Assembly: GCA_028280285.1 (NCBI GenBank) | Contig: JANQMA010000050.1 | Span: 38,055-102,054, forward strand | Direction of reading: 5' to 3' | DNA: 64,000 nucleotides | Origin: Candidatus Omnitrophota bacterium | GTDB lineage: Bacteria > Omnitrophota > Gorgyraeia > Zapsychrales > Zapsychraceae | Shown here: positions 1-64,000 of the stretch, one piece after another | Layout: every line of letters starts with the position of its first letter | How positions within the stretch are numbered: the stretch's first letter is position 1 | The notes under the pieces: model-generated | Seen by the model: only the letters and a program-made list of their open reading frames with translations | Databases searched by the model: none | Told to the model about the DNA's origin: nothing | Program-made: the position numbers and the translations under genes

Positions 1-17
1 GCAATAGCTGGCTATTT

Positions 18-3000
18 ATGGTCAAAATGCTTTTGGCCATGACCTATTCGATTGAGGAGGCCCAAGAGGAAAGAAAAAATAGCCTTTCTGGTTTGGATAA
101 AACACGGTGGGAGATGGTGCATTACTTTGCTAAGGCGTTTAAGAATGATGGAGGTCAGTATTATGACGTAGAGGATGTTGTACGTAGCATAGATGGGTTT
201 CACGAGATTGGGCGTCGTAAAGATTTAAGAATGGTATTAAAAAAGCTAACCGATGTGTATTTGCTGGCAGATAAGCTACTCATGTCTAAAAAAAGAGTGT
301 GGAAGGTTGTCAATAAAAATGATCCGCGCTGGCTACGATTACGTAACGGAGAAAAATTTGACTTGTATTATGATGCAAAAAAAATGATAGAAGAAAACCG
401 CGGTGATATCCAGTCTAAGTGGGAGCTTATATTTGCGATGGCTGATGTCATTGATGGTATGACTGAAAAGTCACCAGTTCACCTAGCTAAAATACAAAGT
501 GATATTCAACGGAAGTTATCTAAACCGGTAGCAGAAGATAGCGTAAGAGGAACACTGAGTCTTTTCGAAAATGCGCATATCATTAAAATACATAAAAAAT
601 CAGGTTCTGAGGTGTATAGTCGTCGAAGAGGTAAGAAGCAGCAAAACAGGCTTAATGCGCTTATGGATAAAAAAAGGTTTATTTTTGTTACGGAGCGCTC
701 AGCGCTCTCTGATTATTTTAATGCGCCATTGCGTGATATTTTAAACCTTGATTCGGCTTCTTTGCAAGAGCACTTTGAAACCATTGAAGATGAAGCTGAA
801 AAGATGCATGGACAAATGCAGGGGTGGATCAATAACATGGCTTCAGAACATAAGAGACAATATTATCCAGAGGCCTATACTGAGTTTGCCACTGTGATTA
901 AAACGTTTTGGGATGATGATGAGATTGTAATCCAGCTGCAATTTGTCACAGGGGGTTTAAAAAGCGTCGCGCAACGACAGTTAATACAAACGACTTATAA
1001 AGAGTTTGTCAACCGGTTGAGCAAAAATACGTATTTCGATCAGTTTACGGTTGAAACAAAACCGCCTAAAGATGTCACCAAAGGCAGCGCCACGATACGT
1101 ATTTTACAAAAAGCAACAGTCAAAACAAACCGATCGCAGCGGGCCGTTTTGAAATGGCTTTTTAAACAATTGGATATTGGCAAAATTGATCAGGGGCGGC
1201 AGGGTATTGCTTTTAATCCTATCGGCATAGCTCACAAGATTGATGGGATTAGTAATGATGGCGATGTTGAAGAGACAATTAATCATTTTGAGTTATCTGT
1301 AGGCGATCCAAAAGAACTACTCAGTTCAATAAAATACAGCATTGATGTTGCTAAATTGTGGTTTACTGTAAAGGCAGCAAAAATTATTGATGCATCCGAT
1401 CCGAACTATACATTGTTTGATAAATTTTTAGATGATATAAAACCCCAAACACCCAAAAAGAAATCATTTGCTAAATCCCCGGCCCCGGCTCGATCTAAAA
1501 AGAAGGGGGGCGATTCGTTTCAATACATTAGAGATTCGATTAAAAGAGTACAACGTAAGAAATTACTGGGAGACAAATCAGACTCTGCTTCATTCACGTC
1601 CCTTCCTGCTGTCCACCGGTTGGCGGTGGTGGCATGGATGTTGCTGCAGTCATATAAAGATCACAAAAAAGATATTGATCCTCTAGAAATTATCAAAGAT
1701 ATTATGTTAAATAATGATCAAGAAGATGGCGACATGGTTGTTCAAAAGGTTATAGGGGATCTTGATTTTTTTGTTACAGAAGGTGTTTTAAATTCTTCGA
1801 TGGATATTTTGGAAGATAGAAGGCTATATTCTTTGAAGTCCGGCCGAGGAGAGCAGCTCAGTTCTTTTGTGGCCAAAAGTCTGGACTTTCATATTGCGGA
1901 GATCCTTCTTCAAAGCAAGGATGATGTTGTTGATTTAACCACTTTAGAAGGACGCTTGCAGGACTTCCCCGGTATGAGGCTTATCATGGCTATGGGTGAG
2001 TATGATGGCTATTTTAACTATTTAAGAAGGCATTTTAAGATGCATGAGGTAGAAGGCCATATGACAGAGAGTCATGAGGTCGATATGTGGGAGCTTTTGC
2101 CCGAAGGAAAACATTATTTTGAACAGCACCTGCAAAATGTGTTGGGAGAAATGTTTTTTGATTCATTTGATCCGGTTAAAGCTCTGACGGGCTTTAAGTC
2201 CGATTTGCTTAAACCGGATGATACAAAAGAATTGTTGGAGGTATGGCAGGACAACCGCCCTGAATATTTTCGTTTTCGAAGTAAAAAAAAGGTGTTAAAG
2301 TTTTTTTTGGCATTAATTGCAGAACATAGTTTTTTCAACCAAGAATATTCCATGGAGATTCACGGAAATATTATTCGCTTTAAAGTTATTCGAGCTAAAA
2401 ATAATGACTTTCTGGGGGCAAAATTCAATATTGTGTATGAGGATTCACTGCGGCCGTCTCGGGCCAAAACATATCTCAGCCATTTTGAAGTCATTGAAAA
2501 AAATGAAAAAGCATACGATGGGCAATTGCATATTTTATTAAAAGCTTTGCTTGGTGTTGAGAGGGAAGTTGAACGAAAAGCGGACAATAAGCGTATTCAG
2601 GATGATTTGGAAAAGGTTGTTGACTGGGAAAAAATTGATTCAGGAAAGCAGCATGTTATGGCATTGGCAGGGTATATTGCGCAGGCGTCTTTTATTCCTC
2701 CAGTCGATTCTCCCCAAAAAATATTGGTGTTTAATGAATTTCAAGTTGTTGAGTTGATGGAAAAACACTTTGGAAAGGAGGTATCGGAGCCATATATTCA
2801 GAATTTACTTGCTGATTTTCATGCAAAAGGTGTTGCACAGAAATTACCAAAGAAAGAGGGCAGCTTAAATCAACAGTGGGGTCTTGAACCACATGTGAAA
2901 TATCTGTTGAGTCAAATTAATGAAGGTCGAACAGATTTATATGAATTGAAGAACTCGGCGTCCGTCGATCTTGCCGCGATATTAAACAGGGAGACTGTCG

Positions 3001-6000
3001 CTCAGAAAATTTTGGAAATAGAGCCGTCAATCATCGGGAAAATTGAGTTTACAGCAAGGCAGTTGGCGCTTAAGTTCGGCGATACTACTGATGGTTCAGA
3101 ATTAGAAGCTATTCTTAAGCAATTAGAAGACGAGCGCATCCTTCGTGTATATACGATGTCCGGCAGCACGATCAAGAAGTGGACGGTTGTCGATAAAGAC
3201 AATCTCGCACGTATCGCTGAAAGTGGCTCGATAGAAGAAAAACGCAATACTTTGCTGAATAAATGGGAGACTTTGTTTTTGATGGCTAAAATAGTTTATA
3301 GAAGAATTCAACCGGGTCAGCGGTTTAATGCGGGTTTTTTAACGGCAGAAATTAATGCGATAATTAATAATCTGGAAGCAATACAAAAAAAGCCAATACA
3401 CGAAAAACAGGTGCGTCAAGCCGCAGATCTTTTAGAAGCCGCGCGGATGTTTAAAAAGCAGTCGACCGCTTTAGGTGATTTTTGGATTCGTGCAGACGAA
3501 ATAGACAATGACATCGATGTAGAATATCAGCTGCACAGGCTTTCTTTAAAACATCAGGATGAATTAGAAAAAAGACGCCTCCAGCTGCAGGAGCCACTGG
3601 AAAAATATTTTCGCGCAGGTATCGACGCCATTTTTCACGATGAAGGGACTAAGGCTGATTCCGCGATGCTGAATAATGGCAGCGCGGCACAGACAGATTT
3701 TAAGTCCTTAAATACAGTATTAGATAGAGAAGATTTTCATATTATCGAAGAGATTATTTTAAATATGCCTTCATCTGCCTCTGCTATCGGTGTAGATTCT
3801 CCTTATAAGCAAGAAAAATCGCTCCATTTTCAAACTAAACGCCACGATGAAAATGCGCTCTTTATTTCTAACGACCTATTTGCGATAGCTCTGGATAATC
3901 ATGAACCGACATTTAAAATTTTTATCGGCTATCCATTGAGTAAAGATAAAGACCCGAATCAGAAGGAGCAAAAGCAAATATTCAATAGTGTCGCAGGTTA
4001 TTTAATTAAAGAATTTAACAGTAAATCCGGTTTGTCTAAAAAATATAATTTTCAGAAGCAAAAGTATAGATTTGACAGTGATCCTATTGTGCTGTTGCAA
4101 CTAGATTCTTCTCCATTATTAAGCGAAACAGTTAACAGTACAAATAATAAACATATAAAGACCGAAATTGATGGCATTGCGTTAACATTGAAAGACTTAG
4201 AAGATTGGGCCAAGGCTAATCCAAACAAGGTGTGGCGGGGGCCTAAAAGAGAAATCGAAAAAATATTTAATAGTTCAAATTTCGTTGCCTCTCGTGTATT
4301 AGAAAATAATAATATTAAGGTTTTTGGCGCAACGACTCCTCAAACACAACGCCTGTATGACCGTCTAGTTGAGGAATATGACATAATTGCACAATTGGAT
4401 AGGGAGAGTTTAAAAAAAATAGCGAAAGAAATGGATCTACAAATTCAAACGATTTTTGATAACCTTAAAAAATTTAAAGAAGTGTTAGATGAAGGATATT
4501 CATTAGAGCCGATAGCTGATCCGATAGAATTTGTCAGAGCAAAAAGAAAAAATGATTTATTTTATAAACAACCTTTAAACGATGATTGGGCTAAAAATGA
4601 TTCTCCTGAAAAGGCTATGGAAGGGCACGCGGCTAATAATAATTCATATACTATCAACGATAAATGGGAGCTCATTTTTGCAATAGCTGAAGTCGTTGAT
4701 AATATAGAACCAGAGCAGGTGTTTAGCGCGTACTATGTATACGATGAGATTAATCAATTGTTGCCGAAACAAGTGTCGGGTGATGAGTTAAACGCGGCAT
4801 TGGATCTTTTTGGTTTTGGTTCTCTGATTAAATTACAAAATTTCGGAGATAACAACAGACTATGGATGCGACGTACAGGTTCGCTACAAAGTGATAGAAT
4901 AAATAGCTTGCGCGTGAAAGAAAAAATCTTATTTGCTAAACCAAATTTTATGAAAAGTTATTTTCGTGCAGAATCAAACGAAATTATGAGTCAAATCGAT
5001 CTTGCCGCGATGAGTGATCCTGTTTTTCTTGATATTGCCAAGCAACTTGGAAAAATAATTGACGGCCATGAAAAACTTGATTTTTTAAGAGGAGATACGG
5101 AACGCCTTGGATCGGTGTATGCCTTTAATCAAGGCGGAGAGGTTCAACTGGCATTTAATTATAATGAGGGTGAACCTATTATTGAAATTAATTTTGTTGG
5201 AGCAAGACGTGAAAAAACCAGGCACAAATATAATAATGGTCAAAAAAGAGAACTGTTTGATCAAACCCAAAGTATACTTTTTGAAAAGCTTAACTTCTTC
5301 GTAGCAGCCGAAAAATATTTGTTGAATAAAGTGCCATATGAAGGCGTATCAGGTGCGTGGCGGACTATGTTTAAATTAAATCGTTTTGGTTCTGATAAAA
5401 AACAACAAGATGCCGCTACAATGAATGATGAGGTTGCAACCCCGCAATCTCCTTTCGCTTCAGAGTTTTTGCAAGATGAAAAGACCAGACGGAAGGTTTT
5501 GCATGCGTGGCAGCGATTACAGGTCTTGGCCAAGCAGATTCAAACTAAGATTAATGAAACAGGTATTTTTGAAGAAGTTGAAAATTTAGCCAATCGACTT
5601 GCCAAAAATGACAGTGAATTATCAGAGGATACGTATCAACGCACTGTTATGCAAATACAAAACGACGGAAAGGAAGTAAGTGAGTTTATTAGCCAATGGT
5701 TTAAGCAAGAGTCCATGGAAGATTATATCTATTTGAAAGAAGGTAGCGATTTAAGATGGAAAGTTGCGTATGATTTTATAGATAAATGGAATAAAATTCT
5801 AAATTCCATTTTTATCGATATTTATTTTTTAAGATTTTATTTGCAAAGAAATGATTTGTCGCAATTTAAAGAAACGGCAACGCATTTGAAAAATGATTTA
5901 GATGAGGGCAAGGATTATGCTTATAAGAAAATGTTAGAAAATATTTTACGCCCGACAGAAGAAAACATTTTTAAAGATCGTAATGGTGCTGAACAATTAG

Positions 6001-6947
6001 GAGAACCGGAAGAAATTTATCAATATTTTCTTGCGCCCGCCATGCGCGCTTTTCCTGAAGAGATAAAGGCCTTATCGAAAAAGGATACTCCGGATTCCGC
6101 CGCGATGAGTGATGGGGAGTTTAGGGAGAAAATGGGTCAGGCTTATCAGAGTGCTGTAAAAATATTAGCTGTGTTAAGAGACGCAACAAATCAGTTAAAA
6201 GAGGAGTTACCAAATACTGACCCAAAAATACATAAAGAAAAAATCAAAAGTTATGTATCGGGGATACATCATATGCTTATACATTATCTTGTAGGAGCAA
6301 GAGGAGCATTTTTGTTTTATCAGAATACACGAAATATAAATGGTAAAATTACGGCAGATCAATATGATAACTTAGTAAAATACTGGGAACTATTTAAAGG
6401 TCAATTTGATCAAATGGATCGTTTAAATGTTGATGAAAAACAACGGAAAAAAGAGGCGACAATAATTTTAAATAGTTTGGAGTTAAAGATTGAAAATCAG
6501 GAAGACTATTCTCTGGATAATTATAGATTTATGAAATTTTTAGTATGGGGAAAGGGATGGGGCAAATATTATAGTTGGATCAAAGATTTTCAATCAGAGA
6601 TTAACGATGACGTTGAGAAAATAGACGGTTTACTTAAGGAAGTCGAAAATAATTTTGTTGATTTGGCCGCGATGACAGATGTCGGGGGGATTGACTTAAA
6701 TCCTGAGCTTCTTAATATGGATATTGAATATGATGAAGCCGGTGTGCCGCTTCCGGCTGTGCAGCAACCGGTGATTAATATGGATATTGAAGGCTTCACA
6801 CCGGTGATTATTAATGTAACCCCAATCCCGAGTCTGCCGCTTATGCTGGGACTTGATGTTGATCAGAATGATGAGTCTAAACCTGACAGGCAGCAAGTGG
6901 CGTGGGAGTATGGGGAGCTTGGCTATGCCTTGCGTGAGCTTGATTAA
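18..6947 (+). CDS. Giant hypothetical protein (2309 aa or more). The frame is open back to position 3, so the gene may be 5'-truncated by the window edge. Charged, Cys-poor, with internal duplications.
   Basis: Uninterrupted 6.9 kb ORF. No signal peptide or TM segment is visible in the N-terminal part present in the window. Duplicated motif KWELIFA(M/I)A(D/E)V(I/V)D at nt ~418-459 and ~4660-4701, also similar at nucleotide level. Recurring DLAAM(S/T)D motif at nt ~2951, ~4996, ~6103 and ~6664. Tandem NMDIE units at the C-terminus. No catalytic motif recognised. Confidence 0.6.
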   Translation: MVKMLLAMTYSIEEAQEERKNSLSGLDKTRWEMVHYFAKAFKNDGGQYYDVEDVVRSIDGFHEIGRRKDLRMVLKKLTDVYLLADKLLMSKKRVWKVVNKNDPRWLRLRNGEKFDLYYDAKKMIEENRGDIQSKWELIFAMADVIDGMTEKSPVHLAKIQSDIQRKLSKPVAEDSVRGTLSLFENAHIIKIHKKSGSEVYSRRRGKKQQNRLNALMDKKRFIFVTERSALSDYFNAPLRDILNLDSASLQEHFETIEDEAEKMHGQMQGWINNMASEHKRQYYPEAYTEFATVIKTFWDDDEIVIQLQFVTGGLKSVAQRQLIQTTYKEFVNRLSKNTYFDQFTVETKPPKDVTKGSATIRILQKATVKTNRSQRAVLKWLFKQLDIGKIDQGRQGIAFNPIGIAHKIDGISNDGDVEETINHFELSVGDPKELLSSIKYSIDVAKLWFTVKAAKIIDASDPNYTLFDKFLDDIKPQTPKKKSFAKSPAPARSKKKGGDSFQYIRDSIKRVQRKKLLGDKSDSASFTSLPAVHRLAVVAWMLLQSYKDHKKDIDPLEIIKDIMLNNDQEDGDMVVQKVIGDLDFFVTEGVLNSSMDILEDRRLYSLKSGRGEQLSSFVAKSLDFHIAEILLQSKDDVVDLTTLEGRLQDFPGMRLIMAMGEYDGYFNYLRRHFKMHEVEGHMTESHEVDMWELLPEGKHYFEQHLQNVLGEMFFDSFDPVKALTGFKSDLLKPDDTKELLEVWQDNRPEYFRFRSKKKVLKFFLALIAEHSFFNQEYSMEIHGNIIRFKVIRAKNNDFLGAKFNIVYEDSLRPSRAKTYLSHFEVIEKNEKAYDGQLHILLKALLGVEREVERKADNKRIQDDLEKVVDWEKIDSGKQHVMALAGYIAQASFIPPVDSPQKILVFNEFQVVELMEKHFGKEVSEPYIQNLLADFHAKGVAQKLPKKEGSLNQQWGLEPHVKYLLSQINEGRTDLYELKNSASVDLAAILNRETVAQKILEIEPSIIGKIEFTARQLALKFGDTTDGSELEAILKQLEDERILRVYTMSGSTIKKWTVVDKDNLARIAESGSIEEKRNTLLNKWETLFLMAKIVYRRIQPGQRFNAGFLTAEINAIINNLEAIQKKPIHEKQVRQAADLLEAARMFKKQSTALGDFWIRADEIDNDIDVEYQLHRLSLKHQDELEKRRLQLQEPLEKYFRAGIDAIFHDEGTKADSAMLNNGSAAQTDFKSLNTVLDREDFHIIEEIILNMPSSASAIGVDSPYKQEKSLHFQTKRHDENALFISNDLFAIALDNHEPTFKIFIGYPLSKDKDPNQKEQKQIFNSVAGYLIKEFNSKSGLSKKYNFQKQKYRFDSDPIVLLQLDSSPLLSETVNSTNNKHIKTEIDGIALTLKDLEDWAKANPNKVWRGPKREIEKIFNSSNFVASRVLENNNIKVFGATTPQTQRLYDRLVEEYDIIAQLDRESLKKIAKEMDLQIQTIFDNLKKFKEVLDEGYSLEPIADPIEFVRAKRKNDLFYKQPLNDDWAKNDSPEKAMEGHAANNNSYTINDKWELIFAIAEVVDNIEPEQVFSAYYVYDEINQLLPKQVSGDELNAALDLFGFGSLIKLQNFGDNNRLWMRRTGSLQSDRINSLRVKEKILFAKPNFMKSYFRAESNEIMSQIDLAAMSDPVFLDIAKQLGKIIDGHEKLDFLRGDTERLGSVYAFNQGGEVQLAFNYNEGEPIIEINFVGARREKTRHKYNNGQKRELFDQTQSILFEKLNFFVAAEKYLLNKVPYEGVSGAWRTMFKLNRFGSDKKQQDAATMNDEVATPQSPFASEFLQDEKTRRKVLHAWQRLQVLAKQIQTKINETGIFEEVENLANRLAKNDSELSEDTYQRTVMQIQNDGKEVSEFISQWFKQESMEDYIYLKEGSDLRWKVAYDFIDKWNKILNSIFIDIYFLRFYLQRNDLSQFKETATHLKNDLDEGKDYAYKKMLENILRPTEENIFKDRNGAEQLGEPEEIYQYFLAPAMRAFPEEIKALSKKDTPDSAAMSDGEFREKMGQAYQSAVKILAVLRDATNQLKEELPNTDPKIHKEKIKSYVSGIHHMLIHYLVGARGAFLFYQNTRNINGKITADQYDNLVKYWELFKGQFDQMDRLNVDEKQRKKEATIILNSLELKIENQEDYSLDNYRFMKFLVWGKGWGKYYSWIKDFQSEINDDVEKIDGLLKEVENNFVDLAAMTDVGGIDLNPELLNMDIEYDEAGVPLPAVQQPVINMDIEGFTPVIINVTPIPSLPLMLGLDVDQNDESKPDRQQVAWEYGELGYALRELD

Positions 6948-7017
6948 ACTATAAACACTAAACAGTTAACAGATTTGGCTAAGTTTGTTTACTGTTTAAA
7001 GTTTATTGTTTATATAG
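6948..7017. repeat. Heptad-periodic palindromic intergenic element, AT-rich variant (AAACAGT / ACTGTTT arms)
   Basis: aaactat aaacact aaacagt taacag ... tttgttt actgttt aaagttt attgttt: 7-nt units followed by their reverse complements. Same architecture as 32896..32968. Confidence 0.6.
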
Positions 7018-7037
7018 TCACTAAATTTTAGTTCCCC

Positions 7038-7066
7038 TTGTCAACCAAAACCAACTCTGCTACACT
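7038..7066 (+). promoter_or_regulatory. Sigma70-like promoter TTGTCA-N17-TACACT, 6 nt upstream of the ATG (leaderless or near-leaderless mRNA)
   Basis: ttgtca 7038-7043, 17-nt spacer, tacact 7061-7066; ATG at 7073 with no room for a Shine-Dalgarno. Confidence 0.4.
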
Positions 7067-7072
7067 GACCCC

Positions 7073-7825
7073 ATGAAATACAAAAGCCTTATCTTTACCC
7101 TATTTTTACTCCTTTCAACTACAGCTTCCGCCGGGATTATCGAAATCGAACGCGCCTTCATGGAGCAGGATTATCCGCGGGCCGAGGTATTGGCCGAAGA
7201 AGGCCTTAAGCGGCACAAGGGTGGTGATGTAAGTCTTTTTCAGTATTATCTGGGCTTAAGCCACATCCGTTTAGGTAAATATGGCCTGGCTGCATCGGCT
7301 TTGAAAGACTTAGTTAATGATCAAACCATTCCGACCGATCTGCGTGATAAAGCACACCTGGCACTGATCGATGCCTATTATCTAGCCGGCAAATATGATC
7401 GGGCTGCCGTTCTCGCCGATCAGTTTAAGACAGCGAGTTATAATTCTGATTATTTGAGCCTGCTTTATTTAAAGTCGGCACGTATTAAGTTTAAACAGGC
7501 CGCGTGGACTGATGCGAGGCTCAAACTGCGTACGATCATTAATCAATATCCGGAAAGCTTTGATGTCTATCTGGCGGACCAATTTTTACAAGAAAAGATG
7601 TTCTTCTCGGTTCAGGTCGGCTCTTTTCGCGATCGTGCCCGGGCTAAGGATTTGGTATCACAATTAAAAGCAGAAGGCAAAACCGCCTATATTTTTGAAG
7701 TGAAAGATTATTCGGGACGAAAATTTTATCGTGTGCGTGTCGGTCAGGTGTCATTTCTCGATCAGGCCAAAAACCTGCAGGAAAAATTGGCTAAGCAGGG
7801 GTATCCAACAAGAATCTACCCTTAG
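7073..7825 (+). CDS. Secreted TPR-like plus C-terminal SPOR (peptidoglycan-binding) domain protein
   Basis: Signal peptide MKYKSLIFTLFLLLSTTASAG. The C-terminal ~75 aa (FSVQVGSF...YRVRVGQ...) matches the SPOR fold consensus. Confidence 0.6.
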   Translation: MKYKSLIFTLFLLLSTTASAGIIEIERAFMEQDYPRAEVLAEEGLKRHKGGDVSLFQYYLGLSHIRLGKYGLAASALKDLVNDQTIPTDLRDKAHLALIDAYYLAGKYDRAAVLADQFKTASYNSDYLSLLYLKSARIKFKQAAWTDARLKLRTIINQYPESFDVYLADQFLQEKMFFSVQVGSFRDRARAKDLVSQLKAEGKTAYIFEVKDYSGRKFYRVRVGQVSFLDQAKNLQEKLAKQGYPTRIYP

Positions 7826-7892
7826 AGGTGTTAGGTTTAAGGTGTTGGCTGTGAGCCCTCTAAAACCCAAAACCTAACCCCTAAAACCTTTT
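7826..7892. repeat. Heptad palindromic element (GGTGTTA / GGTTTAA family), copy 1, flanking miaA
   Basis: gaggtgttaggtttaaggtgttgg ... taaaacccaaaacctaacccc. The two arms are reverse complements. Near-identical to the reverse complement of 8797..8853. Confidence 0.7.
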
Positions 7893-7899
7893 AGCTTAT

Positions 7900-8796
7900 A
7901 TGTCTACTTCTCTTATTATATTTATTACCGGTCCCACGGCTGTTGGTAAATCGGATGTTGCGCTTAATGTCGCCAGGAAGCTAGATGGTGAAATCATCGC
8001 CTGCGACTCAATGCAGGTGTATCGTGAAATTAATGTGGCCAGCAACAAACCTTCGCCTGAAGAACGGAAACAAACTTCTTATCACATGCTTGATGTGGCC
8101 TCTGTTTACGATGAGTTTGATGTGAATCAGTACGCGAAGCTGGCGATTGCGTGCGTTAAAGATATTATAAGTCGCGGCAAGCAGCCGATTGTCTGTGGAG
8201 GCACAGGCCTTTATATGGAAGCGCTTATTGACGGAGTGTTTGAAGGGCCGAAGGCCGACTGGAATTTAAGAGAAAAATTGGAACAAGAGTCTCCGGAACA
8301 ACTGCATGCGCGTCTTGAAGGGATTGACCCTGATGCAGCGGCTAAAATTCATCCCAATGATTTAAGGCGAATCATTCGCGCGCTCGAAGTGTTTGAATTA
8401 ACAGGCAAACCGATATCGGTTTGGCAGAAAGATCGTACAGGGCTCGCGGATAAATATGCGATTAAAGGTTTCGTTTTAACGCGCGGCCGGGACGCGCTTT
8501 ATGCCACGATCAACACGCGTGTCGATCAAATGATTAATCAAGGATTGATCGACGAGGTGAGCGCGCTTGATTTGGCACACATCAGTAAAACTGCACGGCA
8601 ACTGATCGGCATTAAAGAAACGCTTCAATATTTAAATAATGAAATTGACCGAGACAGGCTCATCGAGATAATCAAACAAAATTCGCGCCATTATGCCAAG
8701 AGACAATTAACTTGGTTTAGGAAAGATGAGCGTTTGCAGTGGATTGATCTTGGCCTAAGCGACCCGTTAAAGGAAATATTAGATAAGAGGTTTTAG
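7900..8796 (+). CDS. miaA: tRNA dimethylallyltransferase
   Basis: P-loop GPTAVGKS; CDSMQVYREINVASNKPS as in the MiaA family; typical length. Confidence 0.9.
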   Translation: MSTSLIIFITGPTAVGKSDVALNVARKLDGEIIACDSMQVYREINVASNKPSPEERKQTSYHMLDVASVYDEFDVNQYAKLAIACVKDIISRGKQPIVCGGTGLYMEALIDGVFEGPKADWNLREKLEQESPEQLHARLEGIDPDAAAKIHPNDLRRIIRALEVFELTGKPISVWQKDRTGLADKYAIKGFVLTRGRDALYATINTRVDQMINQGLIDEVSALDLAHISKTARQLIGIKETLQYLNNEIDRDRLIEIIKQNSRHYAKRQLTWFRKDERLQWIDLGLSDPLKEILDKRF

Positions 8797-8853
8797 GGGT
8801 TAGGTTTTGGGTTTTAGGGCGCCAACACCCAACACCTTAAACCTAACACCTCA
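8797..8853. repeat. Heptad palindromic element, copy 2, inverted orientation relative to 7826..7892
   Basis: The reverse complement shares 24/24 and 21/21 nt blocks with copy 1 and differs only in the central 12 nt. Confidence 0.7.
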
Positions 8854-8860
8854 TATTGTT

Positions 8861-10144
8861 ATGAGCAAGACACATACTCTCCCAACAACCTTACCCCGTG
8901 AAAAAGTATTTATCGTCGTCATTCATTTTAAAAATGACCGCAGTCCGTGGGGCACCGATGAGCTTCTCTATGAAATGCAGGAGCTGGTTAAAGCCTGCGA
9001 GGCTGAAGTGATTGGTCATGCCGTTTGTTCACTCGCCGATATTAATCCCAAATATTTTATCGGGGAAGGGAAGCTCGATGAGATTATGCGCGCGGCCGGT
9101 GCTTTGGGCACTGAAACGATTGTTTTTAGTGAAGATTTAAAGGGCTCCCAACAACGTAATTTAGAAGAGAAGATTGATATTAAGACCATTGACCGCACGC
9201 AGCTTATTCTGGATATTTTTGCTAAGCGCGCAACAAGCCGTGAAGGTAAGATGCAAGTTGAGCTTGCGCAACTTGAATATTTACTGCCGCGGCTTGTCGG
9301 GCGCGGGATCGAGCTTTCCCGCCAGGGTGCCGGGATCGGAACGCTTGGTCCCGGGGAAACCAAGCTTGAGGCCGACCGTCGGCGTATTTCCGACAGGATC
9401 GCCAAGCTTAAACGCGCGTTGATTGATGTCGAGAAAAAACGTGCCTTAACGCGCAAACGCCGCAAGGATAAAGGGGTTCCGGTGGTCTCTTTAGTGGGTT
9501 ACACCAATGCCGGTAAATCCACTTTACTTAACACATTGACCGATGCCGATGCATTGACCCGCGACGGCTTGTTTACCACATTGGATTCACTTTCACGTCA
9601 GCTGACACTGACTAATAATCAAAAAATGATTTTATCCGACACGGTTGGATTTATGCATGCCCTGCCGCATCATTTGATCGAATCGTTTAAGGCTACTTTA
9701 GAAGAGCTTCAAGAAGCAGATGTGCTCATGCATGTGGTCGATGTGTCGCGGTCGAATTTCAAAGACAGGATGGATGCGGTTCACGAGGTGCTCGAAGATC
9801 TCGACGTTGCATGGAAAAAAGTTTTATATGTCTTTAACAAAATTGATCAAGTTGAGGATACGGATTGGCTTGATCAACTTAAAGATAATTATGAACACTG
9901 TGCTTTTATATCGGCTAAACAAAATATCAATTTGGACGAACTACAGACAGCGCTTATAACCATGCTGTCTTCTCTATATATGTATGTGGAACTTGAAATT
10001 CCGATGGCCCGTATGGACTTGATTAATGTCCTGCATGAACAGGGCAAAGTAAGCCATATTACCTATGGGGAGAATACAATAGAAGTGGAGGCTTCGATTC
10101 CGGTTCAGGTTTCCAATGTTTTTAAACCTTTTTTGAATAAATAG
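8861..10144 (+). CDS. hflX: GTPase HflX
   Basis: GYTNAGKSTLLNTLT (G1) and DTVGFMHALPHHLIESFKATLEE (G3 plus the HflX signature). The track start at 8807 translates the repeat element; I prefer the ATG at 8861 (MSKTHTL). Confidence 0.85.
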   Translation: MSKTHTLPTTLPREKVFIVVIHFKNDRSPWGTDELLYEMQELVKACEAEVIGHAVCSLADINPKYFIGEGKLDEIMRAAGALGTETIVFSEDLKGSQQRNLEEKIDIKTIDRTQLILDIFAKRATSREGKMQVELAQLEYLLPRLVGRGIELSRQGAGIGTLGPGETKLEADRRRISDRIAKLKRALIDVEKKRALTRKRRKDKGVPVVSLVGYTNAGKSTLLNTLTDADALTRDGLFTTLDSLSRQLTLTNNQKMILSDTVGFMHALPHHLIESFKATLEELQEADVLMHVVDVSRSNFKDRMDAVHEVLEDLDVAWKKVLYVFNKIDQVEDTDWLDQLKDNYEHCAFISAKQNINLDELQTALITMLSSLYMYVELEIPMARMDLINVLHEQGKVSHITYGENTIEVEASIPVQVSNVFKPFLNK

Positions 10145-10168
10145 TGCCTGGCACTATTTATTTGCTAC
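10141..10168 (+). terminator. Rho-independent terminator after hflX
   Basis: Perfect hairpin AATAGTGCC-TGG-GGCACTATT followed by TATTT. Confidence 0.6.
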
Positions 10169-10180
10169 AATAGATTTAAT

Positions 10181-11107
10181 ATGAGATTAATATTAGTATT
10201 TATATTATCCATTCTCTTTGCTTCTACCTGTCTTGCCCGGGATGATTTTACCGGGTTTAAAGACGGGACATACCGCGAATTTTACGACTCCGGTGAATTG
10301 AGGCGGATTGTAACCGTTACGCGTCAAACGCTTACCGGCCCTTTTAATACGTTTTATAAAAACGGTTTTTTAAAAGGTGAAGGTACTTATGTTAACGGTG
10401 TTTTAGAAGGCAAAGCCATTGGGTATTATCCGACCAAACAGGTTAAGATGGAAGTTAATTATCATCATGGCCTCTATGAAGGCCTGACTAAAGTGTATTA
10501 TCCTAATGGGCAGTTGAAAGGCAAGAGCTATTATCGCGATGGCCTCCTCCATGGGGATTATAAAGAATACTGGCCGAATGGCGCCTTGTCTTTTGAAAGA
10601 ACGTATAAGCACGGCGTTGCCCAAGGTGAGGAAAAACAATATCATCCGCAGGGCTATCTTTTCCGTATTACTAATCTTGTTAATGGCATGCAGCATGGGC
10701 TTATCAGGGAGTTTAACAAAGAAGGCAATCTCGTTAAATCGTATGAAGCGCGCTATGATATGGCGAACGATAATTATAAAAAATATGATGATCAAGGAAG
10801 GCTCAAGACCGATCAACGGCTGGTTAATCCCGATATTAACGAAGTTGTTATGACCGACTATTACGAGACGGGTGAAATCCTAAGGGAAACAAGCATGAAA
10901 AGTGATACGAAGCACGGCCCTTATCTTGAGTATTATGTGGATGGGGCTATCAAAGAGATGGGCTTTTATTTTGACGGCAAACGTGAAGGAAGGGTACAAA
11001 AGTTCCGCCCGAACGGCGATCTTAAAGCCGAACACCACTTTAAAGAAGATAAGGAAATGTTTGTGAGAAAATACGATTCGTCCGGATCAGTTATAGATGA
11101 TGAGTAG
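10181..11107 (+). CDS. Secreted MORN-repeat (YwqK-like) protein
   Basis: Signal peptide; reiterated YYxNGxLxxExxYxxGxxxG units throughout. Confidence 0.55.
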   Translation: MRLILVFILSILFASTCLARDDFTGFKDGTYREFYDSGELRRIVTVTRQTLTGPFNTFYKNGFLKGEGTYVNGVLEGKAIGYYPTKQVKMEVNYHHGLYEGLTKVYYPNGQLKGKSYYRDGLLHGDYKEYWPNGALSFERTYKHGVAQGEEKQYHPQGYLFRITNLVNGMQHGLIREFNKEGNLVKSYEARYDMANDNYKKYDDQGRLKTDQRLVNPDINEVVMTDYYETGEILRETSMKSDTKHGPYLEYYVDGAIKEMGFYFDGKREGRVQKFRPNGDLKAEHHFKEDKEMFVRKYDSSGSVIDDE

Positions 11108-11118
11108 AAGGTGAAGTA

Positions 11119-11790
11119 ATGGCGATTATTATTATCTTTATCATGGCATGTATTATAGGAATTATTTTTCTCAATTTGCAGACCACCACAGATCCGCAGA
11201 AAACGCGCAACGATTATCTCAAAGAAATTATACGTATCATGGAGGGTCGGAGTATGACCATACCGGCTTATGAAGATTCGTATAAAATTTTATTCACCTT
11301 TAAAAGCGAACAGTTTGAATACGATGATATCATTTCAAAGATCGGTAACAAGATTATTCACAGAGGTTATCTGCGCGTTAAAACTTTAAGCAATTTATCT
11401 TTAAGCTTTAATGAAAAAACAAGGGAGAAGTTTTTTAATAAGGATGTTGTTTCGCAAATCATTAAACCAGGTGAGCTATCGGGCGGACGTGTAAAGCTGA
11501 ATATTCCTAAGGCACTGCGTGAGTTTGATATTGTGACCAATAGCATTTTTGCGGCCAATGCTTTTTTTCAGGACAAAAAGGTGATCAACATTCTGCGTGA
11601 GTTTAAGAATATTGATACGCGCGGATGGAAGCATATGGCTATCCGTATAAAAAATGGTGAAGTTGTCTTGGAGTTTAATCCCCAAACGGGATTTAAACCG
11701 AATTTGGCCACACTGCGTAGTGACCCGCATATTATAGAAGATAATGCCAAAAAGCTTCTTGTCCTTGTGGCCCGTCTTAATACCTCGTAA
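11119..11790 (+). CDS. Hypothetical membrane-anchored protein
   Basis: ORF with an N-terminal TM helix; no recognisable family. Confidence 0.4.
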   Translation: MAIIIIFIMACIIGIIFLNLQTTTDPQKTRNDYLKEIIRIMEGRSMTIPAYEDSYKILFTFKSEQFEYDDIISKIGNKIIHRGYLRVKTLSNLSLSFNEKTREKFFNKDVVSQIIKPGELSGGRVKLNIPKALREFDIVTNSIFAANAFFQDKKVINILREFKNIDTRGWKHMAIRIKNGEVVLEFNPQTGFKPNLATLRSDPHIIEDNAKKLLVLVARLNTS

Positions 11791-11864
11791 GTATAATTCC
11801 ACAAGTTATTGAATATAAATAACTTATAATCCAAATATAATTTTAAGCAAGGCATATTTGGTTA

Positions 11865-11892
11865 TTGACACAAAAATCTTTTTTGTTATAAT
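11865..11892 (+). promoter_or_regulatory. Sigma70 promoter TTGACA-N16-TATAAT of the hrcA operon
   Basis: ttgaca 11865-11870, tataat 11887-11892, immediately upstream of CIRCE. Confidence 0.75.
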
Positions 11893-11898
11893 AGCGGC

Positions 11899-11925
11899 TT
11901 AGCATTCGATCCTAAAGAGTGCTAA
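11899..11925 (+). promoter_or_regulatory. CIRCE operator (HrcA binding site)
   Basis: TTAGCATTC-N9-GAGTGCTAA, one mismatch to the TTAGCACTC-N9-GAGTGCTAA consensus, located between the promoter and hrcA. Confidence 0.85.
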
Positions 11926-11959
11926 AAAACAGTAAACTTATGTAAGGACAGTGACTTAG

Positions 11960-12700
11960 ATGATGACTCCAAAGAAAACCGATATCCGTGCCAGAAAAGA
12001 GCGGGTTTTAGGTATAACTGTTAGTCAGTATATTAAAAATGTTTCACCGGTCAGTTCTGCTTTTTTGGTTAATGAATATTTTGCCGATTTAAGCTCGGCC
12101 ACAATCCGTAATATTTTAAGTGAGCTCGAACAAGAAGGATATTTAACGCATCCGCATACATCAGCCGGACGCATTCCCACCCAAAAGGGTTACCGCTATT
12201 ATGTCGATAACCTTGTTGATGAAATTCAACTTTTGGAAGAGGAGAAAGAACGCATCCGCCAAGATTATTTAAAAGAAAAAAGAGAATTAGATGCCCTTCT
12301 TAAAAAAGCATCACAAGCCATTTCGCAGGTAACCCATTATACGGGTATTGTTTCTGTGGATGGATTTGAAGATAGATTGTATTTGAGTGGAACACATCAT
12401 ATTGTGGAATACCCTGATTATCAGGATATTCAAAAAATTCGCTCTATATTAGTTGCTTTGGAAGAGAAGGAACAATTGTATAAGGTCATCAGTAAAGAGC
12501 TTGATAAACGCATTGAGGTTTTTATCGGCAGTGAAATCGAGTGCTCTGATATTGATGCCTGTTCGCTTGTGGTTTCTTCATATAAAACCCGTAAGGGACC
12601 GACAGGCCGTATTGCTGTATTGGGACCGACAAGCATGGACTATCAAAAAGTATTTTCTACCGTCGATTATATGACGCGTTTAATGGAAGAAATGATTTAA
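11960..12700 (+). CDS. hrcA: Heat-inducible transcription repressor HrcA
   Basis: N-terminal winged helix with SSATIRN...LE..GYL.HPHTSAGRIPT..GYRYYVD; first gene of a grpE-dnaK-dnaJ operon; CIRCE upstream. Confidence 0.85.
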   Translation: MMTPKKTDIRARKERVLGITVSQYIKNVSPVSSAFLVNEYFADLSSATIRNILSELEQEGYLTHPHTSAGRIPTQKGYRYYVDNLVDEIQLLEEEKERIRQDYLKEKRELDALLKKASQAISQVTHYTGIVSVDGFEDRLYLSGTHHIVEYPDYQDIQKIRSILVALEEKEQLYKVISKELDKRIEVFIGSEIECSDIDACSLVVSSYKTRKGPTGRIAVLGPTSMDYQKVFSTVDYMTRLMEEMI

Positions 12701-12703
12701 GCG

Positions 12704-13312
12704 ATGGAGTCAATGATGACAGAAAAAAAAGAACAGCAAAAAAGTCAGAACAAAAATTCCGAAAAAAAGAAATCCAAAATGATTAAGGTTGATGAAGCCG
12801 AGTATACCGGTATTGTCGAGGAGTTAAAGGAAGTTAAAGACAAACATGTCCGTCTGTATGCCGAGTTTGATAATGCCCGCAAACGCATGGAACGTGAAAA
12901 AGAAGAGTTTGTTAAATATGCCGCCGAAGGCCTTATTGTTGAATTTTTGGAAGTGCACGATGATTTGGAGAGAAGCGTGGCAGCCGCCAAGCAAGAGATT
13001 AAAGACGGCAACTCTTCTCTTATTAAAGGCCTCGAGATGGTTAAAAATCGCACAGAAGAGTTTTTGAAAAAAAACGGTGTCAGACCAATGAAGGCCTTGG
13101 GCCAGACATTTGATCATAATTGTCATGAGGTCATGATGCAGCAAGAGACAACAGAACATGAAGATAATACAGTGATCGAAGTTTTTCAGCAAGGGTATTA
13201 CCTTGGGGATAAAGTGGTACGAACAGCAAAAGTAAAACTCGCTAAAAATAACAGTTCTCAACCGTCGAAGGAAAGCGAAGAAAACGGCGAAGTTGAGGCA
13301 AAGAATTTATAA
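12704..13312 (+). CDS. grpE: Nucleotide exchange factor GrpE
   Basis: VRLYAEFDNARKRMEREKEE core motif and coiled-coil N-terminus. Confidence 0.85.
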   Translation: MESMMTEKKEQQKSQNKNSEKKKSKMIKVDEAEYTGIVEELKEVKDKHVRLYAEFDNARKRMEREKEEFVKYAAEGLIVEFLEVHDDLERSVAAAKQEIKDGNSSLIKGLEMVKNRTEEFLKKNGVRPMKALGQTFDHNCHEVMMQQETTEHEDNTVIEVFQQGYYLGDKVVRTAKVKLAKNNSSQPSKESEENGEVEAKNL

Positions 13313-13332
13313 ATTAACAAGGAGTAGATGAA

Positions 13333-15264
13333 ATGGGTAAAGCAATTGGAATCGATTTAGGAACGTCAAACTCAGCGGCCGCGGTTATGGAAGGCGGACG
13401 CCCTGTGATTATTCCTTCGGCCGAAGGAGCAGGGGTCGCGTCAGGAAAAGCTTTTCCGTCATTTGTCGCTTTCACCAAAGAAGGTGACCGTTTAGTTGGT
13501 GAGCCAGCTAAAAGACAGGCCCCGGTTAATCCGGAAGGAACCATTTATGCCTCAAAACGTAAAATGGGAACGGATCATAAATTCAAAGTATTTGATAAAG
13601 AGTTCACGCCACAGCAAGTCGGGGCATTTATCCTGCAGAAAATCAAAGCAGATGCCGAAAAGTATTTAGGCGAAACCGTTGATGAAGCGGTGATCACTGT
13701 GCCTGCTTATTTTAATGATGCCCAAAGACAAGCGACCAAAGATGCGGGTGAAATCGCAGGACTTAAAGTTTTGCGTATTATCAACGAACCAACATCCGCC
13801 TGCCTTGCGTATGGGATTGATAAAGCCGGTAAAGAACAAAAGATTATGGTCTTTGACTTCGGCGGGGGTACGCTCGACGTAACCGTTCTTGAAATGGGTT
13901 GGGATGAAGAGCATAAAGCTGCCACGTTTGAAGTGTTGTCGACCAGCGGCGACAATCATCTCGGTGGAACGGATATGGACAACTCTTTAATTGATTATAT
14001 TACAGAAGAGTTTAAAAAAGAGTCCGGTGTTGATTTGACCAATGATAAAATGGCCTTTCAACGTCTGCGTGAAGCAGCTGAAAAAGCCAAGGTTGAATTA
14101 TCATCAACGGTTACAACCGATATCAGTCTTCCTTTTATTACCGCTGATGCCTCAGGACCGAAGCATTTAAACATGACGATCGACCGTGCCAAGCTTGAAA
14201 GTTTGGTGGGTGATACGGTTAACCGTTGCGCCGGTCCTATCCGTCAGGCGATTAAAGATGCCAGTGAAAAGTTAGGCGAAGAGGTAAAAGTTGATCGCAT
14301 CATCCTCGTTGGTGGTCCAACACGCATGCCAATCGTTCAAGAGTTTGTCGAAAAGGAAGTCGGGCAAAAGATCGAAGGCGGGATTGATCCGATGGAGTGT
14401 GTCGCTTTAGGTGCGGCCGTTCAATCCGGGATTATCCGCGGCGAGGCCAAGGAAGTGCTTCTGCTTGATGTTACGCCATTAACCCTTGGGATTGAAACAA
14501 TGGGCAGTGTTATGACAAAGCTCATTGACCGTAACACAACAATTCCGGCCAAAAAGTCACAAGTGTTTTCAACCGCCGAAGATAATCAAAGCGCGGTAAC
14601 CATTCGTGTTCTTCAAGGCGAACGCCAAATGGCCAATGACAATACAGAGCTTGGCCGTTTTGATCTTGTCGGTATTCCGCCGGCACCACGTGGTGTGCCG
14701 CAGATCGAAGTAACGTTTGACATCGATACCGACGGGATTGTGCATGTTTCCGCGAAAGATAAAGGAACAGGCAAAGAACAATCTATCCGTATTACGGCGC
14801 CTACAAAACTGTCTGAAGAAGAAATTGAGAAGATGGTGAAGGAAGCGGAAAAATACGCGGAAGAAGATAAAAAGAAAAAAGAAGAAGTGGAAACAATCAA
14901 TCAAGCGAACACCGTTGTTTATGCGACGGAAAAGTCACTGAAAGACTATGGTGATAAGGTCTCTGAGGAAGAAAAGAAAAACATTGAGGCCGAGCTTGAA
15001 AATCTCAAAAAAGCCATTGAAGCCAAAGATATTGAGAAGATTAAATCTGCTCAAGAAACTCTTCAGAAAGCGGCCCACAAGTTAGCCGAAGAAGTGTATA
15101 AGGCAACAGCGGCCGAGCAGCAAGCAGGTGCTGAGGCTTCTGCCGCCGGAGCGCAAGCCGGACCGGAAGCGGCTGCAGGCGGCGGGGCAACGGATGATAA
15201 AAAAGATAATAAGGAAGATGTCATTGATGCCGATTTTAAGGCAGAGGATGATAAAAAAGAATAA
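13333..15264 (+). CDS. dnaK: Chaperone DnaK (Hsp70)
   Basis: [38 protein letters not shown]. The N-terminal segment carries a small insertion relative to canonical DnaK. Confidence 0.9.
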
Positions 15265-16412
15265 TGAGTACAAACCGTGATTATTACGAAATCTTAGGTG
15301 TTGCCCGCGAGGCGAGCGTGGCCGATATTAAAAAGGCTTACCGCAAGCTGGCGCTTAAGTATCACCCCGACCGTGTTGCCGAAGATAAGAAAAAGGAATC
15401 GGAAGAAGAGTTTAAGGTTATCTCGGAAGCCTATGCTGTTTTAACCGATCCTAAAAAACGGCAACTCTATGATCAATACGGTCATGCCGGTGTTGATCAG
15501 CAGTATTCCGCGGAAGATATTTTCCGCGGGGCTGATTTTAGTGATCTGGGTGATATCTTCAGCCAGTTTTTCGGAGGCGGTGGCTCTTCCTCTGATATCT
15601 TTGGCAGTATGTTTGGCGGCGGTGGCACCCGACGTGGACCGTCACGTGGTGCCGATATTCAGACAGAAATAGCGATCACGCTTGAAGAGGCCTTTAATGG
15701 TGTTCAGAAAAACATTACGATTCAGCGTAATGAGCATTGCATCAAATGTGATGGCACAGGAGCCAAGGATGCGAATTCGCTTAAAACGTGTACAGTGTGC
15801 CAGGGGACGGGAAGTGTTGTCACCTCCAGTGGCTTTTTTCGAATGAAACAGTCGTGTCCGACGTGTGGCGGGCGTGGTCAGATCATTACAGAATTCTGTC
15901 CGGAATGCGATGGTAAAGGGGTTGTCCGGCAAACCCGTAAGATTGAAGTTAATATTCCGGCCGGGGTTGATGATAATTCGCGTTTGCGTGTTTCCGGCGA
16001 AGGGGAAATTGGTAAAGGTGGTTCGGGTGATTTGTATTTGTATATTGCGGTTAGAGAGCATGATATTTTTCATCGCAATGGTGATGATTTGCATATGGAT
16101 TTGCCAATCAGTTTTGCCAAAGCGGCTTTAGGCGCGGAGGTTTCGGTTCCAACATTAAGCGGTAATGTGTCGATGAAGATTCCAGCCGGGACACAGAGTG
16201 GTAAGGTTTTTCGTCTTAAAGAAAAAGGGATGCCGAGTTTGCGTGGGTACAAACCTGGTGATCTATATGCGCGGGTGATGTTGTCGGTTCCAAAGAAGTT
16301 GACGGCCGAGCAAAAGGAATTGCTTGAGCAATATGCCAAGATTAGCGGTGAGGATGTTGGAAAAGGGACCGCGGATACGTTGAAAGAGAAGTTAAAAAAG
16401 GTATTTAAGTAG
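15264..16412 (+). CDS. dnaJ: Co-chaperone DnaJ
   Basis: J domain DYYEILGV...YHPDR, G/F region, four CxxCxGxG zinc-finger repeats. Start overlaps the dnaK stop (ATGA). Confidence 0.9.
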
Positions 16413-16423
16413 GGAACAGAGAT

Positions 16424-16681
16424 ATGCCAACATATCAATACGAATGTGATGCTTGCGGATACGCGTTTGAAGCATTTCAATCAATGACGGATCCAAAGTT
16501 TAAGAAATGCCCGAAGTGTAAAAAGATGAAGTTATCCCGCTTGATCGGCACCGGAGCAGGGGTTATTTTTAAAGGGTCCGGGTTTTACGAGACTGATTTT
16601 AAAACTAAGGATGCTAGTAAAGGTGCTGAATCGGATGGCTCTGACTGCTGCTCGGATTCAGGCGGCTGCGGATGCGAATAG
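16424..16681 (+). CDS. FmdB-family zinc-ribbon regulatory protein with a Cys-rich tail
   Basis: MPTYQYECDACGY...CPKCKK zinc ribbon; C-terminus GSDCCSDSGGCGCE. Confidence 0.6.
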   Translation: MPTYQYECDACGYAFEAFQSMTDPKFKKCPKCKKMKLSRLIGTGAGVIFKGSGFYETDFKTKDASKGAESDGSDCCSDSGGCGCE

Positions 16682-17055
16682 GCAAATTCGCGCAATTTTG
16701 GTTTCCGGTTATTGCCTATTCTGCTATTATTTTCGGTATCTCGGCTATACCGGGCGATGGGATTGAGCCCGGTTTTCCAGGATTAGACAAAATTTTTCAT
16801 GTGGCCGAATACATGCCGTATGGATTTTTGGTCTGCAGAGCTTTAAAAGAGTATTTTAATGTAGACAAAGAGGGGGCAATTTTATTTTGGACGACCCTGT
16901 TTGTTCTGTGTTATGGTGTGAGCGATGAAATTCACCAGTATTTCGTTCCTTTAAGAGAGGCGGATGTGTGGGATGTTGTGGCTGACACATTTGGGGGCTT
17001 CTTGGGAGGCCTTGTATATTTGAATTTGAATAAGAAAGGTAACATTGGATGCTAG
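16672..17055 (+). CDS. VanZ-like family membrane protein
   Basis: DKxxHxxxY ... SDEIHQYFVPLREADVWDVVADTFGGFLG pattern with TM helices. Confidence 0.55.
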   Translation: MRIGKFAQFWFPVIAYSAIIFGISAIPGDGIEPGFPGLDKIFHVAEYMPYGFLVCRALKEYFNVDKEGAILFWTTLFVLCYGVSDEIHQYFVPLREADVWDVVADTFGGFLGGLVYLNLNKKGNIGC

Positions 17056-17112
17056 ATGCTAGATGCTTGATGCTCGATGCTCGCGAGCAACGAGCGACAA
17101 GCAACGAGCATC
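17048..17112. repeat. Heptad palindromic element (GATGCTA / AGCAACG family)
   Basis: gatgcta gatgcta gatgctt gatgctc gatgctc gcg agcaacg agcgaca agcaacg agcatc. Confidence 0.65.
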
Positions 17113-17136
17113 AAATTACAGTTAAAGGATCTAATT

Positions 17137-18405
17137 ATGGCACATATCAAACCGTTTAAAGCGGTCTATTATAATATCGATAAAGTAAAAGATTTCCGTA
17201 CTGTTATGGCGCCGCCATATGATGTAATTAATGAGGAGTATCAAAATGATCTTCACAACAGAAGTCCGTTTAACTTTACACATATTGATCTAGAGAAGCA
17301 GTTTCCCAATGACGATAGAACCGATAATCGTTACACACGCTCCAAAAAAACATTTCAGGATTGGTTGAAAAAGCGTGTTATGGTTGAAGACAGCGAGCCG
17401 GCGGTTTATTTTTATCGTCAGGAATACAAGGTTCAGGGGCAGAAATATAACCGTTTGGGTTTTATTTCGCTTATGGAGCTTCATGATGAAGGTGATTCCA
17501 AAGTTCATCCTCATGAAAAAACGCATGCCAATGCGGTGGACGACCGTTTTCAATTAACCAAGGCGCTTAATTCTAATCTCAGTTGCATTTTTGTTTGTTA
17601 TTCCGATGTCCAGAAAAAAGTGGAGAAGATTTTTAATAAACATCTCTGTGCGACCGAACCGCTGATTGATGTGGTCGATGATAATGATATCCGCAATAAA
17701 GTATGGCGTCTTACCGATGAAGCTCTGATAGCAGATATTAATAAATCTCTGGAAGGGCAGAATTTATTTATTGCCGATGGGCATCACCGCTATCAAGTGG
17801 CCTGCGAATATCGCTCTCACCGGCGCAGCCGTAAGATAAAATCGGGTGGGCAAGAATCGTATAATTATGTGATGACCTATTTCACGAATATGGATTCTAA
17901 GGATTTGCAAATCTTTCCTATGCACCGCATCTTAAAAAAATTCCCGCAAGATTTAAGTTTTCTCGACGAGTTTTTCAGAATCGATAAAATTAAAACGAAA
18001 GAAGAACTATTGATCCTGTTAGCCAAAGCCGGTAAGAATGAACATGCCTTTGGTCTGTATACACGTGATGGCATTAAACTATTACGGCTTAAAAATAAGC
18101 TGCTTATTGATCGGGAAATTAAAGAAGGATCATCTGAATACAAAAAACTTGACGCAACGATTTTGAAGAACTTTGTTTTTGATCGTCAAGGTATTCCGTC
18201 GGATGACAATATTATTTACACTAAAGATTTAAATGAAGTGACCAATATGGTTGATACAGGCAATGCGGATGCCGGTTTTGTTATGAATGCCGTTAAGATT
18301 AAACAGTTGAAAGATATTGCGCTTAACGGGGAGAAGATGCCGCCTAAGACAACTTATTTTTATCCAAAGGTTCTCTCAGGTTTGACTGTTTATAAAATGG
18401 ACTAA
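17137..18405 (+). CDS. DUF1015 family protein
   Basis: N-terminus MAHIKPFKAVYYN...MAPPYDVI is typical of DUF1015. The track start at 17077 translates the repeat. Confidence 0.6.
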   Translation: MAHIKPFKAVYYNIDKVKDFRTVMAPPYDVINEEYQNDLHNRSPFNFTHIDLEKQFPNDDRTDNRYTRSKKTFQDWLKKRVMVEDSEPAVYFYRQEYKVQGQKYNRLGFISLMELHDEGDSKVHPHEKTHANAVDDRFQLTKALNSNLSCIFVCYSDVQKKVEKIFNKHLCATEPLIDVVDDNDIRNKVWRLTDEALIADINKSLEGQNLFIADGHHRYQVACEYRSHRRSRKIKSGGQESYNYVMTYFTNMDSKDLQIFPMHRILKKFPQDLSFLDEFFRIDKIKTKEELLILLAKAGKNEHAFGLYTRDGIKLLRLKNKLLIDREIKEGSSEYKKLDATILKNFVFDRQGIPSDDNIIYTKDLNEVTNMVDTGNADAGFVMNAVKIKQLKDIALNGEKMPPKTTYFYPKVLSGLTVYKMD

Positions 18406-18424
18406 CTTATATCACAGTTCTATT

Positions 18425-19273
18425 ATGGGATTATTTGGCCGTAAAAAATATACTCTGGTTAATGTTAAGAAAAAAGAAATCCCTGCGGGCCTCTGGGAGA
18501 AATGTCCTGAGTGCGAAGCTGTTTCGTATAAAAAAGAATTGTCTGATAATCTTGAAGTGTGTCCTAAGTGCGATTATCATTTTTCTCTGACCGCCAAAGA
18601 GCGCATTAGCACAATCATTGATGAAGGTTCCTTTATCGAAACAGACAAAGATCTTTTTTCAGGCGATCCCCTCGAGTTTAAAGGTCCTAAGACATATCCG
18701 GAAAAAATTAAAGGAGATCAAAAACGTACTGGTTTGCGTGATGCGGTTATTACCGGCTACGGGACAGTACATGGCAAAAAAATCGGTATAGCTGTTACTG
18801 ATTCCAGGTTTATTATGGGCTCAATGGGCTCGGTTGTTGGGGAGCGTATTACGCGGATCATAGAATATTCGACCAAAGAGCAGATTCCCGTGATTATTGT
18901 CTCAGGTTCTGGTGGTGGTGCGCGTATGTACGAAGGGGTTTTCTCTTTGATGCAAATGGCGAAAACCTGTGCGGCACTGGCCCGACATAATGAGGCAGGG
19001 CTTTTGCATATATCGCTTTTGACCAATCCAACAATGGCAGGCATCATGGCTTCTTTTGCCGGGGTTGGTGATGTGATTATGGCGGAACCCCGTGCCTTAA
19101 TTGGATTTACAGGCCCAAGGGTTATTGAACAGACAATCAAGCAAAAGCTTCCGGAAGGTTTTCAGCGTTCGGAATTTTTATTGGAGCATGGTCTGATTGA
19201 TATGATTGTCAGCCGTCATGATTTAAAAGAGCGATTGGCGGATGTCGTTATGTACACTTCGTGTAGGACTTAG
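18425..19273 (+). CDS. accD: Acetyl-CoA carboxylase carboxyltransferase beta subunit
   Basis: N-terminal zinc ribbon CPECEAV...CPKCDYH followed by the carboxyltransferase domain. Confidence 0.85.
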   Translation: MGLFGRKKYTLVNVKKKEIPAGLWEKCPECEAVSYKKELSDNLEVCPKCDYHFSLTAKERISTIIDEGSFIETDKDLFSGDPLEFKGPKTYPEKIKGDQKRTGLRDAVITGYGTVHGKKIGIAVTDSRFIMGSMGSVVGERITRIIEYSTKEQIPVIIVSGSGGGARMYEGVFSLMQMAKTCAALARHNEAGLLHISLLTNPTMAGIMASFAGVGDVIMAEPRALIGFTGPRVIEQTIKQKLPEGFQRSEFLLEHGLIDMIVSRHDLKERLADVVMYTSCRT

Positions 19274-19328
19274 GCGTTGGAACTTGGAACTTGGAATTCC
19301 CAAGTCCTAAGTCCCACGTACTAAGTCC
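19266..19328. repeat. Heptad palindromic element (GGACTTAGG / CCTAAGTCC family)
   Basis: ggacttaggcgttggaacttggaacttggaattcccaagtcctaagtcccacgtactaagtcc. Confidence 0.65.
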
Positions 19329-19412
19329 TATTATTTCATTGCATTTTCCAGGCTTTTTGATTAGAATACAGCCTTTATATTAGACATTAAGTATTAATAT
19401 CTAAGGACAGAT

Positions 19413-20516
19413 ATGGCACAAATTACACTTAAGAATGTTTCTAAAATTTACCGCGGCAATGATTGTGCAGTTGATAATATTGATTTGTCTGTCGAGGATA
19501 AAGAGTTTATGGTCCTTGTCGGTCCTTCCGGTTGCGGTAAGTCGACGACTTTACGTATGATTGCCGGTTTAGAAGATATTTCTAAGGGAAAGGCTTTTAT
19601 CGGGGACAGATTGGTTAATGATGTTCCGGCTAAAGACCGTGATATCGCGATGGTCTTTCAAAATTATGCCCTTTATCCACATATGACTGTATATGAAAAT
19701 ATGTCGTTCGGTCTTAAATTGCGTAAGTATCCCAAGGATGAGATTTTAAAACGTGTTAATGAGGCGGCTGAGATTTTAGGTATTAAACATCTTCTCGAAA
19801 GGCGTCCACGCCAATTATCCGGGGGAGAAAGACAGCGCGTTGCTTTAGGCCGTGCGATCGTGCGCAAACCTCAGGTGTTTTTATTCGATGAGCCTTTAAG
19901 TAATTTGGATGCTAAGTTACGTGTGCAAATGCGCACCGAAATCCATAAGCTGCGCACGCGTTTGCAAACAACGTTTGTTTATGTAACCCATGATCAAACC
20001 GAAGCGTTGACTTTGGGCGACCGCATTGTCGTTATGCGTGGCGGAAAAATTCAGCAGTGTGCTGATCCGATGACGATTTATGATAAACCGGCTAATAAGT
20101 TTGTCGCCAGCTTTATCGGTTCACCACCAATTAATTTAATGGATGGTAAAATCATCAAGCGTGATAAAAAATATTACTTTGATGAAGGTAAGTTTCAAGT
20201 TAGACTTGTAGAAGAGATGTATAAAGACATCGAGCCTTATGAAGGCAAAGAGGTTACCTTCGGTATTCGTGCCGAGGATGTTTATGATAAATTATTTGTT
20301 TCTGAAGCGTCACCGGATAATACCATCCGTGCTGTCTGTGAGGTTGTGGAGCCTTTAGGATCTGAAGTTTATTTGTATTTGAATACAGGCAAAAATACTT
20401 TTATCGCACGTGTTGGTGCACATAACCGTCCTGATGTGAATCGGGAAATGGATCTTGTATTTGATATGAGTAAGGTGCACTTCTTTGACCGAGAAACAGA
20501 AAACACAATTGTCTAA
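19413..20516 (+). CDS. Sugar ABC transporter ATP-binding protein (MalK/UgpC/MsmX type), orphan
   Basis: Walker A GPSGCGKST, LSGGERQRVALGRA, and a C-terminal TOBE-like regulatory domain. No permease or binding-protein gene adjacent. Confidence 0.8.
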   Translation: MAQITLKNVSKIYRGNDCAVDNIDLSVEDKEFMVLVGPSGCGKSTTLRMIAGLEDISKGKAFIGDRLVNDVPAKDRDIAMVFQNYALYPHMTVYENMSFGLKLRKYPKDEILKRVNEAAEILGIKHLLERRPRQLSGGERQRVALGRAIVRKPQVFLFDEPLSNLDAKLRVQMRTEIHKLRTRLQTTFVYVTHDQTEALTLGDRIVVMRGGKIQQCADPMTIYDKPANKFVASFIGSPPINLMDGKIIKRDKKYYFDEGKFQVRLVEEMYKDIEPYEGKEVTFGIRAEDVYDKLFVSEASPDNTIRAVCEVVEPLGSEVYLYLNTGKNTFIARVGAHNRPDVNREMDLVFDMSKVHFFDRETENTIV

Positions 20517-21780
20517 AAGCTGCATGTTTATGGTAATTCTTTTAGGGTTGCCGCTCATCGGGTTTTTTATCTTCGCGTTTTTTTATGACCAACAGTTTTT
20601 TCTTTATCTTTCTTTTTGCCTTGCCGCCTGCACTATTTATCTTATTCCTGTACGTATGAAGCTTGTCAGTAAATATGCCGGTGATGAGCTGCGCGCCCGC
20701 GATGTGGAAGAACAAGTTAATTTACTTGAAGCCGACATGAAGGGTGAGCAGACCATCACAGAATCTTTTAAAAAGAAGATTGTTAATTCATCTCAACTTA
20801 AAGGGCTGACCGAACGTTTAAGTATGTGTCTGTATCTGGAGGATACTTCCAAAGTTTTATCGGCCGAGGTTAATAAATTGTTCGGTGATGAAGATACGAC
20901 GGTGATCCTTTATTTATTCCATTCCAAAACAGGGGAACTCGGCCTTTCTTCGTCACAAAAAGGACAAATGCAAGTTAACATCAAGTCTAAACAAGGGGAT
21001 ATTTATGATCACTGGCTTGTTAAAACAATGCAGCCGTTGTCGATTGAAGATACGCATAGTGACTTTCGATTTGATACGGATAAGGTAGAAACAGAAGAGG
21101 CGCGGGCTATCAGGTCGCTTATAAGCACGCCACTTATGATCGGTAAAAAAGCTTTGGGTATTTTACGTGTTGATAGCACCAAAGAAAATAAATTTGGAAC
21201 CGAGGATTTACGTTTCTTGCAGACCATAGGTGATTTAGGGGCAGTAGCAATCGAAAATGCACAACTTTATGAACGTGTCGAGAAACTTGCTATACGCGAT
21301 AGTTTAACGGGGATTTATCTGCGTAAATATTTGTTCGACCGTATTCCGCAAGAAATTACGCGTCATAGAAAACGAAAAGCAAGCCTTGCTTTTATGATGA
21401 TTGATCTTGATAAATTTAAAAAATACAATGATGATTATGGGCATACCGCCGGAGATATTGTGCTGCGGACCATAGGTATGCTGCTTGCTGATTTTTTTGA
21501 TGAACCGGGGAATTTGGTGTGCCGTTATGGTGGAGAAGAATTTTGTGTCCTTTTGCCGGAATGTTCTAAGGAAAAAGCGATCGAGTTGGGGGAAGCCATA
21601 CGTAAAAAAATATCGATGCAGGAGATTATTCTCCGCCGGAAAAAAACCAGTATTACTATTTCTGTCGGTATAGCTGGATTCCCTGAGGATGGGCAGGATC
21701 AGGATGAATTAATACGCAAGGCTGACGAGGCTTTATACAAAGCTAAATCGTCAGGCCGCAACAAGGTGTGTGCGGCATAA
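20485..21780 (+). CDS. Membrane-anchored GAF-GGDEF diguanylate cyclase
   Basis: Two N-terminal TM helices, a GAF-like middle domain, and RYGGEEFCVLLP (GGEEF active site). Confidence 0.75.
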   Translation: MTEKQKTQLSKSCMFMVILLGLPLIGFFIFAFFYDQQFFLYLSFCLAACTIYLIPVRMKLVSKYAGDELRARDVEEQVNLLEADMKGEQTITESFKKKIVNSSQLKGLTERLSMCLYLEDTSKVLSAEVNKLFGDEDTTVILYLFHSKTGELGLSSSQKGQMQVNIKSKQGDIYDHWLVKTMQPLSIEDTHSDFRFDTDKVETEEARAIRSLISTPLMIGKKALGILRVDSTKENKFGTEDLRFLQTIGDLGAVAIENAQLYERVEKLAIRDSLTGIYLRKYLFDRIPQEITRHRKRKASLAFMMIDLDKFKKYNDDYGHTAGDIVLRTIGMLLADFFDEPGNLVCRYGGEEFCVLLPECSKEKAIELGEAIRKKISMQEIILRRKKTSITISVGIAGFPEDGQDQDELIRKADEALYKAKSSGRNKVCAA

Positions 21781-21796
21781 AAAATTTTATTAAATT

Positions 21797-22804
21797 ATGG
21801 CTCCAGTCTTAATCGGATATTTTCTTTTATTTTTGTTTTGTGTGAACAAGATTGTCGAGTGTTTGTATAAAGAGTCGGAGCAGTATGTTGTCGATTTGAA
21901 TACAAAAAAAGAAGGATTACTTAAGAAGAAACATCATTTGATAGAGCAAAAAAGAATCGTCGAAAATGAATCCAAAGAAATCTTCACCCTTTTTGAAATC
22001 ACCAAAGATATAACCAAAAGTTTCAATGAAAAAGATGCATTTGAAATTTTTAAAGTAAAATTGGCTGAGCATGTCAAGTTTGATAAATGTGAACTCTTGG
22101 ATCCTCTGGTTGAGAATATAAAAGAATTAAGAAAGGTTAAAGAGTATTTTGTATTTACACTGCAAGGTAAAAAACGTAAGATTGGCTATATTTCTGTGCT
22201 TGGTTTGCCGGAATTAGATAAAGAAAAATTTATGATCATGGCCCATCAGTTTGCACTGGCTCTTCGGCGTGTTAAGTTACATCAAGAGGTTGAACAAACG
22301 GCTATTACCGATGGTTTGACAGAGATGTATACACGTGGGTATACTTTCAGCCGATTTGAAGAAGAGTTCAGCCGCGCAAAATCCAAAAAAATAAGTTTGT
22401 CTTTTCTTATGGTCGATGTCGATCATTTTAAGATTTTGAATGATCAATACGGACATTTAACAGGTGATAAGATTTTGCGTAAAATTGCGAAAATTATTAA
22501 AGAAAATATCCGTGAAATTGATATTGGTGGACGCTATGGTGGAGAAGAGTTTTGTGTCATTCTGCCCGATACCGATAATAAAGGTGCGCGGTATGCCGCT
22601 GAACGTATCAGAAAAGCGGCCGAGGAAACCCAAATCCGCGCCTATGATGCGGTTGTTAATATTACGGTCAGTATAGGTGTTGCCACCTACCCTAAAAATG
22701 GTTCATCTGTGACCGAGATTGTTGATAAAGCGGACTGGGCTCTTTACAGGGCCAAGAAGCGCGGGCGAAACAAAATTTGTGTCTTCGGCGTCTACGATGA
22801 ATAG
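21797..22804 (+). CDS. GGDEF diguanylate cyclase
   Basis: RYGGEEFCVILPDT active site; N-terminal TM helix. Confidence 0.75.
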   Translation: MAPVLIGYFLLFLFCVNKIVECLYKESEQYVVDLNTKKEGLLKKKHHLIEQKRIVENESKEIFTLFEITKDITKSFNEKDAFEIFKVKLAEHVKFDKCELLDPLVENIKELRKVKEYFVFTLQGKKRKIGYISVLGLPELDKEKFMIMAHQFALALRRVKLHQEVEQTAITDGLTEMYTRGYTFSRFEEEFSRAKSKKISLSFLMVDVDHFKILNDQYGHLTGDKILRKIAKIIKENIREIDIGGRYGGEEFCVILPDTDNKGARYAAERIRKAAEETQIRAYDAVVNITVSIGVATYPKNGSSVTEIVDKADWALYRAKKRGRNKICVFGVYDE

Positions 22805-22871
22805 ATACAACTCGTTTTAAATAAATAACTTACACTCCAGTCCAAATCTCCCAAAAAAGTGCTAATTTGCG

Positions 22872-22900
22872 TTGCGGTCGTGGCTTTAATCATGTAGAAT
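22872..22900 (+). promoter_or_regulatory. Sigma70-like promoter TTGCGG-N17-TAGAAT upstream of the ROK kinase
   Basis: ttgcgg 22872-22877, tagaat 22895-22900. Confidence 0.45.
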
Positions 22901-22954
22901 ACATCCATCTTCCATTAATATTAGTATATTAATCAATAAGATTAGAAAGATTAG

Positions 22955-23863
22955 ATGAAGAAGGTAGTTATAGGTGTCGATGTTGGAGGAACTAATGTCA
23001 AGTTAGGATTAGTCAGCGCCACAGGCCGAGTTCTTGCCCGAACACACTTCAGCACTAAAAATTTCACGCATAGTAAAACAACACTCATTAATGCCATCAT
23101 TGATAATATCAATGAGTTAACTAAAGAATACGGCTTAAAAAAGAAAAACATAAGCGGTATAGGTTTTGGTTTACCCGGGCTTATTGATCCTAAAAAAGGT
23201 GTTGTGAAGGTTCTTCCTAATGTGCCAGGATGGCATAATGTTGCGCTTAAAAAAATTGTTCAGCAAAAAACAAAACTGCCGGTTGTTATCGACAATGATG
23301 TGAATTTGATTACTTTAGCGGAATGGAAGTATGGCGCAGGCCGCGGATATAAAAACCTTGTGTGCATTACACTTGGGACGGGGGTCGGCGGGGGACTGGT
23401 GTTTGATAATCATTTTTATCGCGGCCCCGGGTATGTGGCCGGCGAGATTGGCCATTTTCCTTATCAGGATAAAACATTCGAAAGATATGTTGGGAACAAA
23501 ACGCTTACCCAGCTTGCTTCGAAAAGACTACGCCGCAAGATTACAGAGGTGAGTGAGGTTCATTTAATGGCTAAGAAAGGCCATAAAGGTGCGCTTAAGT
23601 TTTGGAAAAGTGTTGCTGAACATTTAGCGCCGACGCTGATTGGAACAATCAATTTACTTAATCCACCTCTTGTCATAATCGGTGGAGGGGTATCTAATAA
23701 TTTCCCCTTTTTTGCCCCTAAGTTAAAAAGTTTAATCAAGCAGAAAGCCATGCCGGTTCAGGGGCGTATGGTTAAAATTGTGCGGGCCAAACTTGGGAAT
23801 GATGCCGGTTTAATTGGCGCGCAAATATTGCTCAAAGGTAAATATAATGCCCTTTCGCAGTAA
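22955..23863 (+). CDS. ROK family sugar kinase (glucokinase-like)
   Basis: VIGVDVGGTNVKLGLV ATP-binding motif and a ROK-type C-terminus. Confidence 0.75.
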   Translation: MKKVVIGVDVGGTNVKLGLVSATGRVLARTHFSTKNFTHSKTTLINAIIDNINELTKEYGLKKKNISGIGFGLPGLIDPKKGVVKVLPNVPGWHNVALKKIVQQKTKLPVVIDNDVNLITLAEWKYGAGRGYKNLVCITLGTGVGGGLVFDNHFYRGPGYVAGEIGHFPYQDKTFERYVGNKTLTQLASKRLRRKITEVSEVHLMAKKGHKGALKFWKSVAEHLAPTLIGTINLLNPPLVIIGGGVSNNFPFFAPKLKSLIKQKAMPVQGRMVKIVRAKLGNDAGLIGAQILLKGKYNALSQ

Positions 23864-25937
23864 TTATATCAATATTCTATGGGTGGTTTCGGCCATAATG
23901 TGTTTTATTTGTGCATCTGGCAGTGTATCTTTGGCCCAAACACAAAATGGTTCGGTGGAACTCAACGGCGATACGGTCGAATATTCTGTCGACGGCAATA
24001 CAGTTATCGCCCGGGGGAATGTTGAAATCAAACACGGCACAACGACGCTCATTGCCGATGAGGTTGAGTTTAACCGTAATACCCAGATTGCCTATGCCGT
24101 GGGCGATGTTATTCTAACAACTGATTCTGGTGAGATTTCCGGAGATAAGATTGTTTTTAATTTTGAAACCATGAAAGGTGAATTTAACGACGCGCATTTT
24201 ATGTCACATCCATATTACGGCTATGCCAGAAAAGTCAAACGGGTCGATGATAATCATCTTATTTTAGAAAATGGTTATATCACCACATCTGATTATGATA
24301 AACCTGAATATCGTATTACCTCGAAAAAAATTGATGTTTATCCTAACGATAAACTTGTGGCCAAGCATGTCAAGGTTAGAGTGGGTGATGTGCCGATATT
24401 ATATTCACCGTGGTACCGTCATAGTTTGAAAGATCAGGAGCCGCGTTTTGTTTTCGTGCCGGGGCATGACAGTGACTGGGGTGGTTTTTTACTCAGCACA
24501 TTTAATCATCGTTTTAATGACAATGTGAAAATTGCCTTACATGCCGATTATAGAGAAAGACTCGGTATTGGTGGAGGGGCCGATGTTGTATATGAAAGTG
24601 AAGATTGGGGTAAGGGTTTGCTGCGCACCTATTATACAGGCGAAGAAGATGAAAACGAAAGTCCAGCGCGTAAAAGAGACCGTCACAAAGTAGAATGGCG
24701 CCATAAATGGCAGGTTGATGAAAAAACCACCGCCATTTGGCAATACTATAAATTGAGTGATTCCACGTTTCTTAAGGATTATTTTGAACACGAACATGAA
24801 GACGATTCAAATCCAAACAGTTTTATTACCATTACACGTGGTTTACCGAAGGGAGTGCTTAGTTTTCGTGCCGATGTGAGAGTCAATCGTTTTGAAGATA
24901 AAGTTGAACGATTGCCAGAGGTTAAATATACGCTTAACAACCAAGAGATATTTGATACGGGGGTTTATATTAAAAACACAACAACTTACTCAAATCTCTT
25001 TGAAAAGAAAATCTCACCGAGTGATTCACATTTAAAAACGCATCGTGTTGATACAGACAGTGAGATGTCCTACCCAACAAAAATTTCTTTTCTTGAGTTT
25101 AAACCATTTGTCGGTGGCCGTGTGCAGTACTATTCTCATGCGTTGAGTGATGCCGATGATAATTCTTTCCGTGGGATTTTTAGAACAGGAGCATCTGTTA
25201 GTACAAAGTTTTATAGAATTTTCAAGGTTAATCATGGTCTATTCGGGGAAGATGTTTCGAAAATGAGACATATTGTTACACCGAGCATCGATTATTTATT
25301 CCAAGATGATCCGACTTTTAGTAATGATAAAATCAATCAATTTGACAGTTTGGATTCGCATACAAATGCCAACAGAGTAGCGTTGTCTCTTGAGAACAAA
25401 CTTCAAATTAAACGCGGTGAAAAAACGGTTGAACTTGTGCGCGCGGTTGTTGGTGTGCCTTTTGAATTTAAACAACATCCGGGAGCCGGAGGATTTGACG
25501 TTATAACCACGGATGTTGATCTTAGGCCGGTTGACTGGTTGTCGTTTTATTTTGATTCTAAATATGATCCCCATGACCGTGAACTTGACACCGCCAACTT
25601 TGATATGTACATCAATGGGCGTAGATGGAAGCTTGGTATAGGGCGCCGCTACAGCAGACTTGCCGATGATCAGATTACCGCGGAGTTTAATTATCGTATT
25701 AATTCAAAATGGTTGTTTAAAGCCTATGAAAGGTTTGACATAGAAAGCGGTCGCATGAAGGATCAGAATTATCTTCTCAGACGTGATTTGCACTCCTGGG
25801 AGATGGATATTAATTTCAGAGATTCAAGGGCTGATGGCCAGCAACTCCTAATGGCTTTTCGTCTTAAAGCTTTTCCTGAAATAGGTTTTGATTTCGGAAG
25901 TACATTTTCCGAACGCAGGAATGACTCTCTAGAATAA
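23847..25937 (+). CDS. lptD: LPS-assembly protein LptD (OstA family)
   Basis: Signal peptide, N-terminal OstA jellyroll (NGDTVEYSVDGNTVIARGNVEIKHG...ADEVEF), large beta-barrel. Start chosen at MPFRSNY. Confidence 0.75.
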   Translation: MPFRSNYINILWVVSAIMCFICASGSVSLAQTQNGSVELNGDTVEYSVDGNTVIARGNVEIKHGTTTLIADEVEFNRNTQIAYAVGDVILTTDSGEISGDKIVFNFETMKGEFNDAHFMSHPYYGYARKVKRVDDNHLILENGYITTSDYDKPEYRITSKKIDVYPNDKLVAKHVKVRVGDVPILYSPWYRHSLKDQEPRFVFVPGHDSDWGGFLLSTFNHRFNDNVKIALHADYRERLGIGGGADVVYESEDWGKGLLRTYYTGEEDENESPARKRDRHKVEWRHKWQVDEKTTAIWQYYKLSDSTFLKDYFEHEHEDDSNPNSFITITRGLPKGVLSFRADVRVNRFEDKVERLPEVKYTLNNQEIFDTGVYIKNTTTYSNLFEKKISPSDSHLKTHRVDTDSEMSYPTKISFLEFKPFVGGRVQYYSHALSDADDNSFRGIFRTGASVSTKFYRIFKVNHGLFGEDVSKMRHIVTPSIDYLFQDDPTFSNDKINQFDSLDSHTNANRVALSLENKLQIKRGEKTVELVRAVVGVPFEFKQHPGAGGFDVITTDVDLRPVDWLSFYFDSKYDPHDRELDTANFDMYINGRRWKLGIGRRYSRLADDQITAEFNYRINSKWLFKAYERFDIESGRMKDQNYLLRRDLHSWEMDINFRDSRADGQQLLMAFRLKAFPEIGFDFGSTFSERRNDSLE

Positions 25938-25974
25938 TATGTATGTTTTAAAGGAATATTAGAAAGGAAAGTAT

Positions 25975-27297
25975 GTGAATATTTCAATTATTGGATCAGG
26001 ATATGTTGGCCTGGTTACAGGAGTTTGCTTGGCGCATATTGGGCACAATGTTATTTGTGTTGATATAGATGAAGAAAAAATTAAAAAATTACGTAAAGCG
26101 CTTGTCCCTATTTATGAGCCGGGCCTTGGGGAACTTATAAAAAAATATATTAAAAAGAAGACATTGTCTTTTACGACTTCCATTAAGGAAGCGACAAAGA
26201 AAACGGATGTTATTTTCATCGCGGTTGGAACGCCATCGAAGAAAAATGGCGATGCCGATTTAACCTATGTCGAGAATGTTGCCCGGCAAATTGCGGAGAG
26301 CATGACTTCCTATAAGTTAATTATTGAGAAATCAACTGTACCGGCAGATACAGGGAATAAGATAAGACGTACAGTTGAATTAAATGTTAATAAAAAGCAC
26401 CGTAAGGGAACAAAAAGTCAGATTGAGTTTGATGTAGCATCCAATCCGGAGTTTTTAAGAGAAGGCTCGGCCGTCGATGACTTTATGAATCCCGACCGTG
26501 TTGTTATTGGGGTTGAGTCAAAAAAAGCAGAGAAGATTCTGCGTGAAATTTATAAGCCGCTTAAACCGAAAATGGTTGTCACCGATATTAATTCGGCGGA
26601 GATTATTAAACATGCATCTAATTCATTTTTGGCAACAAAAATTTCTTTTGCCAATGCCTTATCGCAAGTATGTAATCATGTTGGGGCCGATATTCTGAAA
26701 GTAGTTGAAGGGATGGGGTATGATAAAAGGATCGGCAAAAGCTTTCTTAATGCAGGTATCGGCTATGGCGGGAGCTGTTTTCCCAAAGACGTTGATGCTT
26801 TTATCCGTCTCAGTGAAAAGAACGGGTATGATTTTGCGCTTCTTAAAAGTGTGCGAGATATTAATAAAGAACAAAAACAGTCCTTTATTAAGCTTATCGA
26901 GGAAAAGCTTTGGATTGTAAAAAATAAAACGATCGGTGTGCTTGGTCTGGCATTTAAACCAAATACCGATGATATGCGCTCGGCACCATCGATTGATATT
27001 ATCCAGCAGCTTCAAAAGGAAGGGGCTAAAATAAAAGCCTTTGATCCCAAAGCCTCCACAACAGCTAAAGAAGTATTTAAAAAAATCACTTATGCTAAGG
27101 ATGTTTACGGTGCGGTTAAAGACTGTGATTGCCTTTTACTTTTAACCGAATGGGATGAGTTTAAAGATATTGATTTTGAGAAACTCAGGCGTCTGATGAA
27201 TCAGCCGATTATTTTCGATGGACGTAATTTATATCATGATAAAAATTTAGAAAAAATGGGTTTTGAATATTACGGTATTGGCCGGGGTAAAGTTTAG
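25975..27297 (+). CDS. ugd: UDP-glucose 6-dehydrogenase
   Basis: IGSGYVGLV Rossmann fold; catalytic GGSCFPKD. Confidence 0.85.
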   Translation: MNISIIGSGYVGLVTGVCLAHIGHNVICVDIDEEKIKKLRKALVPIYEPGLGELIKKYIKKKTLSFTTSIKEATKKTDVIFIAVGTPSKKNGDADLTYVENVARQIAESMTSYKLIIEKSTVPADTGNKIRRTVELNVNKKHRKGTKSQIEFDVASNPEFLREGSAVDDFMNPDRVVIGVESKKAEKILREIYKPLKPKMVVTDINSAEIIKHASNSFLATKISFANALSQVCNHVGADILKVVEGMGYDKRIGKSFLNAGIGYGGSCFPKDVDAFIRLSEKNGYDFALLKSVRDINKEQKQSFIKLIEEKLWIVKNKTIGVLGLAFKPNTDDMRSAPSIDIIQQLQKEGAKIKAFDPKASTTAKEVFKKITYAKDVYGAVKDCDCLLLLTEWDEFKDIDFEKLRRLMNQPIIFDGRNLYHDKNLEKMGFEYYGIGRGKV

Positions 27298-27305
27298 ATT
27301 ATTTT

Positions 27306-28595
27306 ATGTCTTCTGCGTTAAAAAAGAAAATTGTTACACGTAAGGCCAAGATTGCCGTTATTGGGCTGGGGTATGTCGGCCTTCCTATTGCCTACTATTT
27401 TGCCCAAAAGGGATTTGCGATTCTTGGACTTGATACTGATGAAGATCGTGTTGCCAAAATTAATCAAAAGAAAAGTTATATCTTGGATATCTCCAGCCGC
27501 CGGCTTGCCGATGTGGTTAATAAGAAAAAATTCTCGGCGAGTACGGATTTTAAGCTTATCAATACCGTTGATATCGTGATTATTTGTGTGCCGACCCCGC
27601 TTAAGCGCAAATATACGCCTGATATGTCGTTTATTATGGATGCTGTTAGGTCCATCCGTACAAATTTGAAAAAAGGAACTCTTATTGTCCTTGAGAGCAC
27701 AACATATCCCGGGACAACGGAAGAACAGATTAAACCGGCCTTTGACCGCAAAGGCTTTACAATTGATAAAGATTATTACTTGGCTTTTTCTCCTGAACGG
27801 ATTGATCCCGGCAACAAAAAGTACGATGTCGTGGATATCCCAAAGATTGTAGGAGGAGTTACAGAAAAAAGTGCTCGTTTAACGGCGATGCTATATAAAA
27901 AAATTATTAAAGACATTCATGTTGTTGCCTCGGCCCGGGCTGCGGAAATGACAAAATTACTTGAAAATTCATTTAGGATTATTAATATCGGGTGGATTAA
28001 TGAAGTCGCCCAAATGTGTCATAAGATGGACATTGATGTTTGGGAAGTGATAGATGCAGCCAAAACGAAACCGTTTGGGTTTATGCCTTTTTATCCCGGC
28101 CTTGGCGTCGGTGGTCACTGTATTCCCGATGATCCACTTTATTTGTACTGGAAAGCTAAGCATAGCGGGTTTAGTTCCAGATTTATCAAATTATCGGCGG
28201 ACATCAACCATAGTATGCCGCAATATGCGGCACAGCGTATTACCAAGTTGATTAGGCCTAAGACGAAAGCCAAGATTCTTATTATCGGTGTAACCTATAA
28301 AAAAGATGTGCGTGATTTGCGTAAATCACCAGCGTTAACGTTAATTGAAGAATTCAGACGCGATAAGGTTTGTGTCGACTATCATGATCCGATTATTCCT
28401 TATCTTGATATCGGAACGATCGATCTTCAGTCGGTCAAATTGTCATCAGCGTCGATTAAAAAGTATGATTGTGTTGTTATTGCGGTTGATCATACTAGGG
28501 TAAACTATGCGATGATACGTAAAAATGCGAGGAAGATCTTTGATATTCGTAATGTTTATAAAGATTGTGCGGACAAAAAAATAATAAAATTTTAA
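27306..28595 (+). CDS. UDP-N-acetyl-hexosamine 6-dehydrogenase (WbpA / WecC / TviB-like)
   Basis: [12 protein letters not shown]; catalytic GGHCIPDDP. Confidence 0.75.
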
Positions 28596-28605
28596 GGAAA
28601 AGAAT

Positions 28606-29553
28606 ATGCGGCGAAGAAAAGTAATCGTTATTACCGGTGGGGCTGGTTTTTTGGGTAGTCATCTGTGTGAGCGTTTTATTCAAGATGATTATAAAGTTGT
28701 TTGTATAGACAATTTAATTACAGGCAGCATGGATAATATAAAAGGTCTTTTAAAAAATAAACACTTTGATTTTATTAAACATGATGTTTCTAAAGAGATT
28801 AAAGTCCCCGGGGCTGTTCATTATATTTTGCATTTCGCTTCTTTAGCTTCACCTGTTGATTACTTGAAATATCCGATACCGACGCTTAAGGTTGGATCTT
28901 TAGGTGCGCATAATACATTAGGTCTGGCAAAAGCAAAAAAAGCGCGTTATTTGATTGCTTCTACCTCGGAAGTTTACGGTGACCCGCAGGAACATCCGCA
29001 AAAAGAAGACTATTGGGGGCATGTTAATCCGGTTGGTCCGCGAGGGTGTTATGATGAGTCTAAAAGATTTCAAGAGGCCATTACAATGGCGTATCACCGT
29101 TATCACAATATTGATACGCGTATTGTACGCATTTTTAATACATACGGTCCGCGCATGCGCGTCAATGACGGCAGGGTTGTGCCTAACTTTATTCATCAGG
29201 CATTGGATAACAGACCCTTGACGGTCTATGGTAAGGGGAAACAGACCCGTTCATTTTGTTATGTGGATGATCAGATTGAAGGCATTGTGCAGCTTCTTCA
29301 CTCAAAATATACCGGCCCGGTTAATATCGGCAATCCCGATGAATTTACTATTTTGGATTTTGCCAAATTGGTTATTAAGACGATAGGAGAGACAAAAAGT
29401 AAAGTTATTTATGAAGATCTTCCTGTCGACGATCCGTTGCAAAGACAACCTGATATTGCGCTTGCTTGGAAAAAGTTAAAATGGAAGCCCAAAGTTTCTA
29501 TTGAAGAAGGGTTGGGCTACACTATTGAGTGGTTTAAACAAAAATATGTCTAA
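28606..29553 (+). CDS. UDP-glucuronate decarboxylase (UDP-xylose synthase family)
   Basis: [25 protein letters not shown] and an overall UXS-like sequence, directly downstream of ugd. Confidence 0.75.
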
Positions 29554-30172
29554 TAAAACTAAATTAACAAAACAAGATCTACAGGACTTTGAACAAGAGA
29601 TAGCCGATATTTTTGCCACCGGCATCTTGCGTGCGCCCGTTCATTTACGAAAGGGGCGGGAAGAGCAACTCATTCATATTTTTGAAGAACATGGTATCGG
29701 TGATGATGATTATGTTTACGGGTTTTGGGATTCCCATGAGTTGGCGCTCCTTAAAGGTGTTCCCCGTCAAGAACTGAAAGATTCTATTTTAGCCGGCAAT
29801 AGCATTGCCTTATGTTTTCCGGAGTATAAGGTTCTGTGTTCGGGCATCGTGGGGAGTTTAATGGGAACAGCTGTCGGGACAGCGTGGTCTTTGAAGGACA
29901 AAGGGGCTAAGGGCCGTGTCTTTCTTTTCTGTGGAGATATGTCGAGTGAGACAGGCATATTCCATGAGGCGGTTAAATATGCGGTGAATTTTGATTTACC
30001 GGTTGTCTTTGTGGTCGGAGATAATGGACTCAGCGTTATGACTGACACGCGCACAACGTGGGGGAGTAAAGATCCCTGGTTTAAGGATACAAAGTTTGAA
30101 GAAAAGATTATTTACTTTCAATATAAAAACGAATGGCCGCATTCGGGGTTGGGATGGAAAATAAAATTTTAA
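29546..30172 (+). CDS. TPP-dependent enzyme, alpha (PP-binding) subunit. E1-alpha or transketolase N-terminal like, unusually short (~209 aa).
   Basis: [32 protein letters not shown] thiamine-diphosphate binding motif. Confidence 0.55.
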
Positions 30173-30306
30173 TAATCTTACTTATTTTAGGATTAATTTA
30201 TTTCAGTTTTAATTATAAGAATTGGGTTCAGTTTTGGGAAGTAGATAAATGCCTCGATGCCGGTGGAAGATGGAATTACGAAAACAATTATTGTGAGAAA
30301 TCATGA
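30154..30306 (+). CDS. Possible small membrane protein (50 aa)
   Basis: [50 protein letters not shown]: one TM helix plus a C-terminus with 2 Cys. Stop overlaps the next start (ATGA). Lies in the gap between the split TPP subunits. Not in the supplied track because it is under 60 aa. Confidence 0.3.
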   Translation: MENKILIILLILGLIYFSFNYKNWVQFWEVDKCLDAGGRWNYENNYCEKS

Positions 30307-30839
30307 AATATTTCGACGAACTTAAAAGAACAATGGAGTGGCTCGCTGAGCAAGAAGATGCTATTTTTGTCGGCCAGACCGTGGCAGGCCCGGGTACGTT
30401 TATGTATCAGACACTGCGTGATGTCAAACCGGAAAAGACGCTTGAGATGCCGATTAATGAAAGCTTTCAAATGCAGTTTACCCTTGGTATGGCCCTTGAC
30501 GGGCGTATACCTATTTCAGTTTATCCGCGTCAAAATTTTTTACTTTTAGCAACCGCCGATATGGTGAATATGGTTGATAAGGTTCCTGCCATTAGCGGAG
30601 GAACATGGACGCCCAAGATGATTATCCGTGTGGCCTCAGGCCCTTTTAAGCCGGTTCACCCTGGGCATCAACATATCGGTAATTATGCCGACGGTTTTCG
30701 CCAAATGTTTGATTGGATTGAAGTGGTGGAGCTCGAGGAGCCTGAAGATATTTTTCCAGCGTATAAACATGCCTATGAACGGGAAGACGGCAAAACGACG
30801 CTGATCATTGAGCATGGAAATTATTATAATGATAAGTAA
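30303..30839 (+). CDS. TPP-dependent enzyme, beta (pyrimidine-binding) subunit, short (178 aa)
   Basis: Similarity to E1-beta and transketolase C-terminal PYR domains (GQTVAGPGTF...). Confidence 0.5.
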   Translation: MKYFDELKRTMEWLAEQEDAIFVGQTVAGPGTFMYQTLRDVKPEKTLEMPINESFQMQFTLGMALDGRIPISVYPRQNFLLLATADMVNMVDKVPAISGGTWTPKMIIRVASGPFKPVHPGHQHIGNYADGFRQMFDWIEVVELEEPEDIFPAYKHAYEREDGKTTLIIEHGNYYNDK

Positions 30840-30846
30840 TGTAAAA

Positions 30847-30908
30847 GCCGTACTTAGTATTTCGTGCTTGGTACTTCGATGTACTAAGTACGATGTGCGA
30901 AGTACGAA
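30847..30908. repeat. Heptad palindromic element (GTACTTAG / CTAAGTAC, GTACTTCG family)
   Basis: gccgtacttagtatttcgtgcttggtacttcgatgtactaagtacgatgtgcgaagtacgaa. Confidence 0.65.
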
Positions 30909-30919
30909 TAAGTTTTAAT

Positions 30920-31855
30920 ATGAAACAAGACTCACGCATTTTGATTGTAGGTCACGGCGCTGTTGAAAATAGTCTGGTCAGTTATTTTAAAAAAAATAAT
31001 TTTGCAAACGTTTTTTCCATCACAGAATTGGGTCTTAACCCAACGATACAATCGTCGGTGTATGCGTTCTTTCAAAAAGAAAAACCTGAATATGTCTTTT
31101 TAGGTTCGACAAAGTCCGGTGGCATTCAGGCTAATCTTGATTTTCCGGCTGACTTTGTTTATCACAATACGGAAAGTCAGAATAATATATTCTATGCGGC
31201 GCGCAAATTTGGCACCAAAAAGGTTCTTTATTATGCTAGCTCCTGTATGTATCCGAAAGAGGCTCCTCAGCCTATGGTCGAAGATTTATTTTTGACAGGA
31301 GCCCTTGAAGAGTCATCAAAGCCTTACGCTGTGGCCAAAATAGCAGGCACAGTTATGGCCCAAGCGTTTAGTAACCAGTATGGACTTAAGACAGTTGTTA
31401 TGGTCCCGGCGACAATTTACGGTCCGGGGTGTGATACGGATTTAGCCCACGCGCATGTGCTAGGCGCGCTTATTGCGAAATTTGCCAAAGCGGCTTGTGA
31501 GGGAGAAGATTCCGTTGAGTTGTGGGGAACAGGTAATCCCAGACGGGAATTTATTTATGTTGATGATTTTGTTGAGGCGAGCCTATTTTTGATAAACAAG
31601 CATGACGATGCGGCTATTATTAATGCCGGTGTGGGGGATGATATCACCATTAAAGAGCTGGCCGAAACAATTGCAGAGATCTCTGGCTTTAAAGGCAAAA
31701 TCACATTTGATTTTTCCAAGCCCGATGGTGTTAAACAAAAACTGCTTGATAGTTCGCGCATTAATAAATGCGGATGGAGAGCAAAGGTAGGTTTACGTGA
31801 AGGAATTGAAAAAACGTATCAATGGTATAACAAGTCTTTAGCGCATAGCGTTTAG
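30920..31855 (+). CDS. GDP-L-fucose synthase family (Fcl-like) with a degenerate dinucleotide-binding motif
   Basis: SSCMYPK...YAVAK (Ser/Cys/Tyr/Lys catalytic set) and a near-collinear match to Fcl throughout. The N-terminal GHRGMVG of Fcl is GHGAVEN here. Confidence 0.7.
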   Translation: MKQDSRILIVGHGAVENSLVSYFKKNNFANVFSITELGLNPTIQSSVYAFFQKEKPEYVFLGSTKSGGIQANLDFPADFVYHNTESQNNIFYAARKFGTKKVLYYASSCMYPKEAPQPMVEDLFLTGALEESSKPYAVAKIAGTVMAQAFSNQYGLKTVVMVPATIYGPGCDTDLAHAHVLGALIAKFAKAACEGEDSVELWGTGNPRREFIYVDDFVEASLFLINKHDDAAIINAGVGDDITIKELAETIAEISGFKGKITFDFSKPDGVKQKLLDSSRINKCGWRAKVGLREGIEKTYQWYNKSLAHSV

Positions 31856-31899
31856 CGTTTAGATAGTTACTAGTCGCTATACGCTGTACGCTATACGCT
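31841..31899. repeat. Heptad element (GCGTTTA tandem / CGCTATACGC)
   Basis: gcgcatagcgtttagcgtttag...cgctatacgctgtacgctatacgc; overlaps the last codons of the fcl-like gene. Confidence 0.5.
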
Positions 31900-31916
31900 T
31901 TTAGAAAGGCAGTAAT

Positions 31917-32864
31917 ATGAACATTTTAGTTACAGGTGGGGCAGGGTATTTGGGTTCGGTGATTGTGCCCACCCTTTTAAGTGAAGGTCATCGTGTTATT
32001 GTTATCGACACGTTTATGTTTAATCAAACATCGCTTTTAGAATGTTGTATTGATGAAAAATTAACCGTTGTCCGTGACGATGCGAGTGATAAAAAGGTTA
32101 TAGAGAAATATATTAAAGGGGTCGATGCTATATTCCCATTAGCATGTCTGACCGGAGCACCATTGTGTGATAAAGAGCCGGAGCTTGCCAATAAAGTTAT
32201 CATTGACGGTTTGCAGCATATACTCGATTTGTGTGAAGATAGTCAAAAAATTATTTATCCAACAACAAACAGCGGTTATGGCGTTGGCGAAAAGGGTAAA
32301 TTTTGCACCGAAGAGACACCGCTTAGGCCGATTTCTCTTTATGGCAAGCTTAAGGTTAAAGCGGAAGAAATGGTGCTGGCTTCAGGACAAGGTATCACTT
32401 TGCGTCTGGCAACAGCCTTTGGCGTGTCTCCACGTCCGCGTCTTGATCTTTTGGTTAATGATTTTACTTACCAAGCCTACTTTACTCGTCATATAGAACT
32501 TTTCGAATCGCATTTTAAACGCAACTATATTCATGTGCGTGACATTGCCAAGGCCTTTATCCATATGTTAAATAATTTTGATCAACTGAAAGGCGAAGCG
32601 TACAATGTGGGCCTAAGTGATGCGAATTTAAGTAAATGGGAGCTGTGTGAAGAAATTCAAAAACAGATTCCGGATTTTACGTTTGATGAAAATCACGATG
32701 GGAAAGATCCTGATCAAAGAGATTATATTGTCAGCAACGATAAAATCGAGGCAACAGGATATCAACCAGACGTGTCTCTTGCTATGGGCATTGCCGAACT
32801 GATTAAAGCATTTCAGATTATTGAACAAGGCAGAAGCCGGGAAGTGCATTTTGCGAATATTTAA
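31917..32864 (+). CDS. NAD-dependent sugar epimerase/dehydratase (extended SDR)
   Basis: VTGGAGYLGS...YGKLK. Confidence 0.7.
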   Translation: MNILVTGGAGYLGSVIVPTLLSEGHRVIVIDTFMFNQTSLLECCIDEKLTVVRDDASDKKVIEKYIKGVDAIFPLACLTGAPLCDKEPELANKVIIDGLQHILDLCEDSQKIIYPTTNSGYGVGEKGKFCTEETPLRPISLYGKLKVKAEEMVLASGQGITLRLATAFGVSPRPRLDLLVNDFTYQAYFTRHIELFESHFKRNYIHVRDIAKAFIHMLNNFDQLKGEAYNVGLSDANLSKWELCEEIQKQIPDFTFDENHDGKDPDQRDYIVSNDKIEATGYQPDVSLAMGIAELIKAFQIIEQGRSREVHFANI

Positions 32865-32895
32865 TAATTGAGAGGTAATTAAGTAAGAATTTTTT

Positions 32896-32968
32896 AAACA
32901 ATAAACGTTAAACATTAAACAAGTTTATTGCCGAACAGTTTAATGTTTACTGTTTAAAGTTTTAAACT
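32896..32968. repeat. Heptad palindromic element, AT-rich variant (AAACATT / AATGTTT)
   Basis: aaacaat aaacgtt aaacatt aaacaag ... cagttta atgttta ctgttta aag. Related to the element at 6948..7017. Confidence 0.65.
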
Positions 32969-33000
32969 ACTTAATTTATATTGAATTGTGAAGGCAAGTT

Positions 33001-34515
33001 ATGAGTAATCAAATCGACATTTTATTTATTCACCCCAATGCGGCGAAGAAGATCTATCAGGATTTAAGCAAGAAGTTTTCGTCGATTGAACCTCCAATCT
33101 GGGCGGGGATGTTGACGTCCCATTGTCTTCATCATGGTTTTGCGGCAGAGATCCTCGACACGGATGCTGAGAATATGGACGCTGAGGAAACGGCTGAGGC
33201 GGTTAAACGGATGAATCCGCGTGTGGCGTGTTTTGTCGTCTATGGCCAACAGCCATCGGCCAGTTCTCAAAATATGACCGGTGCGGTGAGCATGGCCGAG
33301 GCCGTTAAGAATTTATGTCCGCAAGTGACTGTTCTTTTTGTTGGCGGTCATGTGAGCGCTCTACCGCAGGAGGTCATGGACCGGCATAGTTTTATCGATA
33401 TGGTGTGTCAAAACGAAGGCGTGTATACGATTTCGAATTTGCTTAAAACAAATCTTGTCGACAAACTCGATCAGGTTAAAGGCCTTGGATTCAGGCAGGA
33501 TGGGCAGATCGTTCTGAACGCTCCTTCACCGATTGTGGCTAAGCAGGATTTACCGACGGAACTCTCAGGAGTCTGCTGGGATAAGCTGCCGATGAACAAA
33601 TACCGAACATCACTTTGGCACGCCTATCCGAATAATTCTGAACAACAACCCTTTGCGGCGATTTACACTAGCCTTGGTTGTCCGATGCGATGCACATTTT
33701 GCATGATTAATATTATTAATCGTCAGGAAAATGAATATTCTGATGGGAGCGCCGTCTTTCGGTATTGGGATCCGGAGCATATCATTCGTGATTTCGATTA
33801 TTTTGCTGACCGCGGTATTAAAAATATCAAAATAGCTGATGAACTTTTTGTCCTCAATCAAAATCATTTTATGAAAATTTGTCAGCTGATTATTGAACGT
33901 GGGTATGACTTTAATATTTGGGCGTATTCGCGGATTGATACCGTGAAAGAAAAATATTTAGAGACGCTTAAAAAAGCCGGTGTCAATTGGCTTGCTTTGG
34001 GAATCGAAAGCGGCAATACGCGTGTGCGTAAGGATGTTACTAAAGGACGTTTTGAGGACGTCGATATTCGGGACATTGTCCAAAAAATTCGTGATCATGA
34101 TATCAATGTCATCGCCAATTATATTTTCGGTCTGCCTGAGGATGATATGGAGAGCATGCAAGGGACGCTTGATTTGGCCATGGAGATGAATACCGAAGAG
34201 GCCAATTTTTATTCGGCCATGGCCTATCCGGGAAGCCCGCTTTACGGACAGGCAAAAAAGGAAGGGTGGCAATTACCGGAAACATATTCAGGCTATTCCC
34301 AGCATTCCTATGATCAGCAACCTTTACCGACGAAATATTTAACCGCCGAGCAGGTGCTTGCCTTTCGCGATCAGGCCTGGATGAAATATCATACAGATCC
34401 AGCATTTCTTGATTTGATAAGAAAGAAATTTGGTCAGGTTGCGGTTGATCGCACGCTTGAATCAACGGAAATTAAATTAAAACGAAAAATCCTGGAGGAA
34501 ACAGCGATCTCATGA
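33001..34515 (+). CDS. Cobalamin-binding radical SAM enzyme (class B), probable glycan-modifying methyltransferase
   Basis: N-terminal B12-binding-like domain, then the YTSLGCPMRCTFCMI CxxxCxxC cluster at ~aa 225. Stop overlaps the hddA-like start. Confidence 0.65.
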   Translation: MSNQIDILFIHPNAAKKIYQDLSKKFSSIEPPIWAGMLTSHCLHHGFAAEILDTDAENMDAEETAEAVKRMNPRVACFVVYGQQPSASSQNMTGAVSMAEAVKNLCPQVTVLFVGGHVSALPQEVMDRHSFIDMVCQNEGVYTISNLLKTNLVDKLDQVKGLGFRQDGQIVLNAPSPIVAKQDLPTELSGVCWDKLPMNKYRTSLWHAYPNNSEQQPFAAIYTSLGCPMRCTFCMINIINRQENEYSDGSAVFRYWDPEHIIRDFDYFADRGIKNIKIADELFVLNQNHFMKICQLIIERGYDFNIWAYSRIDTVKEKYLETLKKAGVNWLALGIESGNTRVRKDVTKGRFEDVDIRDIVQKIRDHDINVIANYIFGLPEDDMESMQGTLDLAMEMNTEEANFYSAMAYPGSPLYGQAKKEGWQLPETYSGYSQHSYDQQPLPTKYLTAEQVLAFRDQAWMKYHTDPAFLDLIRKKFGQVAVDRTLESTEIKLKRKILEETAIS

Positions 34516-35507
34516 TTATAAGCCGCACACCGTTTCGTATTTCATTTTTTGGAGGAGGGACAGACTATCCGACATGGTATGAAAAGCATGGAGGCGCTGT
34601 CCTGGCGACGACCATTAATAAATACTGTTATATCACGTGCCGTTATTTACCGCCGTTCTTTGATCACAAGTCACGGATTATCTATTCGAAAATGGAGCAT
34701 GTAACAAAACTGGGTGAGATTGACCATCCGGCGGTCCGTGAGGTCCTCAGGTTTCTTAAAATCAAAAAAGGTGTTGAAATCCATCACGATGGGGATTTAC
34801 CGGCGAGAACAGGTTTAGGGTCAAGTTCATCGTTTACCGTTGGGCTTCTTAATGCGATGTATGCACTGATTGGACAGATGCCCACCAAAGAACGCTTAGC
34901 CGACGAGGCGATTTATATTGAACAAAAAAAATGCAAAGAGTATGTCGGTTGCCAGGACCAGGCTCTGGCGGCCCACGGCGGGCTTAACTATATCCAATTC
35001 GGTGGCGTCGATCATTTATCTGTCCGTAAAATGACATTACCTAACGACAGGGTAAAAAATCTTGAGAAGCATATGATGCTTTATTTCACGGGATTTTCGC
35101 GTTTTGCCTCAAAGATCGCCGAACATCAGGTAAAAAATATATCTAACAAAAAAACCGATTTAACGGCTATGTACCAGATGACACAAGAAGCGATGAAACT
35201 GCTTAAAAAAGGTGACTTAAAAAGTTTCGGAAGACTGCTTGATGAGAGCTGGCAGATTAAACGGCAATTGTCAGATAAGGTAACAACGCCTGCCATTGAT
35301 CATATTTATAATACGGCGATTAAGGCTGGAGCGCTTGGCGGCAAGCTGCTCGGGGCTGGTGGCGGCGGGTTTATTTTGATTTATGCCGAGCCGTCTAAAC
35401 AAAAACAGATTCGTGAAAAGTTAAAAAAGTTTTTACTTGTTCCTTTTAAATTTGAACGATCAGGCAGCCAAATTATTGTCTATCAACCAAACGGCGAATA
35501 TGAGTAA
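34512..35507 (+). CDS. GHMP kinase, D-glycero-alpha-D-manno-heptose 7-phosphate kinase-like (HddA family)
   Basis: ISRTPFRISFFGGGTD N-terminus and GHMP motif GLGSSSS. Confidence 0.7.
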   Translation: MIISRTPFRISFFGGGTDYPTWYEKHGGAVLATTINKYCYITCRYLPPFFDHKSRIIYSKMEHVTKLGEIDHPAVREVLRFLKIKKGVEIHHDGDLPARTGLGSSSSFTVGLLNAMYALIGQMPTKERLADEAIYIEQKKCKEYVGCQDQALAAHGGLNYIQFGGVDHLSVRKMTLPNDRVKNLEKHMMLYFTGFSRFASKIAEHQVKNISNKKTDLTAMYQMTQEAMKLLKKGDLKSFGRLLDESWQIKRQLSDKVTTPAIDHIYNTAIKAGALGGKLLGAGGGGFILIYAEPSKQKQIREKLKKFLLVPFKFERSGSQIIVYQPNGEYE

Positions 35508-36213
35508 TGCCATGAACATCGAGGATTTGGACGTTGTTATTTTATGCGGAGGACTGGGGACACGACTGCGTCCGTCGATTGGCGAAGCGCAGAAAGTTAT
35601 GGCCGATGTGAATGGTAAACCATTTTTGGATTTTCATATCGAACATTTAAAGGGGCAAGGTGTTGAGCGCATTATTTTATGTACCGGTTATAAATCGGAA
35701 GAAGTTGAAAATTATTACCGAAGTCGAGACAATGACATCGCTATAGATTTTGCGCGGGAGTTTGAACCGCTGGGCACAGGTGGGGCGATTAAAAACGCCG
35801 AACCGCTTATTGAAAGTGATCCGTTTGTTGTGCTGAATGGCGATTCGTTTTGCGCATTTGATCTTAATGCTTTACTAAAGGAATATTTTAAAGAAGAGCG
35901 GTTGGCCTCGATTGTTGTCGGTTGTAAAAAAGATGTCAGTGATTATGGAACAGTTGAAGTGAATGGCGATGGATTAGTCACGGCTTTTAAGGAAAAAACT
36001 CAAACAAAACAAGAAGGTTTTGTGAATGCCGGTGTTTACTGTTTTTCAGGAGAAATATTTTTATCTTTTCCCGAGGGAGATAAGTTTTCTTTAGAACGGG
36101 ATGTTTTTCCGCAATTGACTCAAGCAAAAAATATTTCATCGGTTGTGATGGAAGAAGAATTTTTTGACATCGGCACACCGAAAAAATACAAAACATTCGT
36201 ATCAAATAGATAA
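35500..36213 (+). CDS. Sugar-1-phosphate nucleotidyltransferase (HddC-like, heptose-1-P guanylyltransferase)
   Basis: VVILCGGLGTRLRP. Start chosen at MSNAMN, overlapping the hddA end. Confidence 0.65.
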   Translation: MSNAMNIEDLDVVILCGGLGTRLRPSIGEAQKVMADVNGKPFLDFHIEHLKGQGVERIILCTGYKSEEVENYYRSRDNDIAIDFAREFEPLGTGGAIKNAEPLIESDPFVVLNGDSFCAFDLNALLKEYFKEERLASIVVGCKKDVSDYGTVEVNGDGLVTAFKEKTQTKQEGFVNAGVYCFSGEIFLSFPEGDKFSLERDVFPQLTQAKNISSVVMEEEFFDIGTPKKYKTFVSNR

Positions 36214-36222
36214 GGATTTTAA

Positions 36223-37395
36223 GTGACCATTGACAATCAAAAAAGTTCAACCCTTTCGGCTAAGGCGAAATTCAAGGTTCCTTTCGGAACGGTTTCTATT
36301 ACCGATAAAGCCAAGGAACTGATTAATGAGGCGTTGGCATCAAACTGGGTGACGCGCGGTAAATATACCGATGAGTTTGAAAAAAAGTTTGCCACACTCT
36401 TTGGTGCGAAGCATGGTGTATCGGTTTCAAGCGGGACCGACGCTGATACGATTGCCTGTGCGGTACTTTATGATTTTGGCGCCGAGCGTGGTGATGAGAT
36501 TATTGTCCCGGCATTAACCTTTGTTGCGACGGGGAATTCTGTTCTTGCCGCCGGGTTTAAGCCGGTCTTTGTTGATGTTAAGCGTGATACGCTTAACATT
36601 GATCCGGACAAAATCGAGGCGGCGATTACACCGAAAACACGTGCGATTATGCCGGTGCATTTGATGGGCAAGCCCGCAGATATGGATGCGATTATGGCGA
36701 TTGCCAAAAAACACAATCTCTATGTGATTGAAGACGCCGCCGAAGCCCATGGGGCCGAATATAAGGGCAAGGTTTGCGGATCGATTGGAGATATGGCTTG
36801 CTACAGTTTATATGCCGCGCACATTATAACAACCATTGAAGGCGGGATTATGATTACGAATAATGATCAAATGGCCAATGCCATGATTTCTCTGCGTAAT
36901 CATGGGATTGAAGGTAAGTTTCAATTTAAGCGGATCGGTTTTTCTGCCAAAATGAATGAGCTGGAAGCGGCCGTCGGCCTGGGGAATATTGAAATATACG
37001 ATCATATCTTAAATACCCGTCGACGTAATTTGCTGCACTTGATTGATATCTTTAAAAAGTATGATGACTATTTTATCTCCATTAGAGAAGAAACTCACGA
37101 GAAAATCGGTCCGCATGCGTTTTCGATTATTGTGCGTGAGACGACCGGATTCAGCAAAGATGAATTTGTTTCTTATTTAGAAGAAAAGGGGGTTGATTCA
37201 CGTAATCTCTTTTATTCGATTCCGACACAGACAGACAGTTATCGGTTTTTAGGGCATACATTAGGTGATTTTCCTGAAGCGGAGTTTTGTTCCGATAATG
37301 GTACACATATCGGGATTCATCAGGATTTGGATATAGAACAGTTAGACTATGTCGGGCAAGTGGTGGAGGAGTTTTTAAAGACTTATGCCAAATAA
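36223..37395 (+). CDS. DegT/DnrJ/EryC1 family PLP-dependent sugar aminotransferase
   Basis: Collinear family match including the VSSGTDA pocket and the PLP-binding Lys region. Confidence 0.8.
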   Translation: MTIDNQKSSTLSAKAKFKVPFGTVSITDKAKELINEALASNWVTRGKYTDEFEKKFATLFGAKHGVSVSSGTDADTIACAVLYDFGAERGDEIIVPALTFVATGNSVLAAGFKPVFVDVKRDTLNIDPDKIEAAITPKTRAIMPVHLMGKPADMDAIMAIAKKHNLYVIEDAAEAHGAEYKGKVCGSIGDMACYSLYAAHIITTIEGGIMITNNDQMANAMISLRNHGIEGKFQFKRIGFSAKMNELEAAVGLGNIEIYDHILNTRRRNLLHLIDIFKKYDDYFISIREETHEKIGPHAFSIIVRETTGFSKDEFVSYLEEKGVDSRNLFYSIPTQTDSYRFLGHTLGDFPEAEFCSDNGTHIGIHQDLDIEQLDYVGQVVEEFLKTYAK

Positions 37396-38440
37396 ATCAA
37401 ATCATTATGCCGTTATTCTCGCCGGAGGTTCCGGCACGCGCTTCTGGCCGATGAGCCGTGCGTCCTATCCTAAACAATTCCTTAAAATTGTCGGCAATAC
37501 CAGCTTACTGCAGCAAACAGTGGCCCGTATTATCTCAACGATCAAACCGCGTAATATTTATATTGTAACGAATAAAAAGCAGGCCAAAGATGTCGCGACT
37601 CAACTGAAAGGCAGTGGCGTTCCCAAGGCTAACATTATGTGCGAGCCTGAAGGGAAAAACACGGCACCGGCGGTTCTTTGGGCGTGCACAACGATTTATC
37701 GTAAGAATAAGAATGCGATTTTTGCCATTTTGCCGTCGGATCATTTAATCACTAAGAAAAAGGATTTTATCAAGTGTCTTAAAAGCGCTTATCAATTGGC
37801 CGATCAAGATTATTTGGTTACCTTTGGGATTAAACCGACACGGCCGGATACAGGGTTCGGCTATTTAAAGACACGTAAAATCAAAGGCGATGTCTATAAA
37901 GTAGAGCGTTTTACCGAAAAGCCTTCAGCGAAAATTGCCACGCGCTATGTGCAATCGAAAAATTATTTTTGGAATTCAGGTATGTTTGTCTGGAAATGCG
38001 CAACACTTATGGCCAAATATAAAAAACATGCGCGCAAAATTTATAATCTGATTGGCGAAAATAATTCCGATCAGGCGATCAAACGCAACTGGAAGAAGTT
38101 GCCGAACATCTCCGTCGACTACGCGATTTTAGAAAAAGATAAAGATGTCGTTGCTGTTGCCGCACGCGACATCGGCTGGTCGGATTTGGGAAGCTGGGAT
38201 TCTTTGTGTGAAGCACTCGGCGCAGATAAAAACGAAAATATCATTCAAGGGGATGTGTTAATACATAACAGCCAAAACAACTATGTGAGCAGCTCTAAAA
38301 AACTTATCGCCTTAAGTGATGTTGATGATTTAATTGTGGTTGATTGTGACGATGCGCTTTTAATATGTAGGAAAGACGCTTCGCAGAATGTTAAAGTGAT
38401 CGTTGAGAAGTTAAAGAAGGATAAGCGAAAGGAGATATGA
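37385..38440 (+). CDS. manC: Mannose-1-phosphate guanylyltransferase (nucleotidyltransferase domain only)
   Basis: YAVILAGGSGTRFWPMSR...PKQF. Confidence 0.75.
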   Translation: MPNKSNHYAVILAGGSGTRFWPMSRASYPKQFLKIVGNTSLLQQTVARIISTIKPRNIYIVTNKKQAKDVATQLKGSGVPKANIMCEPEGKNTAPAVLWACTTIYRKNKNAIFAILPSDHLITKKKDFIKCLKSAYQLADQDYLVTFGIKPTRPDTGFGYLKTRKIKGDVYKVERFTEKPSAKIATRYVQSKNYFWNSGMFVWKCATLMAKYKKHARKIYNLIGENNSDQAIKRNWKKLPNISVDYAILEKDKDVVAVAARDIGWSDLGSWDSLCEALGADKNENIIQGDVLIHNSQNNYVSSSKKLIALSDVDDLIVVDCDDALLICRKDASQNVKVIVEKLKKDKRKEI

Positions 38441-39537
38441 ATTTTCTTAAGTCCCCTCCCAAACGTATCCTCATCATCAACACCTTCGGTATCGGAGATG
38501 TTTTATTTACAACCCCATTTATAACGAATCTCAAAAAAGTTTATCCTAATGCACAAATTGACTATGTCGCCAACCGCCGCACGAAAACGGTGCTGCATAA
38601 CAATCCGCACATTACGCATGTTTATGTCTACGAACGTGATGAATATAAAGCTGTTTTAGAAAAGTCGTGGTTTGCTTATCTCAAAAAAGTGATATCTTTT
38701 TTAAGTGAAATCCGCCGTGCTAAGTACGACCTTCTGTTTGATTTTTCGCTTAATACTTCTATTGGATTTATGGCTCTGCTAACCGGTGTGCCGCACAGGG
38801 TTGGTTTTAATTTTAAAAATAGGGGAAAATTTTTAAATCATACTGTCAAGCTTGATGAGAATGGTTATTATCAAAAGCATATGGTCGGATATTATATGGA
38901 CTTATTGAGACGTTTTGGATCTAAAACTAATTATGAGCCAATGCGACTTTATTTGGCGGCTGAAGATACAGCTTTTGCCGAACATTTTTGGGAAGAAAAT
39001 GGACTAAAACCGGATGATCTGGTGATCGGCATTGTGCCGGGCGGTGGGGCCAGTTGGGGGCGCGATGCCCACCTAAAACGCTGGTCGGCCGAAAAATATG
39101 CCAAATTAGCTGATAATTTAATTGAAAAACACCGGGCGGTCATTATACTAATGGGTGATAAGACCGAAGAGGTTTTATGTCGAGAAGTTGCCGATTTAAT
39201 GGGCCACACACCGATTTCAGCCTGTGGCAAAACCAACATACATCAATTTGGCGCGCTTGCGCAAAAATGCCAGTTAGTGGTGCTTAATGACGGCGGACCG
39301 CTGCATATGGCTGTGGCTTCGGGCGCCCGGACTGTTTCCATTTTCGGTCCTGTGGATGATAAGGTTTATGGTCCTTATCCGCGCAAAGGGCACAGTGTGG
39401 TGCGTAAAAAGCTTGATGACGTGACTATTTACACAGGCTTTCGTCTTAAAGAGGGTTCGGCCCCAAGCAGTTTGGCGCAGACAAACGTAGATGAGGTTTA
39501 TAAGCAGATTGAGCAAGCTTTAATAGATAAGCGATAA
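38437..39537 (+). CDS. Glycosyltransferase family 9 (heptosyltransferase)
   Basis: ILIINTFGIGDVLFTTP N-terminus and GT9 C-terminal motifs. Confidence 0.75.
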   Translation: MNFLKSPPKRILIINTFGIGDVLFTTPFITNLKKVYPNAQIDYVANRRTKTVLHNNPHITHVYVYERDEYKAVLEKSWFAYLKKVISFLSEIRRAKYDLLFDFSLNTSIGFMALLTGVPHRVGFNFKNRGKFLNHTVKLDENGYYQKHMVGYYMDLLRRFGSKTNYEPMRLYLAAEDTAFAEHFWEENGLKPDDLVIGIVPGGGASWGRDAHLKRWSAEKYAKLADNLIEKHRAVIILMGDKTEEVLCREVADLMGHTPISACGKTNIHQFGALAQKCQLVVLNDGGPLHMAVASGARTVSIFGPVDDKVYGPYPRKGHSVVRKKLDDVTIYTGFRLKEGSAPSSLAQTNVDEVYKQIEQALIDKR

Positions 39538-39545
39538 CAAAAGGT

Positions 39546-39604
39546 ACTAGGTTTTAGGTGTTGGGTGTTAGTCGGCTAAAACCCAAAACCTCACACCTAA
39601 TACC
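39546..39604. repeat. Heptad palindromic element (GGTTTTAGG / TGTTGGG family, related to the miaA-flanking copies)
   Basis: actaggttttaggtgttgggtgttag tcggc taaaacccaaaacctcacacctaatacc. Confidence 0.7.
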
Positions 39605-39626
39605 TCGAATTATAAAGAGAAAAAAC

Positions 39627-40421
39627 ATGAGTATTGTGTCAGTATCAGCTGTGATTATCACAAAAAATGAAGAAGACAATATTGCAATGTGTTTGGACAG
39701 CCTTAAAGGCTGGGCCAATGAGATTATTATTGTCGATGATGAGAGTACGGATAAAACCGTCGAACTTGCTTATAAATATACAGACCGTATTTTTCACCGC
39801 AAGATGGATATAGAAGGTAAGCATCGTAACTGGGCTTATGCCCAGGCGAAAAATGAATGGGTGATTAGTTTAGACGCGGATGAATATGTAACCGAAGAAT
39901 TGAAACAAGAAATCAATGAAGCGCTGGTTGACACAACACATAGCGCGTTTTCTATTCCTCTTAGAAACTTTATCGGTTCTTATCAAGTGCGTTATTCCGG
40001 TTGGTATCCGGCAGGGAAAGTGCGGCTCTTTAAAAAAAGTGTTTTTCGTTATGAAGAAGTTAAAGTTCATCCACGGGCTTTTCTCGACGATAACGGGACC
40101 AACGGGCATTTGACCAAAGATATTGTGCATAAGGGTTATCCTGATATTGAACATTTTCTTGGAAGCCTTAATCGCCAGACGACCTGGGAGGCACAGAAGT
40201 GGATCGAGACAAACCGTAAGGTAACCTTCGGTAAAATTTTGTGGCGCACATTTGATCGGTTTCCGCGTACATATTTCCGTAAAAAAGGGCATAAGGACGG
40301 ATTTTTCGGATTTATCATTGCTTTTTTTGCGTCGCTCTATCAGATTATGAGTTATATGAAATACCGGCACATGTTGTATGAACAAAAAATCGCCAATGGC
40401 GACAAGAATCCTAAAATATAG
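39627..40421 (+). CDS. Glycosyltransferase family 2
   Basis: VSAVIITKNEE...IIIVDDESTD plus DxD. The track start at 39558 lies inside the repeat; I use the ATG at 39627. Confidence 0.75.
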   Translation: MSIVSVSAVIITKNEEDNIAMCLDSLKGWANEIIIVDDESTDKTVELAYKYTDRIFHRKMDIEGKHRNWAYAQAKNEWVISLDADEYVTEELKQEINEALVDTTHSAFSIPLRNFIGSYQVRYSGWYPAGKVRLFKKSVFRYEEVKVHPRAFLDDNGTNGHLTKDIVHKGYPDIEHFLGSLNRQTTWEAQKWIETNRKVTFGKILWRTFDRFPRTYFRKKGHKDGFFGFIIAFFASLYQIMSYMKYRHMLYEQKIANGDKNPKI

Positions 40422-41104
40422 TGGTAAAAGATAAAAAATTAAAAATCGTATTTCTTGACCGCGATGGGGTGATTAATGAATTTCCCGGAAACGGACGTTA
40501 CGTAACGAAAGTTAAGGATTTTCATTTTATACCGGGTTCACTTGATGCCATCCGTCAGTTAACGGAAGAAGGCTACACATTGTTTGTCATATCCAATCAA
40601 GCTGGTGTTGGGAAGGGATTATTTACGCAGAAGAAGCTTGAACAGATTACAAAGAAAATGCTCGAAGGTATTAAAAAAGCGGGGGGTAAGATCAGAAAAG
40701 TTTATTATGCAACGGCCCGCTCGGATGAAGGGTCGCCCGACCGCAAGCCGGGGATCGGGCTTATTAAAAAAGCGATGAAGCTACTTGGCAAAGACATGCG
40801 TTTAGCTCGTCAAGCGTACTTTGTTGGCGATACGGAATCCGATATTCAAGCCGGAAAAAACGCGAATATGAAAACAATCTTTGTTTTGTCAGGGCGTGAA
40901 GATTGTGTATATATGCGCCGTTGGGATGACGTAGTGCCTGATTATATTTTTAAAAACTTACTTGAAGCAACCAAGCTTATTACCGGCAAAGGCGGCGAAC
41001 CGCATATCATAAAACCATATTCCAAGTTGGCCAAACGCAAGACCAATAGGGTCCGGCGTAAAGAAGGGATTCATTACCGTCGGCGCTATTCGGACCGATT
41101 CTGA
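40421..41104 (+). CDS. gmhB: D,D-heptose 1,7-bisphosphate phosphatase with a basic C-terminal tail
   Basis: HAD motif VFLDRDGVINE, GmhB-like core, and an extra ~40 aa Arg/Lys-rich tail. Confidence 0.7.
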   Translation: MVKDKKLKIVFLDRDGVINEFPGNGRYVTKVKDFHFIPGSLDAIRQLTEEGYTLFVISNQAGVGKGLFTQKKLEQITKKMLEGIKKAGGKIRKVYYATARSDEGSPDRKPGIGLIKKAMKLLGKDMRLARQAYFVGDTESDIQAGKNANMKTIFVLSGREDCVYMRRWDDVVPDYIFKNLLEATKLITGKGGEPHIIKPYSKLAKRKTNRVRRKEGIHYRRRYSDRF

Positions 41105-41128
41105 TTGAATTGTTTGGTATGATATTGA

Positions 41129-41282
41129 TGTTGGAAGAAGTTTTAAGAGGTTTAAAGATGTTGAAAAATGTCAAAATGTTATATAAAGTTTCAAGAGGTT
41201 GTATTATTAACATTCTGTAACATTTAGAAACTTCTAACGTCTTCCAACCTATTTGAACCTTTTTAAACTTTTTTTAACCTTT
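41129..41282. repeat. Long (~150 bp) imperfect heptad palindrome
   Basis: tgttggaagaagttttaagaggtttaaagatgtt... is mirrored by ...aacatttagaaacttctaacgtcttccaacc. Confidence 0.55.
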
Positions 41283-41306
41283 GATACGATAAGGCCAATC
41301 AATATT

Positions 41307-42392
41307 ATGAAAATTGCCGTTATCCATGCAACAGCAGGCGCAGGCCACTTAAAGGCTGCCGAAGCTGTCTACTATGGTATACAGAAGTATACCAACCATG
41401 ATGTCAAAATAATCGATGCACTTGATCATTGCAGTCCATTATTTAGAAAACTCTATGCAGGCACCTATGTTATGCTGGTAAGCCACATCCCGCGCATATG
41501 GGGTTTTGCCTTTGGTCTTGTCGATATTCCTTTCTTACAGGGTTTGATGCTTTGGGCCCGCGGTATTTATAATCACATGAATATGGGAAAGCTTGAGCAG
41601 CTTCTCATCGACCGTCAGTTCGATTATGTGATCGTGACGCATTTTATGCCGACGGAAATTGTTTCCCGACTTAAAGAACAGAAAAAGATTAAATCAAAAC
41701 TGATTACCTGTGTGACAGACTATGATGTGCACCGCATTTGGTATGCCAAGAATGTTGATCGGTATTGTGTGGCAACCGACTGGACCAAAAAGAAATGTGC
41801 GGCGATCGGTATACCGGACACAAAGGTGCAAGTGACAGGAATTCCAACCAATGAACTTTTTTCCGCCGCCTACGACGTCGGAGAACTTAAGGCCCAAATG
41901 AGTCTGGAGGATAACAAATTTACTGTGCTTGTGGCGACCGGTTCTTTTGGGATCGGTCCGATTGAAGAAATTATCCAAGAGCTGCCGGACTTTCAGGTCG
42001 TGGTTGTTTGCGGGCATAATCAATCGCTTTATAAGACATTGATGGAGAAGAAATATAAAAACGCCAAAGTATTCGGTTTGGTTGATAATATGCATGAGCT
42101 TATGGCTATTTCTAATGCTATGGTGACCAAACCCGGCGGGCTTTCGATTTCCGAGGCCCTTGTTATGCAACTTCCGCTTATCTTTTTTAATCCAATCCCA
42201 GGTCAAGAAACAAATAATATCCGCGTTTTACATGAATATGGTGTCGGTATAAGCAGCACAAGCATTGCGCATATCGCCCGGGAACTTGATAAACTACGTA
42301 CATCACAGGACGCGCATACGACCACACTGATGAAAACCAAAGAAGTAGGCCGTCCTTTCGCTGTTAAAGACATAGTCAACCTAACTCAATGA
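41307..42392 (+). CDS. GT28 glycosyltransferase (MGDG synthase / UgtP-like)
   Basis: MKIAVIHATAGAGHLKAAEAV N-terminus and the C-terminal GT28 domain. Confidence 0.7.
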   Translation: MKIAVIHATAGAGHLKAAEAVYYGIQKYTNHDVKIIDALDHCSPLFRKLYAGTYVMLVSHIPRIWGFAFGLVDIPFLQGLMLWARGIYNHMNMGKLEQLLIDRQFDYVIVTHFMPTEIVSRLKEQKKIKSKLITCVTDYDVHRIWYAKNVDRYCVATDWTKKKCAAIGIPDTKVQVTGIPTNELFSAAYDVGELKAQMSLEDNKFTVLVATGSFGIGPIEEIIQELPDFQVVVVCGHNQSLYKTLMEKKYKNAKVFGLVDNMHELMAISNAMVTKPGGLSISEALVMQLPLIFFNPIPGQETNNIRVLHEYGVGISSTSIAHIARELDKLRTSQDAHTTTLMKTKEVGRPFAVKDIVNLTQ

Positions 42393-44089
42393 ACAAAACA
42401 ATCGCTTTAGTTGTCGTCGGATTGCCGCTGGATAAGCATTTCGACTATGCTGTGCCCGCTACCATGCAGGCTCAAGTCGAAATCGGCTCACGCGTGCGCA
42501 TTGTCTTTGCCCGTCGTAAAACAGTAGGATATGTCATCGGTTTTCAATCTAAATCAAGCTTTTCTAAAATCAGTTCTATTTTGGAAGTGATTGACGATAA
42601 ACCGGTTTTGGACGACAATGATCTTGCCCTGGCACGCCAGCTGCGTGATTATTACGGTTGTTCCTTAGGGGAGGCCATCGAGGCAGGACTTTCGCCGCAT
42701 TTAAAAAGGGGGCGTAAAGGTCTTATTTACACGCGGGACAAAGTCAGCACAAAAAAACCAAAGCATGCGCTTATTTACGGTCTTAATGACAGTGATAAAA
42801 AGTGGAAAAGCTTTAATGATGTATTAACTAAAAAAATTAAAGCCGGCCAAAGTGTCCTTATTTTGCTTCCCGAAAAATTTTTGATTGAACAAACGGTTGG
42901 ACGTATTGATGCCGATCTTACTCAATTCATTGTCTCTATGGATCGTAAACTGAAGTCCGCCGAGCTTGATGCGTACGCCGAGCGTCTAAGCGGCAAAAAA
43001 CCAATAATACTTATTGGTATGCGTTCATGTGTCTTTAGCCGGATTAACAATTTAGGACTTATTGTTGTGCTTGATGAAGCCAGTAGTTCATATAAGGAAG
43101 AACAGTCGCCGCATTATCATGCGCGCGAAGTTGTCTTTATGCGTTCAGAACAAGAGTCGATCGATACGCTTTGGATTAGTTTGCTTCCGAGTGTGGAGTT
43201 GTGGTATTGGGCGCAAGAGCGCGACTGGAAAATCACACATATCGACGACGGTGTGCTTGGACAAGTCAAAGTGATCGATATGATGAATTATAATCCGGAA
43301 AAGCGTTTGTCGCTCTCGGCGCCGGTGCAAAATGATATTAAAAAGACATTAGAGACAAACGGTCAGATAGCGATTATTGTTAATCAACGTGATTTTGTTC
43401 CCTTTAAAGAAAGTGAAGAGGTCCCGGCAAAAAGAAGCAAGGTTGAGCGTTTGACCTATTTGGTTGAATGTATGAATGAAGGGGTGAAGGTGAGTTATTT
43501 TGGGCCTGGGCAAAGGTGTTCGAAAAAGGCACATGTTATTATTGCGACGCCAACAGTGCTTAAAGAAAAATGGTTTAGTCCGGATTTAATTGTTATTGCT
43601 AATTTCGATACCATGGTCAGCCCTTTTGATTTTCGCGCGTCTCATAAAGCCTTTCAGTTTGTTACGCAGCTCAAGTTATTAAATGTAAAGGTTGTCGTTC
43701 AGACATTTATGGCGGATCATTTTATTGTTAAGGCTCTTAGGGCGAAGTTCTATCAGAACTATTATCAGGAAGAACTTAAGCATCGGTTTGAGCTCGGTTA
43801 TCCGCCGTTTAATCATATTATTACCTATTCTTCCCGGGCGAATGATGAAGAAAAGCTTAACGGGTATATGAGCGATGTTTACGCGGCGCTCTACCGGCAG
43901 AAGGCAAATGATTTGGAGATGATCGAGCCTTTTGCGGATCATAGTGCGCGGTTGAAAGAGGATTTTCGCTACACTATAATGCTTAAGTCAAAAGAGGTCC
44001 GACCGACGGTGGATTTTTTGAAGAAAGAGATTAAGCAGGTGAAAAAGCCGGCGCGGTTTAAAGCGACGATTGATGTGGATCCGTATTAA
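42389..44089 (+). CDS. priA: PriA homolog with degenerate Walker A and loss of the Cys-rich zinc-binding region (probably ATPase/helicase-dead)
   Basis: Collinear with PriA (3'BD N-terminus, LIVVLDEASSSYKEE Walker B region, C-terminal VDVDPY). The GxxGSGKT position reads GLNDSDKK. No CxxC pairs where PriA has four. Length 566 aa versus ~730. Confidence 0.6.
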   Translation: MNKTIALVVVGLPLDKHFDYAVPATMQAQVEIGSRVRIVFARRKTVGYVIGFQSKSSFSKISSILEVIDDKPVLDDNDLALARQLRDYYGCSLGEAIEAGLSPHLKRGRKGLIYTRDKVSTKKPKHALIYGLNDSDKKWKSFNDVLTKKIKAGQSVLILLPEKFLIEQTVGRIDADLTQFIVSMDRKLKSAELDAYAERLSGKKPIILIGMRSCVFSRINNLGLIVVLDEASSSYKEEQSPHYHAREVVFMRSEQESIDTLWISLLPSVELWYWAQERDWKITHIDDGVLGQVKVIDMMNYNPEKRLSLSAPVQNDIKKTLETNGQIAIIVNQRDFVPFKESEEVPAKRSKVERLTYLVECMNEGVKVSYFGPGQRCSKKAHVIIATPTVLKEKWFSPDLIVIANFDTMVSPFDFRASHKAFQFVTQLKLLNVKVVVQTFMADHFIVKALRAKFYQNYYQEELKHRFELGYPPFNHIITYSSRANDEEKLNGYMSDVYAALYRQKANDLEMIEPFADHSARLKEDFRYTIMLKSKEVRPTVDFLKKEIKQVKKPARFKATIDVDPY

Positions 44090-44094
44090 TAATT

Positions 44095-44352
44095 AAAAAG
44101 TGAGAAATAAAAAGTAAAAAAGAAAATTTAGAATTAAAATAAATTAAAAAATAAAAATGATAATTGGTAGTTAGTAATTTGTAATTGGTATTTAAATAAT
44201 AAAAATCAAGACCTTTGAAAATAACATTATATATTTTTACTTTTTTTAAGACCTTTTCTGTTAAAACCAAATACTAATTACCAATTACTAAATACGATTT
44301 TAAATTTTTAATTTATTTAACTTTTTCATTTTCTTTTTTATTTTTTACTTTT
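44095..44352. repeat. Large AT-rich heptad palindrome (~260 bp)
   Basis: aattggtagttagtaatttgtaattggtatt mirrored by aatactaattaccaattactaaatac; the outer A/T arms are also mirrored. Confidence 0.6.
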
Positions 44353-44368
44353 CAATTCTCAATTAACT

Positions 44369-45304
44369 ATGAAGATTATATTTTTCGGTTCAGATGACTT
44401 TGCAGCCGCACACCTAAAGGCGCTTTTGGCGTCGGATAATGATGTGGTGGCCGTTGTCACTCAGCCCGACCGGCCGAAAGGGCGGGGGATGAAGGTGGTT
44501 GAGTCACCCATTAAACAGATCGGCGTGAAACACACGCTCGATGTGCTTCAGCCTACCGCGTTTGATGCCGCAGTTATTGATCAGCTTAAAAGCTATGACG
44601 CCGATTATTTTGTGGTGATTGCTTATGGGCGGATATTGCCCAAGGAAGTTTTGGATATTCCTTTGAAGGCGCCGATTAATGTGCATGGTTCGCTTTTGCC
44701 GAAGTTGCGTGGCGCCGCGCCAATTAACTGGGCGGTAATCAATGGCGATAAGGTGACCGGTTTAACGGTCATGCTTATGAACGAAAGAATGGATGCGGGG
44801 GATATCCTGGGCCAACATTCGATTACGATTGGCGCGGAAGAAACGGCAGAGGAGGTAAGAGAGCGGATGATGACCGAAGGCCCGGCGTTTTTGGTTGAAA
44901 CGCTTGCCAAATTTACCGATGGTTCGATTACACCGGTTGCGCAAGATGAAAAGCAAGTCACCTATGCGGCAAAGCTTGATAAATCGCTTGGCGTGATCGA
45001 CTGGCAAAAGAGCGCCAAAGAAATTAATAATCTTGTACGCGGTCTAACACCATGGCCTAAAGCGTACACTTCTTATCAAGGCAAGCAGCTTAAGATTTTA
45101 AAAACCTCGGTGGTTGAATATTGCGATAAAGAGGCGTGCGGGACGGTCATCGAAGTGCAAAAAGAAGGATTTCTCGTGCAGACGGGCAAGAACGCGCTTC
45201 TCGTTGAGTGCGTCCATCTTCAAGACGGCAAGCCTATGGATGCCGCCAGCTTCCTGCGCGGCCATGCGCTTGAGACTGGCTTTGTGTTTGAGGGAAAAAA
45301 TTAA
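44369..45304 (+). CDS. fmt: Methionyl-tRNA formyltransferase
   Basis: KIIFFGSDDFAAAHLKAL...VVTQPDRPKGRG and SLLP motif. Confidence 0.9.
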   Translation: MKIIFFGSDDFAAAHLKALLASDNDVVAVVTQPDRPKGRGMKVVESPIKQIGVKHTLDVLQPTAFDAAVIDQLKSYDADYFVVIAYGRILPKEVLDIPLKAPINVHGSLLPKLRGAAPINWAVINGDKVTGLTVMLMNERMDAGDILGQHSITIGAEETAEEVRERMMTEGPAFLVETLAKFTDGSITPVAQDEKQVTYAAKLDKSLGVIDWQKSAKEINNLVRGLTPWPKAYTSYQGKQLKILKTSVVEYCDKEACGTVIEVQKEGFLVQTGKNALLVECVHLQDGKPMDAASFLRGHALETGFVFEGKN

Positions 45305-45307
45305 TTA

Positions 45308-45331
45308 TTCGCCTCGAGGCGGGTTGTATTT
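45308..45331 (+). terminator. Putative terminator after fmt
   Basis: Hairpin CGCCTCGAGGCG followed by GGTTGTATTT. Confidence 0.4.
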
Positions 45332-45340
45332 AGAAAAACG

Positions 45341-45376
45341 TAAAAAAATAATGTGGGGACGCCATTTATGGCGTCC
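45341..45376 (-). terminator. Rho-independent terminator for the minus-strand island genes
   Basis: Hairpin GGACGCCATAAATGGCGTCC followed by CCACATTATTTTTTTA on the minus strand. Confidence 0.55.
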
Positions 45377-45458
45377 TGAAATGTTGATAATTTAGGATTC
45401 CATAAATGAAACCCCTACGGCCAACTCGAACCGATAAATATCAAAATTCTACTACCTA

Positions 45459-45878
45459 TTAATCCCGGACATCTGTATAAATGAAATCATTATAAGAAAG
45501 GTTTGTTTTTCCAAGCAAATCTTTTCTCATAGCTTTCACAATGTTACCTATTGCCTCTCTACCTTTCTCAGTATCTGGTTTTGTTCCTTTTGAATCGATA
45601 ACTAATTTAACCATATAATTTATGGCCTTAACGACATCATCGGAACAATACAGCCAAGATCTGTATTGTTCATCAAAAAATTTTCTTTTTAAATCGCTCG
45701 ATGCTGTTTTACCAATAAAAGATTTAAGCAAAACAAGCAAATTCGCATATTTTTCTTCCTTAAAACGTAACATCGCTTCGCTTCTTTTTGTCTTTATTGT
45801 AAAATGATATGTTACATAAGAACTTACCAGCCCTGCAACCAAAGGTCCTAAAAATAAAAAAATATCTCCCAAAATCAT
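45459..45878 (-). CDS. Hypothetical membrane-anchored protein
   Basis: ORF with an N-terminal TM helix; co-oriented with the KilA-N gene. Confidence 0.4.
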   Translation of the reverse strand: MILGDIFLFLGPLVAGLVSSYVTYHFTIKTKRSEAMLRFKEEKYANLLVLLKSFIGKTASSDLKRKFFDEQYRSWLYCSDDVVKAINYMVKLVIDSKGTKPDTEKGREAIGNIVKAMRKDLLGKTNLSYNDFIYTDVRD

Positions 45879-45903
45879 TTCTCCTAATTGAAAAGCTGTA
45901 AAT

Positions 45904-46722
45904 CTATTTTAGTTTTTTTACATCCTTATTGCTCAGTAATGATTTCATTTGAGTGATGGCTAACTGATTCAATTGTTGAAGTCGCTCTTCTTGTTCCACT
46001 TCCTGACCAATCAGCATGGCGTTAATGCTTTCTAAATTAGTCATGACAACCAATTGCTCCAGAGCGGCATGATCTCTAATATTTCCTTTTTTATCTGGAT
46101 TTTCTTTGCGCCACTCTTGAGCGGTTTTCCCGAATAGAGCTGCATTCAGTAAATCTGCTTCATTAGCATAAATGAAATTTATTCTTTCTTTTGATATTTT
46201 AGGAGGTATTAAATTCTCTTTAATAGCATCGGTATGAATATGGTAATTAATTTTAGCTAAAGTTCTTTGCAAATCCCATTCAAGCTTTTTGGTTTTACTT
46301 TCTTGTTCTTTTAATCGTTGAAATTCCTTAACCAGGTATATTTTAAATTCCGCGCTAATCCACATGCCAAATTCAAAGGCAATGTCTTTATGGGCATATG
46401 TGCCGCCATATCGACCTGCCTGAGCATGTAGACCGATTGCTTTGGTCTTTTCGACCCATTCTTTGACGCTTATTTTATAATTGTTAAGCCCTGCCTGACT
46501 TTTAATTATGGCGAATCCGCCATAATTAAAATCTGGATTATGTATCTTTTCCCAAATCCCGAGATATTCGACAGTATTTCTATTTCTCAGCCAATCGGAA
46601 ATAAAAAAATTTCCATCTTTTGCCTTTATCATATCTGTCAGCGAGATAAAGTCTTGATTATTTTTTGTGAAAAGGTGGATTTTGGATCCCTTAACCTCAA
46701 TAATTTGATTTTCATTTTTCAT
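45904..46722 (-). CDS. KilA-N domain protein (phage-associated DNA-binding)
   Basis: N-terminus IIEVKGSKIHLFTKNNQDFISLTDMIKAKDG...WLRNRNT resembles KilA-N/APSES. Confidence 0.55.
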   Translation of the reverse strand: MKNENQIIEVKGSKIHLFTKNNQDFISLTDMIKAKDGNFFISDWLRNRNTVEYLGIWEKIHNPDFNYGGFAIIKSQAGLNNYKISVKEWVEKTKAIGLHAQAGRYGGTYAHKDIAFEFGMWISAEFKIYLVKEFQRLKEQESKTKKLEWDLQRTLAKINYHIHTDAIKENLIPPKISKERINFIYANEADLLNAALFGKTAQEWRKENPDKKGNIRDHAALEQLVVMTNLESINAMLIGQEVEQEERLQQLNQLAITQMKSLLSNKDVKKLK

Positions 46723-46754
46723 ATGTAAATTTTCTATTTTTGCAAAAAATTTGG

Positions 46755-47138
46755 CTATTCTTCTAACTTTCCCAACAACTCACTAAAAGCAGGGTAGTAG
46801 AGGTCGAGGATATGGACATGGATTTGTTTGATGGCTTCCTGACTGTAGATGTGGACGGTTTTGTTGCGGTCATCGATCATCTGTAAGAAAAGATTTTCAT
46901 CTTCAATGATTCCATCGTTAAAAGCTTCTTTAAAGACGTCTTTGGGATATCTTAGGTCTTTGCCTTTTTCCTTATAATAGAGCTTTAATGTTTTCCAGCA
47001 CAGCTCGTAGGTAAACTCGAACCGCTTGATTGCGCTGTCGCGTAAGATATCGGTCAAAGGCTCCTGCTCAATGACTTCTTTGAGCCGGTCGTAGGCCGCT
47101 TGCCATTTTTCATACGATATTTCGAATTCATTTTTCAT
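46755..47138 (-). CDS. HEPN-domain nucleotidyltransferase substrate-binding protein (HI0074 family), putative toxin/antitoxin partner
   Basis: HI0074-like fold signature FEFTYELCWKTLKLY...NKTVHIY. Confidence 0.65.
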   Translation of the reverse strand: MKNEFEISYEKWQAAYDRLKEVIEQEPLTDILRDSAIKRFEFTYELCWKTLKLYYKEKGKDLRYPKDVFKEAFNDGIIEDENLFLQMIDDRNKTVHIYSQEAIKQIHVHILDLYYPAFSELLGKLEE

Positions 47139-47424
47139 AAATTACCTTCCCCTGGCTAAGGACTAGTTTACGAAAATCCTCTTCGACATCATCTAAATAA
47201 ATAATATCCATTTGATAAAGGCCGATCACGTTTTCCAGATCGTCTTCTAGGTTTTTTTGAATGTCAAAATGTGGCTTTGTGCCGGTAACGGCAATATCAA
47301 AATCAGAGCCTGTGCGGTGCGTGTCTTTACTGCGGGAGCCGAAGAGATAAACGGTTTGTGGATCTATATGTTCTTTTAAGATAGCGATGGTGTGATTTAA
47401 GATTTCTTGCTCACGTTCAGTCAT
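47128..47424 (-). CDS. Minimal nucleotidyltransferase (MNT), partner of the HEPN protein
   Basis: LFGSRSKDTHRTGSDFDIAV (GS...DxD); overlaps the HEPN gene by 11 nt. Start taken at MTEREQEI; the track start translates the operator palindrome. Confidence 0.65.
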   Translation of the reverse strand: MTEREQEILNHTIAILKEHIDPQTVYLFGSRSKDTHRTGSDFDIAVTGTKPHFDIQKNLEDDLENVIGLYQMDIIYLDDVEEDFRKLVLSQGKVIYEK

Positions 47425-47435
47425 TGTAAAATAGT

Positions 47436-47481
47436 TAAGGGACGTATGCCTAATAATAATTATTAGGCGCACGTCCCTTTA
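47436..47481. promoter_or_regulatory. Near-perfect 46-bp palindrome upstream of the MNT/HEPN pair (putative autoregulatory operator; may double as the gap terminator)
   Basis: agggacgtatgcctaataat | aattattaggcgcacgtccct. Confidence 0.5.
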
Positions 47482-47485
47482 TATT

Positions 47486-48523
<1,038 letters not shown>

Positions 48524-48640
48524 CTAAATTGTGATTTAAAAATAATAAGATGTATAAGATAAACCTCAGCGGGAAAAATGTCAAGGTAATTGTGACAGAG
48601 CTTTTGCTCGCTTTTTTCTTATATGTGGATATAATGTCTA

Positions 48641-48673
48641 AATAAAAAAGGGCCAGGATTTTTGTCCTGGCCC
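48641..48673 (-). terminator. Strong intrinsic terminator on the minus strand inside the gap / DUF2237 divergent intergenic region
   Basis: GGGCCAGGA-caaaaa-TCCTGGCCC followed by TTTTTTATTT on the minus strand, ~140 nt upstream of the gap ATG and upstream of a TTGACA-like gap promoter. Confidence 0.5.
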
Positions 48674-48754
48674 GCTTTGAAGCTCTGAGCATTCACTCGC
48701 AGGTAATATAAGTATACATACATATAACTCTTTTTCAAGCAATTTAGAGCCCTG

Positions 48755-49144
48755 ATGACTGACCAAAAAAATGTATTAGGAGAGGTGCTTAAGCCATGCT
48801 GTAAGTTTCCGATGACCGGATTTGTCCGCGACGGCTATTGCCGTCTTCATCCGCAAGATGCGGGTGAGCACACGGTTTGCATCGAAGTGACCGAAGAATT
48901 CCTCGCCTTTTCCAAAGCAGCCGGCAATGATCTTTCCACCGCCATGCCGGAATATGATTTTCCCGGCCTTATTGCCGGTGACCGCTGGTGTTTATGTGCC
49001 TTACGCTGGGTCGAGGCCTATAATGCCGGGGCCGCTCCCAAGGTTGTTCTATCGGCGACCCACGAATCCCTTCTTCAATATGTCCCTATGGAAACCCTCA
49101 ACAACTTTGCCGTTGATGAACAAGAGGGTTTGAACAAGCTTTAA
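48755..49144 (+). CDS. DUF2237 family protein
   Basis: NVLGE.L.PCC..PMTGF.RDGYC...D.G.HTVC..VT.EFL.FSK..GNDL...FPGL..GDRWCLCA.RW pattern. Confidence 0.55.
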   Translation: MTDQKNVLGEVLKPCCKFPMTGFVRDGYCRLHPQDAGEHTVCIEVTEEFLAFSKAAGNDLSTAMPEYDFPGLIAGDRWCLCALRWVEAYNAGAAPKVVLSATHESLLQYVPMETLNNFAVDEQEGLNKL

Positions 49145-49251
49145 AATAATTAAGTAATGTGTCCCCTTAATTCATGTTGATTATTTTTCCATATCGTGTA
49201 TGATAGGGGCACTGTCAAGCACGGTTGTAAATCGTTATAACTCCTTACTTT

Positions 49252-51126
49252 ATGTTTATTTTACGGATATCTTTCTTTTCTCTGATTTTTCTGTTGATTG
49301 GCGAAAATCTGGCGTATGCCCAAGAAGATGAGCCTGTTGTTGTTTCTGAATATGAGACCGTCATTGTATCGGCTAAACGCATTGCCTCATTGAAAAGGAA
49401 CCTTGCGGAAAATACGATTGTCTTTACGGCAAGCGACATTGAGCAATTACCCGCCCGGGATTTAAGTGAATTATTGACCTATATGCCCGGAATCGACAGC
49501 CAGCTCAATGGTCAATTCGGTCAATCCACGTCATTATCCATTAATGGATCTTCGGCCCGGCAAGTTTTACTCATGGTCGATGGCATTCCCTTTAATACAC
49601 AGCTTTCTGGTCAGGCCAGCCCAACACAAATTCCCCTTGAACATATCGAGCGGGTCGAACTCATTAAAGGCGCCTCATCAAGTGCCTGGGGCTCAGGCCT
49701 TGGGGGTGTAGTGAATGTCATCACCAAAGATGTTGGTGATACCAAAGTACCCCGGGGAACGTATACCACATCCTACGCGGAATTCGCCACAACAAAAAAC
49801 AGTTTAAGTTTGTCAGGAGCATTGAAGGAATTTGGTTACTTTCTTTCGGGCAGTTATTTTAGAACGAATGGCATTTTAGATGTATCAGATGTTGAAGAAA
49901 AAAAGTTTTTTGGAAAATTAAAATATGATTTAAACGATCAAGCCGCGCTTACAGGATCTTTCGGGTATAGCGGGGCGGATGTATTTTATGGTGTTTCACC
50001 GACCGGAACATTGAGCCATCAGCCTTATAACACAAGGTATGGCAAGTTTAAATATGATTTTAACAATGACAATTTCCGGTTTGATATCGCTTATAAATAT
50101 AATGATCAGACTTTTACCACCAATACACTAAACCCTACAACAAAGGCTGTGACGTTTGCCACGATTAATTCAAATAAGTATCATGGGTTAAGCCTAAATG
50201 GAAGCACTGTGTTGTTTGATGATCATGTGCTTGTTTTCGGGTCTGATTTTGATTGGCATATATTAAAATCAAATAATTTTTTATCCTCATCAAAAAGCAT
50301 CAGCATGCAGGCACCGTATGTAAACTACACTCTTCCGTGGAATAATTTTGATTTTATCGGCGGGCTGAGGCATGACCACAATCAACAGTTTGGTTCACAA
50401 ACCAGTCCCAGTTTAGGTGTTGTGTATGATTTTAAGGATACCCGTGATTCAGTTGTGCGTGGAAAAATTTCAAGGGCATTTAATGCACCGCCGCTTTTGT
50501 GGATTTATAATCAAGATACAGCTTTTAAAATTAACCCTAATCCTGATTTAAAAGCAGAAAAAGGTATTTTGTATGAGCTTGGATTTGATACAAAGCTTAC
50601 ATCTGCGTTGGATTTTAAATTAAGCCTTTATCGAACAGATGTTAAGGATGCTATTGCACGGGTCGTAGACTCTTCCACATTTTTTTCAACTCAAGAAAAC
50701 TTTGAAAAATTCCGGCGCCAAGGCGGGCAGCTTCTGCTCGATTATAAAATTACCGATGAGATCACATTTTATGGAAGCGGTGCGTTTAATGATGTTGAGA
50801 ACCGGGCAACGGGTGAAACAGTAAGGGATCAGGGCATTGCCCGGCAGCGCTACACATTCGGTTTACGCTATGGCGATAAAAAAGGATGGCGTGCGCATCT
50901 ATCCGGCTATTATAACCGCTGGTCCTCTTCACCGTCGCTTGAGCCGAATGACCGTAAACCTATTTTTAATTTGCGGATCACAAAAGAATTTAAAAATGTT
51001 CAAGATAATATAGATGTAGAGGCATTTCTTTCCATCCATAATCTTACCAATCGCCAATACTGGTCAAGCAAAACCTTTCCTCTGGCCGAAAAATATATTG
51101 AGGGCGGGGTGTCATTGAGGTGGTAA
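49252..51126 (+). CDS. TonB-dependent outer-membrane receptor
   Basis: Signal peptide, TonB box/plug (ETVIVSAKR...), beta-barrel ending in aromatic W. Confidence 0.8.
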   Translation: MFILRISFFSLIFLLIGENLAYAQEDEPVVVSEYETVIVSAKRIASLKRNLAENTIVFTASDIEQLPARDLSELLTYMPGIDSQLNGQFGQSTSLSINGSSARQVLLMVDGIPFNTQLSGQASPTQIPLEHIERVELIKGASSSAWGSGLGGVVNVITKDVGDTKVPRGTYTTSYAEFATTKNSLSLSGALKEFGYFLSGSYFRTNGILDVSDVEEKKFFGKLKYDLNDQAALTGSFGYSGADVFYGVSPTGTLSHQPYNTRYGKFKYDFNNDNFRFDIAYKYNDQTFTTNTLNPTTKAVTFATINSNKYHGLSLNGSTVLFDDHVLVFGSDFDWHILKSNNFLSSSKSISMQAPYVNYTLPWNNFDFIGGLRHDHNQQFGSQTSPSLGVVYDFKDTRDSVVRGKISRAFNAPPLLWIYNQDTAFKINPNPDLKAEKGILYELGFDTKLTSALDFKLSLYRTDVKDAIARVVDSSTFFSTQENFEKFRRQGGQLLLDYKITDEITFYGSGAFNDVENRATGETVRDQGIARQRYTFGLRYGDKKGWRAHLSGYYNRWSSSPSLEPNDRKPIFNLRITKEFKNVQDNIDVEAFLSIHNLTNRQYWSSKTFPLAEKYIEGGVSLRW

Positions 51127-51236
51127 CCGTAAATGATAAAATGGGTGAAAAATGTCAGTTTTAGGATCCATAATGTCATTTAAATTAGTTTAATGCTGGT
51201 TTAAAGTGCGCTCTCGCTAGTTAATCATTCCTACTT

Positions 51237-52913
51237 ATGATGGTTTTTATCCGAACGCTTCTCATTTTATTTATTATGACCATGGAAATCCTCTTACCGC
51301 CAGAGCTTGTTGCACAGCCCAGTACTTCGGCGCAAAATGTCAGTTCACAGAAACCATCCATAAATCCCCGGCAAGAGAGCAGGCCTGTTTATGGAGGGAC
51401 ATTACGCTGGGGTGTTGCGACAAAGCCGACGATTATTAATCCGATCCTTACACAAACAGGCGTTTCTGCCACCATTGCACAGCTGATATCAGATCCATTA
51501 GTAAGAATTGACCACAGAGGTAATCTTGTTCCAGGGGTGGCGAAGTCATGGGGTATTTCCGAAGATGGCCTTGTCTATACCCTTCATTTAAGGCCGGGTG
51601 TTTTGTTTCATGATGGGGTTGAATTAACAGCCGAAGACGTTGTCTTTACCTATAATCAAACGATTGATCCTAAAAATAACTCTCCTTTTCGATCTCATTT
51701 TGTCTTAGTGAAATCCTTTGAAGCTATAGACCGTTACACGTTTAGGATTACATTAAAAGAGCTTTTCCCTAATCTTCTTGGGAAATTATTTTTAGAAATT
51801 ATACCTAAACATATTTTAAAAAATGAAGATTTACATAATACTGATTTTAATTATAACCCAATCGGGACCGGACCTTTCCGTTTTGTCTCCTGGGACCAAG
51901 AGTCGCACAATATTAAATTGGAAACGAATCCTGATTATTTTGAGGGCAGGCCTTATCTCGATGGCATTGATATAAAGTTGTATGACGACAATGAGCGGGT
52001 TTGGATCGGGCTCATGCAAAAAGAAATTGATTTGGCTCAATTTATCAGCCGGGAGAACTTTCTTCATATTAAAAATGATGATGCGTTTAAAAACTATAAA
52101 TTTTCTTTCGGGATGTATTATGCCATGCGTTATAACCTCAAAGATTCCATATGGCGTGATAAAGAATTGCGCAAGGCGGTCGCATATGCGATTAATAAAA
52201 AAGATATTATGAAAAGACTGCCTAAGTTTGATGGGGCTGAAAGCACAGGGCCTTTTCACACATCTTCGGAAGGGTATGATCATGCGATTAAACCTTTTGC
52301 CTATAATCCGGTCAAGGCCAAGCAGATATTGATGCATCGCGGGTGGAAGGCTTTGAGCCAGGATGTCTATGGTGGGGAAAACACGATACGGACCAAACAT
52401 GGGCAAGAGTTGGAGTTGAAAGTACTGGTTAATACAACTAATGACATTTACAAAAATATTATTGCCATGATGCGCCAGCAATTATCAGAGATCGGGATAA
52501 AGTTAATTGTCTTGCCCTATTATGACGAGAAGGAATTGACAGAGGAGTATCTTAATGAGCATCAACCGCAGGCATGGCTGAGGATTTTTGTGGGGCATGG
52601 ACTTGATAAATTTGATAATTATGATGCGGCCATTAATTGGTATTCATTATCTGATCGAGAAGGAGAATGGTGGAATTATAAAAATGAAGAAGTTGACGCT
52701 CTTTTTGAATTATCAAGAAGGACTCAAGACAAGATAGAAAGAGTTACGATTTATAAAAGAATCCATCAAATTGTCTATGAAGATCAGCCGGCTTGTTTTT
52801 TATTCTTTCCTGAATTTTATTTTGCCATCAATGCGAATTTTAAAAATACCGACGATTATTTTTCGATGGGCATGTCCACATGGATGATCAAGGATTGGTA
52901 TTACAGGCCTTAG
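51237..52913 (+). CDS. ABC transporter substrate-binding protein, family 5 (peptide/oligopeptide/nickel type)
   Basis: Signal/TM N-terminus; GGTLRWGV...DPLVR...LVPGVAKSW as in SBP_bac_5. No permease or ATPase genes adjacent. Confidence 0.75.
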   Translation: MMVFIRTLLILFIMTMEILLPPELVAQPSTSAQNVSSQKPSINPRQESRPVYGGTLRWGVATKPTIINPILTQTGVSATIAQLISDPLVRIDHRGNLVPGVAKSWGISEDGLVYTLHLRPGVLFHDGVELTAEDVVFTYNQTIDPKNNSPFRSHFVLVKSFEAIDRYTFRITLKELFPNLLGKLFLEIIPKHILKNEDLHNTDFNYNPIGTGPFRFVSWDQESHNIKLETNPDYFEGRPYLDGIDIKLYDDNERVWIGLMQKEIDLAQFISRENFLHIKNDDAFKNYKFSFGMYYAMRYNLKDSIWRDKELRKAVAYAINKKDIMKRLPKFDGAESTGPFHTSSEGYDHAIKPFAYNPVKAKQILMHRGWKALSQDVYGGENTIRTKHGQELELKVLVNTTNDIYKNIIAMMRQQLSEIGIKLIVLPYYDEKELTEEYLNEHQPQAWLRIFVGHGLDKFDNYDAAINWYSLSDREGEWWNYKNEEVDALFELSRRTQDKIERVTIYKRIHQIVYEDQPACFLFFPEFYFAINANFKNTDDYFSMGMSTWMIKDWYYRP

Positions 52914-52950
52914 CCTTTAACCGTTTTTAATCTTGAAAGGAGGTGATAGA

Positions 52951-53064
52951 GTGGAAATTATCCAACAAGGGACCGAAGATATTACAGAAATGGATTCGCT
53001 TTCATGTTGTTGGCCGCCAGGGACTATGAACTTTCACTTTGGAGCGCCTGAGGAAATGGAATAA
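52951..53064 (+). CDS. Small acidic peptide (37 aa), candidate RiPP precursor or signalling peptide
   Basis: GAAAGGAGGTGATAGA-GTG: perfect SD 7 nt from the GTG start. Encodes (M)EIIQQGTEDITEMDSLSCCWPPGTMNFHFGAPEEME. Sits 137 nt upstream of an rSAM-SPASM gene. Absent from the track only because it is under 60 aa. Confidence 0.55.
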   Translation: MEIIQQGTEDITEMDSLSCCWPPGTMNFHFGAPEEME

Positions 53065-53201
53065 ACCCGGTAAAACAAGGTCGTATTGGCATATAGCAGA
53101 CAGGTATTGATGCACCGCTTAACATTTGTACTTTAAATTAAGAAGAGCAAGACAGCAGATTCATCATATAGCCAATACGGCCTTGTAGATAGGATAAAGA
53201 T

Positions 53202-54611
53202 ATGAAAATTTCAAGTCATACGATTATTGTTGAGGATTATCCATCTAGAGGCGAACATCTGGTTTATAGCACACGCACACAGTTTCTCGGTAAAATTGAC
53301 GAGCGCTTAAGAGATGTCTTAAAAAATTTAGGATCTGAAAATTACTTTCTCGATAGTGAAGATAAAAATAATCTGGCCCAACTATATCGAAGAGGAGTCC
53401 TGGTTCGGGACAAGGAAGAAGAACAGCAAAAACTTAAAGAACATCTGAGGCAAATTAAGCATGGGTATAGCCGGTCTAAATTGGTTGTTACTATTTTAAC
53501 CACCTATGCCTGTAATTTTAAATGCACCTATTGTTTTGAAGAAAGCTCACGGGAAAACATTAAGCTCAGTTTTGAAACACAAGAGCATGTGATCAGCTGG
53601 CTTAAGGGTCAGATGAAACAGTTTGGTTATCAGAGTTTAAATATTAATTATTACGGTGGTGAGCCGCTTCTCAATCAACCGGCGATCGATAACATTTCCT
53701 CTGTTATGAAAACCTGGTGTGAAGAGCGACAGATCGGTTTTGCTATGTCCATTCAAACAAACGGCTATCTGTTAACACCGGAAATTGTTGAAAGGTATAA
53801 AAAGTTAAATTTAATCTCTATCCGTATCAGTGTTGACGGTGTTGGAGAAGATCATGATAAAAACCGTCCTCTGCGTGGTGGTGGGGGAACCTTTGAAAGG
53901 ATTATTCAAAATATCTGCGACTGTGTTGATTTGATCTATATTGGGATATCGATCGGTTTTGAAGGTGGTGATGTGAAACCAATTGAAAGGCTTTTAAATC
54001 ACTTTGATGATTTAGGGATATTGCACAAGTTGGGGCGCATCATTTATTCACCTATTAATCCGACATTAGGCGGCAAAGGCCAGCCGCAGGCGATACGCAG
54101 TTCTGATTGCATGTGTAATTCAGAAGATGCGGTTTTTTCGCGTTCGGTTAAACGGATTAATGAACTGTTGGATCAAAAGGGTATTCCTGAAAAAACCAGC
54201 GGGATGTCGACATCTGTGTGTCCACTGACACGGGAAAACGGTGGCGTGACCATTGATCAAGAGGGGCGTTTATATAAGTGTAATTCATTGCTAGGCCATC
54301 CGGAGTTTGCGGTGGGTGATGTCCGCCAGGATAAGTTTAATGAAACAGGCAATGAGTTTCGGGATCTAGATGTGTGGAAACAGTGCCCGACCGATTGTAC
54401 CTATCTTCCCATGTGCAGCGGTGGCTGCCGTTTGATGTCTTTTGTCGGTGGACACAAAAACTTTAGAGTGCCGTCTTGTAAAAAGGTGTATATGAATGAA
54501 ATGGCCCCTGAATTTATCAAAAGAGACTATGACCGGCTGGTTGAAAATAGCCGTAAACAAATGAAAGGAGAAAGCAGGCCTCAACTGGTGAAATCCGCCA
54601 GTATAAAATAA
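53202..54611 (+). CDS. Radical SAM / SPASM-domain peptide-modifying enzyme with an N-terminal RRE-like extension
   Basis: ~95-aa N-terminal extension (HTIIVEDYPSRGEHLVYSTRTQFLGKIDERLRDVLKNL) resembling PqqD-type RiPP recognition elements. CNFKCTYC rSAM cluster. C-terminal SPASM region with 7 or more Cys (CPLT...CNSLLG...CPTDC...CSGGCR). Confidence 0.75.
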   Translation: MKISSHTIIVEDYPSRGEHLVYSTRTQFLGKIDERLRDVLKNLGSENYFLDSEDKNNLAQLYRRGVLVRDKEEEQQKLKEHLRQIKHGYSRSKLVVTILTTYACNFKCTYCFEESSRENIKLSFETQEHVISWLKGQMKQFGYQSLNINYYGGEPLLNQPAIDNISSVMKTWCEERQIGFAMSIQTNGYLLTPEIVERYKKLNLISIRISVDGVGEDHDKNRPLRGGGGTFERIIQNICDCVDLIYIGISIGFEGGDVKPIERLLNHFDDLGILHKLGRIIYSPINPTLGGKGQPQAIRSSDCMCNSEDAVFSRSVKRINELLDQKGIPEKTSGMSTSVCPLTRENGGVTIDQEGRLYKCNSLLGHPEFAVGDVRQDKFNETGNEFRDLDVWKQCPTDCTYLPMCSGGCRLMSFVGGHKNFRVPSCKKVYMNEMAPEFIKRDYDRLVENSRKQMKGESRPQLVKSASIK

Positions 54612-54644
54612 TCTTTTGAACAAAAAAGAGTTCTGTAGTAGGCT

Positions 54645-56480
54645 ATGTATTCAATGAAGCAACTTGCCCAACTTCTTAGACGATGTATACCGAAAAAAAT
54701 ATGGCTACAGGCATTTCTGGTATTGGTGTGCGTTATTATTATTCCTTTGATTGTGCTCGGCGCCCTGCTTGTTAATACCAGTCAGAAGGCTATTAAAACA
54801 TCTGTTTTCCGTGACCACAAAGAGGTGGCTGTTCATGCCACGGACAAGGTCGAAGAGCATATCAAAGGCGCACGGCAGTCCATCTTGGTGACAGCTTCTA
54901 TCCTCGGAACACTCCATGCCGATTCATGGCGGCAAGAAACAGCGATTGTTGAACTATCTCTGCGCAATCCCGCTTTTCAGCGTATTGCATCGGTTGACCT
55001 CAATGGAGAGGAAATTGCCAGCTCTGAGCTTGGCAGTGCGCCTCAAAATAGAGGTAATGAAGAGGCGTTTCAACAGGCCATAGCCGGTGCATCGTATATT
55101 TCTCACATTAAAATTTCTGAAGATCAAATACCTTATCTGACCCTGGCTGAGCCGATTAAAGAGTTTGGACAAGTTAAGGGTGTTTTAATGAGCGAACTTA
55201 ATGTAAGAAGTGTTTGGGATATTATTGATAATATTCATTTCGGCGAAACAGGCCGAGCATTTCTGATTGATCACCATGGCCGGATTATAGCCCATCCGGA
55301 TAAAAAACGTGTCCTTCAAAACGAACATATTCCTTACCCAAGTATTTTAGAAAGTATATTATTAGGCCAAGCAGGAAATATGGAAAAAATAAGGGAGGAT
55401 GGAGAGCGTTTGTTGATTTCTTATGCACCGGTTGTTAATCCCGATTGGGGCCTTGTTATTACTCAACCTGAGCGCGAAGCCTATGCTTTTTTAACGGTGA
55501 TGAAGCTTCAATCATGGGGGACTATTTTATTAAGTGCTTGTGTTGCTATGATTTTGAGTTTACTGCTTGCCAGATACATGAGTCGTAACATCGAAAATAT
55601 TGTCTCAGGCACGCAGCGTGTGGCCAAAGGAGATTTTTCACATCATTTTCCGATTAAACAGCGAAATGAAATCGGCAAGCTTCTTTTTTCATTTAATCGT
55701 ATGACATCGAAGCTGCGTAAGGCACGGGATGTGGAAAAATTATCTGTTATCGGTAAGGCGGCGGCAGCCGTCGCGCATGAACTTAAAAATTCACTTGTGC
55801 TTATCACAACGTTTGTTGAGCTTTTGCCCGAACGTCATCGTGATAAAAAATTTATTAAAGAATTTTCCGAGACGATACCGAAAGAGCTTGACAGTTGGAA
55901 TACATCACTTCGCAACATGATGGTTTTTTCACGGAGTTATTCCAGTTTCCCAACTTATGATACAAATGTTAATGACATTATTAAAGAAATAAGTCTTCTA
56001 GCAAAAATGAAGGCGCGGCAATTGGATATTCATTTTAATGAAAGTCTTGAACAAAATATTTCTTTGATCAATGGCAATAAAGATAAACTTAAACAAGTTT
56101 TGTTAAATCTTGTTACGAATGCGCTGGAAGCAACCCCGGGTGGTGGTCAAATAGATGTCGTGACACGCAATATTGTATCGGATAAATCAAAAAATGGTTC
56201 GGCTGATCGCTATGTTGAGGTTTCTGTATCCAATACGGTGAGTGATGGCTGTCCGGATGATTTAGATAAAATTTTTAATCCGTTTCATACGACCAAAGCA
56301 GGTGGTCTCGGTTTAGGCCTTTCGATCAGTAAAGAAATTATGGACCGTCACAATGGCAGCATTGATGTTTCATTTAATGAAGAGAATCAGTCGCTGTGTT
56401 TTGTTGTTAAGTTACCTGTTACATCTGAAATGGCATCGCGTGTGATTCCTCAAATACCATCAGTTAAATCACATCTTTGA
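54645..56480 (+). CDS. Sensor histidine kinase with periplasmic Cache-like domain, HAMP, HisKA and HATPase
   Basis: TM1, ~280-aa periplasmic domain, TM2, HAMP, H-box AHELKN, N/G boxes NLVTNALEAT and GGLGLGLSI. Confidence 0.8.
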   Translation: MYSMKQLAQLLRRCIPKKIWLQAFLVLVCVIIIPLIVLGALLVNTSQKAIKTSVFRDHKEVAVHATDKVEEHIKGARQSILVTASILGTLHADSWRQETAIVELSLRNPAFQRIASVDLNGEEIASSELGSAPQNRGNEEAFQQAIAGASYISHIKISEDQIPYLTLAEPIKEFGQVKGVLMSELNVRSVWDIIDNIHFGETGRAFLIDHHGRIIAHPDKKRVLQNEHIPYPSILESILLGQAGNMEKIREDGERLLISYAPVVNPDWGLVITQPEREAYAFLTVMKLQSWGTILLSACVAMILSLLLARYMSRNIENIVSGTQRVAKGDFSHHFPIKQRNEIGKLLFSFNRMTSKLRKARDVEKLSVIGKAAAAVAHELKNSLVLITTFVELLPERHRDKKFIKEFSETIPKELDSWNTSLRNMMVFSRSYSSFPTYDTNVNDIIKEISLLAKMKARQLDIHFNESLEQNISLINGNKDKLKQVLLNLVTNALEATPGGGQIDVVTRNIVSDKSKNGSADRYVEVSVSNTVSDGCPDDLDKIFNPFHTTKAGGLGLGLSISKEIMDRHNGSIDVSFNEENQSLCFVVKLPVTSEMASRVIPQIPSVKSHL

Positions 56481-56672
56481 ATCAGTATTTTCTTGAATAA
56501 TGATGGGGATCTTATTATCAATAAATAGTTTATGCGATTTTAGTAGAAAAAGGTTAGTTTTTTTGACTTTTAGCCCATTTACAAGAAAAATTGAATGCAT
56601 AGAATAAATGGAATCCTGCGGCTTAAGCCGTCGCAGCCTTTTGTTCAATGACTTATCAGTTGGGAGGTAGTT

Positions 56673-57398
56673 ATGTTATCTGAAAAAATTGTAGTTATTG
56701 ACGATGATTCCAGGATCGTCAAAAGTTTGAAGATGGCGTTGATTGGCTATGAGATCAAAGATTTTTCTGATGCCAAAACCGCGCTCAATTATTTGTGTAA
56801 ACCAAACATGATTCATTTGGTTATGCTTGATATTATGATGCCGGGGATTGATGGGCTTAAAGCGCTTCAAGAAATCAAAAAAATTAATAAAGATATCGCG
56901 GTTATTATGATGACCGCTTATAGCACAAAGGATGTGGCGATCGAAGCCTTGCGTCTTAAGGCGGATGAGTTTATTGAGAAGCCTTTTCAGGTTAATGATG
57001 TCAAATCGAAGATCCAGAGGATTTTGCATGAAAAATTGCAAAACGGCCAGGTTAAAAGCAGTAATGGCGGATATGTTGACCGCATTAAGACTTTTGTTAA
57101 ACGCAATCAGAAGAATGCGACTTTGGATTTTATAGGCGAAGAAATGTCGCTCAGTCCTAAATATATTAGTCGCATGTTTAGTAAAAAGAACGGGGTTAGT
57201 TTTCGTGACTTTAAACTACAAACCAAAATTGAGAAAGCCAAAGAATTGCTTAAAAAATCTCATTTAAATATTACAGAGATTGCCTTTGAGTTGGGGTATC
57301 AAAACCCTGAATCATTTATGCGTCTGTTTAAACGTTTAACTAATTTAACACCCTCGCAATATAGAAAGAAGTTCGGTAAAAGAAAAATACGCTGTTAA
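56673..57398 (+). CDS. Response regulator, REC plus AraC-type HTH
   Basis: VIDDDS...LDIMMPGIDG...MMTAYS...EKPF receiver; C-terminal AraC HTH (ITEIAFELGYQNPESFMRLFKR). Confidence 0.8.
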   Translation: MLSEKIVVIDDDSRIVKSLKMALIGYEIKDFSDAKTALNYLCKPNMIHLVMLDIMMPGIDGLKALQEIKKINKDIAVIMMTAYSTKDVAIEALRLKADEFIEKPFQVNDVKSKIQRILHEKLQNGQVKSSNGGYVDRIKTFVKRNQKNATLDFIGEEMSLSPKYISRMFSKKNGVSFRDFKLQTKIEKAKELLKKSHLNITEIAFELGYQNPESFMRLFKRLTNLTPSQYRKKFGKRKIRC

Positions 57399-57411
57399 CC
57401 AAAATGAGGAA

Positions 57412-57801
57412 ATGATGATGAATCAGAAAATTCTTGTGATCGATGGTCATCCTGTGTATATCAAAAAAACCGAAGGTTTTTTAAGGGGACTTACCTTGCA
57501 AAATATTACGCTTGCTAAAACTGGCGAAGAAGGGCTTATCAGATTTAAGGCGGATGCTCCCGATTTAGTTATTTTAAGCGGCATGCTGCCGGATACAAGT
57601 AGCGTCGATGTGTGCGCGGTGATCAAAGAACATAATCCGCGTATAGTGGTGATTGTTCAAACCGGTCTTTTCACGTCGGACGAGACGATCAAAAATTTCA
57701 AGGCGTGTGGGGCGGATTTCATTTTGGAACGCCAAGAAAAAGATTTAAAGCCGCTTCAGGATGCGGTTGAGGATTTTTTGTGTAAGTCTAGTCGTGCATA
57801 A
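57412..57801 (+). CDS. Stand-alone receiver-like protein lacking the phospho-acceptor Asp (pseudo-receiver)
   Basis: Receiver fold, but the ISDWNMP position reads ILSGMLP (Asp to Ser). The acidic pair reads DG, and the conserved Lys position is not Lys. Confidence 0.6.
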   Translation: MMMNQKILVIDGHPVYIKKTEGFLRGLTLQNITLAKTGEEGLIRFKADAPDLVILSGMLPDTSSVDVCAVIKEHNPRIVVIVQTGLFTSDETIKNFKACGADFILERQEKDLKPLQDAVEDFLCKSSRA

Positions 57802-57885
57802 TCTTGCCTAAATATCTTCTGTGCCATTCTTTCTGGTTTTTGGTATAATTAATATTCATTGAGTTATTTGGCTCGAGTTAGCCGT

Positions 57886-58080
57886 TTGCATTGGAATGCT
57901 GAGTGACTGAAATCGTCTTCCAAAAAATAAACGATTTCCGGAACGAAGCAGCCAATGCAGAAACCTAACGAGAGCTTTATGTATGATTGGTAGTATTCCT
58001 CGCTTCGAACAGTCCTCGCGCTATTTTTGCTACTACAAAAATTAGCGCTGCGGATACTCGCTCGTGAATACTACCAATCA
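57886..58080. repeat. Two adjacent long hairpins in the 5' region of the kinase-like gene, the second with 15-bp perfect inverted ends
   Basis: First hairpin: tgcattgg...gaaatcgt...acgatttc...ccaatgca. Second hairpin: tgattggtagtattc ... gaatactaccaatca with heptad-like interior. An extended -10 (tggtataat) lies at 57841-57849 upstream. Confidence 0.55.
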
Positions 58081-58089
58081 ATTTTTACT

Positions 58090-58824
58090 ATGTTAAAAAA
58101 ACCAAAAATCAAAATCGATGCCTTTGGTTTTCAGCCGGGCGATACTATTCTGAGCAAATATGAAATTATCGATAAGCTAGGCTCCGGCTGGGAAGGAGAG
58201 GTTTATAAGATCAAAGAGATTGCGACGGATATTGAACGAACAGCCAAAATCTTTTTCCCGCAACGCAATATCCGCAATAAAGCCTCCCGTTTTTACGCCC
58301 GCAAATTACATAAATTAAGACAGTGCCATATTGTTATTCATTATCATAATGAAGAAACGATCTATATTGATGGTATTCCGATTACTGTTTTGATTTCTGA
58401 ATATGTGGAGGGAGCGCTGTTTTCGGATTTTCTTCAAAAGTTTCCCAGAAAGCGGTTAACCCCGTTTCAAGCGCTACACCTGCTTTACGCGCTTGCGCGA
58501 GGCATTGAGGAAATTCATCTGCGCAATGATTATCACGGCGATCTGCATACCGATAATATTATTGTGAACCGCTTTGGCCTCAACTTTCATTTGAAGCTTT
58601 TGGATATGTTTCACTGGGGTTCGCCAACAAAGAATAATCGCAATTACGATTTAACGTGCTTGGTGAGGATTTTTTATGAGTCCCTTGGTGGGGCTAAATA
58701 TTATGCCAAGCTGCCTAAGGAGATCAAATATATTTGCTGTGGTCTTAAGGATTCATTGATCTGTAAACGCTTCAAAACTGTCTCTCAGCTGCGTGAGTAT
58801 CTGGAGAAGATGCAGTGGAAGTAA
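58090..58824 (+). CDS. Protein kinase-like domain protein (Kdo/WaaP/RIO-like lipopolysaccharide kinase family)
   Basis: Gly-rich GSGWEGEVYK, catalytic-loop-like HGDLHTDNII. The track N-terminus translates the hairpin; start taken at MLKKPK. Confidence 0.5.
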   Translation: MLKKPKIKIDAFGFQPGDTILSKYEIIDKLGSGWEGEVYKIKEIATDIERTAKIFFPQRNIRNKASRFYARKLHKLRQCHIVIHYHNEETIYIDGIPITVLISEYVEGALFSDFLQKFPRKRLTPFQALHLLYALARGIEEIHLRNDYHGDLHTDNIIVNRFGLNFHLKLLDMFHWGSPTKNNRNYDLTCLVRIFYESLGGAKYYAKLPKEIKYICCGLKDSLICKRFKTVSQLREYLEKMQWK

Positions 58825-58957
58825 GGCGCTTGAGAAATCTCTGGCATATTTCGCCCTAGGTCGCTATAATAGGTGAGTTTTTTAGGAATAATCAGGTGTT
58901 TTGCCTACAGCAAATAAATGCCTGATTATTTTTGTTATAGGTGCAAGAGGGTTATTT

Positions 58958-59800
58958 ATGAAGAAATATAATCTCATCATTTTGGCTGGTGGAGAGAATG
59001 AAAAGTGGTGTAAGCAATACGGTTACAACAAAAAGCCGTTTTTGCCGCTTAATGGTAAGCCCATGCTTGACCGGGTTGTCCAGTCCTTTCGCAACAGCAT
59101 TTATATCGATAAAATCATAGTGGTTGGTCCGCGTGAGCTGGATCAGCTGGACTGCATGAAATATGTGGATAAAAGAATCCCGGAGGGCGGCTCATTTATC
59201 CAGAATCTCATTCACGGAATTGCCTATCTTAAGGCCTTTATTTATAAATTTAAACGCAATCATAATGGCTATCTTATTTCTTTTTGTGATGCGGCGTTTT
59301 TAAATACGTATGTGATTAATAAAACGATCGAGAATCTCGATCCTCACGATCCAGGGATGGTGCTTCATTATGTGCCTAAAGAAGTGATTGCGCGTCGCGG
59401 GTTTCTCGTTGAAAATAGAACATTTATGTATGTGGCGGGTAGGCCTTATACGGGGGCTAATATTTATTATGTTAAAAAGTTTAGCGCGGTCTTAAGGGTC
59501 ATTAAAGATTTAGCGGCCATGCGTAAATACCGCAAGACACCTGAGAAGATGCTCGAACACTTAGGCTGCAAGGACAAACCATATAGCGGGATTGAAAAAG
59601 TATTGTCAAAGATGATGCGGGTTAAGGTGAAGATATTTGTCTCGCCTTACGCGGAGATGGGTGTGGATATCGATAAGCCGATTGATTATGAATTGGCCAA
59701 ATCACAACTCGAAAAAACGACAAAGGATTGTCTCGCGTTCGAAGATAAGGATTTAGAAAATGTTTGTGCACAAGAGGATGAAATAGACGTTGACGCCTAA
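58958..59800 (+). CDS. Nucleotidyltransferase (MobA-like NTP-transferase fold)
   Basis: LIILAGGENEK...KPFLPLNGKPML N-terminus. Confidence 0.5.
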   Translation: MKKYNLIILAGGENEKWCKQYGYNKKPFLPLNGKPMLDRVVQSFRNSIYIDKIIVVGPRELDQLDCMKYVDKRIPEGGSFIQNLIHGIAYLKAFIYKFKRNHNGYLISFCDAAFLNTYVINKTIENLDPHDPGMVLHYVPKEVIARRGFLVENRTFMYVAGRPYTGANIYYVKKFSAVLRVIKDLAAMRKYRKTPEKMLEHLGCKDKPYSGIEKVLSKMMRVKVKIFVSPYAEMGVDIDKPIDYELAKSQLEKTTKDCLAFEDKDLENVCAQEDEIDVDA

Positions 59801-59805
59801 TTGTT

Positions 59806-60504
59806 ATGAATCTAAAGAAGATCTCACTTTTTGTTATTCTCTGCGGGTGTATTTACGGTGCGTTTCAGTTTTCTGAAGGCCGTATTGATATTCAACAAGT
59901 ATTTGACTATATTGAGGCGCTCGGTTTTTGGGCGCCTGTTTTATATGTCGGGGCTTATATTCTCATTTCGGGTTTTCTTGTCCCGTCGGTTGTGTTTAAG
60001 GTCTTTGCCGGCGCCGCGTTTGGTGTTGTCAACGGCCTTATTATCGCGTCGGTTGCGGCAGCGATTTCTTCCCTTATCAAGTTTCTCCTTGCCCGGTATT
60101 TTTTCCAAGACTCTTTCTTAAAAAAGATTCATGAGAATGCACGCCTTAATGCGATCAGCCATGTTATCGAAAGGGATGGATGGAAGATGCTTATTATGCT
60201 GCGCAATGTTCCTGTTGTCAGCGGGATGTTTCTTAATTATATATGCGGTGTTACCAAGATGCGGTCGTTTGATTTTGTGACCGCGTCATTTATCGGAAGG
60301 CTTCCCCAGACATTTGTTCTGGCTTACTTGGGATATCTTTTAGGTTATACCGTCGGGCTCGAACAAAGTGCAGGAGAAAACATTGTGGCCCAGTGGGCGA
60401 TGTTTGGTGTTGGTCTTATGGCCACGCTTGGGGCATGCTATTATGCCTTTAGACTTTATAAAAGAGTTTTGGCACGTGAAGAGGCGTTGGAGTTAGGGGT
60501 ATAG
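59806..60504 (+). CDS. DedA / TVP38 / TMEM64 (SNARE-associated) family membrane protein
   Basis: Multi-TM protein with the DedA-type re-entrant region (VFKVFAGAAFG...GRLPQTF). Confidence 0.55.
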   Translation: MNLKKISLFVILCGCIYGAFQFSEGRIDIQQVFDYIEALGFWAPVLYVGAYILISGFLVPSVVFKVFAGAAFGVVNGLIIASVAAAISSLIKFLLARYFFQDSFLKKIHENARLNAISHVIERDGWKMLIMLRNVPVVSGMFLNYICGVTKMRSFDFVTASFIGRLPQTFVLAYLGYLLGYTVGLEQSAGENIVAQWAMFGVGLMATLGACYYAFRLYKRVLAREEALELGV

Positions 60505-60505
60505 G

Positions 60506-61168
60506 ATGAAAAGTTTGTGGGTATTAGTATTCATTTTATCTGTATGTGTCGGACAGGCACACGCAAAAGAATACACATATCATTATTTTAAAGAATCAAC
60601 CGGTGAGGTTCGGGAGAAACATTTTCTTGAAATTAAACGTTTGAAAAAGGGGCATATGGAGATTAAACGGGAGGTTCAATCCGCCGATAAAGCATTGGAA
60701 GAAGAAATGGTTGTGGATGAGAATGGAGCAACACTTTCTTGGGAGGTAGAGGATGAAAAAGAGGACACAAAATATAAAGGTGAGCGTCAGGGCAACACAT
60801 TGATTCTTAAGGGCAGGCATAAAGGCGCTGTTCTGGATAAAGAAGTTGAGTTAGATAATAAGCCATTTTATTTTACACCGAAATTTAATCTTATGCGCTT
60901 TGCGGCATCTGAAGCAGAACAGGTTAGATTTTGGATGCTACGTAAAGATGAGTTGACCAAATATCTTATGCAGGCGAAGAAAAAGGCGGTTGAGACAATT
61001 ATTGTCAATGGCAAAGAGGTAGAGGCAATCAAAGTCTATTATTCAGCGACGGGTGCCGGAGAGAAATTTTATAAGCGGACGTATTATTTTAGAAAATCCG
61101 ACGGTCTTTTTTTGAAGAAAAAGGCCCCTAAGAAAGCCAAGAGTTTAACGGCAGAGCTTATTCTTTAA
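60506..61168 (+). CDS. Secreted hypothetical protein
   Basis: Signal peptide MKSLWVLVFILSVCVGQAHA; charged; no family recognised. Confidence 0.4.
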   Translation: MKSLWVLVFILSVCVGQAHAKEYTYHYFKESTGEVREKHFLEIKRLKKGHMEIKREVQSADKALEEEMVVDENGATLSWEVEDEKEDTKYKGERQGNTLILKGRHKGAVLDKEVELDNKPFYFTPKFNLMRFAASEAEQVRFWMLRKDELTKYLMQAKKKAVETIIVNGKEVEAIKVYYSATGAGEKFYKRTYYFRKSDGLFLKKKAPKKAKSLTAELIL

Positions 61169-61922
61169 TTTTTTTGCGGCGATTCTGCACATAGGCGTGC
61201 TGAACGGCTGTGTAAGGATCAAACGCATCGTCCACAATTCTTTCATAATTGTCCCGGATATTATAAGAGAAATTATTAACCCGGCGCACATAACGGGCAA
61301 CGGTCCAGGCGTCTTCCGGATCAACATCGGTGGCCGATAGCCAGGTAAATGGGTTAAAAACAGCATCGCCCACATAACCTAAAATATCCCGCCCGGTTGT
61401 TGGTCCGAGAATAGGGACAACTAGATAAAAGCCTTCATCCATACCATAGTATCCCAGCGTTTGTCCGAAGTCTTCACTTTGTTTCTCCAGATTAAAGGCA
61501 GCTTTAGCCGGATCAAAAAACCCACCCAAACCGATAGTTGAATTAATCAGAAACCTTCCGGCGACAATACCGGCTGATTTGCCTTTTTTCTGAAATACGT
61601 TATTGAAGAAACGTTTCGGTGCCGCCAAATTCACAAATAAATTGTTGATGCATTTTCGTGCCGGACGCGGGACAATCATATCATAGCCTTTAGACAAAGG
61701 ATTGAATATATACGTAATTAACTTATCGTTAAACGTAAACATGGCTTTATTAAATTTATTGAGCGGATCATTGATCTGTACGGTTTCTTCTTCAGACTCC
61801 CAATCGTCTTCTATTTCTAAAATGTCTTGGGTTAGAAAATCTTCGGCGTGTATATGGCTGGGGGTAAAACAAATAAATGAAAAGAGGAGAAATAAAATAA
61901 TAAATAGATTTTGTTTTTTCAT
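61158..61922 (-). CDS. mlaA: MlaA / VacJ outer-membrane lipoprotein
   Basis: DPLNKFNKAMFTFND...GGFFDPA core of VacJ. Confidence 0.7.
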   Translation of the reverse strand: MKKQNLFIILFLLFSFICFTPSHIHAEDFLTQDILEIEDDWESEEETVQINDPLNKFNKAMFTFNDKLITYIFNPLSKGYDMIVPRPARKCINNLFVNLAAPKRFFNNVFQKKGKSAGIVAGRFLINSTIGLGGFFDPAKAAFNLEKQSEDFGQTLGYYGMDEGFYLVVPILGPTTGRDILGYVGDAVFNPFTWLSATDVDPEDAWTVARYVRRVNNFSYNIRDNYERIVDDAFDPYTAVQHAYVQNRRKKIKE

Positions 61923-61929
61923 AGATTCC

Positions 61930-62550
61930 TTATTTTGCGCGTAGTTTGACCATTAAGTCTTCAAAGGAAGACTCTCCTAAAATAGTATTAAACTGGCTGC
62001 GGTAATTACCGACTGTACTAACACCTTCTATAATAATATCATATATTTTCCATCCATTACCAGAATCATACATATTAAAATCGACAGAAATTTTTTTACC
62101 GTTTGTCAGTAGTATATTGGTTTGTACCCTGCTGCGTTTGCCTTGCGACTTTTCTCTTAGGTAAACAATTTGTTCTCCCGAATAGGCATCGGTTTTGGTT
62201 AGATATGTATCTTTCAAGACTTTAACAAAAACTTTGATAAATTCTTTTTTCTCTTCTGGTGTGCGTGCCCTCCAATGATGGCCGAGGGAGCGTTTGGCGA
62301 TTTGTTCGAAACTAAAGATTGGTTTAAGGACATGCCATAGTTTTTCCCGGCGTTCTTTGATTTTATCAAACCCTTGCAGGTTGGGATCATCCAGTACTTT
62401 TAGGCTGCGATCAATGGTAGCGACGATAATTTTACCCGGGAGTTCCTGGTTTTTGGTGCCTTTAGTGTTTTGAGCCGATACAGCGCGCGGTGTTAAAAGG
62501 CTGGCGGTAAGTATAAAATAAAAGAATAATAGAGGAAGCTGTTTTATCAA
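61930..62550 (-). CDS. mlaC: MlaC (Ttg2D) periplasmic phospholipid-binding protein
   Basis: Signal peptide, MlaC-like size and pattern, position between mlaD and mlaA. Confidence 0.55.
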   Translation of the reverse strand: MIKQLPLLFFYFILTASLLTPRAVSAQNTKGTKNQELPGKIIVATIDRSLKVLDDPNLQGFDKIKERREKLWHVLKPIFSFEQIAKRSLGHHWRARTPEEKKEFIKVFVKVLKDTYLTKTDAYSGEQIVYLREKSQGKRSRVQTNILLTNGKKISVDFNMYDSGNGWKIYDIIIEGVSTVGNYRSQFNTILGESSFEDLMVKLRAK

Positions 62551-62552
62551 AA

Positions 62553-62993
62553 CTATTCGTCTCCTACAACAAGATTTTTGACCACTGATAATAAATCAAA
62601 AGAAGGCTCTGTGTCAAATATGCTTTCGTTGGGGCCCAATACGATGTCTGATCCACCGGGAAGGATTTCAACATAGTTCTCACCAAGAATTCCTTTTGTG
62701 CGGATGGAGGCAATGGCATCATCCTGGATTTCGATCCCGTTTTTAATCAGCATGGTCACTTTAGCCTGATAGTCGTCTAGTTCGATTGACTTGACTTTGC
62801 CGATAGTAACCCCGGCGATTTCAATGTTGGTATCTGTTTTAAGACCGGTGACGGAGGTAAAGGTTGCGCTGACGGGATAATATTTATTGTTAAAGAAATC
62901 AACCTGCCCGAGATTAATCGAAATATAGGCCATGCATAAGAGGCCGATGAGAATAAATGCTCCGACTGAAAATTCAACGGCTGCTTTTTTCAT
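62553..62993 (-). CDS. mlaD: MlaD (MCE-domain) protein
   Basis: N-terminal TM helix plus MCE domain (IEIAGVTIGKVKSIEL). Confidence 0.7.
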   Translation of the reverse strand: MKKAAVEFSVGAFILIGLLCMAYISINLGQVDFFNNKYYPVSATFTSVTGLKTDTNIEIAGVTIGKVKSIELDDYQAKVTMLIKNGIEIQDDAIASIRTKGILGENYVEILPGGSDIVLGPNESIFDTEPSFDLLSVVKNLVVGDE

Positions 62994-63025
62994 AATATAA
63001 TCCTTGGTTAGTGTTTAATTATTTA

Positions 63026-63087
63026 GTTGCTCGTTGCTAGTCGCTTGTTGCCAGCAACCGGCAACCAGCAACCAGCAACGGCTGGTC
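63026..63087. repeat. Heptad palindromic element (GTTGCT.. / AGCAAC..) inside the mla operon
   Basis: gttgctc gttgcta gtcgctt gttgcc agcaacc ggcaacc agcaacc agcaacg. Confidence 0.65.
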
Positions 63088-63098
63088 AAATTTTTTAT

Positions 63099-63831
63099 CT
63101 AATTGTCCAGCTCCCCATGGAGAAATTTCTGAACAATGCTATTATCCGAGTTTTTAATTTTCTGCGGTGTCCCTGATTCAACAATAGATCCGTTATGCAG
63201 CATAGCTACCTGATCGACGATACTGAAAATATTAGGTATTTCATGGCTGACAATAATGGCTGTCAGATTATTTTTTTTCTGTAGTGATCTGATTAATGCG
63301 TGAATCGTGTTAGTTGTCATCGGATCAAGGCCTGTTGTCGGCTCATCAAAAAGAATTATTTCCGGATGCGTAATCAAACAGCGTGCCAGGGCAACGCGTT
63401 TTTTCATGCCGCCGCTGATCTGTGATGGAAATTTATTACGGTCTTTACGTAAGCCCACATCATCCAATGCTTTTAATACTTTTTTGCGGATGGCATAGGG
63501 TTTAAGATTTGTTTTTTCTTTCACGGGAAAGGCGACATTTTCATAGACATTAAGAGAATCAAACAAAGCACTGCCTTGAAACACAATGCCTAAACGTTCC
63601 TTGATGCCTTTCAAATCGCTACCTTTAAGATGATGGATGTTTAAGTTATTGATTAAAACTTGTCCACCGTCGGGCCTAAGCAGTCCGATAATGTGTTTAA
63701 GCAAAACAGATTTGCCCTTACCGCTGGATCCGATTAGAGCGCAGATTTCGCCTGTTTTGACCGTTAGGTTAACGCCTTTTAAAATCTTTTGGTCGTCAAA
63801 ATTTTTAACAAGGTTTTTTATTTCTATCATA
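63099..63831 (-). CDS. mlaF: MlaF ABC transporter ATP-binding protein
   Basis: GSSGKGKSVLLK Walker A and LSGGMKKRVALAR signature. The track N-terminus (MVHEVRSTSYEP) translates the repeat element; start taken at MIEIKNL. Confidence 0.8.
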
Positions 63832-63850
63832 TTTTTAGAAGTAAATAACT

Positions 63851-63885
63851 CCGGTTCGTACGACGTACTTCGTACTTCGTGGACC
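63851..63885. repeat. Heptad element fragment (GTACTTCG family, related to 30847..30908)
   Basis: ccggttcgtacgacgtacttcgtacttcgtgg. Confidence 0.5.
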
Positions 63886-64000
63886 ATGATGTAGCAAGTA
63901 CGATTAAAAGATCATTACCGACGTTATAAAATAATCACATATCAAAATAACCACTGATGATGATACAACCGCTTGTGTGGTGGCTTTACTCACGCCTTCA

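Follow-up and report, generated by a model that had tools for sequence, protein, structure and literature searches.

What kind of protein is encoded by the very long open reading frame that runs in from the left edge of the window (the whole 64,000-nucleotide stretch of a Candidatus Omnitrophota contig analysed here), and is it as solitary as it seems? A first-pass annotation made from the letters alone had described the product as a giant orphan with internal duplications and had suggested that the gene might exceed the window, as indeed it does. Frame 3 is one open frame from nt 3 to nt 6944 (2,314 codons, with the stop at 6945–6947; 2,309 codons counting from nt 18, where the first ATG lies), and frame 1 is crowded with stops over the whole 6.9 kb. 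An identical public protein, P0001, is 3,418 amino acids (aa) long, and the window starts at its residue 1105. The 1,104 codons upstream of the window, known from P0001, encode a signal peptide, a conserved N-terminal domain (NTD) and the start of a variable middle, and the full gene measures 10.3 kb. This is a genuine protein of great length from an uncultured lineage; it is uncharacterised and internally duplicated, it belongs to a very large family of paralogues, and the final two-thirds of its 3,418 aa are encoded in the window. The gene and its conserved end lie in the window as follows:

Positions 1..6947, + strand: C-terminal 2,314 codons of the 3,418-codon gene (frame 3, identity to P0001)
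Positions 6666..6881, + strand: family C-terminal tail (CTD), aa 2222–2293 of the window protein, GGIDLNPELLNMDIEYDEAGVPLPAVQQPVINMDIEGFTPVIINVTPIPSLPLMLG (profile)
Positions 6882..6944, + strand: short, variable acidic stretch behind the CTD, LDVDQNDESKPDRQQVAWEYGELGYALRELD (family comparison)

Both ends of the protein show clear homology by profile search, and to that extent the orphan label does not hold; the family they match is itself uncharacterised. The NTD (~320 aa, ending in IPRKYFSGG) directly follows the signal peptide of P0001, and P0001 residues 3–347 reach 539.6 bits (E = 1.8e-166) with a profile built from 108 members. The CTD (~70 aa, consensus GGIDLNP...(I/V)xGFxPVIINxxP..LP.LLG) is matched by an 84-member profile with 94.8 bits (E = 4e-29) on the window translation and 92.6 bits on P0001. 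It holds a proline-rich hydrophobic stretch and both copies of NMDIE (nt 6714–6728 and 6777–6791), which had already been noticed as tandem C-terminal units and now fall inside a family domain. Behind the CTD, the extension varies across the family from 0 to 69 residues with a median of 15. The NTD is common to at least 4,042 proteins at 43–60% identity, and a scan of species-representative genomes gave at least 583 confirmed family matches. All NTD matches listed with an organism name are Omnitrophica/Omnitrophota, the only other labels being 'hydrothermal vent metagenome', and the family appears to be restricted to the Omnitrophota. In the literature we found no description of the NTD/CTD pair: in the searchable papers the strings GGIDLN, GGIDFN and PVIINI were absent and PVIINV occurred only in an unrelated engineering paper.

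The layout of the family is fixed (signal peptide, conserved head, free-form Cys-less cargo, conserved tail), and we found no curated Pfam or NCBIfam model and no solved structure in the PDB covering either the NTD or the CTD. With filters off, P0001 gives exactly one match per profile and no internal NTD or CTD copy. In other genomes all 81 two-domain ORFs (688–3,695 aa) likewise begin with a single NTD and finish with a single CTD, and 12 of the 13 CTD-only ORFs are explained by a locus edge or a gene-splitting frameshift, leaving one, in locus L061, unexplained. Among the 117 NTD-bearing family ORFs in other genomes, 16 are at least 3,000 aa long and laid out as P0001, and ten ORFs with an NTD, each longer than 3,000 aa, continue past the ends of the fetched loci. 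Invariant polar residues of the NTD are N105, S107, E110, D127, D132, K136, D208, E255, R266 and K279. An AF2 model of a 623-aa family member has pLDDT of ~90 over the NTD and 79–91 over the CTD, and a pTM of 0.64 despite 178 residues below pLDDT 50; these confidence scores, and only these, hint that the two domains may pack together as one module. In the model the NTD is mixed helix and strand, and the CTD has little regular secondary structure, no barrel and no helix in its hydrophobic stretch.

It is in the middle of the protein that the orphan description stands. Across the family, NTD and CTD are separated by unrelated sequence that ranges in length from 300 to more than 3,300 aa. An exhaustive HMMER search of 1.84 billion representatives with window residues 1–1200 returned only the protein itself, and the middle of P0001 had no relative by phmmer against the 79 family loci or in two metagenome scans. 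Queried with the entire window protein, a word-indexed homology search likewise found only self; its sensitivity is limited, since it missed the existing CTD relatives too. For window residues 1201–2215, orphan status is based on that word-indexed search together with phmmer against the 79 loci and a metagenome scan. By these comparisons the middle of this protein is, as far as sequence can tell, a true orphan. The window protein matched nothing in Pfam, NCBIfam, PHROGs, PADLOC or the PDB sequences, in agreement with the earlier remark that it carries no recognisable enzymatic motif; kinship with phages or defence systems was considered and set aside, neither PHROGs nor PADLOC giving a match. 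Among complete members, no Pfam/NCBIfam family was matched by more than two of 40, and the types of cargo seen across the family include PGI, PGM, UDP-glucose pyrophosphorylase, PEPCK, NUDIX, NDK, PGK, response regulators, DnaJ and guanylate kinase. A single-sequence AF2 prediction of window residues 1–1200 reached a mean pLDDT of 36, too low to be of use. An impression, gained from the sequence, of winged-helix-like modules in the cargo was discarded after Pfam searches of ten tiles at E ≤ 10 returned sub-threshold noise only.

The internal duplication reported at first pass is genuine and more extensive than described. Repeat A occupies P0001 residues 620–716 and 1032–1123, mostly upstream of the window. 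Repeat B is present in the window in three copies of ~130 aa: KWELIFAMADVIDG at aa 139 (nt 417) and KWELIFAIAEVVDN at aa 1554 (nt 4662), the two originally noticed, align over 90 aa with 32% identity (E = 2.4e-12), and a third copy, KWETLFLMAKIVY at nt ~3230, had been overlooked. This copy, the second in order, is shorter and more diverged than copies 1 and 3. The repeat B profile had no relative in the PDB. Repeats and linker motifs are placed as follows:

Positions 3..59, + strand: tail of repeat A copy 2, ...NSWLFMVKMLLAMT... (E = 4e-9; z = 16.5)
Positions 387..785, + strand: repeat B copy 1, ~133 aa, contains KWELIFAMADVIDG (self-comparison)
Positions 3198..3560, + strand: repeat B copy 2, contains KWETLFLMAKIVY (self-comparison, DNA repeat D2)
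Positions 3657..3678, + strand: linker motif D-S-A-M-L-N-N (DNA repeat D1)
Positions 4623..5030, + strand: repeat B copy 3, contains KWELIFAIAEVVDN and ends in DLAAMSD (self-comparison)
Positions 4998..5019, + strand: linker motif D-L-A-A-M-S-D (DNA repeat)
Positions 5409..5430, + strand: linker motif D-A-A-T-M-N-D, degenerate (DNA repeat)
Positions 6093..6114, + strand: linker motif D-S-A-A-M-S-D (DNA repeat)
Positions 6660..6681, + strand: linker motif D-L-A-A-M-T-D, immediately 5' of GGIDLNP (DNA repeat, family position)

The strict form of the linker motif, D[SL]AAM[ST], occurs four times in P0001, against 0.0002 expected from shuffles. Four DLAAM(S/T)D sites had been claimed in the window, of which two are exact (DLAAMSD at nt 4998 and DLAAMTD at nt 6660), one is the near-variant DSAAMSD at nt 6093, and one, at nt ~2967, reads DLAAILN; beyond those four there are two more variants, DSAMLNN (nt 3657) and DAATMND (nt 5409). 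The motif is a property of the family as well: D-x-A-A-M was observed 165 times in family middles where 53 were expected (~3-fold enrichment), in 64 of 178 members it lies no more than 40 aa ahead of the CTD, in 34 of 108 no more than 54 aa behind the NTD, and in many members it has the same placement, just before GGIDLNP, that it has here at nt 6660. Processing might take place at this recurring linker motif. The notion of a repeat-A-like module behind every D-x-A-A-M was set aside as not established, since significance is confined to the pair of repeat A copies (z = 16.5) and other pairs have z ≤ 4.7.

Charged residues (D/E/K/R) make up 29.7% of the window part, the net charge is −39 and there is no Cys in 2,314 aa (P = 2e-11 at the Cys rate of 1.06% of the other window genes), all as the description 'highly charged and nearly Cys-free' would have it; the sole Cys of P0001 is residue 6. 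Family-wide, Cys accounts for 0.05% of 151,105 cargo and CTD residues versus 1.10% in 554 flanking ORFs. The window part has no signal peptide and no convincing transmembrane segment, its only hydrophobic peak being the proline-rich VIINVTPIPSLPLMLGL within the C-terminal tail. The first-pass annotation had said as much, correctly for the window part only: the full P0001 does have a signal peptide, which is out of view because the window cuts the gene. The N-terminus of P0001 is MLRRLCAAITVSIFTFTTIFSAPAFA followed by QG, predicted from sequence to be a Sec-type signal peptide, and the hydrophobic segments after it are residues 722–740 and the proline-rich CTD stretch. P0001 and the 25 other family N-termini inspected have a basic n-region, a hydrophobic core and mostly an end of the A-x-A/Q type. 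From these predicted signals we infer that the family proteins are exported by Sec. An outer membrane is indicated by the presence in the window of genes for LptD and a TonB-dependent receptor.

The downstream neighbour of the gene, described from the start as a secreted SPOR/TPR protein, does have SPOR and TPR domains and a signal-peptide-like N-terminus:

Positions 7073..7825, + strand: downstream neighbour, SPOR/TPR protein with signal peptide; context, outside the feature (domain match)

This neighbour is not a conserved partner, and none of the nine window neighbours tested (SPOR/TPR through dnaJ) adjoins a family gene in the same arrangement in the 79 related loci. The window contains no secretion genes. 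Clustering the flanks of the 79 loci brought out no partner machinery; what emerged were ABC ATPases of a generic kind, PAS kinases and polytopic membrane-plus-TPR proteins, the last in the flanks of 9 loci and suggestive at most. A '10-locus' ABC cluster, considered as a partner, proved to be mostly generic ATPase subunits. Full-length ABC exporters lie near family genes in 3 of the 79 loci, one of them with a C39-peptidase-like N-terminus. The family genes themselves stand in tandem arrays of 2–5 in 26 of 79 loci, and one MAG carries 13 family paralogues in four loci.

Taken together, these observations are probably best explained if P0001 is a cargo protein that is exported by Sec and flanked at both ends by a common module for sorting or anchoring. 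The predicted signal peptide would carry the protein over the inner membrane of a two-membrane cell, and the NTD and CTD would constitute one shared module that is either read by a common export or sorting machinery or serves as an envelope anchor. The cargo would be the lineage-specific working part, located in the periplasm, at the cell surface or extracellularly, and Cys would be excluded because the cargo is exported, possibly unfolded. In this particular protein the cargo would be built from duplicated private modules, namely two copies of repeat A, three of repeat B and the D-x-A-A-M linkers. That this cargo is binding or structural rather than catalytic, a reading adopted because no enzyme is recognisable in it, is the weakest step of the explanation. 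A counterpoint to export itself is the nature of many cargos in the family: such enzymes and signalling domains as PGI, PGM, UDP-glucose pyrophosphorylase, response regulators and DnaJ typically belong to the cytoplasm and would be odd in exported proteins. It is conceivable, if on balance doubtful, that the NTD/CTD pair marks an undescribed phylum-wide sorting or export system moving hundreds to thousands of Cys-free cargos to the surface or to host or prey cells, in which case those cargos would include re-tooled glycolytic, nucleotide-sugar and signalling enzymes along with orphan giants like P0001. If that were true, the family would be the main interface of Omnitrophota nanobacteria with their hosts and would give a way, defined by sequence, of approaching the phylum's unexplained giant proteins.

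Several known systems share parts of this layout. T9SS cargo of the Bacteroidota joins a Sec signal peptide and a conserved ~70–100-aa C-terminal domain to unrelated cargo of up to thousands of residues, with many paralogues and restriction to the phylum. The present family is alike in its signal peptide, conserved C-terminal domain, long unrelated cargo, many paralogues and phylum restriction, but its CTD matches no T9SS model (the P0001 tail has no Pfam/NCBIfam match at E ≤ 1, and there is none among the families shown for 40 members), its conserved 320-aa NTD is absent from T9SS cargo, it belongs to the Omnitrophota, and no T9SS genes were seen. TpsA proteins (FHA, HMW1, CdiA) have a signal peptide, a conserved ~250–300-aa N-terminal recognition domain and a variable, Cys-poor passenger of 2,000–5,000 aa. 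Here too a conserved N-terminal domain directly follows the signal peptide and leads into a long, variable, Cys-poor part; however, the NTD is predicted to be mixed alpha/beta rather than a beta-helix, no TPS (haemagglutination activity) model was matched, no TpsB/Omp85 gene adjoins the family gene, and TpsA proteins lack such a conserved C-terminal tail. The passengers of autotransporters (type Va) are similarly Sec-exported and markedly lacking in Cys, a lack that is linked to outer-membrane translocation, but the CTD is only ~70 aa, is modelled without a C-terminal beta-barrel (~250–300 aa in autotransporters) and has no Pfam match.

RTX adhesins of the LapA, SiiE and MpIBP type are giant, acidic and Cys-poor, with an N-terminal module and a C-terminal signal flanking a variable repetitive region; unlike them, members of the present family start with Sec signal peptides and lack RTX repeats, and their genes have no ABC, membrane-fusion or TolC genes beside them. 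Sortase, exosortase and rhombosortase signals place a motif, a transmembrane helix and a basic cluster at the C-terminus, whereas the CTD stretch is proline-rich, modelled as helix-free and followed by 0–69 acidic or polar residues, and no NCBIfam sorting-domain model matched P0001 or the members examined. The published giants of the Omnitrophota (Archaeovorins and dockerin-type; bioRxiv 10.1101/2023.11.21.568195, PMC10066038, bioRxiv 10.64898/2026.06.07.730766) are above 20 kb or 10,000–147,000 aa and mostly endowed with many transmembrane helices, C39 peptidase, dockerin/discoidin or SecA-like domains; their scattered PGI, PGM and FBPase domains, predicted to be extracellular and considered puzzling in these sources, are a likeness to the present family. 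As described there, those giants resemble P0001 in phylum, in having ORFs of great length and poor conservation in which few domains are annotated, and in their signal peptides, and differ from it in that P0001 has 3,418 aa (10.3 kb) and no C39 peptidase, dockerin/discoidin or SecA-like domains or multiple transmembrane helices. The passages searched in the three sources do not describe the NTD/CTD pair.

The cytoplasm-type enzymes and regulators carried elsewhere in the family would be accounted for if these proteins were effectors, with the NTD and CTD as translocation signals and the cargo active inside a host or prey cell. Strong exclusion of Cys is expected of unfolded passage through a narrow channel, the many paralogues per genome (such as the 13 of the MAG above) would suit such a role, and the Omnitrophota are inferred to be host-dependent or predatory in one study (PMC10066038). 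We nevertheless hold this to be unlikely, as no injection system adjoins the family genes in the loci examined and the cargo of this protein has no recognisable activity. Types III, IV and VI injection systems, moreover, draw their substrates from the cytoplasm, and those substrates are not Sec-exported. That the Sec signal peptide is the sole targeting signal identified, that no outer-membrane transporter was found nearby and that the NTD has invariant polar residues, as might be expected of a ligand-binding site, would all fit proteins that reside in the periplasm or envelope and never cross the outer membrane, their module tethering varied enzymes and scaffolds to the wall or to a membrane within an enlarged periplasm. 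This we consider quite unlikely: loss of Cys is not the rule among periplasmic proteins in bacteria with two membranes, the 20-fold depletion suggests something more, and sugar-phosphate and nucleotide enzymes would be without substrates in the periplasm.

It is very improbable that P0001 is a type I (ABC/TolC-type) substrate in the manner of the giant RTX adhesins, with the CTD as secretion signal and the NTD as retention plug. Its giant size, acidity (net charge −39), lack of Cys and conserved C-terminal ~70 aa all suit such a substrate, as do the full-length ABC exporters near family genes in 3 of 79 loci, but type I substrates have no Sec signal peptide, and a Sec-type signal peptide is present on P0001 and on every other family N-terminus inspected. 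In addition, no RTX or other calcium-binding repeat family was matched, the ABC matches are mostly generic ATPase subunits, and a variable extension of up to 69 aa follows the CTD. Finally, an artefact (mis-assembly, a pseudogene or a false fusion of neighbouring family genes) might be suspected from the tandem arrays that family genes do form, from the signal-peptide-like internal segment at P0001 residues 722–740, from the internal D-x-A-A-M motifs that resemble the junction before the CTD, and from the fact that the sequence is known from a single contig. Against this, the 6.9-kb frame is uninterrupted while the other frames are full of stops, the deposited protein has 3,418 aa with one NTD and one CTD and no internal copies even with filters off, and 16 of 117 NTD-bearing ORFs elsewhere share this layout at a length of 3,000 aa or more; we regard an artefact as hardly credible.

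Omnitrophota are widespread, uncultured, ultra-small bacteria, presumably dependent on other cells. The long proteins without annotation that they encode are a standing puzzle, and one such orphan now has a place in a sequence-defined family of at least 4,042 proteins that looks like a phylum-specific way to export or display highly variable, Cys-free cargo. With the two profile models, cargos can be enumerated in any Omnitrophota genome, and the partner machinery of the predicted sorting module can be sought by phylogenetic profiling. Members of the family are at present named after their cargo ('glucose-6-phosphate isomerase', 'NUDIX', 'Exonuclease SbcC') though they are probably exported, and such names amount to mis-annotation.

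The giant reading frame at the start of the window is uninterrupted, as the first-pass annotation had claimed: on the + strand, frame 3 runs without a stop between nt 3 and nt 6944 and is closed by the stop codon at 6945–6947, giving 2,314 codons (2,309 from the first ATG, nt 18), and frame 1 of the same DNA carries stops throughout. Searching 5.8 billion proteins with the window protein returned a single match at 100% identity, P0001, an NCBI protein of 3,418 aa encoded on a 102,527-bp contig. Since the window begins at P0001 residue 1105, 1,104 codons are missing from it, and the suspicion that the gene is larger than the window shows was correct. The product was also described as highly charged and nearly Cys-free, and the overall observation is confirmed: the window part has 29.7% D/E/K/R, a net charge of −39 and zero Cys (P = 2e-11 for 2,314 residues at the 1.06% Cys rate of the remaining window genes). 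This part had no matches in Pfam, NCBIfam, PHROGs, PADLOC or PDB sequences. The word-indexed protein search with the whole window protein was of limited sensitivity, overlooking the many demonstrable relatives of its C-terminal tail, and its negatives are therefore no proof of orphan status.

Searched separately, the first 1,104 residues of P0001 matched at least 4,042 proteins among 8,000 scored candidates, at 43–60% identity and confined to residues ~1–350. Among the matches listed, all those named by organism were 'Candidatus Omnitrophica/Omnitrophota' and the other named ones just 'hydrothermal vent metagenome'. Alignments of 121, 77 and 40 members revealed a strongly conserved N-terminal domain (NTD, ~320 aa) with ~50 invariant positions and ending IPRKYFSGG, zero conservation across the middle, and a C-terminal tail (CTD, ~70 aa) with the consensus GGIDLNPxxLxLQIKRDGxGVPLPxxxQPxxxMxIxGFxPVIINxTPxxNLPxLLG. 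In the window, GGIDLNPELLNMDIEYDEAGVPLPAVQQPVINMDIEGFTPVIINVTPIPSLPLMLG is the sequence of that tail. A CTD profile built from 84 other members matches nt 6666–6881 (94.8 bits, E = 4e-29), so the tandem NMDIE units noted previously, of which there are indeed two (nt 6714 and 6777), are the family's C-terminal signature. P0001 belongs to a large Omnitrophota family that is defined by sequence but undescribed, and is a new and very long representative of it; the label 'orphan' holds for its private middle, which lacks detectable relatives, and fails for both ends. A profile search across the 64-kb window found no further NTD or CTD copies, and neither domain was covered by curated models in Pfam and NCBIfam scans of 40 complete members.

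A scan of species-representative genomes gave at least 583 confirmed matches, and locus statistics refer to the best 79 of these. The MAGs that supplied these loci carry the labels Omnitrophota, 'uncultured Planctomycetales' / 'Planctomycetales bacterium' or 'bacterium'; the closest identity among the 79 is 58%, and the window's own genome is absent. The loci hold 116 ORFs with the NTD, 94 with the CTD and 81 with both, and every one of the 81 has a single NTD at its start and a single CTD at its end, with lengths of 688–3,695 aa (median 1,578). Among the 13 ORFs with a CTD and no NTD, 12 are due to a locus edge or a frameshift split, the remaining one being in locus L061. In a later tally, at least 3,000 aa are reached by 16 of 117 NTD-bearing ORFs (ten of the 16 extend past the fetched DNA), so the size of P0001 is high, not exceptional, for the family. 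Tandem arrays of 2–5 family genes occur in 26 of the 79 loci, and a single MAG carries at least 13 copies over four loci.

The N-terminus of P0001, MLRRLCAAITVSIFTFTTIFSAPAFA directly followed by QG, is by sequence a canonical Sec-type signal peptide, and all 25 family N-termini inspected have one, mostly ending ..PP..(Y/F)A before a Q. Beyond it, P0001 has hydrophobic peaks only at residues 722–740 and in the proline-rich CTD stretch. The former lies upstream of the window within residues 715–745, NAVLARTAALTALALMMISPDVSEAQ, directly after the first copy of an internal repeat (repeat A, below); it resembles a second signal peptide or membrane anchor and could be a gene-fusion relic or a real transmembrane segment.

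The middles (cargo) of family members are mutually unrelated, each Pfam or NCBIfam family occurring in at most 2 of 40 complete members. The domains found are of cytoplasmic type: PGI, PGM, UDP-glucose pyrophosphorylase, PEPCK, FBPase, PGK, NDK, NUDIX, guanylate kinase, dCMP deaminase, alanine and glutamate dehydrogenases, DnaJ, response regulators, and HEAT or TPR repeats. Cys makes up 0.05% of 151,105 residues of cargo and CTD in 107 members versus 1.10% in 554 flanking ORFs, a 20-fold depletion that extends to the enzyme cargos and of which the Cys-free window protein is one instance. Such depletion is typical of proteins working outside the cytoplasm, and most pronounced where a passenger traverses an outer membrane unfolded, as in autotransporters and type I substrates. 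Public names of members follow cargo or chance similarity ('glucose-6-phosphate isomerase', 'NUDIX domain-containing protein', 'Exonuclease SbcC', 'phosphoglucomutase'). They nonetheless have the signal peptide and NTD, and Omnitrophota metabolic reconstructions treating them as cytoplasmic enzymes may err.

Published accounts of Omnitrophota giant ORFs (bioRxiv 10.1101/2023.11.21.568195; PMC10066038; bioRxiv 10.64898/2026.06.07.730766) report puzzling 'extracellular' sugar-phosphate enzyme domains, and the NTD/CTD pair is not described in the passages searched. Literature searches for GGIDLN, GGIDFN and PVIINI returned nothing, and PVIINV appeared solely in an unrelated engineering paper.

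The middle of P0001 is private. HMMER with window residues 1–1200 against all 1.84 billion cluster representatives returned P0001 alone, phmmer with P0001 348–3320 (the whole middle) had zero matches in the 79 family loci at E ≤ 0.01, and metagenome scans with the cargo and with an alignment of repeat B were empty. AF2 without an alignment modelled window residues 1–1200 at a mean pLDDT of 36, suggesting only that it may be mostly helical with some strands. Its internal repeats and recurring motif are as follows.

Repeats and D-x-A-A-M copies in P0001 (nt, window positions)
nt 387–785, + strand: repeat B copy 1
nt 3198–3560, + strand: repeat B copy 2
nt 4623–5030, + strand: repeat B copy 3
P0001 residues 620–716 and 1032–1123: repeat A, whose second copy runs across the left edge of the window
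nt 3657, 4998, 5409, 6093 and 6660, + strand: D-x-A-A-M copies, DNA level

The internal duplication reported earlier is real and detectable in DNA also (DNA repeat D2), with three copies rather than two (repeat B; pairwise E = 2e-12, 6e-5 and 2e-6; identity 27–32%). Both repeats are private to P0001 among 120 members. Of the recurring DLAAM(S/T)D, the motif stood (D[SL]AAM[ST], 4 observed in full-length P0001 versus 0.0002 expected from shuffles) and the site near nt 2951 did not, being a weaker DLAAILN at nt ~2967. Unlike the repeats, D-x-A-A-M is a family feature: it is ~3-fold enriched in other members' middles (165 observed versus 53 expected), lies 8–15 aa ahead of GGIDLNP in many members (within 40 aa in 64 of 178) and follows the NTD within 54 aa in 34 of 108. 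We interpret it as an element that links modules or marks their boundaries, and possibly as a processing site; in P0001 it marks seams between duplicated modules. The stretch at 4001–6000 inside the giant gene, where two or three D-x-A-A-M copies and the third copy of repeat B lie, has a GC content of 34.5% versus 39–47% in adjacent 2-kb windows up to nt 16000. A second linker string, (A/S)SSP(I/V), occurs in variable regions of many members, often soon after the NTD, and may be a site of glycosylation or processing.

The fixed head–cargo–tail layout resembles those of several known secretion substrates: T9SS cargo (signal peptide and conserved C-terminal domain), TpsA exoproteins (signal peptide, conserved N-terminal domain and long passenger) and giant RTX adhesins (N-terminal module and C-terminal signal). 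The defining domains of each were tested for and are absent, as is any other known sorting domain. An AF2 model of a complete short member (P0109, 623 aa; alignment of 77 sequences) has a mixed alpha/beta NTD (pLDDT ~90), a low-confidence middle and a CTD at pLDDT 79–91 despite little regular secondary structure. Because the CTD is confident and the pTM is 0.64, these scores hint that the CTD may pack onto the NTD.

Genes for LptD and a TonB-dependent receptor in the window indicate that the organism has an outer membrane. The family's architecture points to an export or display system particular to this phylum, in which the proteins would be exported by Sec, NTD and CTD would work together as a common module for sorting or anchoring, and the enzyme-less cargo of P0001 would serve in binding or as a structural element. 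The main alternatives concern the protein's final location. One, which would account for the cytoplasm-type cargos, is that the proteins are delivered into host or prey cells, and another is that they stay in the periplasm or envelope. The proteins might instead be type I secretion substrates, which their signal peptides contradict, and the proposal that the giant frame is an artefact is at odds with both its intactness and the many relatives of equal length. Partner machinery for the proposed export or display system was found neither beside family genes in the 79 loci nor within the window.

Full-length ABC exporters neighbour family genes in just three of the 79 loci.

Full-length ABC exporters near family genes
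L072, 15011–17275 (C39-peptidase-like N-terminus, CGAAC motif)
L024, 5159–7198
L025, 3273–5249

Large polytopic membrane proteins whose C-termini carry TPR repeats occur near family genes in nine of 79 loci (L023, L039, L050, L069, L076 and four more), in several directly beside one; full-length ORFs of this kind encode 650–805 aa. They might act as a modifying enzyme, or their placement might be coincidence.

Immediately downstream of the giant gene is a SPOR/TPR protein, annotated as secreted, and both its domains and its signal peptide are present.

Other genes in the window
11960–12700: HrcA-like ORF (246 aa), ahead of grpE-dnaK-dnaJ
20485–22804: a pair of diguanylate cyclase (GGDEF) genes side by side, the first with a GAF domain as well
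45904–46722, − strand: KilA-N domain protein

The HrcA model matches the HrcA-like ORF over its C-terminal half alone (profile positions 124–214), and the N-terminal DNA-binding part of the ORF is either diverged or missing; a 223-aa ORF before it (11119–11790) had zero Pfam matches. Every gene in the first 45 kb is otherwise on the + strand, and 44000–50000, which contains the KilA-N gene, is the sole stretch with negative GC skew and genes changing strand; it may be a small mobile-element remnant.

Follow-up and report, generated by a model that had tools for sequence, protein, structure and literature searches.

Heptanucleotide-repeat hairpins in the intergenic spacers of a Candidatus Omnitrophota genome segment

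What are the palindromic sequences that occupy the gaps between genes in this genome segment of an uncultivated Candidatus Omnitrophota bacterium, and do they belong to a known class of repeat? The window, meaning the whole 64,000 nt stretch that was analysed (contig JANQMA010000050.1, positions 38,055 to 102,054), had been described in an earlier note as carrying at least 15 intergenic palindromes with arms of tandem heptamers in a common TGYT register, likened to REP or MITE sequences and thought to represent an undescribed repeat class.

Seven-nucleotide periodicity and hairpin architecture

The window contains 26 segments that are self-similar at a lag of 7 nt (at least 11 of 14 self-matches), against an average of 2.3 and at most 7 in 40 dinucleotide-preserving shuffles; mononucleotide shuffles were also run as a control. 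The periodicity is real, and by the same segment test 7 is the exception among periods 4 to 13, the others being at chance level. Period 10 gives 6 segments where 2.6 are expected, mostly from the locus at 41129, and period 14, twice 7, gives 22. Tandem Repeats Finder independently identifies period-7 arrays occurring as left and right pairs.

Long imperfect hairpins are predicted at 14 of the 15 listed loci, with z from -4 to -8 relative to shuffles, and in 11 of the 15 the arms are inverted arrays of degenerate heptamers. The other four are not heptamer-armed hairpins. The locus at 41129 (41125–41290) is a palindrome with a period near 10, and those at 57886 and 57984 are palindromes in which periodicity was looked for and none found. 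Locus 63851 (63856–63881) is a lone direct array of 3.7 copies of GTACTTC type (GAAGTAC on the minus strand), without an inverted partner or a hairpin fold (z +0.3); it lies at or inside the called start of mlaF and is a doubtful member of the set.

The heptamer elements have three to five degenerate 7 nt units, a loop of 4–18 nt and then an inverted array of the same unit family. They are about 60–70 bp each, apart from one compound case of about 275 bp. Fold energies range from -19 to -40 kcal/mol with mismatched stems, the compound element standing apart at dG -58.4. Watson-Crick pairing between the arms reaches 81% in their best alignment; it is 67% after a shift of 7 nt in either direction and 27% for the remaining offsets. 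The G/T-rich arm comes first in 9 of the 11 elements, and this polarity is the same on both strands and therefore a property of the DNA. Such polarity, and the lack of any preference of the arms for the transcribed strand, would be consistent with action at the DNA level. The elements might then bind a nucleoid or regulatory protein in arrays, or form cruciforms or G-quadruplexes; the heptamers of Xanthomonas and Nostoc, which have G3-4 tracts, form G-quadruplexes in vitro (PMC4692102). Most families in the window lack G-tracts, however (GATGCTN, GTACTTN, TAAACNN), a stem with 19% mismatches is ill suited to cruciform formation, and the units are too diverse for one DNA-binding specificity. 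Action of this kind is very unlikely.

At least seven unit families unrelated to each other are found among the 11 elements. The common TGYT register is partial: it is present in GATGCTN, GTTGCTN, GGTGTTA and NNTGTTT units, but not in GGACTTA/GAACTTG, GTACTTN, AGCGTTT, ATTGGTA or GGTTTTA, and fewer than half of the loci have the core.

Placement among genes

All elements are confined to non-coding sequence, which makes up only 5.8% of the window; this bears out the proposed intergenic bias. They fill 11 of the 23 gaps of at least 40 nt, about half of the larger gaps. Lag-7 identity in those 11 gaps is 0.44–0.59, compared with about 0.25–0.3 at other lags. In 6 of 10 cases the stop codon falls within the element or immediately next to it, and the proteins encoded upstream are unchanged in length. 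At most window sites the 3' arm ends 10–35 nt before the next start codon.

Two families have more than one copy. The F1 element at 7826–7889 (z -4.6), with a GGTGTTA/GGTTTTA arm followed by a CTAAAAC/CTAACCC arm, fills the gap between a SPOR-domain gene and miaA. Its inverted copy at 8787–8852 (z -4.6) fills the miaA / hflX gap and contains the miaA stop codon (8794–8796); the first is 89.6% identical to the reverse complement of the second over 77 nt. A third copy at 39542–39605 (z -5.7), between heptosyltransferase and glycosyltransferase genes, is related to both (alignment scores 73–82). The F2 elements have their A/C-rich arm first. That at 6945–7012 (TAAACNN / NNGTTTA units; dG -24.4, z -5.2; 27 pairs, 85% Watson-Crick) has the stop codon of a giant upstream gene (6945–6947) in its first unit, and resembles the reverse complement of the TAAACNN element at 32892–32966 (z -4.0). 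Dispersed copies have arm mismatches in common.

This second F2 element is one of three located amid NAD-epimerase/dehydratase genes. Another, at 30849–30906 (GTACTTN units; dG -33.7, z -7.9), starts 9 nt past a stop codon and lies about 15 nt ahead of a likely ATG at 30923. The third, at 31838–31902 (AGCGTTT / CGCTATA units; z -5.4), separates two epimerase/dehydratase genes, the upstream of which runs two units into it to a stop codon at 31853–31855. The element at 63024–63082 (GTTGCTN / AGCAACN units; sense dG -39.8, z -8.3) lies between the genes for the ABC ATPase MlaF and for MlaD, both on the minus strand; the setting that the earlier note gave is confirmed here and for the epimerase genes. 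That at 17044–17116 (dG -31.6, z -4.9), with five GATGCTN units and then the complement of four GTTGCTN units, is in the VanZ / DUF1015 gap and contains the VanZ stop codon (17053–17055). The compound AT-rich palindrome at 44090–44365 (z -7.6; lag-7 identity 0.56) is in the priA / fmt gap. Its inner arms are heptamer arrays, TAATTGG at 44161–44190 and ACCAATT at 44266–44297; 7/14 nt periodicity marks the outer arms, which are A-rich and T-rich arrays. The last element, at 19264–19330 (GGACTTA/GGAACTT units; dG -38.1, z -8.1), follows accD, contains its stop codon (19271–19273) and closes a real operon; a conserved malK-type promoter lies downstream of it.

Stable hairpins directly behind stop codons could be intrinsic transcription terminators or attenuators, and T-rich sequence does follow 19264–19330, at the real operon end, and 31838–31902. 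None of the elements, however, is called as a stem plus T-tract, while canonical terminators are present elsewhere in the window (for example 48650–48673). The stems are long, imperfectly paired and in many cases rich in AT, and most elements lie within conserved operons, 8 of 10 in ones whose genes touch or overlap in the relatives. A role as terminators is hardly credible, in agreement with the earlier note.

Empty sites in relatives and recurrence in other lineages

Comparison with syntenic relatives, in which DUF1015 is 71–89% identical, found the orthologous sites empty and their flanks conserved. A spacer of 1–2 nt separates the SPOR-domain gene from miaA in L019 and L117, miaA overlaps hflX in both L018 and L019, and the VanZ / DUF1015 gap is 9–15 nt in L020, L021 and L022 compared with 81 nt here. 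The ribosome-binding region downstream of the 17044–17116 site is conserved in the relatives, and downstream promoter sequence is also retained. About 116 kb of syntenic relatives contain 2 lag-7 segments, compared with the window's 20; of these two, one is a small GATGCT/GTTGCT hairpin (L119, 6367–6391), located at another site. The close relatives are almost entirely without such hairpins.

High-density extragenic imperfect palindromes, with copies about 90% identical at distant sites in both orientations and precisely empty orthologous sites, fit the suggested elements of REP/REPIN or MITE type, whose transposase would be encoded at another place in the genome and act in trans. Candidate movers would be a DDE transposase, or a RAYT or IS200/IS605-type Y1 enzyme that works on single-stranded hairpins. 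However, inspection of the three F1 copies showed neither a target-site duplication nor any conserved tetranucleotide at their ends, such as GTAG. REP or MITE elements usually form a small number of families with numerous copies apiece, unlike the at least seven unrelated families among these 11 elements, and internal 7 nt periodicity is, to our knowledge, no feature of either. No Y1_Tnp, DDE transposase or integrase domain and no RAYT gene is present among the window proteins, which is weak evidence against mobility because only about 66 kb of the genome was examined. Transposition in trans is improbable.

A 23-mer of CCAAAAC/CTAACAC units recurs in 46 metagenome contigs of GC 0.30–0.58. The five that could be named are from Patescibacteria, Xenococcus, Trichodesmium, Zixibacteria and Tannerella forsythia, so that these heptamer words recur in at least four other phyla (Patescibacteria, Cyanobacteria, Zixibacteria and Bacteroidota). 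In the 46 contigs, an ATG-initiated frame of 80 aa or more begins no further than 60 nt downstream in 12 contexts on the A/C-rich strand versus 2 on the other. In the related contigs L036 and L069, which differ by an indel of one 7 nt unit, identity is about 97% for the element together with its immediate flanks and 73% for the genes around it.

These observations, and the position of the 3' arms ahead of start codons, speak for functional cis-acting RNA elements, which would adjust how the flanking cistrons are translated or how stable they are through a conserved trans-acting factor recognising 7 nt steps; candidates are the ribosome itself and an OB-fold protein of cold-shock or S1 type. 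For TAACTGA heptamers, binding of cold-shock protein and a role in translation have been proposed (PMC4679880). The G/U-rich arm of F1 has Shine-Dalgarno-like AGGUG words and its A/C-rich arm has anti-Shine-Dalgarno-like CACCU, but this likeness is limited to F1, and the wide variation of the units (GATGCTN, GTACTTN, AGCGTTT, TAAACNN, ATTGGTA) leaves no single recognition word. The Xanthomonas and Nostoc study found no gene-regulation role for its heptamer repeats (PMC4692102). The same operons work without the elements in close relatives, and the pairing has no strand asymmetry. A cis-acting function of this kind is possible, though unlikely.

Likeness to known heptanucleotide repeats

Heptanucleotide-repeat elements were first described in cyanobacteria, as STRR. 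The window elements share with the STRR of Calothrix, Anabaena and Nostoc the degenerate tandem heptamers, the many dispersed intergenic copies, including copies inside operons, and the presence of several unit families per genome. They differ in host (Omnitrophota rather than heterocystous cyanobacteria), in unit sequence and in that nearly all arrays are paired with an inverted array to give a hairpin. A distant Omnitrophota contig (L001) has CCCCAGT units, which we take to be the STRR1 unit.

Other documented heptamers share further features. Tandem heptanucleotides of Calothrix are among those cited in PMC4692102. The P6b hairpin in Nostoc's tRNA-Leu(UAA) intron consists of degenerate heptanucleotide repeats (Costa et al. 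2002, cited in PMC3488679), with heptamers pairing from both arms and length varying by whole units according to that account; it belongs to a group I intron, unlike the window hairpins, of which there are at least 11 in intercistronic spacers within 64 kb. The Xanthomonas GGGAATC and Nostoc GGGGAYT arrays are transcribed, vary in length between relatives, and lie between genes near the ends of reading frames, Xanthomonas having 70–75 convergent (inverted), stem-loop-capable pairs per genome (PMC4692102). These are defined by their G3-4 tracts and by forming G-quadruplexes, and have one dominant unit rather than many. The TAACTGA repeats of Beggiatoaceae, Cyanobacteria and Bacteroidetes (PMC4679880) are also intergenic heptamers, the same word recurring across phyla, and, like the CTAAAAC/CTAACAC arrays of the metagenome contigs, have an oriented position just upstream of start codons. 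They consist of a single word in direct repetition and hardly ever have an inverted partner, whereas the window elements are inverted pairs of many words. The REP, BIME and REPIN of proteobacteria are likewise extragenic imperfect palindromes inside operons, dispersed in both orientations, and both kinds are plausibly mRNA hairpins; those in the window lack the GTAG end, have no RAYT gene among the window genes, and have the internal periodicity and many unrelated families. The claim of an undescribed class does not hold, since tandem heptanucleotide repeats, including inverted arrays forming hairpins, are already documented. Omnitrophota is a new phylum for this class.

On balance, we favour the reading that these are STRR-like heptanucleotide-repeat hairpins, prone to slippage, dispersed by copying, transcribed inside operons and mainly selfish or neutral. 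They are non-coding and non-autonomous. Array length would change in 7 nt steps by slipped-strand mispairing, as suggested by the 67% pairing of arms slipped by one unit and by the one-unit indel between L036 and L069. Inverted arrays may be created or maintained through intrastrand template switching, and whole hairpins may occasionally be copied to new sites by a route that leaves no target-site duplication. Co-transcribed within operons, the elements would fold into stable mismatched stem-loops without U-tracts, and so would not be terminators. At most they may serve as REP/BIME-like intercistronic RNA hairpins, protecting 3' ends or providing a processing site. The RNA-level signal is ambiguous, with mixed sense and antisense folding energies and no clear excess of G.U (11) over A.C (5) among stem mismatches.

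The words found across phyla, the ATG-side bias and the L036/L069 conservation hint at selection or inter-lineage transfer, and fit uneasily with neutral junk. The elements are nonetheless considered mainly selfish or neutral passengers. They appear to have spread into the very short spaces that separate stop codons from ribosome-binding sites in this Omnitrophota lineage, once it had split from the nearest sampled relatives, and in doing so would have broken the translational coupling through overlapping stop and start codons that is present in those relatives. Selection would tolerate them only where coding sequences and ribosome-binding sites stay intact.

Heptamer periodicity and hairpin structure

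A self-match scan of the 64-kb window identified 26 segments at a lag of 7 nt (at least 11 of 14 self-matches), compared with a mean of 2.3 and a maximum of 7 in 40 dinucleotide-preserving shuffles. Other periods in the range 4–13 were at chance, and period 14, with 22 segments, is twice 7. The 7-nt phase reported in the earlier note is therefore enriched over shuffled controls. Tandem Repeats Finder independently reported adjacent pairs of period-7 arrays, the second being the reverse complement of the first. The window is 94% coding, with 40% G+C and genes nearly all on one strand, and every one of its 11 heptamer loci is located inside the 5.8% of non-coding DNA. Lag-7 identity is 0.44–0.59 in 11 of the 23 gaps of at least 40 nt, against approximately 0.25–0.3 at other lags. 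Summed by length, the elements account for about a quarter of the non-coding bases of the window.

Fifteen loci had been listed as palindromes with heptamer arms. Long imperfect hairpins are formed by 14 of these (folding z −4 to −8) and the arms are heptamer-periodic in 11, for which the heptamer observation is real and statistically strong. The imperfect palindrome at 41125–41290 (166 nt, listed as 41129) has arms with a period of about 10 nt (AAGAAGTTTA / AACCTTTTTA) and could belong to another repeat type or be a degenerate relative. Those at 57885–57960 (dG −31 kcal/mol, listed as 57886) and 57984–58079 (dG −42 kcal/mol) are non-periodic imperfect palindromes, both in the gap that separates a response-regulator gene from a Ser/Thr kinase gene. 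A search of 57700–58200 against Rfam at E ≤1 gave no match, and Logan contig L024 breaks within the second palindrome. The 63851 locus is a direct array on its own, with no hairpin fold.

In 10 simple elements and one compound element (44090–44365), two arrays from a single unit family are inverted with respect to each other and pair as a stem-loop. Simple elements have 3–5 units per arm and a loop of 4–18 nt. Their stems are of 19–33 pairs, 76–86% of which are Watson-Crick, and the mismatches recur at a spacing of about 7 nt as both arms are degenerate at the same position of the unit. Pairing of the arms is 81% in the best register, 67% when slipped 7 nt either way and 27% at other offsets, therefore the stems are inherently slippable. 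A gapped detector of inverted partners found 42 at a score of at least 12, compared with 3 in the control; an earlier ungapped strict detector was discarded, its control having equalled the signal. The G/T-rich arm comes first in 9 of the 11 elements, with the same polarity on either strand. Stops in all six frames are found in 6 of the 11 elements, compared with 25% of shuffles, which is a weak effect. Mismatches are mainly of transversion type, with 11 G.U and 5 A.C, and sense versus antisense folding energies are mixed, such that no strand-specific RNA signature is seen in either. DNA-level roles for the elements are nonetheless considered very improbable.

The units in the window are GGTKTTA, GATGCTN, GTTGCTN, GTACTTN, GGAACTT, AGCGTTT, TAAACNN and ATTGGTA. 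A TGYT core had been proposed as common to all loci; it is present in GATGCTN, GTTGCTN, GGTGTTA and NNTGTTT and is missing from GGAACTT, GTACTTN, AGCGTTT, ATTGGTA and GGTTTTA. Single-linkage clustering of unit words was uninformative, chaining all of them into one.

Several longest-ORF starts, often TTG or GTG, are located inside or just past hairpins (8807, 17077, 30893, 39558, 41253 and 58027). These are probably miscalled: judging from alignment with relatives or from where the ribosome-binding site lies, 8861, 17137, 30923, 39627, 41309 and 58091 are likelier starts. Hairpins of this kind shift start-codon predictions in genome annotation, with several of the longest reading frames beginning within elements.

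Empty sites in relatives and dispersed copies

The window carries a giant ORF, a SPOR-domain gene, miaA, hflX, an hrcA-grpE-dnaK-dnaJ operon, genes for VanZ and DUF1015 proteins, accD, a sugar-nucleotide and LPS cluster, priA, fmt and mlaFEDCA. The nearest matches of its proteins are in Candidatus Omnitrophota. Its MiaA has at most 68% identity to any other sequence and about 50% to named Omnitrophota genomes, and its DUF1015 protein matches named Omnitrophota or Omnitrophica. The window proteins are also present in the Logan assemblies of SRR20820735. Logan contigs L017 and L024 are identical to the window. The giant gene occupies 1–6947, with at least 2309 codons within the window, and extends upstream (L017 1–9048); 3205 residues are called in L017 with the 5' end still open. 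A perfect σ70 consensus promoter (TTGACA, 16 nt spacer, TG-TATAAT) is present at 11865–11925, followed by a CIRCE operator with one mismatch (TTAGCATTC-N9-GAGTGCTAA) upstream of hrcA-grpE-dnaK-dnaJ. Between the genes fmt and gap, on the minus strand, there is a small island with reversed strand and GC skew (45459–47472), containing an unknown ORF, a KilA-N domain protein and a nucleotidyltransferase and substrate-binding pair (MNT/HEPN-like toxin-antitoxin). A tRNA and tmRNA scan found none, and Rfam at gathering score gave zero matches over the entire window.

Syntenic contigs from relatives (L018–L023 and L117–L119) were retrieved through homologues of MiaA and DUF1015, the latter being 71–89% identical. 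The relatives have 1–2 nt between the SPOR gene and miaA, overlapping miaA and hflX, and 9–15 nt between the VanZ and DUF1015 genes. The corresponding gaps in the window are 74, 64 and 81 nt and are nearly all hairpin sequence. All three orthologous sites, the comparison proposed in the earlier note, are therefore empty in the relatives. The upstream proteins are unchanged in length beside the elements, and in 6 of 10 cases the upstream stop codon is in the first units of the element or directly abuts it. Past the insert, one can still make out the ribosome-binding region (DUF1015 site) and the promoter (malK site). The contrast between the window, with hairpins, and the same operons without them shows the elements to be recent insertions; it also shows that a hairpin can be copied as a whole and that operons tolerate such inserts between stop codon and ribosome-binding site.

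Approximately 116 kb of relatives yields 2 lag-7 segments, compared with 20 for the window. A small GATGCT/GTTGCT hairpin in L119, at a site other than those in the window, accounts for one of them. A distant Omnitrophota contig with 50% G+C (L001) has G+C-rich heptamer hairpins at approximately 13050–13135 and 5255–5312, with CCCCAGT/CTGGGGA and GTCAGCA/TGACNGC units; one of these hairpins ends directly at an ATG. The CCCCAGT unit, taken here to be the cyanobacterial STRR1 unit, was found only in this contig and in some metagenome contigs. Since the hairpins are near-absent from the relatives yet present in the distant contig, their distribution is patchy and lineage-specific.

The element at 7826–7889 has 89.6% identity over 77 nt to the reverse complement of that at 8787–8852 (8797); the two share identical arms and diverge chiefly in the loop. 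A third member of this family is found 31 kb away at 39542–39605 (39546). A second family consists of the elements at 6945–7012 and 32892–32966, whose best alignment is likewise in opposite orientations. Copies share arm mismatches and therefore come from a common ancestral sequence, rather than arising independently from the same units. The 7826–7889 and 8787–8852 copies (90% identical) bracket miaA in inverted orientation, a layout resembling that of a composite element, which may be mere local copying.

The evidence for recent insertion and copying of the elements is unusually clear. Mobility driven by a transposase would account for whole copies in both orientations; no transposase, RAYT or integrase domain was identified among the window proteins and neither a target-site duplication nor a common terminal motif was found for the dispersed copies. 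This explanation is given little credence.

Relation to known repeat classes

Cyanobacterial heptanucleotide repeats have a record dating back to 1990. The window elements, like the cyanobacterial short tandemly repeated sequences (STRR), are non-coding tandem repeats in many dispersed copies, with the 7-nt unit standing above other periods. Unlike STRR, they are found in an Omnitrophota host rather than a cyanobacterial one, and their units are not the canonical CCCCAGT, TTGGTCA or CAACAGT. Tandem heptanucleotide repeats in Calothrix, and a 2007 report of heptameric repeats over-represented in many bacterial genomes, are among the works cited in PMC4692102. The Xanthomonas GGGAATC and Nostoc GGGGAYT arrays lie between genes, are transcribed and vary in length, with no function found, and each Xanthomonas genome has 70–75 convergent pairs able to form stem-loops (PMC4692102). 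The Nostoc trnL intron has a P6b stem, which PMC3488679 describes as a degenerate heptanucleotide hairpin whose length is set by repeat number. Both P6b and the Xanthomonas inverted pairs resemble the window elements, in which arrays of one unit family are inverted and pair into a stem-loop. Direct repeats of TAACTGA are located just upstream of start codons in Beggiatoaceae, Cyanobacteria and Bacteroidetes (PMC4679880). A paper on the Trichodesmium transcriptome (PMC4143802) has no information about heptamers. These published repeats already show the same structural definitions, and the proposal of an undescribed repeat class is not supported. The class is already described, and the window elements are a new member in a new phylum; literature searches returned no report of such elements in Omnitrophota.

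The likeness to REP or MITE sequences suggested in the earlier note extends to dispersed copies in both orientations and to empty sites. There is no GTAG or shared end motif as in REP/REPIN, and at least seven unit families are represented among 11 elements. The three aligned GGTGTTA/GGTTTTA copies, inspected against the empty sites, lack the consistent target-site duplication of a MITE. An integron attC site would begin with RYYYAAC at its 5' end and finish with GTTRRRY, and would come with cassette genes and an IntI gene in the vicinity. The GTTAGGT and ACCTAAC words of the same family run the other way round, GTT leading; the genes on either side are housekeeping genes in synteny, and no integrase domain is found in the window proteins. 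G-quadruplex repeats, with at least four G3+ tracts 7 nt apart (Rehm et al. 2015), are likewise excluded, GG-GGGG being present only in parts of this family.

None of the elements was called as an intrinsic terminator in scans of 6–20 kb and 30–49 kb, within which canonical terminators were called elsewhere. This agrees with the earlier view that they are not simple intrinsic terminators. T-rich tails were seen by eye only at 19264–19330 and 31838–31902. That the elements are transcription terminators is scarcely credible, and they should not be labelled as such in genome annotation.

Shared heptamer words and interpretation

For a 23-mer of GGTGTTA/GGTTTTA units (AAAACCCAAAACCTMACMCCTAA), matches were found in 46 metagenome stretches (G+C 0.30–0.58), with a chance expectation estimated at less than one. 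Nearly all of these hold further lag-7 arrays of other unit types, some as hairpins. Exact-sequence look-up of neighbouring proteins assigned five hosts: a Patescibacteria bacterium, Xenococcus, Trichodesmium erythraeum, a Zixibacteria bacterium and Tannerella forsythia. There were no matches to the 23-mer among 2.9 million viral contigs in IMG/VR, and hence no sign of phage carriage there; three copies of GATGCTN gave 46 viral matches, many of which are spaced by 21 nt and so resemble coding repeats. A blastn search of 7822–7892 against PLSDB plasmids found no match, possibly owing to the low-complexity filter.

On the A/C-rich strand of the 23-mer contigs, 12 contexts have an ATG frame of at least 80 aa starting within 60 nt downstream, compared with 2 on the other strand. 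Two metagenome contigs share a hairpin that, with about 40 nt on each side, is approximately 97% identical between them (L036 2498–2615; L069, reverse strand, about 168–290) and differs by one clean 7-nt unit indel; their flanking genes have 73% identity. Such a pattern points to strong constraint, or else to transfer or conversion of recent date. Gap lengths in five other related contig pairs showed no clean 7-nt indels.

CTAAAAC/CTAACAC arrays are also found inside long ORFs resembling KsgA/RsmA, with motifs judged by eye (L029 about 10975–11016, L067 about 8429–8451, and L038, L045 and L055). The array would encode ...TPKTQNLTPKT... and sits at two different protein positions, depending on lineage; the host of L029 is a Patescibacteria bacterium. 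Very long mixed arrays of the TATTCAT, GTGCATA and GGGTTAG families, forming repeated blocks of about 100–160 nt, are present in L050 (33–750) and L051, which belong to one 411 kb contig.

The main rival explanation is a true cis-regulatory role, in which a factor recognising 7-nt steps would read the elements. Three points speak for this role, which is judged unlikely: recurrence of the same words across phyla, the way in which these are oriented towards start codons, and conservation of the L036/L069 element. A broader proposal, more doubtful again, is that a small heptamer vocabulary has been kept across at least five phyla as a widespread undescribed form of translational control or mobile element. 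Words such as GGTGTTA/GGTTTTA, or the complement TAACACC/TAAAACC, would lie just upstream of starts with the A/C-rich strand as sense. They could be read by a conserved factor (the anti-Shine-Dalgarno region of the ribosome, protein S1 or cold-shock proteins), or written by an enzyme that synthesises or inserts 7-nt repeats. If so, the Omnitrophota hairpins would be a masked, self-paired form of that element.

The reading preferred here, on a modest balance of probability, is that these are slippage-prone, copy-dispersed heptamer hairpins that have invaded the spacers of this lineage. They would have entered between stop codon and ribosome-binding site and would travel in operon transcripts as stable stem-loops without a U-tract. 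Any effect would be REP-like rather than terminating.

The phenomenon of heptanucleotide repeats is here extended to Omnitrophota. A compact genome with hairpins, set against syntenic relatives without them, is a clean natural experiment. The presence of the shared 23-mer in Patescibacteria, Zixibacteria and Tannerella as well means that the responsible factor can feasibly be sought by comparison.

Follow-up and report, generated by a model that had tools for sequence, protein, structure and literature searches.

In the stretch of DNA analysed here (the window, 64,000 nt), a cassette of nine parts extending over 49252..57801, all of them on one strand (+), contains a gene for a 37-residue peptide followed by the gene of a radical SAM/SPASM enzyme. 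The peptide gene is real, conserved and under coding-type selection, and on the sequence data the peptide is the very probable substrate of the enzyme. On balance, the cassette probably represents a divergent line, likely from Omnitrophota, within the geopeptide class of radical SAM RiPP systems, organised for production, recapture and sensing of the peptide.

The features are listed in Table 1. The gene order (TonB-dependent receptor, family-5 binding protein, peptide, hairpin, radical SAM enzyme, dCache kinase, REC-AraC regulator, Asp-less receiver) is shared by at least 27 loci with differing flanking genes, and the cassette is co-inherited as a block. In a preliminary description the unit had been placed at 52914-57801; the parts named there were all recovered, but its start had to be moved, as the functional unit begins at 49252.

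Table 1. Features of the cassette, in window positions.
Feature	Position	Strand	Length	Details
TonB-dependent outer-membrane receptor	49252..51126	+	624 aa	Pfam Plug, TonB_dep_Rec_b-barrel
Orphan periplasmic solute-binding protein, family 5	51237..52913	+	558 aa	PF00496 271 bits; Sec signal
Ribosome-binding site AAGGAGG	52937..52943	+		Read directly; 7-nt spacer to GTG start
Precursor peptide	52951..53064	+	37 aa	GTG at 52951, TAA ending 53064
Long stem-loop	53075..53186	+		Inverted repeat I1; arms 16 nt, 94% complementary
Radical SAM/SPASM peptide maturase	53202..54611	+	469 aa	Predicted RRE-like region ~1-90, radical SAM core, SPASM ~340-430
Sensor histidine kinase	54645..56480	+	611 aa	Pfam: TM, periplasmic dCache_1, TM, HAMP, HisKA, HATPase
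Response regulator	56673..57398	+		Pfam REC + HTH_18/AraC; synteny conserved
Stand-alone Asp-less receiver (pseudo-receiver)	57412..57801	+		PF00072 43 bits

The precursor gene and the hairpin behind it

A short ORF with AAGGAGG 7 nt before its GTG start had been noticed earlier, coding for an acidic peptide with a CC pair and W/F/H/F aromatics and lying 137 nt upstream of the radical SAM gene. Its coordinates, ribosome-binding site, spacer and sequence features were all confirmed, as was the distance to the enzyme, whose ATG is at 53202. The product, (M/V)EIIQQGTEDITEMDSLSCCWPPGTMNFHFGAPEEME (37 aa), is leader-like in residues 1-18 (EIIxxG[TS][DE]..), and its core opens with the invariant Cys19-Cys20 (CCWPPGT) and closes with an acidic tail. 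The same ribosome-binding site is present in many sister loci, where it is seen in frame as 'KGG' 3-4 codons ahead of Met.

Conservation of the peptide beside homologous enzymes, proposed beforehand as a check, was borne out: it was found directly upstream of the enzyme in 41 of the 45 related loci having upstream sequence, and in 4 loci no recognisable peptide was found beside the enzyme. A profile of the peptide, run on 38,320 stop-to-stop segments taken from 128 loci and the window, gave 46 matches at E<1e-4, all of them on the same strand as the enzyme and just upstream of a radical SAM gene of the family. The E-values of the cognate peptides were 1e-18 to 6e-5, as compared with 0.11 for the best non-cognate segment, and the profile gave zero matches in 66 unrelated radical SAM loci.

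The pN/pS ratio of the peptide genes was 0.43, and the entropy was 36.6 at the third codon position, with 19.9 at the first and 15.5 at the second. All four synonymous versions of the Cys-Cys codon pair are in use across these genes. Amino-acid conservation extends over 25 residues; within the core the Cys-Cys pair is the only family-wide invariant, and the C-terminal tails vary, being acidic or basic.

The stem-loop begins 10 nt past the peptide stop and has a minimum free energy of -37.3 kcal/mol (z=-3.97), with 0 of 200 shuffles folding as well. The spacers of 30/30 delimitable sister loci likewise fold more stably than mononucleotide shuffles (z from -2.1 to -9.8), mostly into one strong hairpin, and U-tracts follow several of these. 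The conserved hairpin after the precursor, together with the nine identical tandem precursor genes present at one canonical geopeptide locus (L126), are signs of high precursor expression. Tandem Cys codons and then a strong hairpin ahead of the next gene could also suggest a regulatory leader peptide, that is, a Cys-codon attenuator acting on the radical SAM gene through the hairpin instead of a substrate. This explanation is hardly credible in view of the 25-residue conservation and the pN/pS value, which reach beyond the Cys codons, and of the predicted peptide-recognition domain of the enzyme; in addition, the hairpin lies past the stop codon, no alternative pairing overlapping the peptide ORF was found, and nine identical tandem copies would be senseless for an attenuator.

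The radical SAM enzyme and the geopeptide family

The enzyme scored above the cut-offs of the radical SAM model PF04055 (68.6 bits, cut-off 29.5) and of the SPASM model TIGR04085 (45.3 bits, cut-off 27), and gave no match to the Pfam SPASM model. The CX3CX2C motif (C104/C108/C111) and six SPASM cysteines (C340/C360/C395/C399/C405/C409) are invariant across 28 homologues, and C303 and C426 are nearly so, in agreement with the original reading of a radical SAM enzyme with a SPASM Cys cluster. The RRE character also attributed to the N-terminus stood in part: it was recovered in the predicted fold, but not by the PqqD Pfam model or a sequence profile of the N-terminus, neither of which found an RRE. 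Because the sequence models detect none, the RRE assignment is based on the predicted structure, in which the N-terminus appears as a PqqD-like winged helix, a feature of radical SAM/SPASM RiPP maturases. The full-length model had a pLDDT of 86.7; the closest solved fold was CteB (5WGG, E=1.3e-18), followed by TigE, and CteB was also the closest solved sequence (E=3e-18).

The best NCBIfam match of the enzyme was TIGR04280, the geopeptide maturase model, with 237.7 bits over residues 1-442 (full length; curated cut-off 400), followed by CefB, TIGR04463, Clo7bot and PapB. The enzyme thus sorts with peptide maturases, which answers the earlier question of a grouping with anaerobic sulfatase maturases. 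The latter assignment was rejected: the enzyme reached 75.3 bits with TIGR03942 (cut-off 349), has a predicted RRE and is encoded in a cassette with no sulfatase gene. With the peptide conserved and the enzyme so grouped, the RiPP reading of the locus was upheld.

The statement that the peptide could not be placed in any described class did not hold, since the geopeptide precursors of NCBIfam/TIGRFAM are divergent relatives. The only family matched by the peptide was TIGR04229 (20.4 bits, E=3.2e-4, cut-off 30), and its profile matched that of the canonical precursors in register in a profile-profile comparison (P=0.002). Because both enzyme and peptide score under the curated cut-offs, they are assigned to a divergent sister clade of the family, apparently from Omnitrophota. 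This clade comprises at least 120 cluster representatives and is missed by the curated models; two more distant loci (L009 and L014) exceed the TIGR04280 cut-off of 400 (535 and 570 bits, respectively) and have CC peptides at the same position.

The geopeptide family is defined bioinformatically only, and its name was given by curators on the sole basis of genome context; TIGR04280 is a hypothetical equivalog, mostly from Thermodesulfobacteriota. No paper on the family was found in a literature search, and 2,071 proteins match one canonical member at E<=1e-60. Four canonical loci were retrieved by protein look-up. Three of them (L124, L126 and L129) show the order receptor, peptide and radical SAM enzyme plus a divergent operon, in which the gene of a PF04392 binding protein overlaps that of a hybrid kinase; at the fourth (L130) no receptor, binding protein or kinase was found nearby. 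The canonical binding protein and hybrid kinase are non-homologous to their counterparts in the window, whereas the receptors of the two clades are related to each other.

Receptor, binding protein and two-component genes

The receptor has a signal peptide, a TonB-box-like sequence (ETVIVSA), a Plug and a 22-strand barrel, and no STN signalling domain was found in it with Pfam. Its orthologues precede the peptide/radical SAM pair in 27 sister loci, and the binding protein is kept between receptor and peptide in 27 loci. Canonical geopeptide loci have receptors that match the window receptor with 202-250 bits, whereas an unrelated receptor from a sister genome gave only 62 bits; when the L124 receptor served as query in turn, unrelated receptors reached just 44-59 bits. 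Co-inheritance with the peptide/radical SAM pair across phyla shows that the receptor does not stand next to it by accident; both it and the binding protein belong to the conserved cassette and are not bystanders. The domain calls agree with the preliminary description of both proteins upstream of the peptide with no cognate permease or ATPase: no importer permease was found in any annotated cassette, and an ATPase is likewise absent from the window cassette.

PqqU, a TonB-dependent receptor, imports the RiPP-derived cofactor PQQ. Its model is among the weaker NCBIfam matches of the window receptor (82 bits, cut-off 1200), and an RRE-containing radical SAM/SPASM enzyme with a very short precursor would also suit a cofactor pathway, intracellular or scavenged, of the PQQ (PqqA/PqqD/PqqE, PqqU) or mycofactocin kind, in which the peptide would serve not as a signal but as the scaffold of a small redox-active product. 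Such a role is very improbable: the annotated cassettes encode neither additional tailoring enzymes nor a peptidase or dependent dehydrogenase, most loci have an ABC exporter, the tails are variable with CC as sole invariant, and the nine tandem precursors of L126 suggest bulk secretion.

Among solved structures, the binding protein is closest to the oligopeptide binder AppA of B. subtilis and to peptide/nickel binders. Its family, SBP_bac_5, is the main family for peptide binding, and stimulation of sensor kinases by solute-loaded binding proteins is a known mechanism (PMC10443332). The binding protein could instead supply an unlinked Opp/Dpp-type permease.

A metallophore would make use of the same proteins. 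The matured peptide would chelate a metal, for example Ni, Cu, Co or Zn, with its two adjacent cysteines or with groups that arise from them, receptor and binding protein would form an uptake route like MbnT/MbnE or CntA/NikA, an unlinked inner-membrane importer would take up the metal or chelate, and the kinase would merely tune expression, as PfeS/PfeR do for enterobactin. TonB-dependent receptors typically take in metal chelates, and the best NCBIfam matches of the window receptor are BtuB, haem and siderophore receptors; the binding protein has NikA, NikZ and CntA-type nickel/metallophore binders among its relatives; the two cysteines are the only invariant core residues; and methanobactin operons share a receptor and a permease-less family-5 binding protein. 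We nevertheless consider a metallophore unlikely, as about 45 cassettes contain no metal-responsive regulator, reductase or permease, and the cysteines, if converted to thioethers by the radical SAM enzyme, would be poor metal ligands. Moreover, the binding protein of the canonical loci belongs to another family, PF04392, which is known to bind aromatic amino acids (PMC10443332), and its gene overlaps the kinase gene, an arrangement which indicates sensing over transport.

In most sister loci an MsbA/HlyB-like ABC half-transporter is encoded between the radical SAM enzyme and the kinase; this exporter is absent from the window cassette and seven sister loci. No leader peptidase gene was found within the cassette. 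The exporter of the sister loci would fit a microcin-like product that kills competitors, with receptor, binding protein and kinase as an unrelated nutrient-sensing module or as immunity; bacteriocins are common among radical SAM thioether peptides, and the closest solved enzyme, CteB, is a thioether-forming maturase. An antimicrobial is very improbable, however, as a producer with one operon for both a toxin and its dedicated importer would make itself sensitive, the receptor is co-inherited with the peptide/radical SAM pair, and no immunity-type gene is present.

The Cache-HAMP kinase, REC-AraC regulator and pseudo-receiver had been recognised correctly, as confirmed by Pfam and a CheY alignment. 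In nearly all loci whose sequence extends far enough, the kinase gene follows that of the radical SAM enzyme or of the ABC exporter. The REC domain of the regulator is canonical (DD, D, T and K all present). In the stand-alone receiver, Ser takes the place of the phospho-acceptor Asp, at the position of CheY D57, in the window and in 10/10 aligned homologues, and the second acidic residue is replaced by Gly.

Proposed model and comparison with known systems

In the favoured model of production, recapture and sensing, the RRE would bind the beta-strand-like leader (EIIxxG...) and the enzyme would abstract hydrogen in the core, using Cys19-Cys20. One or two thioether crosslinks to nearby residues of the Pro/Gly-rich turn would be formed; by analogy, the sacti-/ranthi-type class is the most likely one, as the enzyme is, among characterised proteins, most closely related to thioether synthases and Cys-Cys is the sole core invariant. 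The small product would be exported, in sister loci mostly by the ABC half-transporter; because the window has no exporter gene, an unlinked exporter is required for its product. From outside the cell the product would return to the periplasm via the dedicated receptor and be captured by the orphan binding protein. Either the peptide itself or its complex with the binding protein would be read by the dCache kinase, which would phosphorylate the REC-AraC regulator and so control the cassette, with the pseudo-receiver as a modulator. The travelling peptide may be a metal carrier, or it may be empty and signal to the population or to kin.

The same logic of receptor, binding protein and kinase, realised in the canonical clade with a related receptor but with a non-homologous binding protein and kinase, lends independent support to recapture and sensing, as does the known stimulation of sensor kinases by loaded binding proteins. 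A wider proposal is made only tentatively: geopeptide-type RiPPs would represent peptide signalling for two-membrane bacteria, in which a secreted, radical SAM-crosslinked peptide is actively imported through dedicated TonB-dependent receptors and detected in the periplasm by an orphan binding protein coupled to a kinase, a system apparently assembled at least twice. One of these assemblies, which differ in having non-homologous binding proteins and kinases, appears to belong to Omnitrophota and relatives and the other to Thermodesulfobacteriota. If true, this would be a new route of peptide cell-cell communication in diderm bacteria and the first function assigned to a family with over 2,000 members in databases. 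For an anonymous "radical SAM protein" there is now a concrete and testable hypothesis, a secreted peptide re-imported and sensed by its producer, in organisms (Omnitrophota, Auribacterota, sulfate reducers) whose chemical ecology is essentially unknown; the 37-aa peptide with its two-Cys core offers a minimal substrate for finding the chemistry of the enzyme.

Among characterised systems, CteB, PapB and TigE (SCIFF/ranthipeptide and sactipeptide) share with the window enzyme the RRE-radical SAM-SPASM architecture, in which the RRE of the window enzyme is a predicted one, and Cys in the substrate core. The window enzyme is far under their cut-offs (SCIFF 89.8 vs 425, PapB 124.5 vs 340), and the only two cysteines of its precursor are adjacent, unlike the multiple CxxxD/CxxxxxC repeats. 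These systems are not known to have a receptor/binding-protein/kinase context.

Methanobactin is a Cys-containing RiPP with product-responsive regulation; its operons encode MbnA/B/C, a receptor (MbnT), an orphan family-5 binding protein (MbnE) without a permease, and a sigma/anti-sigma pair. The window cassette resembles them in combining a Cys-containing RiPP with a TonB-dependent receptor of its own and an orphan binding protein of family 5, and in its proposed product-responsive regulation, but differs in its modifying enzyme, which is radical SAM/SPASM and not MbnB/MbnC (MNIO), its two-component regulation and its receptor without STN. A methanobactin-type chalkophore operon was rejected, as MbnB/MbnC (MNIO/DUF692) are absent from the window cassette and the annotated sister cassettes.

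In binding-protein-dependent sensor kinase and chemoreceptor systems (LuxP-LuxQ, DppA-Tap and others), as in the window, a transporter-less periplasmic binding protein is encoded with a kinase having a periplasmic PAS/Cache-like sensor. The proposed ligand of the window differs in being the cell's own ribosomal peptide, which would first cross the outer membrane via a TonB-dependent receptor, and here the coupling of binding protein and kinase is suggested by gene neighbourhood.

The closest likeness is to the canonical geopeptide system. Both clades have a precursor with a hydrophobic, beta-strand-like leader and Gly, then about 12 residues, then CC, so that Cys-Cys stands about 20 residues from the N-terminus before a short Pro/Gly-rich core. 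In both, a related TonB-dependent receptor, the precursor and the enzyme follow one another directly in this order, with a binding protein and sensor kinase close by; the linked receptor of the same subfamily, found in the window too, is a feature observed here that lies outside the curated definition. The window enzyme is just ~30% identical to canonical members. The precursor core of its clade carries the aromatic-Pro motif CC[WFY]PxG[TS], with a tail that is longer. Where canonical loci have a PF04392 binding protein and a hybrid HAMP kinase, this clade has a family-5 protein and a dCache kinase; its genes lie on a single strand and include, in addition, those of a REC-AraC regulator, of a pseudo-receiver and, in most loci, of an ABC exporter.

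The precursor gene and its transcript

The preliminary description had proposed a candidate RiPP-like module around an unannotated short ORF ahead of a radical SAM (rSAM) gene. Reading of the sequence confirmed the AAGGAGG element, the 7-nt spacer, the GTG start and the distance to the rSAM gene.

Positions of the features discussed (window coordinates unless a locus is named)
Feature	Position	Strand	Details
Three small genes adjoining GAPDH	45904-47472	-	
Region with 14-mer GTGTCCCCTTAATT	49155-49215		93 nt upstream of receptor start
Region with reverse complement AATTAAGGGGACAC	L085, 3660-3720		42 nt upstream of receptor gene
Ribosome-binding site AAGGAGG	52937-52943	+	7-nt spacer to start codon
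Precursor peptide ORF, 37 aa, GTG start	52951..53064 (stop included)	+	product (M)EIIQQGTEDITEMDSLSCCWPPGTMNFHFGAPEEME
Inverted repeat between peptide and enzyme	53075-53186		16-nt arms; MFE -37.3 kcal/mol, z=-3.97
rSAM gene	starts 53202		137 nt past peptide ORF
rSAM-kinase gap	54611-54645		33 nt
Kinase-regulator gap	56481-56672		192 nt
Promoter-like site	56578-56605		in kinase-regulator gap
Terminator-like hairpin	56616-56636		followed by CCTTTTGTTC
Region of 265-aa kinase-like ORF	57984-58824		TTG start
Perfect 15-nt inverted repeat	57984-57998 / 58066-58080		across start of 265-aa ORF
Tandem precursor units	L126, 6253-7749		nine copies of 166 nt

A first genome scan with generic rSAM patterns gave 80 loci, 66 of which held unrelated rSAM genes and were reused as negative controls; 35 useful loci came from a second scan, which relied on C-terminal patterns specific to the family. 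Forty-nine distinct related loci were gathered from genomes, metagenomes and exact-protein look-ups, and the peptide count was restricted to the 45 in which the region ahead of the enzyme gene was available. The conservation beside homologous rSAM genes on which the earlier proposal had been staked was found in 41 of these 45 loci, where a homologous small ORF lies upstream of the enzyme and on its strand; it was missing in the other four. Most peptide stops lie 60-140 nt ahead of the enzyme start, within a full range of about 4-390 nt. The peptide consensus is M-E-[IV]-I-x-x-G-[TS]-[DE]..., exactly 18 residues and then an invariant Cys-Cys. The motif [WFY]-P-x-G-[TS] comes next; the tail beyond it varies, being acidic (PEPEE) in some peptides and basic (LRIR) in others.

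When 38,320 stop-to-stop segments, taken from every locus fetched, were searched with the peptide profile, the cognate ORFs scored E<=6e-5 and all other segments E>=0.11, with no match in the 66 unrelated rSAM loci. Across 33 distinct peptide sequences pN/pS was 0.43, with synonymous sites almost saturated; entropy at the third codon position was about twice that at the first and second, and all four synonymous Cys-Cys codon pairs were used. The start codon is GTG in the window and ATG in the others, and the ribosome-binding site is kept at a fixed distance, visible in many loci as an in-frame 'KGG' ahead of Met. Because the ORF is conserved, its profile separates cleanly, selection is of the coding type and the ribosome-binding site is kept, the peptide ORF is a real gene under selection. 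Peptide and enzyme very probably form a precursor/maturase pair. An attenuator based on the Cys codons was considered as another reading of the short ORF and was rejected.

All 30 sister loci (relatives of the window cassette) with a delimitable spacer have, after the precursor gene, a sequence of greater folding stability than its shuffles. The fold is mostly a single strong hairpin, in several loci with U-tracts behind it; the presence of the hairpin is conserved, but its sequence is not. In RiPP operons, a hairpin after the precursor gene is the usual way to an excess of precursor transcript. A consensus promoter and terminator scan of 48.4-58.2 kb gave counts close to the shuffled expectation. 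The scan placed a promoter-like site and a terminator-like hairpin in the kinase-regulator gap, so that the regulator and pseudo-receiver may have a transcript of their own, apart from that of the biosynthetic genes. Upstream of the window receptor, a partial inverted copy of GTGTCCCCTTAATT (GGGGCAC) lies on the far side of a promoter-like TTGATT-16-TATGAT. Among all loci, GTGTCCCCTTAATT / AATTAAGGGGACAC was found in the window and L085 only; a family-wide operator upstream of the receptor was therefore rejected, and the element may be an operator common to close relatives, or chance.

The maturase and its family

Domain searches agreed with the radical SAM assignment of the enzyme. All 28 homologues aligned retain its C104-x3-C108-x2-C111 motif and six cysteines of the C-terminal part. 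Relatives at 42-68% identity are numerous, and Candidatus Omnitrophota assemblies supplied most of them. The Pfam PqqD and SPASM models matched neither the full enzyme nor its N- and C-terminal fragments, and the SPASM call was then decided by the NCBIfam model (45.3 bits, cut-off 27) and the RRE call by predicted structure. The N-terminal 92 residues, modelled alone (pLDDT 89.8), are predicted to fold into three strands and then three helices. In the fold comparison PbtF, TglI, MibB, SuiB, TbtB, MccB, LynD, McbB and NisB outranked generic winged-helix DNA binders, and the top seven Foldseek matches were RRE proteins, with weak E-values; a sequence profile of this region gave chance-level matches only against PDB sequences. 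The RRE-like character proposed earlier is thus borne out by the predicted fold but not by the PqqD sequence models. Recognition by predicted fold is the usual situation for divergent RRE domains.

The AlphaFold model of the enzyme (pLDDT 86.7) had as its best structural match, over the whole length, the thioether synthase CteB (E=1.3e-18), also the best PDB sequence match, followed by TigE. The best NCBIfam family was TIGR04280, 'geopeptide radical SAM maturase' (237.7 bits over residues 1-442, short of the cut-off of 400), ahead of CefB, TIGR04463, Clo7bot, FlmE/OhkG, PapB and SCIFF maturases. A sulfatase maturase, the grouping that would have spoken against the module, was rejected, since that model scored only 75 bits vs 237.7; by NCBIfam the enzyme sides with peptide maturases.

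The peptide, which the preliminary description could not assign to any described RiPP class, had a sole NCBIfam match, TIGR04229 'geopeptide' (E=3.2e-4; 20.4 bits, under the cut-off of 30), and can be placed as a divergent geopeptide relative. The enzymes of two distant loci, L009 (Nitrospiraceae, 535 bits) and L014 (Desulfobacteraceae, 570 bits), are by their TIGR04280 scores bona fide members, and both loci carry CC peptides at the matching position. A search with the L014 enzyme returned >2,000 proteins, many named 'geopeptide radical SAM maturase' by NCBI. Canonical precursors such as MAEEKREETKEQIAVLDEGIKMDDIVDSFGICCSGPLTPFR and MKEERIIIIDEGIDEVNPDGWQACCWGPLFAFRG follow the plan of the window peptide, and profile-profile comparison aligned the precursors of the two clades in register (P=0.002). 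From these model matches and the in-register alignment, the window clade is placed by sequence as a divergent sister of the geopeptide family, beyond the reach of the curated models.

The conserved cassette and a possible role of its product

In 27 sister loci the gene order is TonB-dependent receptor, family-5 binding protein, peptide, rSAM, ABC exporter (where present), dCache kinase, REC-AraC and REC, all on one strand, with flanking genes that vary between genomes; the functional unit therefore extends beyond the stretch first delimited. Domain searches verified the dCache-HAMP-HisKA-HATPase kinase, the REC + AraC-HTH regulator and the stand-alone REC, as well as the TonB-dependent receptor and family-5 solute-binding protein upstream. 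The lack of a cognate permease or ATPase, already pointed out for the binding protein, extends to every annotated cassette, none of which has an importer permease or ATPase beside it. The pseudo-receiver was likewise correctly recognized, the phospho-acceptor Asp being replaced by Ser in the window and in 10 of 10 aligned homologues. The base composition of the cassette is the same as that of its surroundings.

The exporter of the sister loci, a half-transporter, is MsbA/HlyB-like and has no C39 peptidase domain. It is missing from the window, where comparison with L081, L084, L085 and L086 revealed no visible remnant in the short rSAM-kinase gap, and from seven further loci (L004, L088, L091, L098, L100, L103, L107) that are not mutual closest relatives.

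Several neighbouring genes were also recorded. In a more distant Omnitrophota sub-clade with basic peptide tails (L002, L110-L113, L115, L120-L122), an additional response regulator with an NtrC/Fis-type C-terminal HTH (...LGIHRNALFNKMKSLGLKK) ends directly before the receptor gene. Just beyond the window cassette lies a 265-aa protein-kinase-like ORF (Pkinase, 44 bits; weak match to the MAD6 defence kinase), not kept in sister loci. Beside GAPDH, inspection by eye showed a 114-aa ORF with a minimal nucleotidyltransferase motif (GSRSKDTHRTGSDFDIAV) and, overlapping it, a 127-aa ORF whose R-x4-H motif typifies HEPN partners; the two would form a toxin-antitoxin-like pair. By the same inspection, a 272-aa ORF resembles KilA-N/ORF6N-type proteins.

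From the observed parts, their conservation and their linkage, a sequence of steps was inferred. The RRE would bind the leader and the enzyme would act on the core. Since Cys-Cys is the sole element conserved across both clades, some canonical precursors being without any acidic or aromatic residue, and the nearest characterised relatives make thioethers, we favour one or two Cys-to-carbon thioether links inside the Pro/Gly-rich turn; formylglycine-type Cys oxidation, or another crosslink, could conceivably take their place. Two observations argue for secretion of the peptide: most loci have an exporter, and the canonical locus L126 has nine identical precursor genes in tandem. The product is unlikely to be a toxin and more likely to be beneficial to take up, because a dedicated importer is part of the producer's own operon.

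SBP_bac_5 is the main peptide-binding family, and stimulation of sensor kinases by loaded binding proteins is an established mechanism (PMC10443332). Wherever the transporter-less binding protein occurs, a kinase with a periplasmic sensor occurs too, an association that fits this mechanism. The product would then be produced, exported, re-imported, bound and sensed in a loop. This full recapture-and-sense model is, on balance, narrowly probable, and a pure cell-cell signal rather doubtful. That the peptide carries a metal is unlikely: its vicinal cysteines, the NikA/CntA-like relatives of the binding protein and the analogy of methanobactin MbnT/MbnE in the uptake of a metal-carrying peptide would agree with a metallophore, but the thiols would be lost on thioether formation, and none of the cassettes contains a metal-related gene.

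Comparison with canonical geopeptide loci

The order receptor-peptide-rSAM was found in three of the four canonical loci from the protein look-up (L124, L126, L129), and in L009 and L014, from the genome scan, the receptor is directly upstream as well. In L124, L126 and L129 the divergently transcribed neighbour encodes a PF04392 periplasmic binding protein, another family than the family-5 protein of the window, and a hybrid sensor kinase is encoded in overlap with it; the fourth locus, L130, has neither a receptor nor a binding protein or kinase in its vicinity. The array in L126, between receptor and maturase, consists of 100%-identical units, each carrying one copy of the precursor (MKEERIIIIDEGIDEVNPDGWQACCWGPLFAFRG) and a separate ribosome-binding site, and could be a true gene amplification or an assembly effect.

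Since the receptors of both clades score 202-250 bits against each other, and other TonB-dependent receptors encoded in these genomes reach only 44-62 bits, the receptor-peptide-rSAM triad looks like an old core, to which binding protein and kinase appear to have been added with non-homologous parts in different lineages.

A literature search on the geopeptide family, TIGR04280/TIGR04229, SPASM proteins in Geobacter with TonB, and Omnitrophota RiPPs found no publication on the family, whose status in curation is 'hypothetical equivalog'. The RiPP interpretation of the preliminary description is supported and sharpened. Because the peptide/enzyme pair falls in a curated, though unstudied, family, the system does not count as a new kind. 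It stands as a distinct variant, and its conserved cassette suggests a function for the whole geopeptide family.
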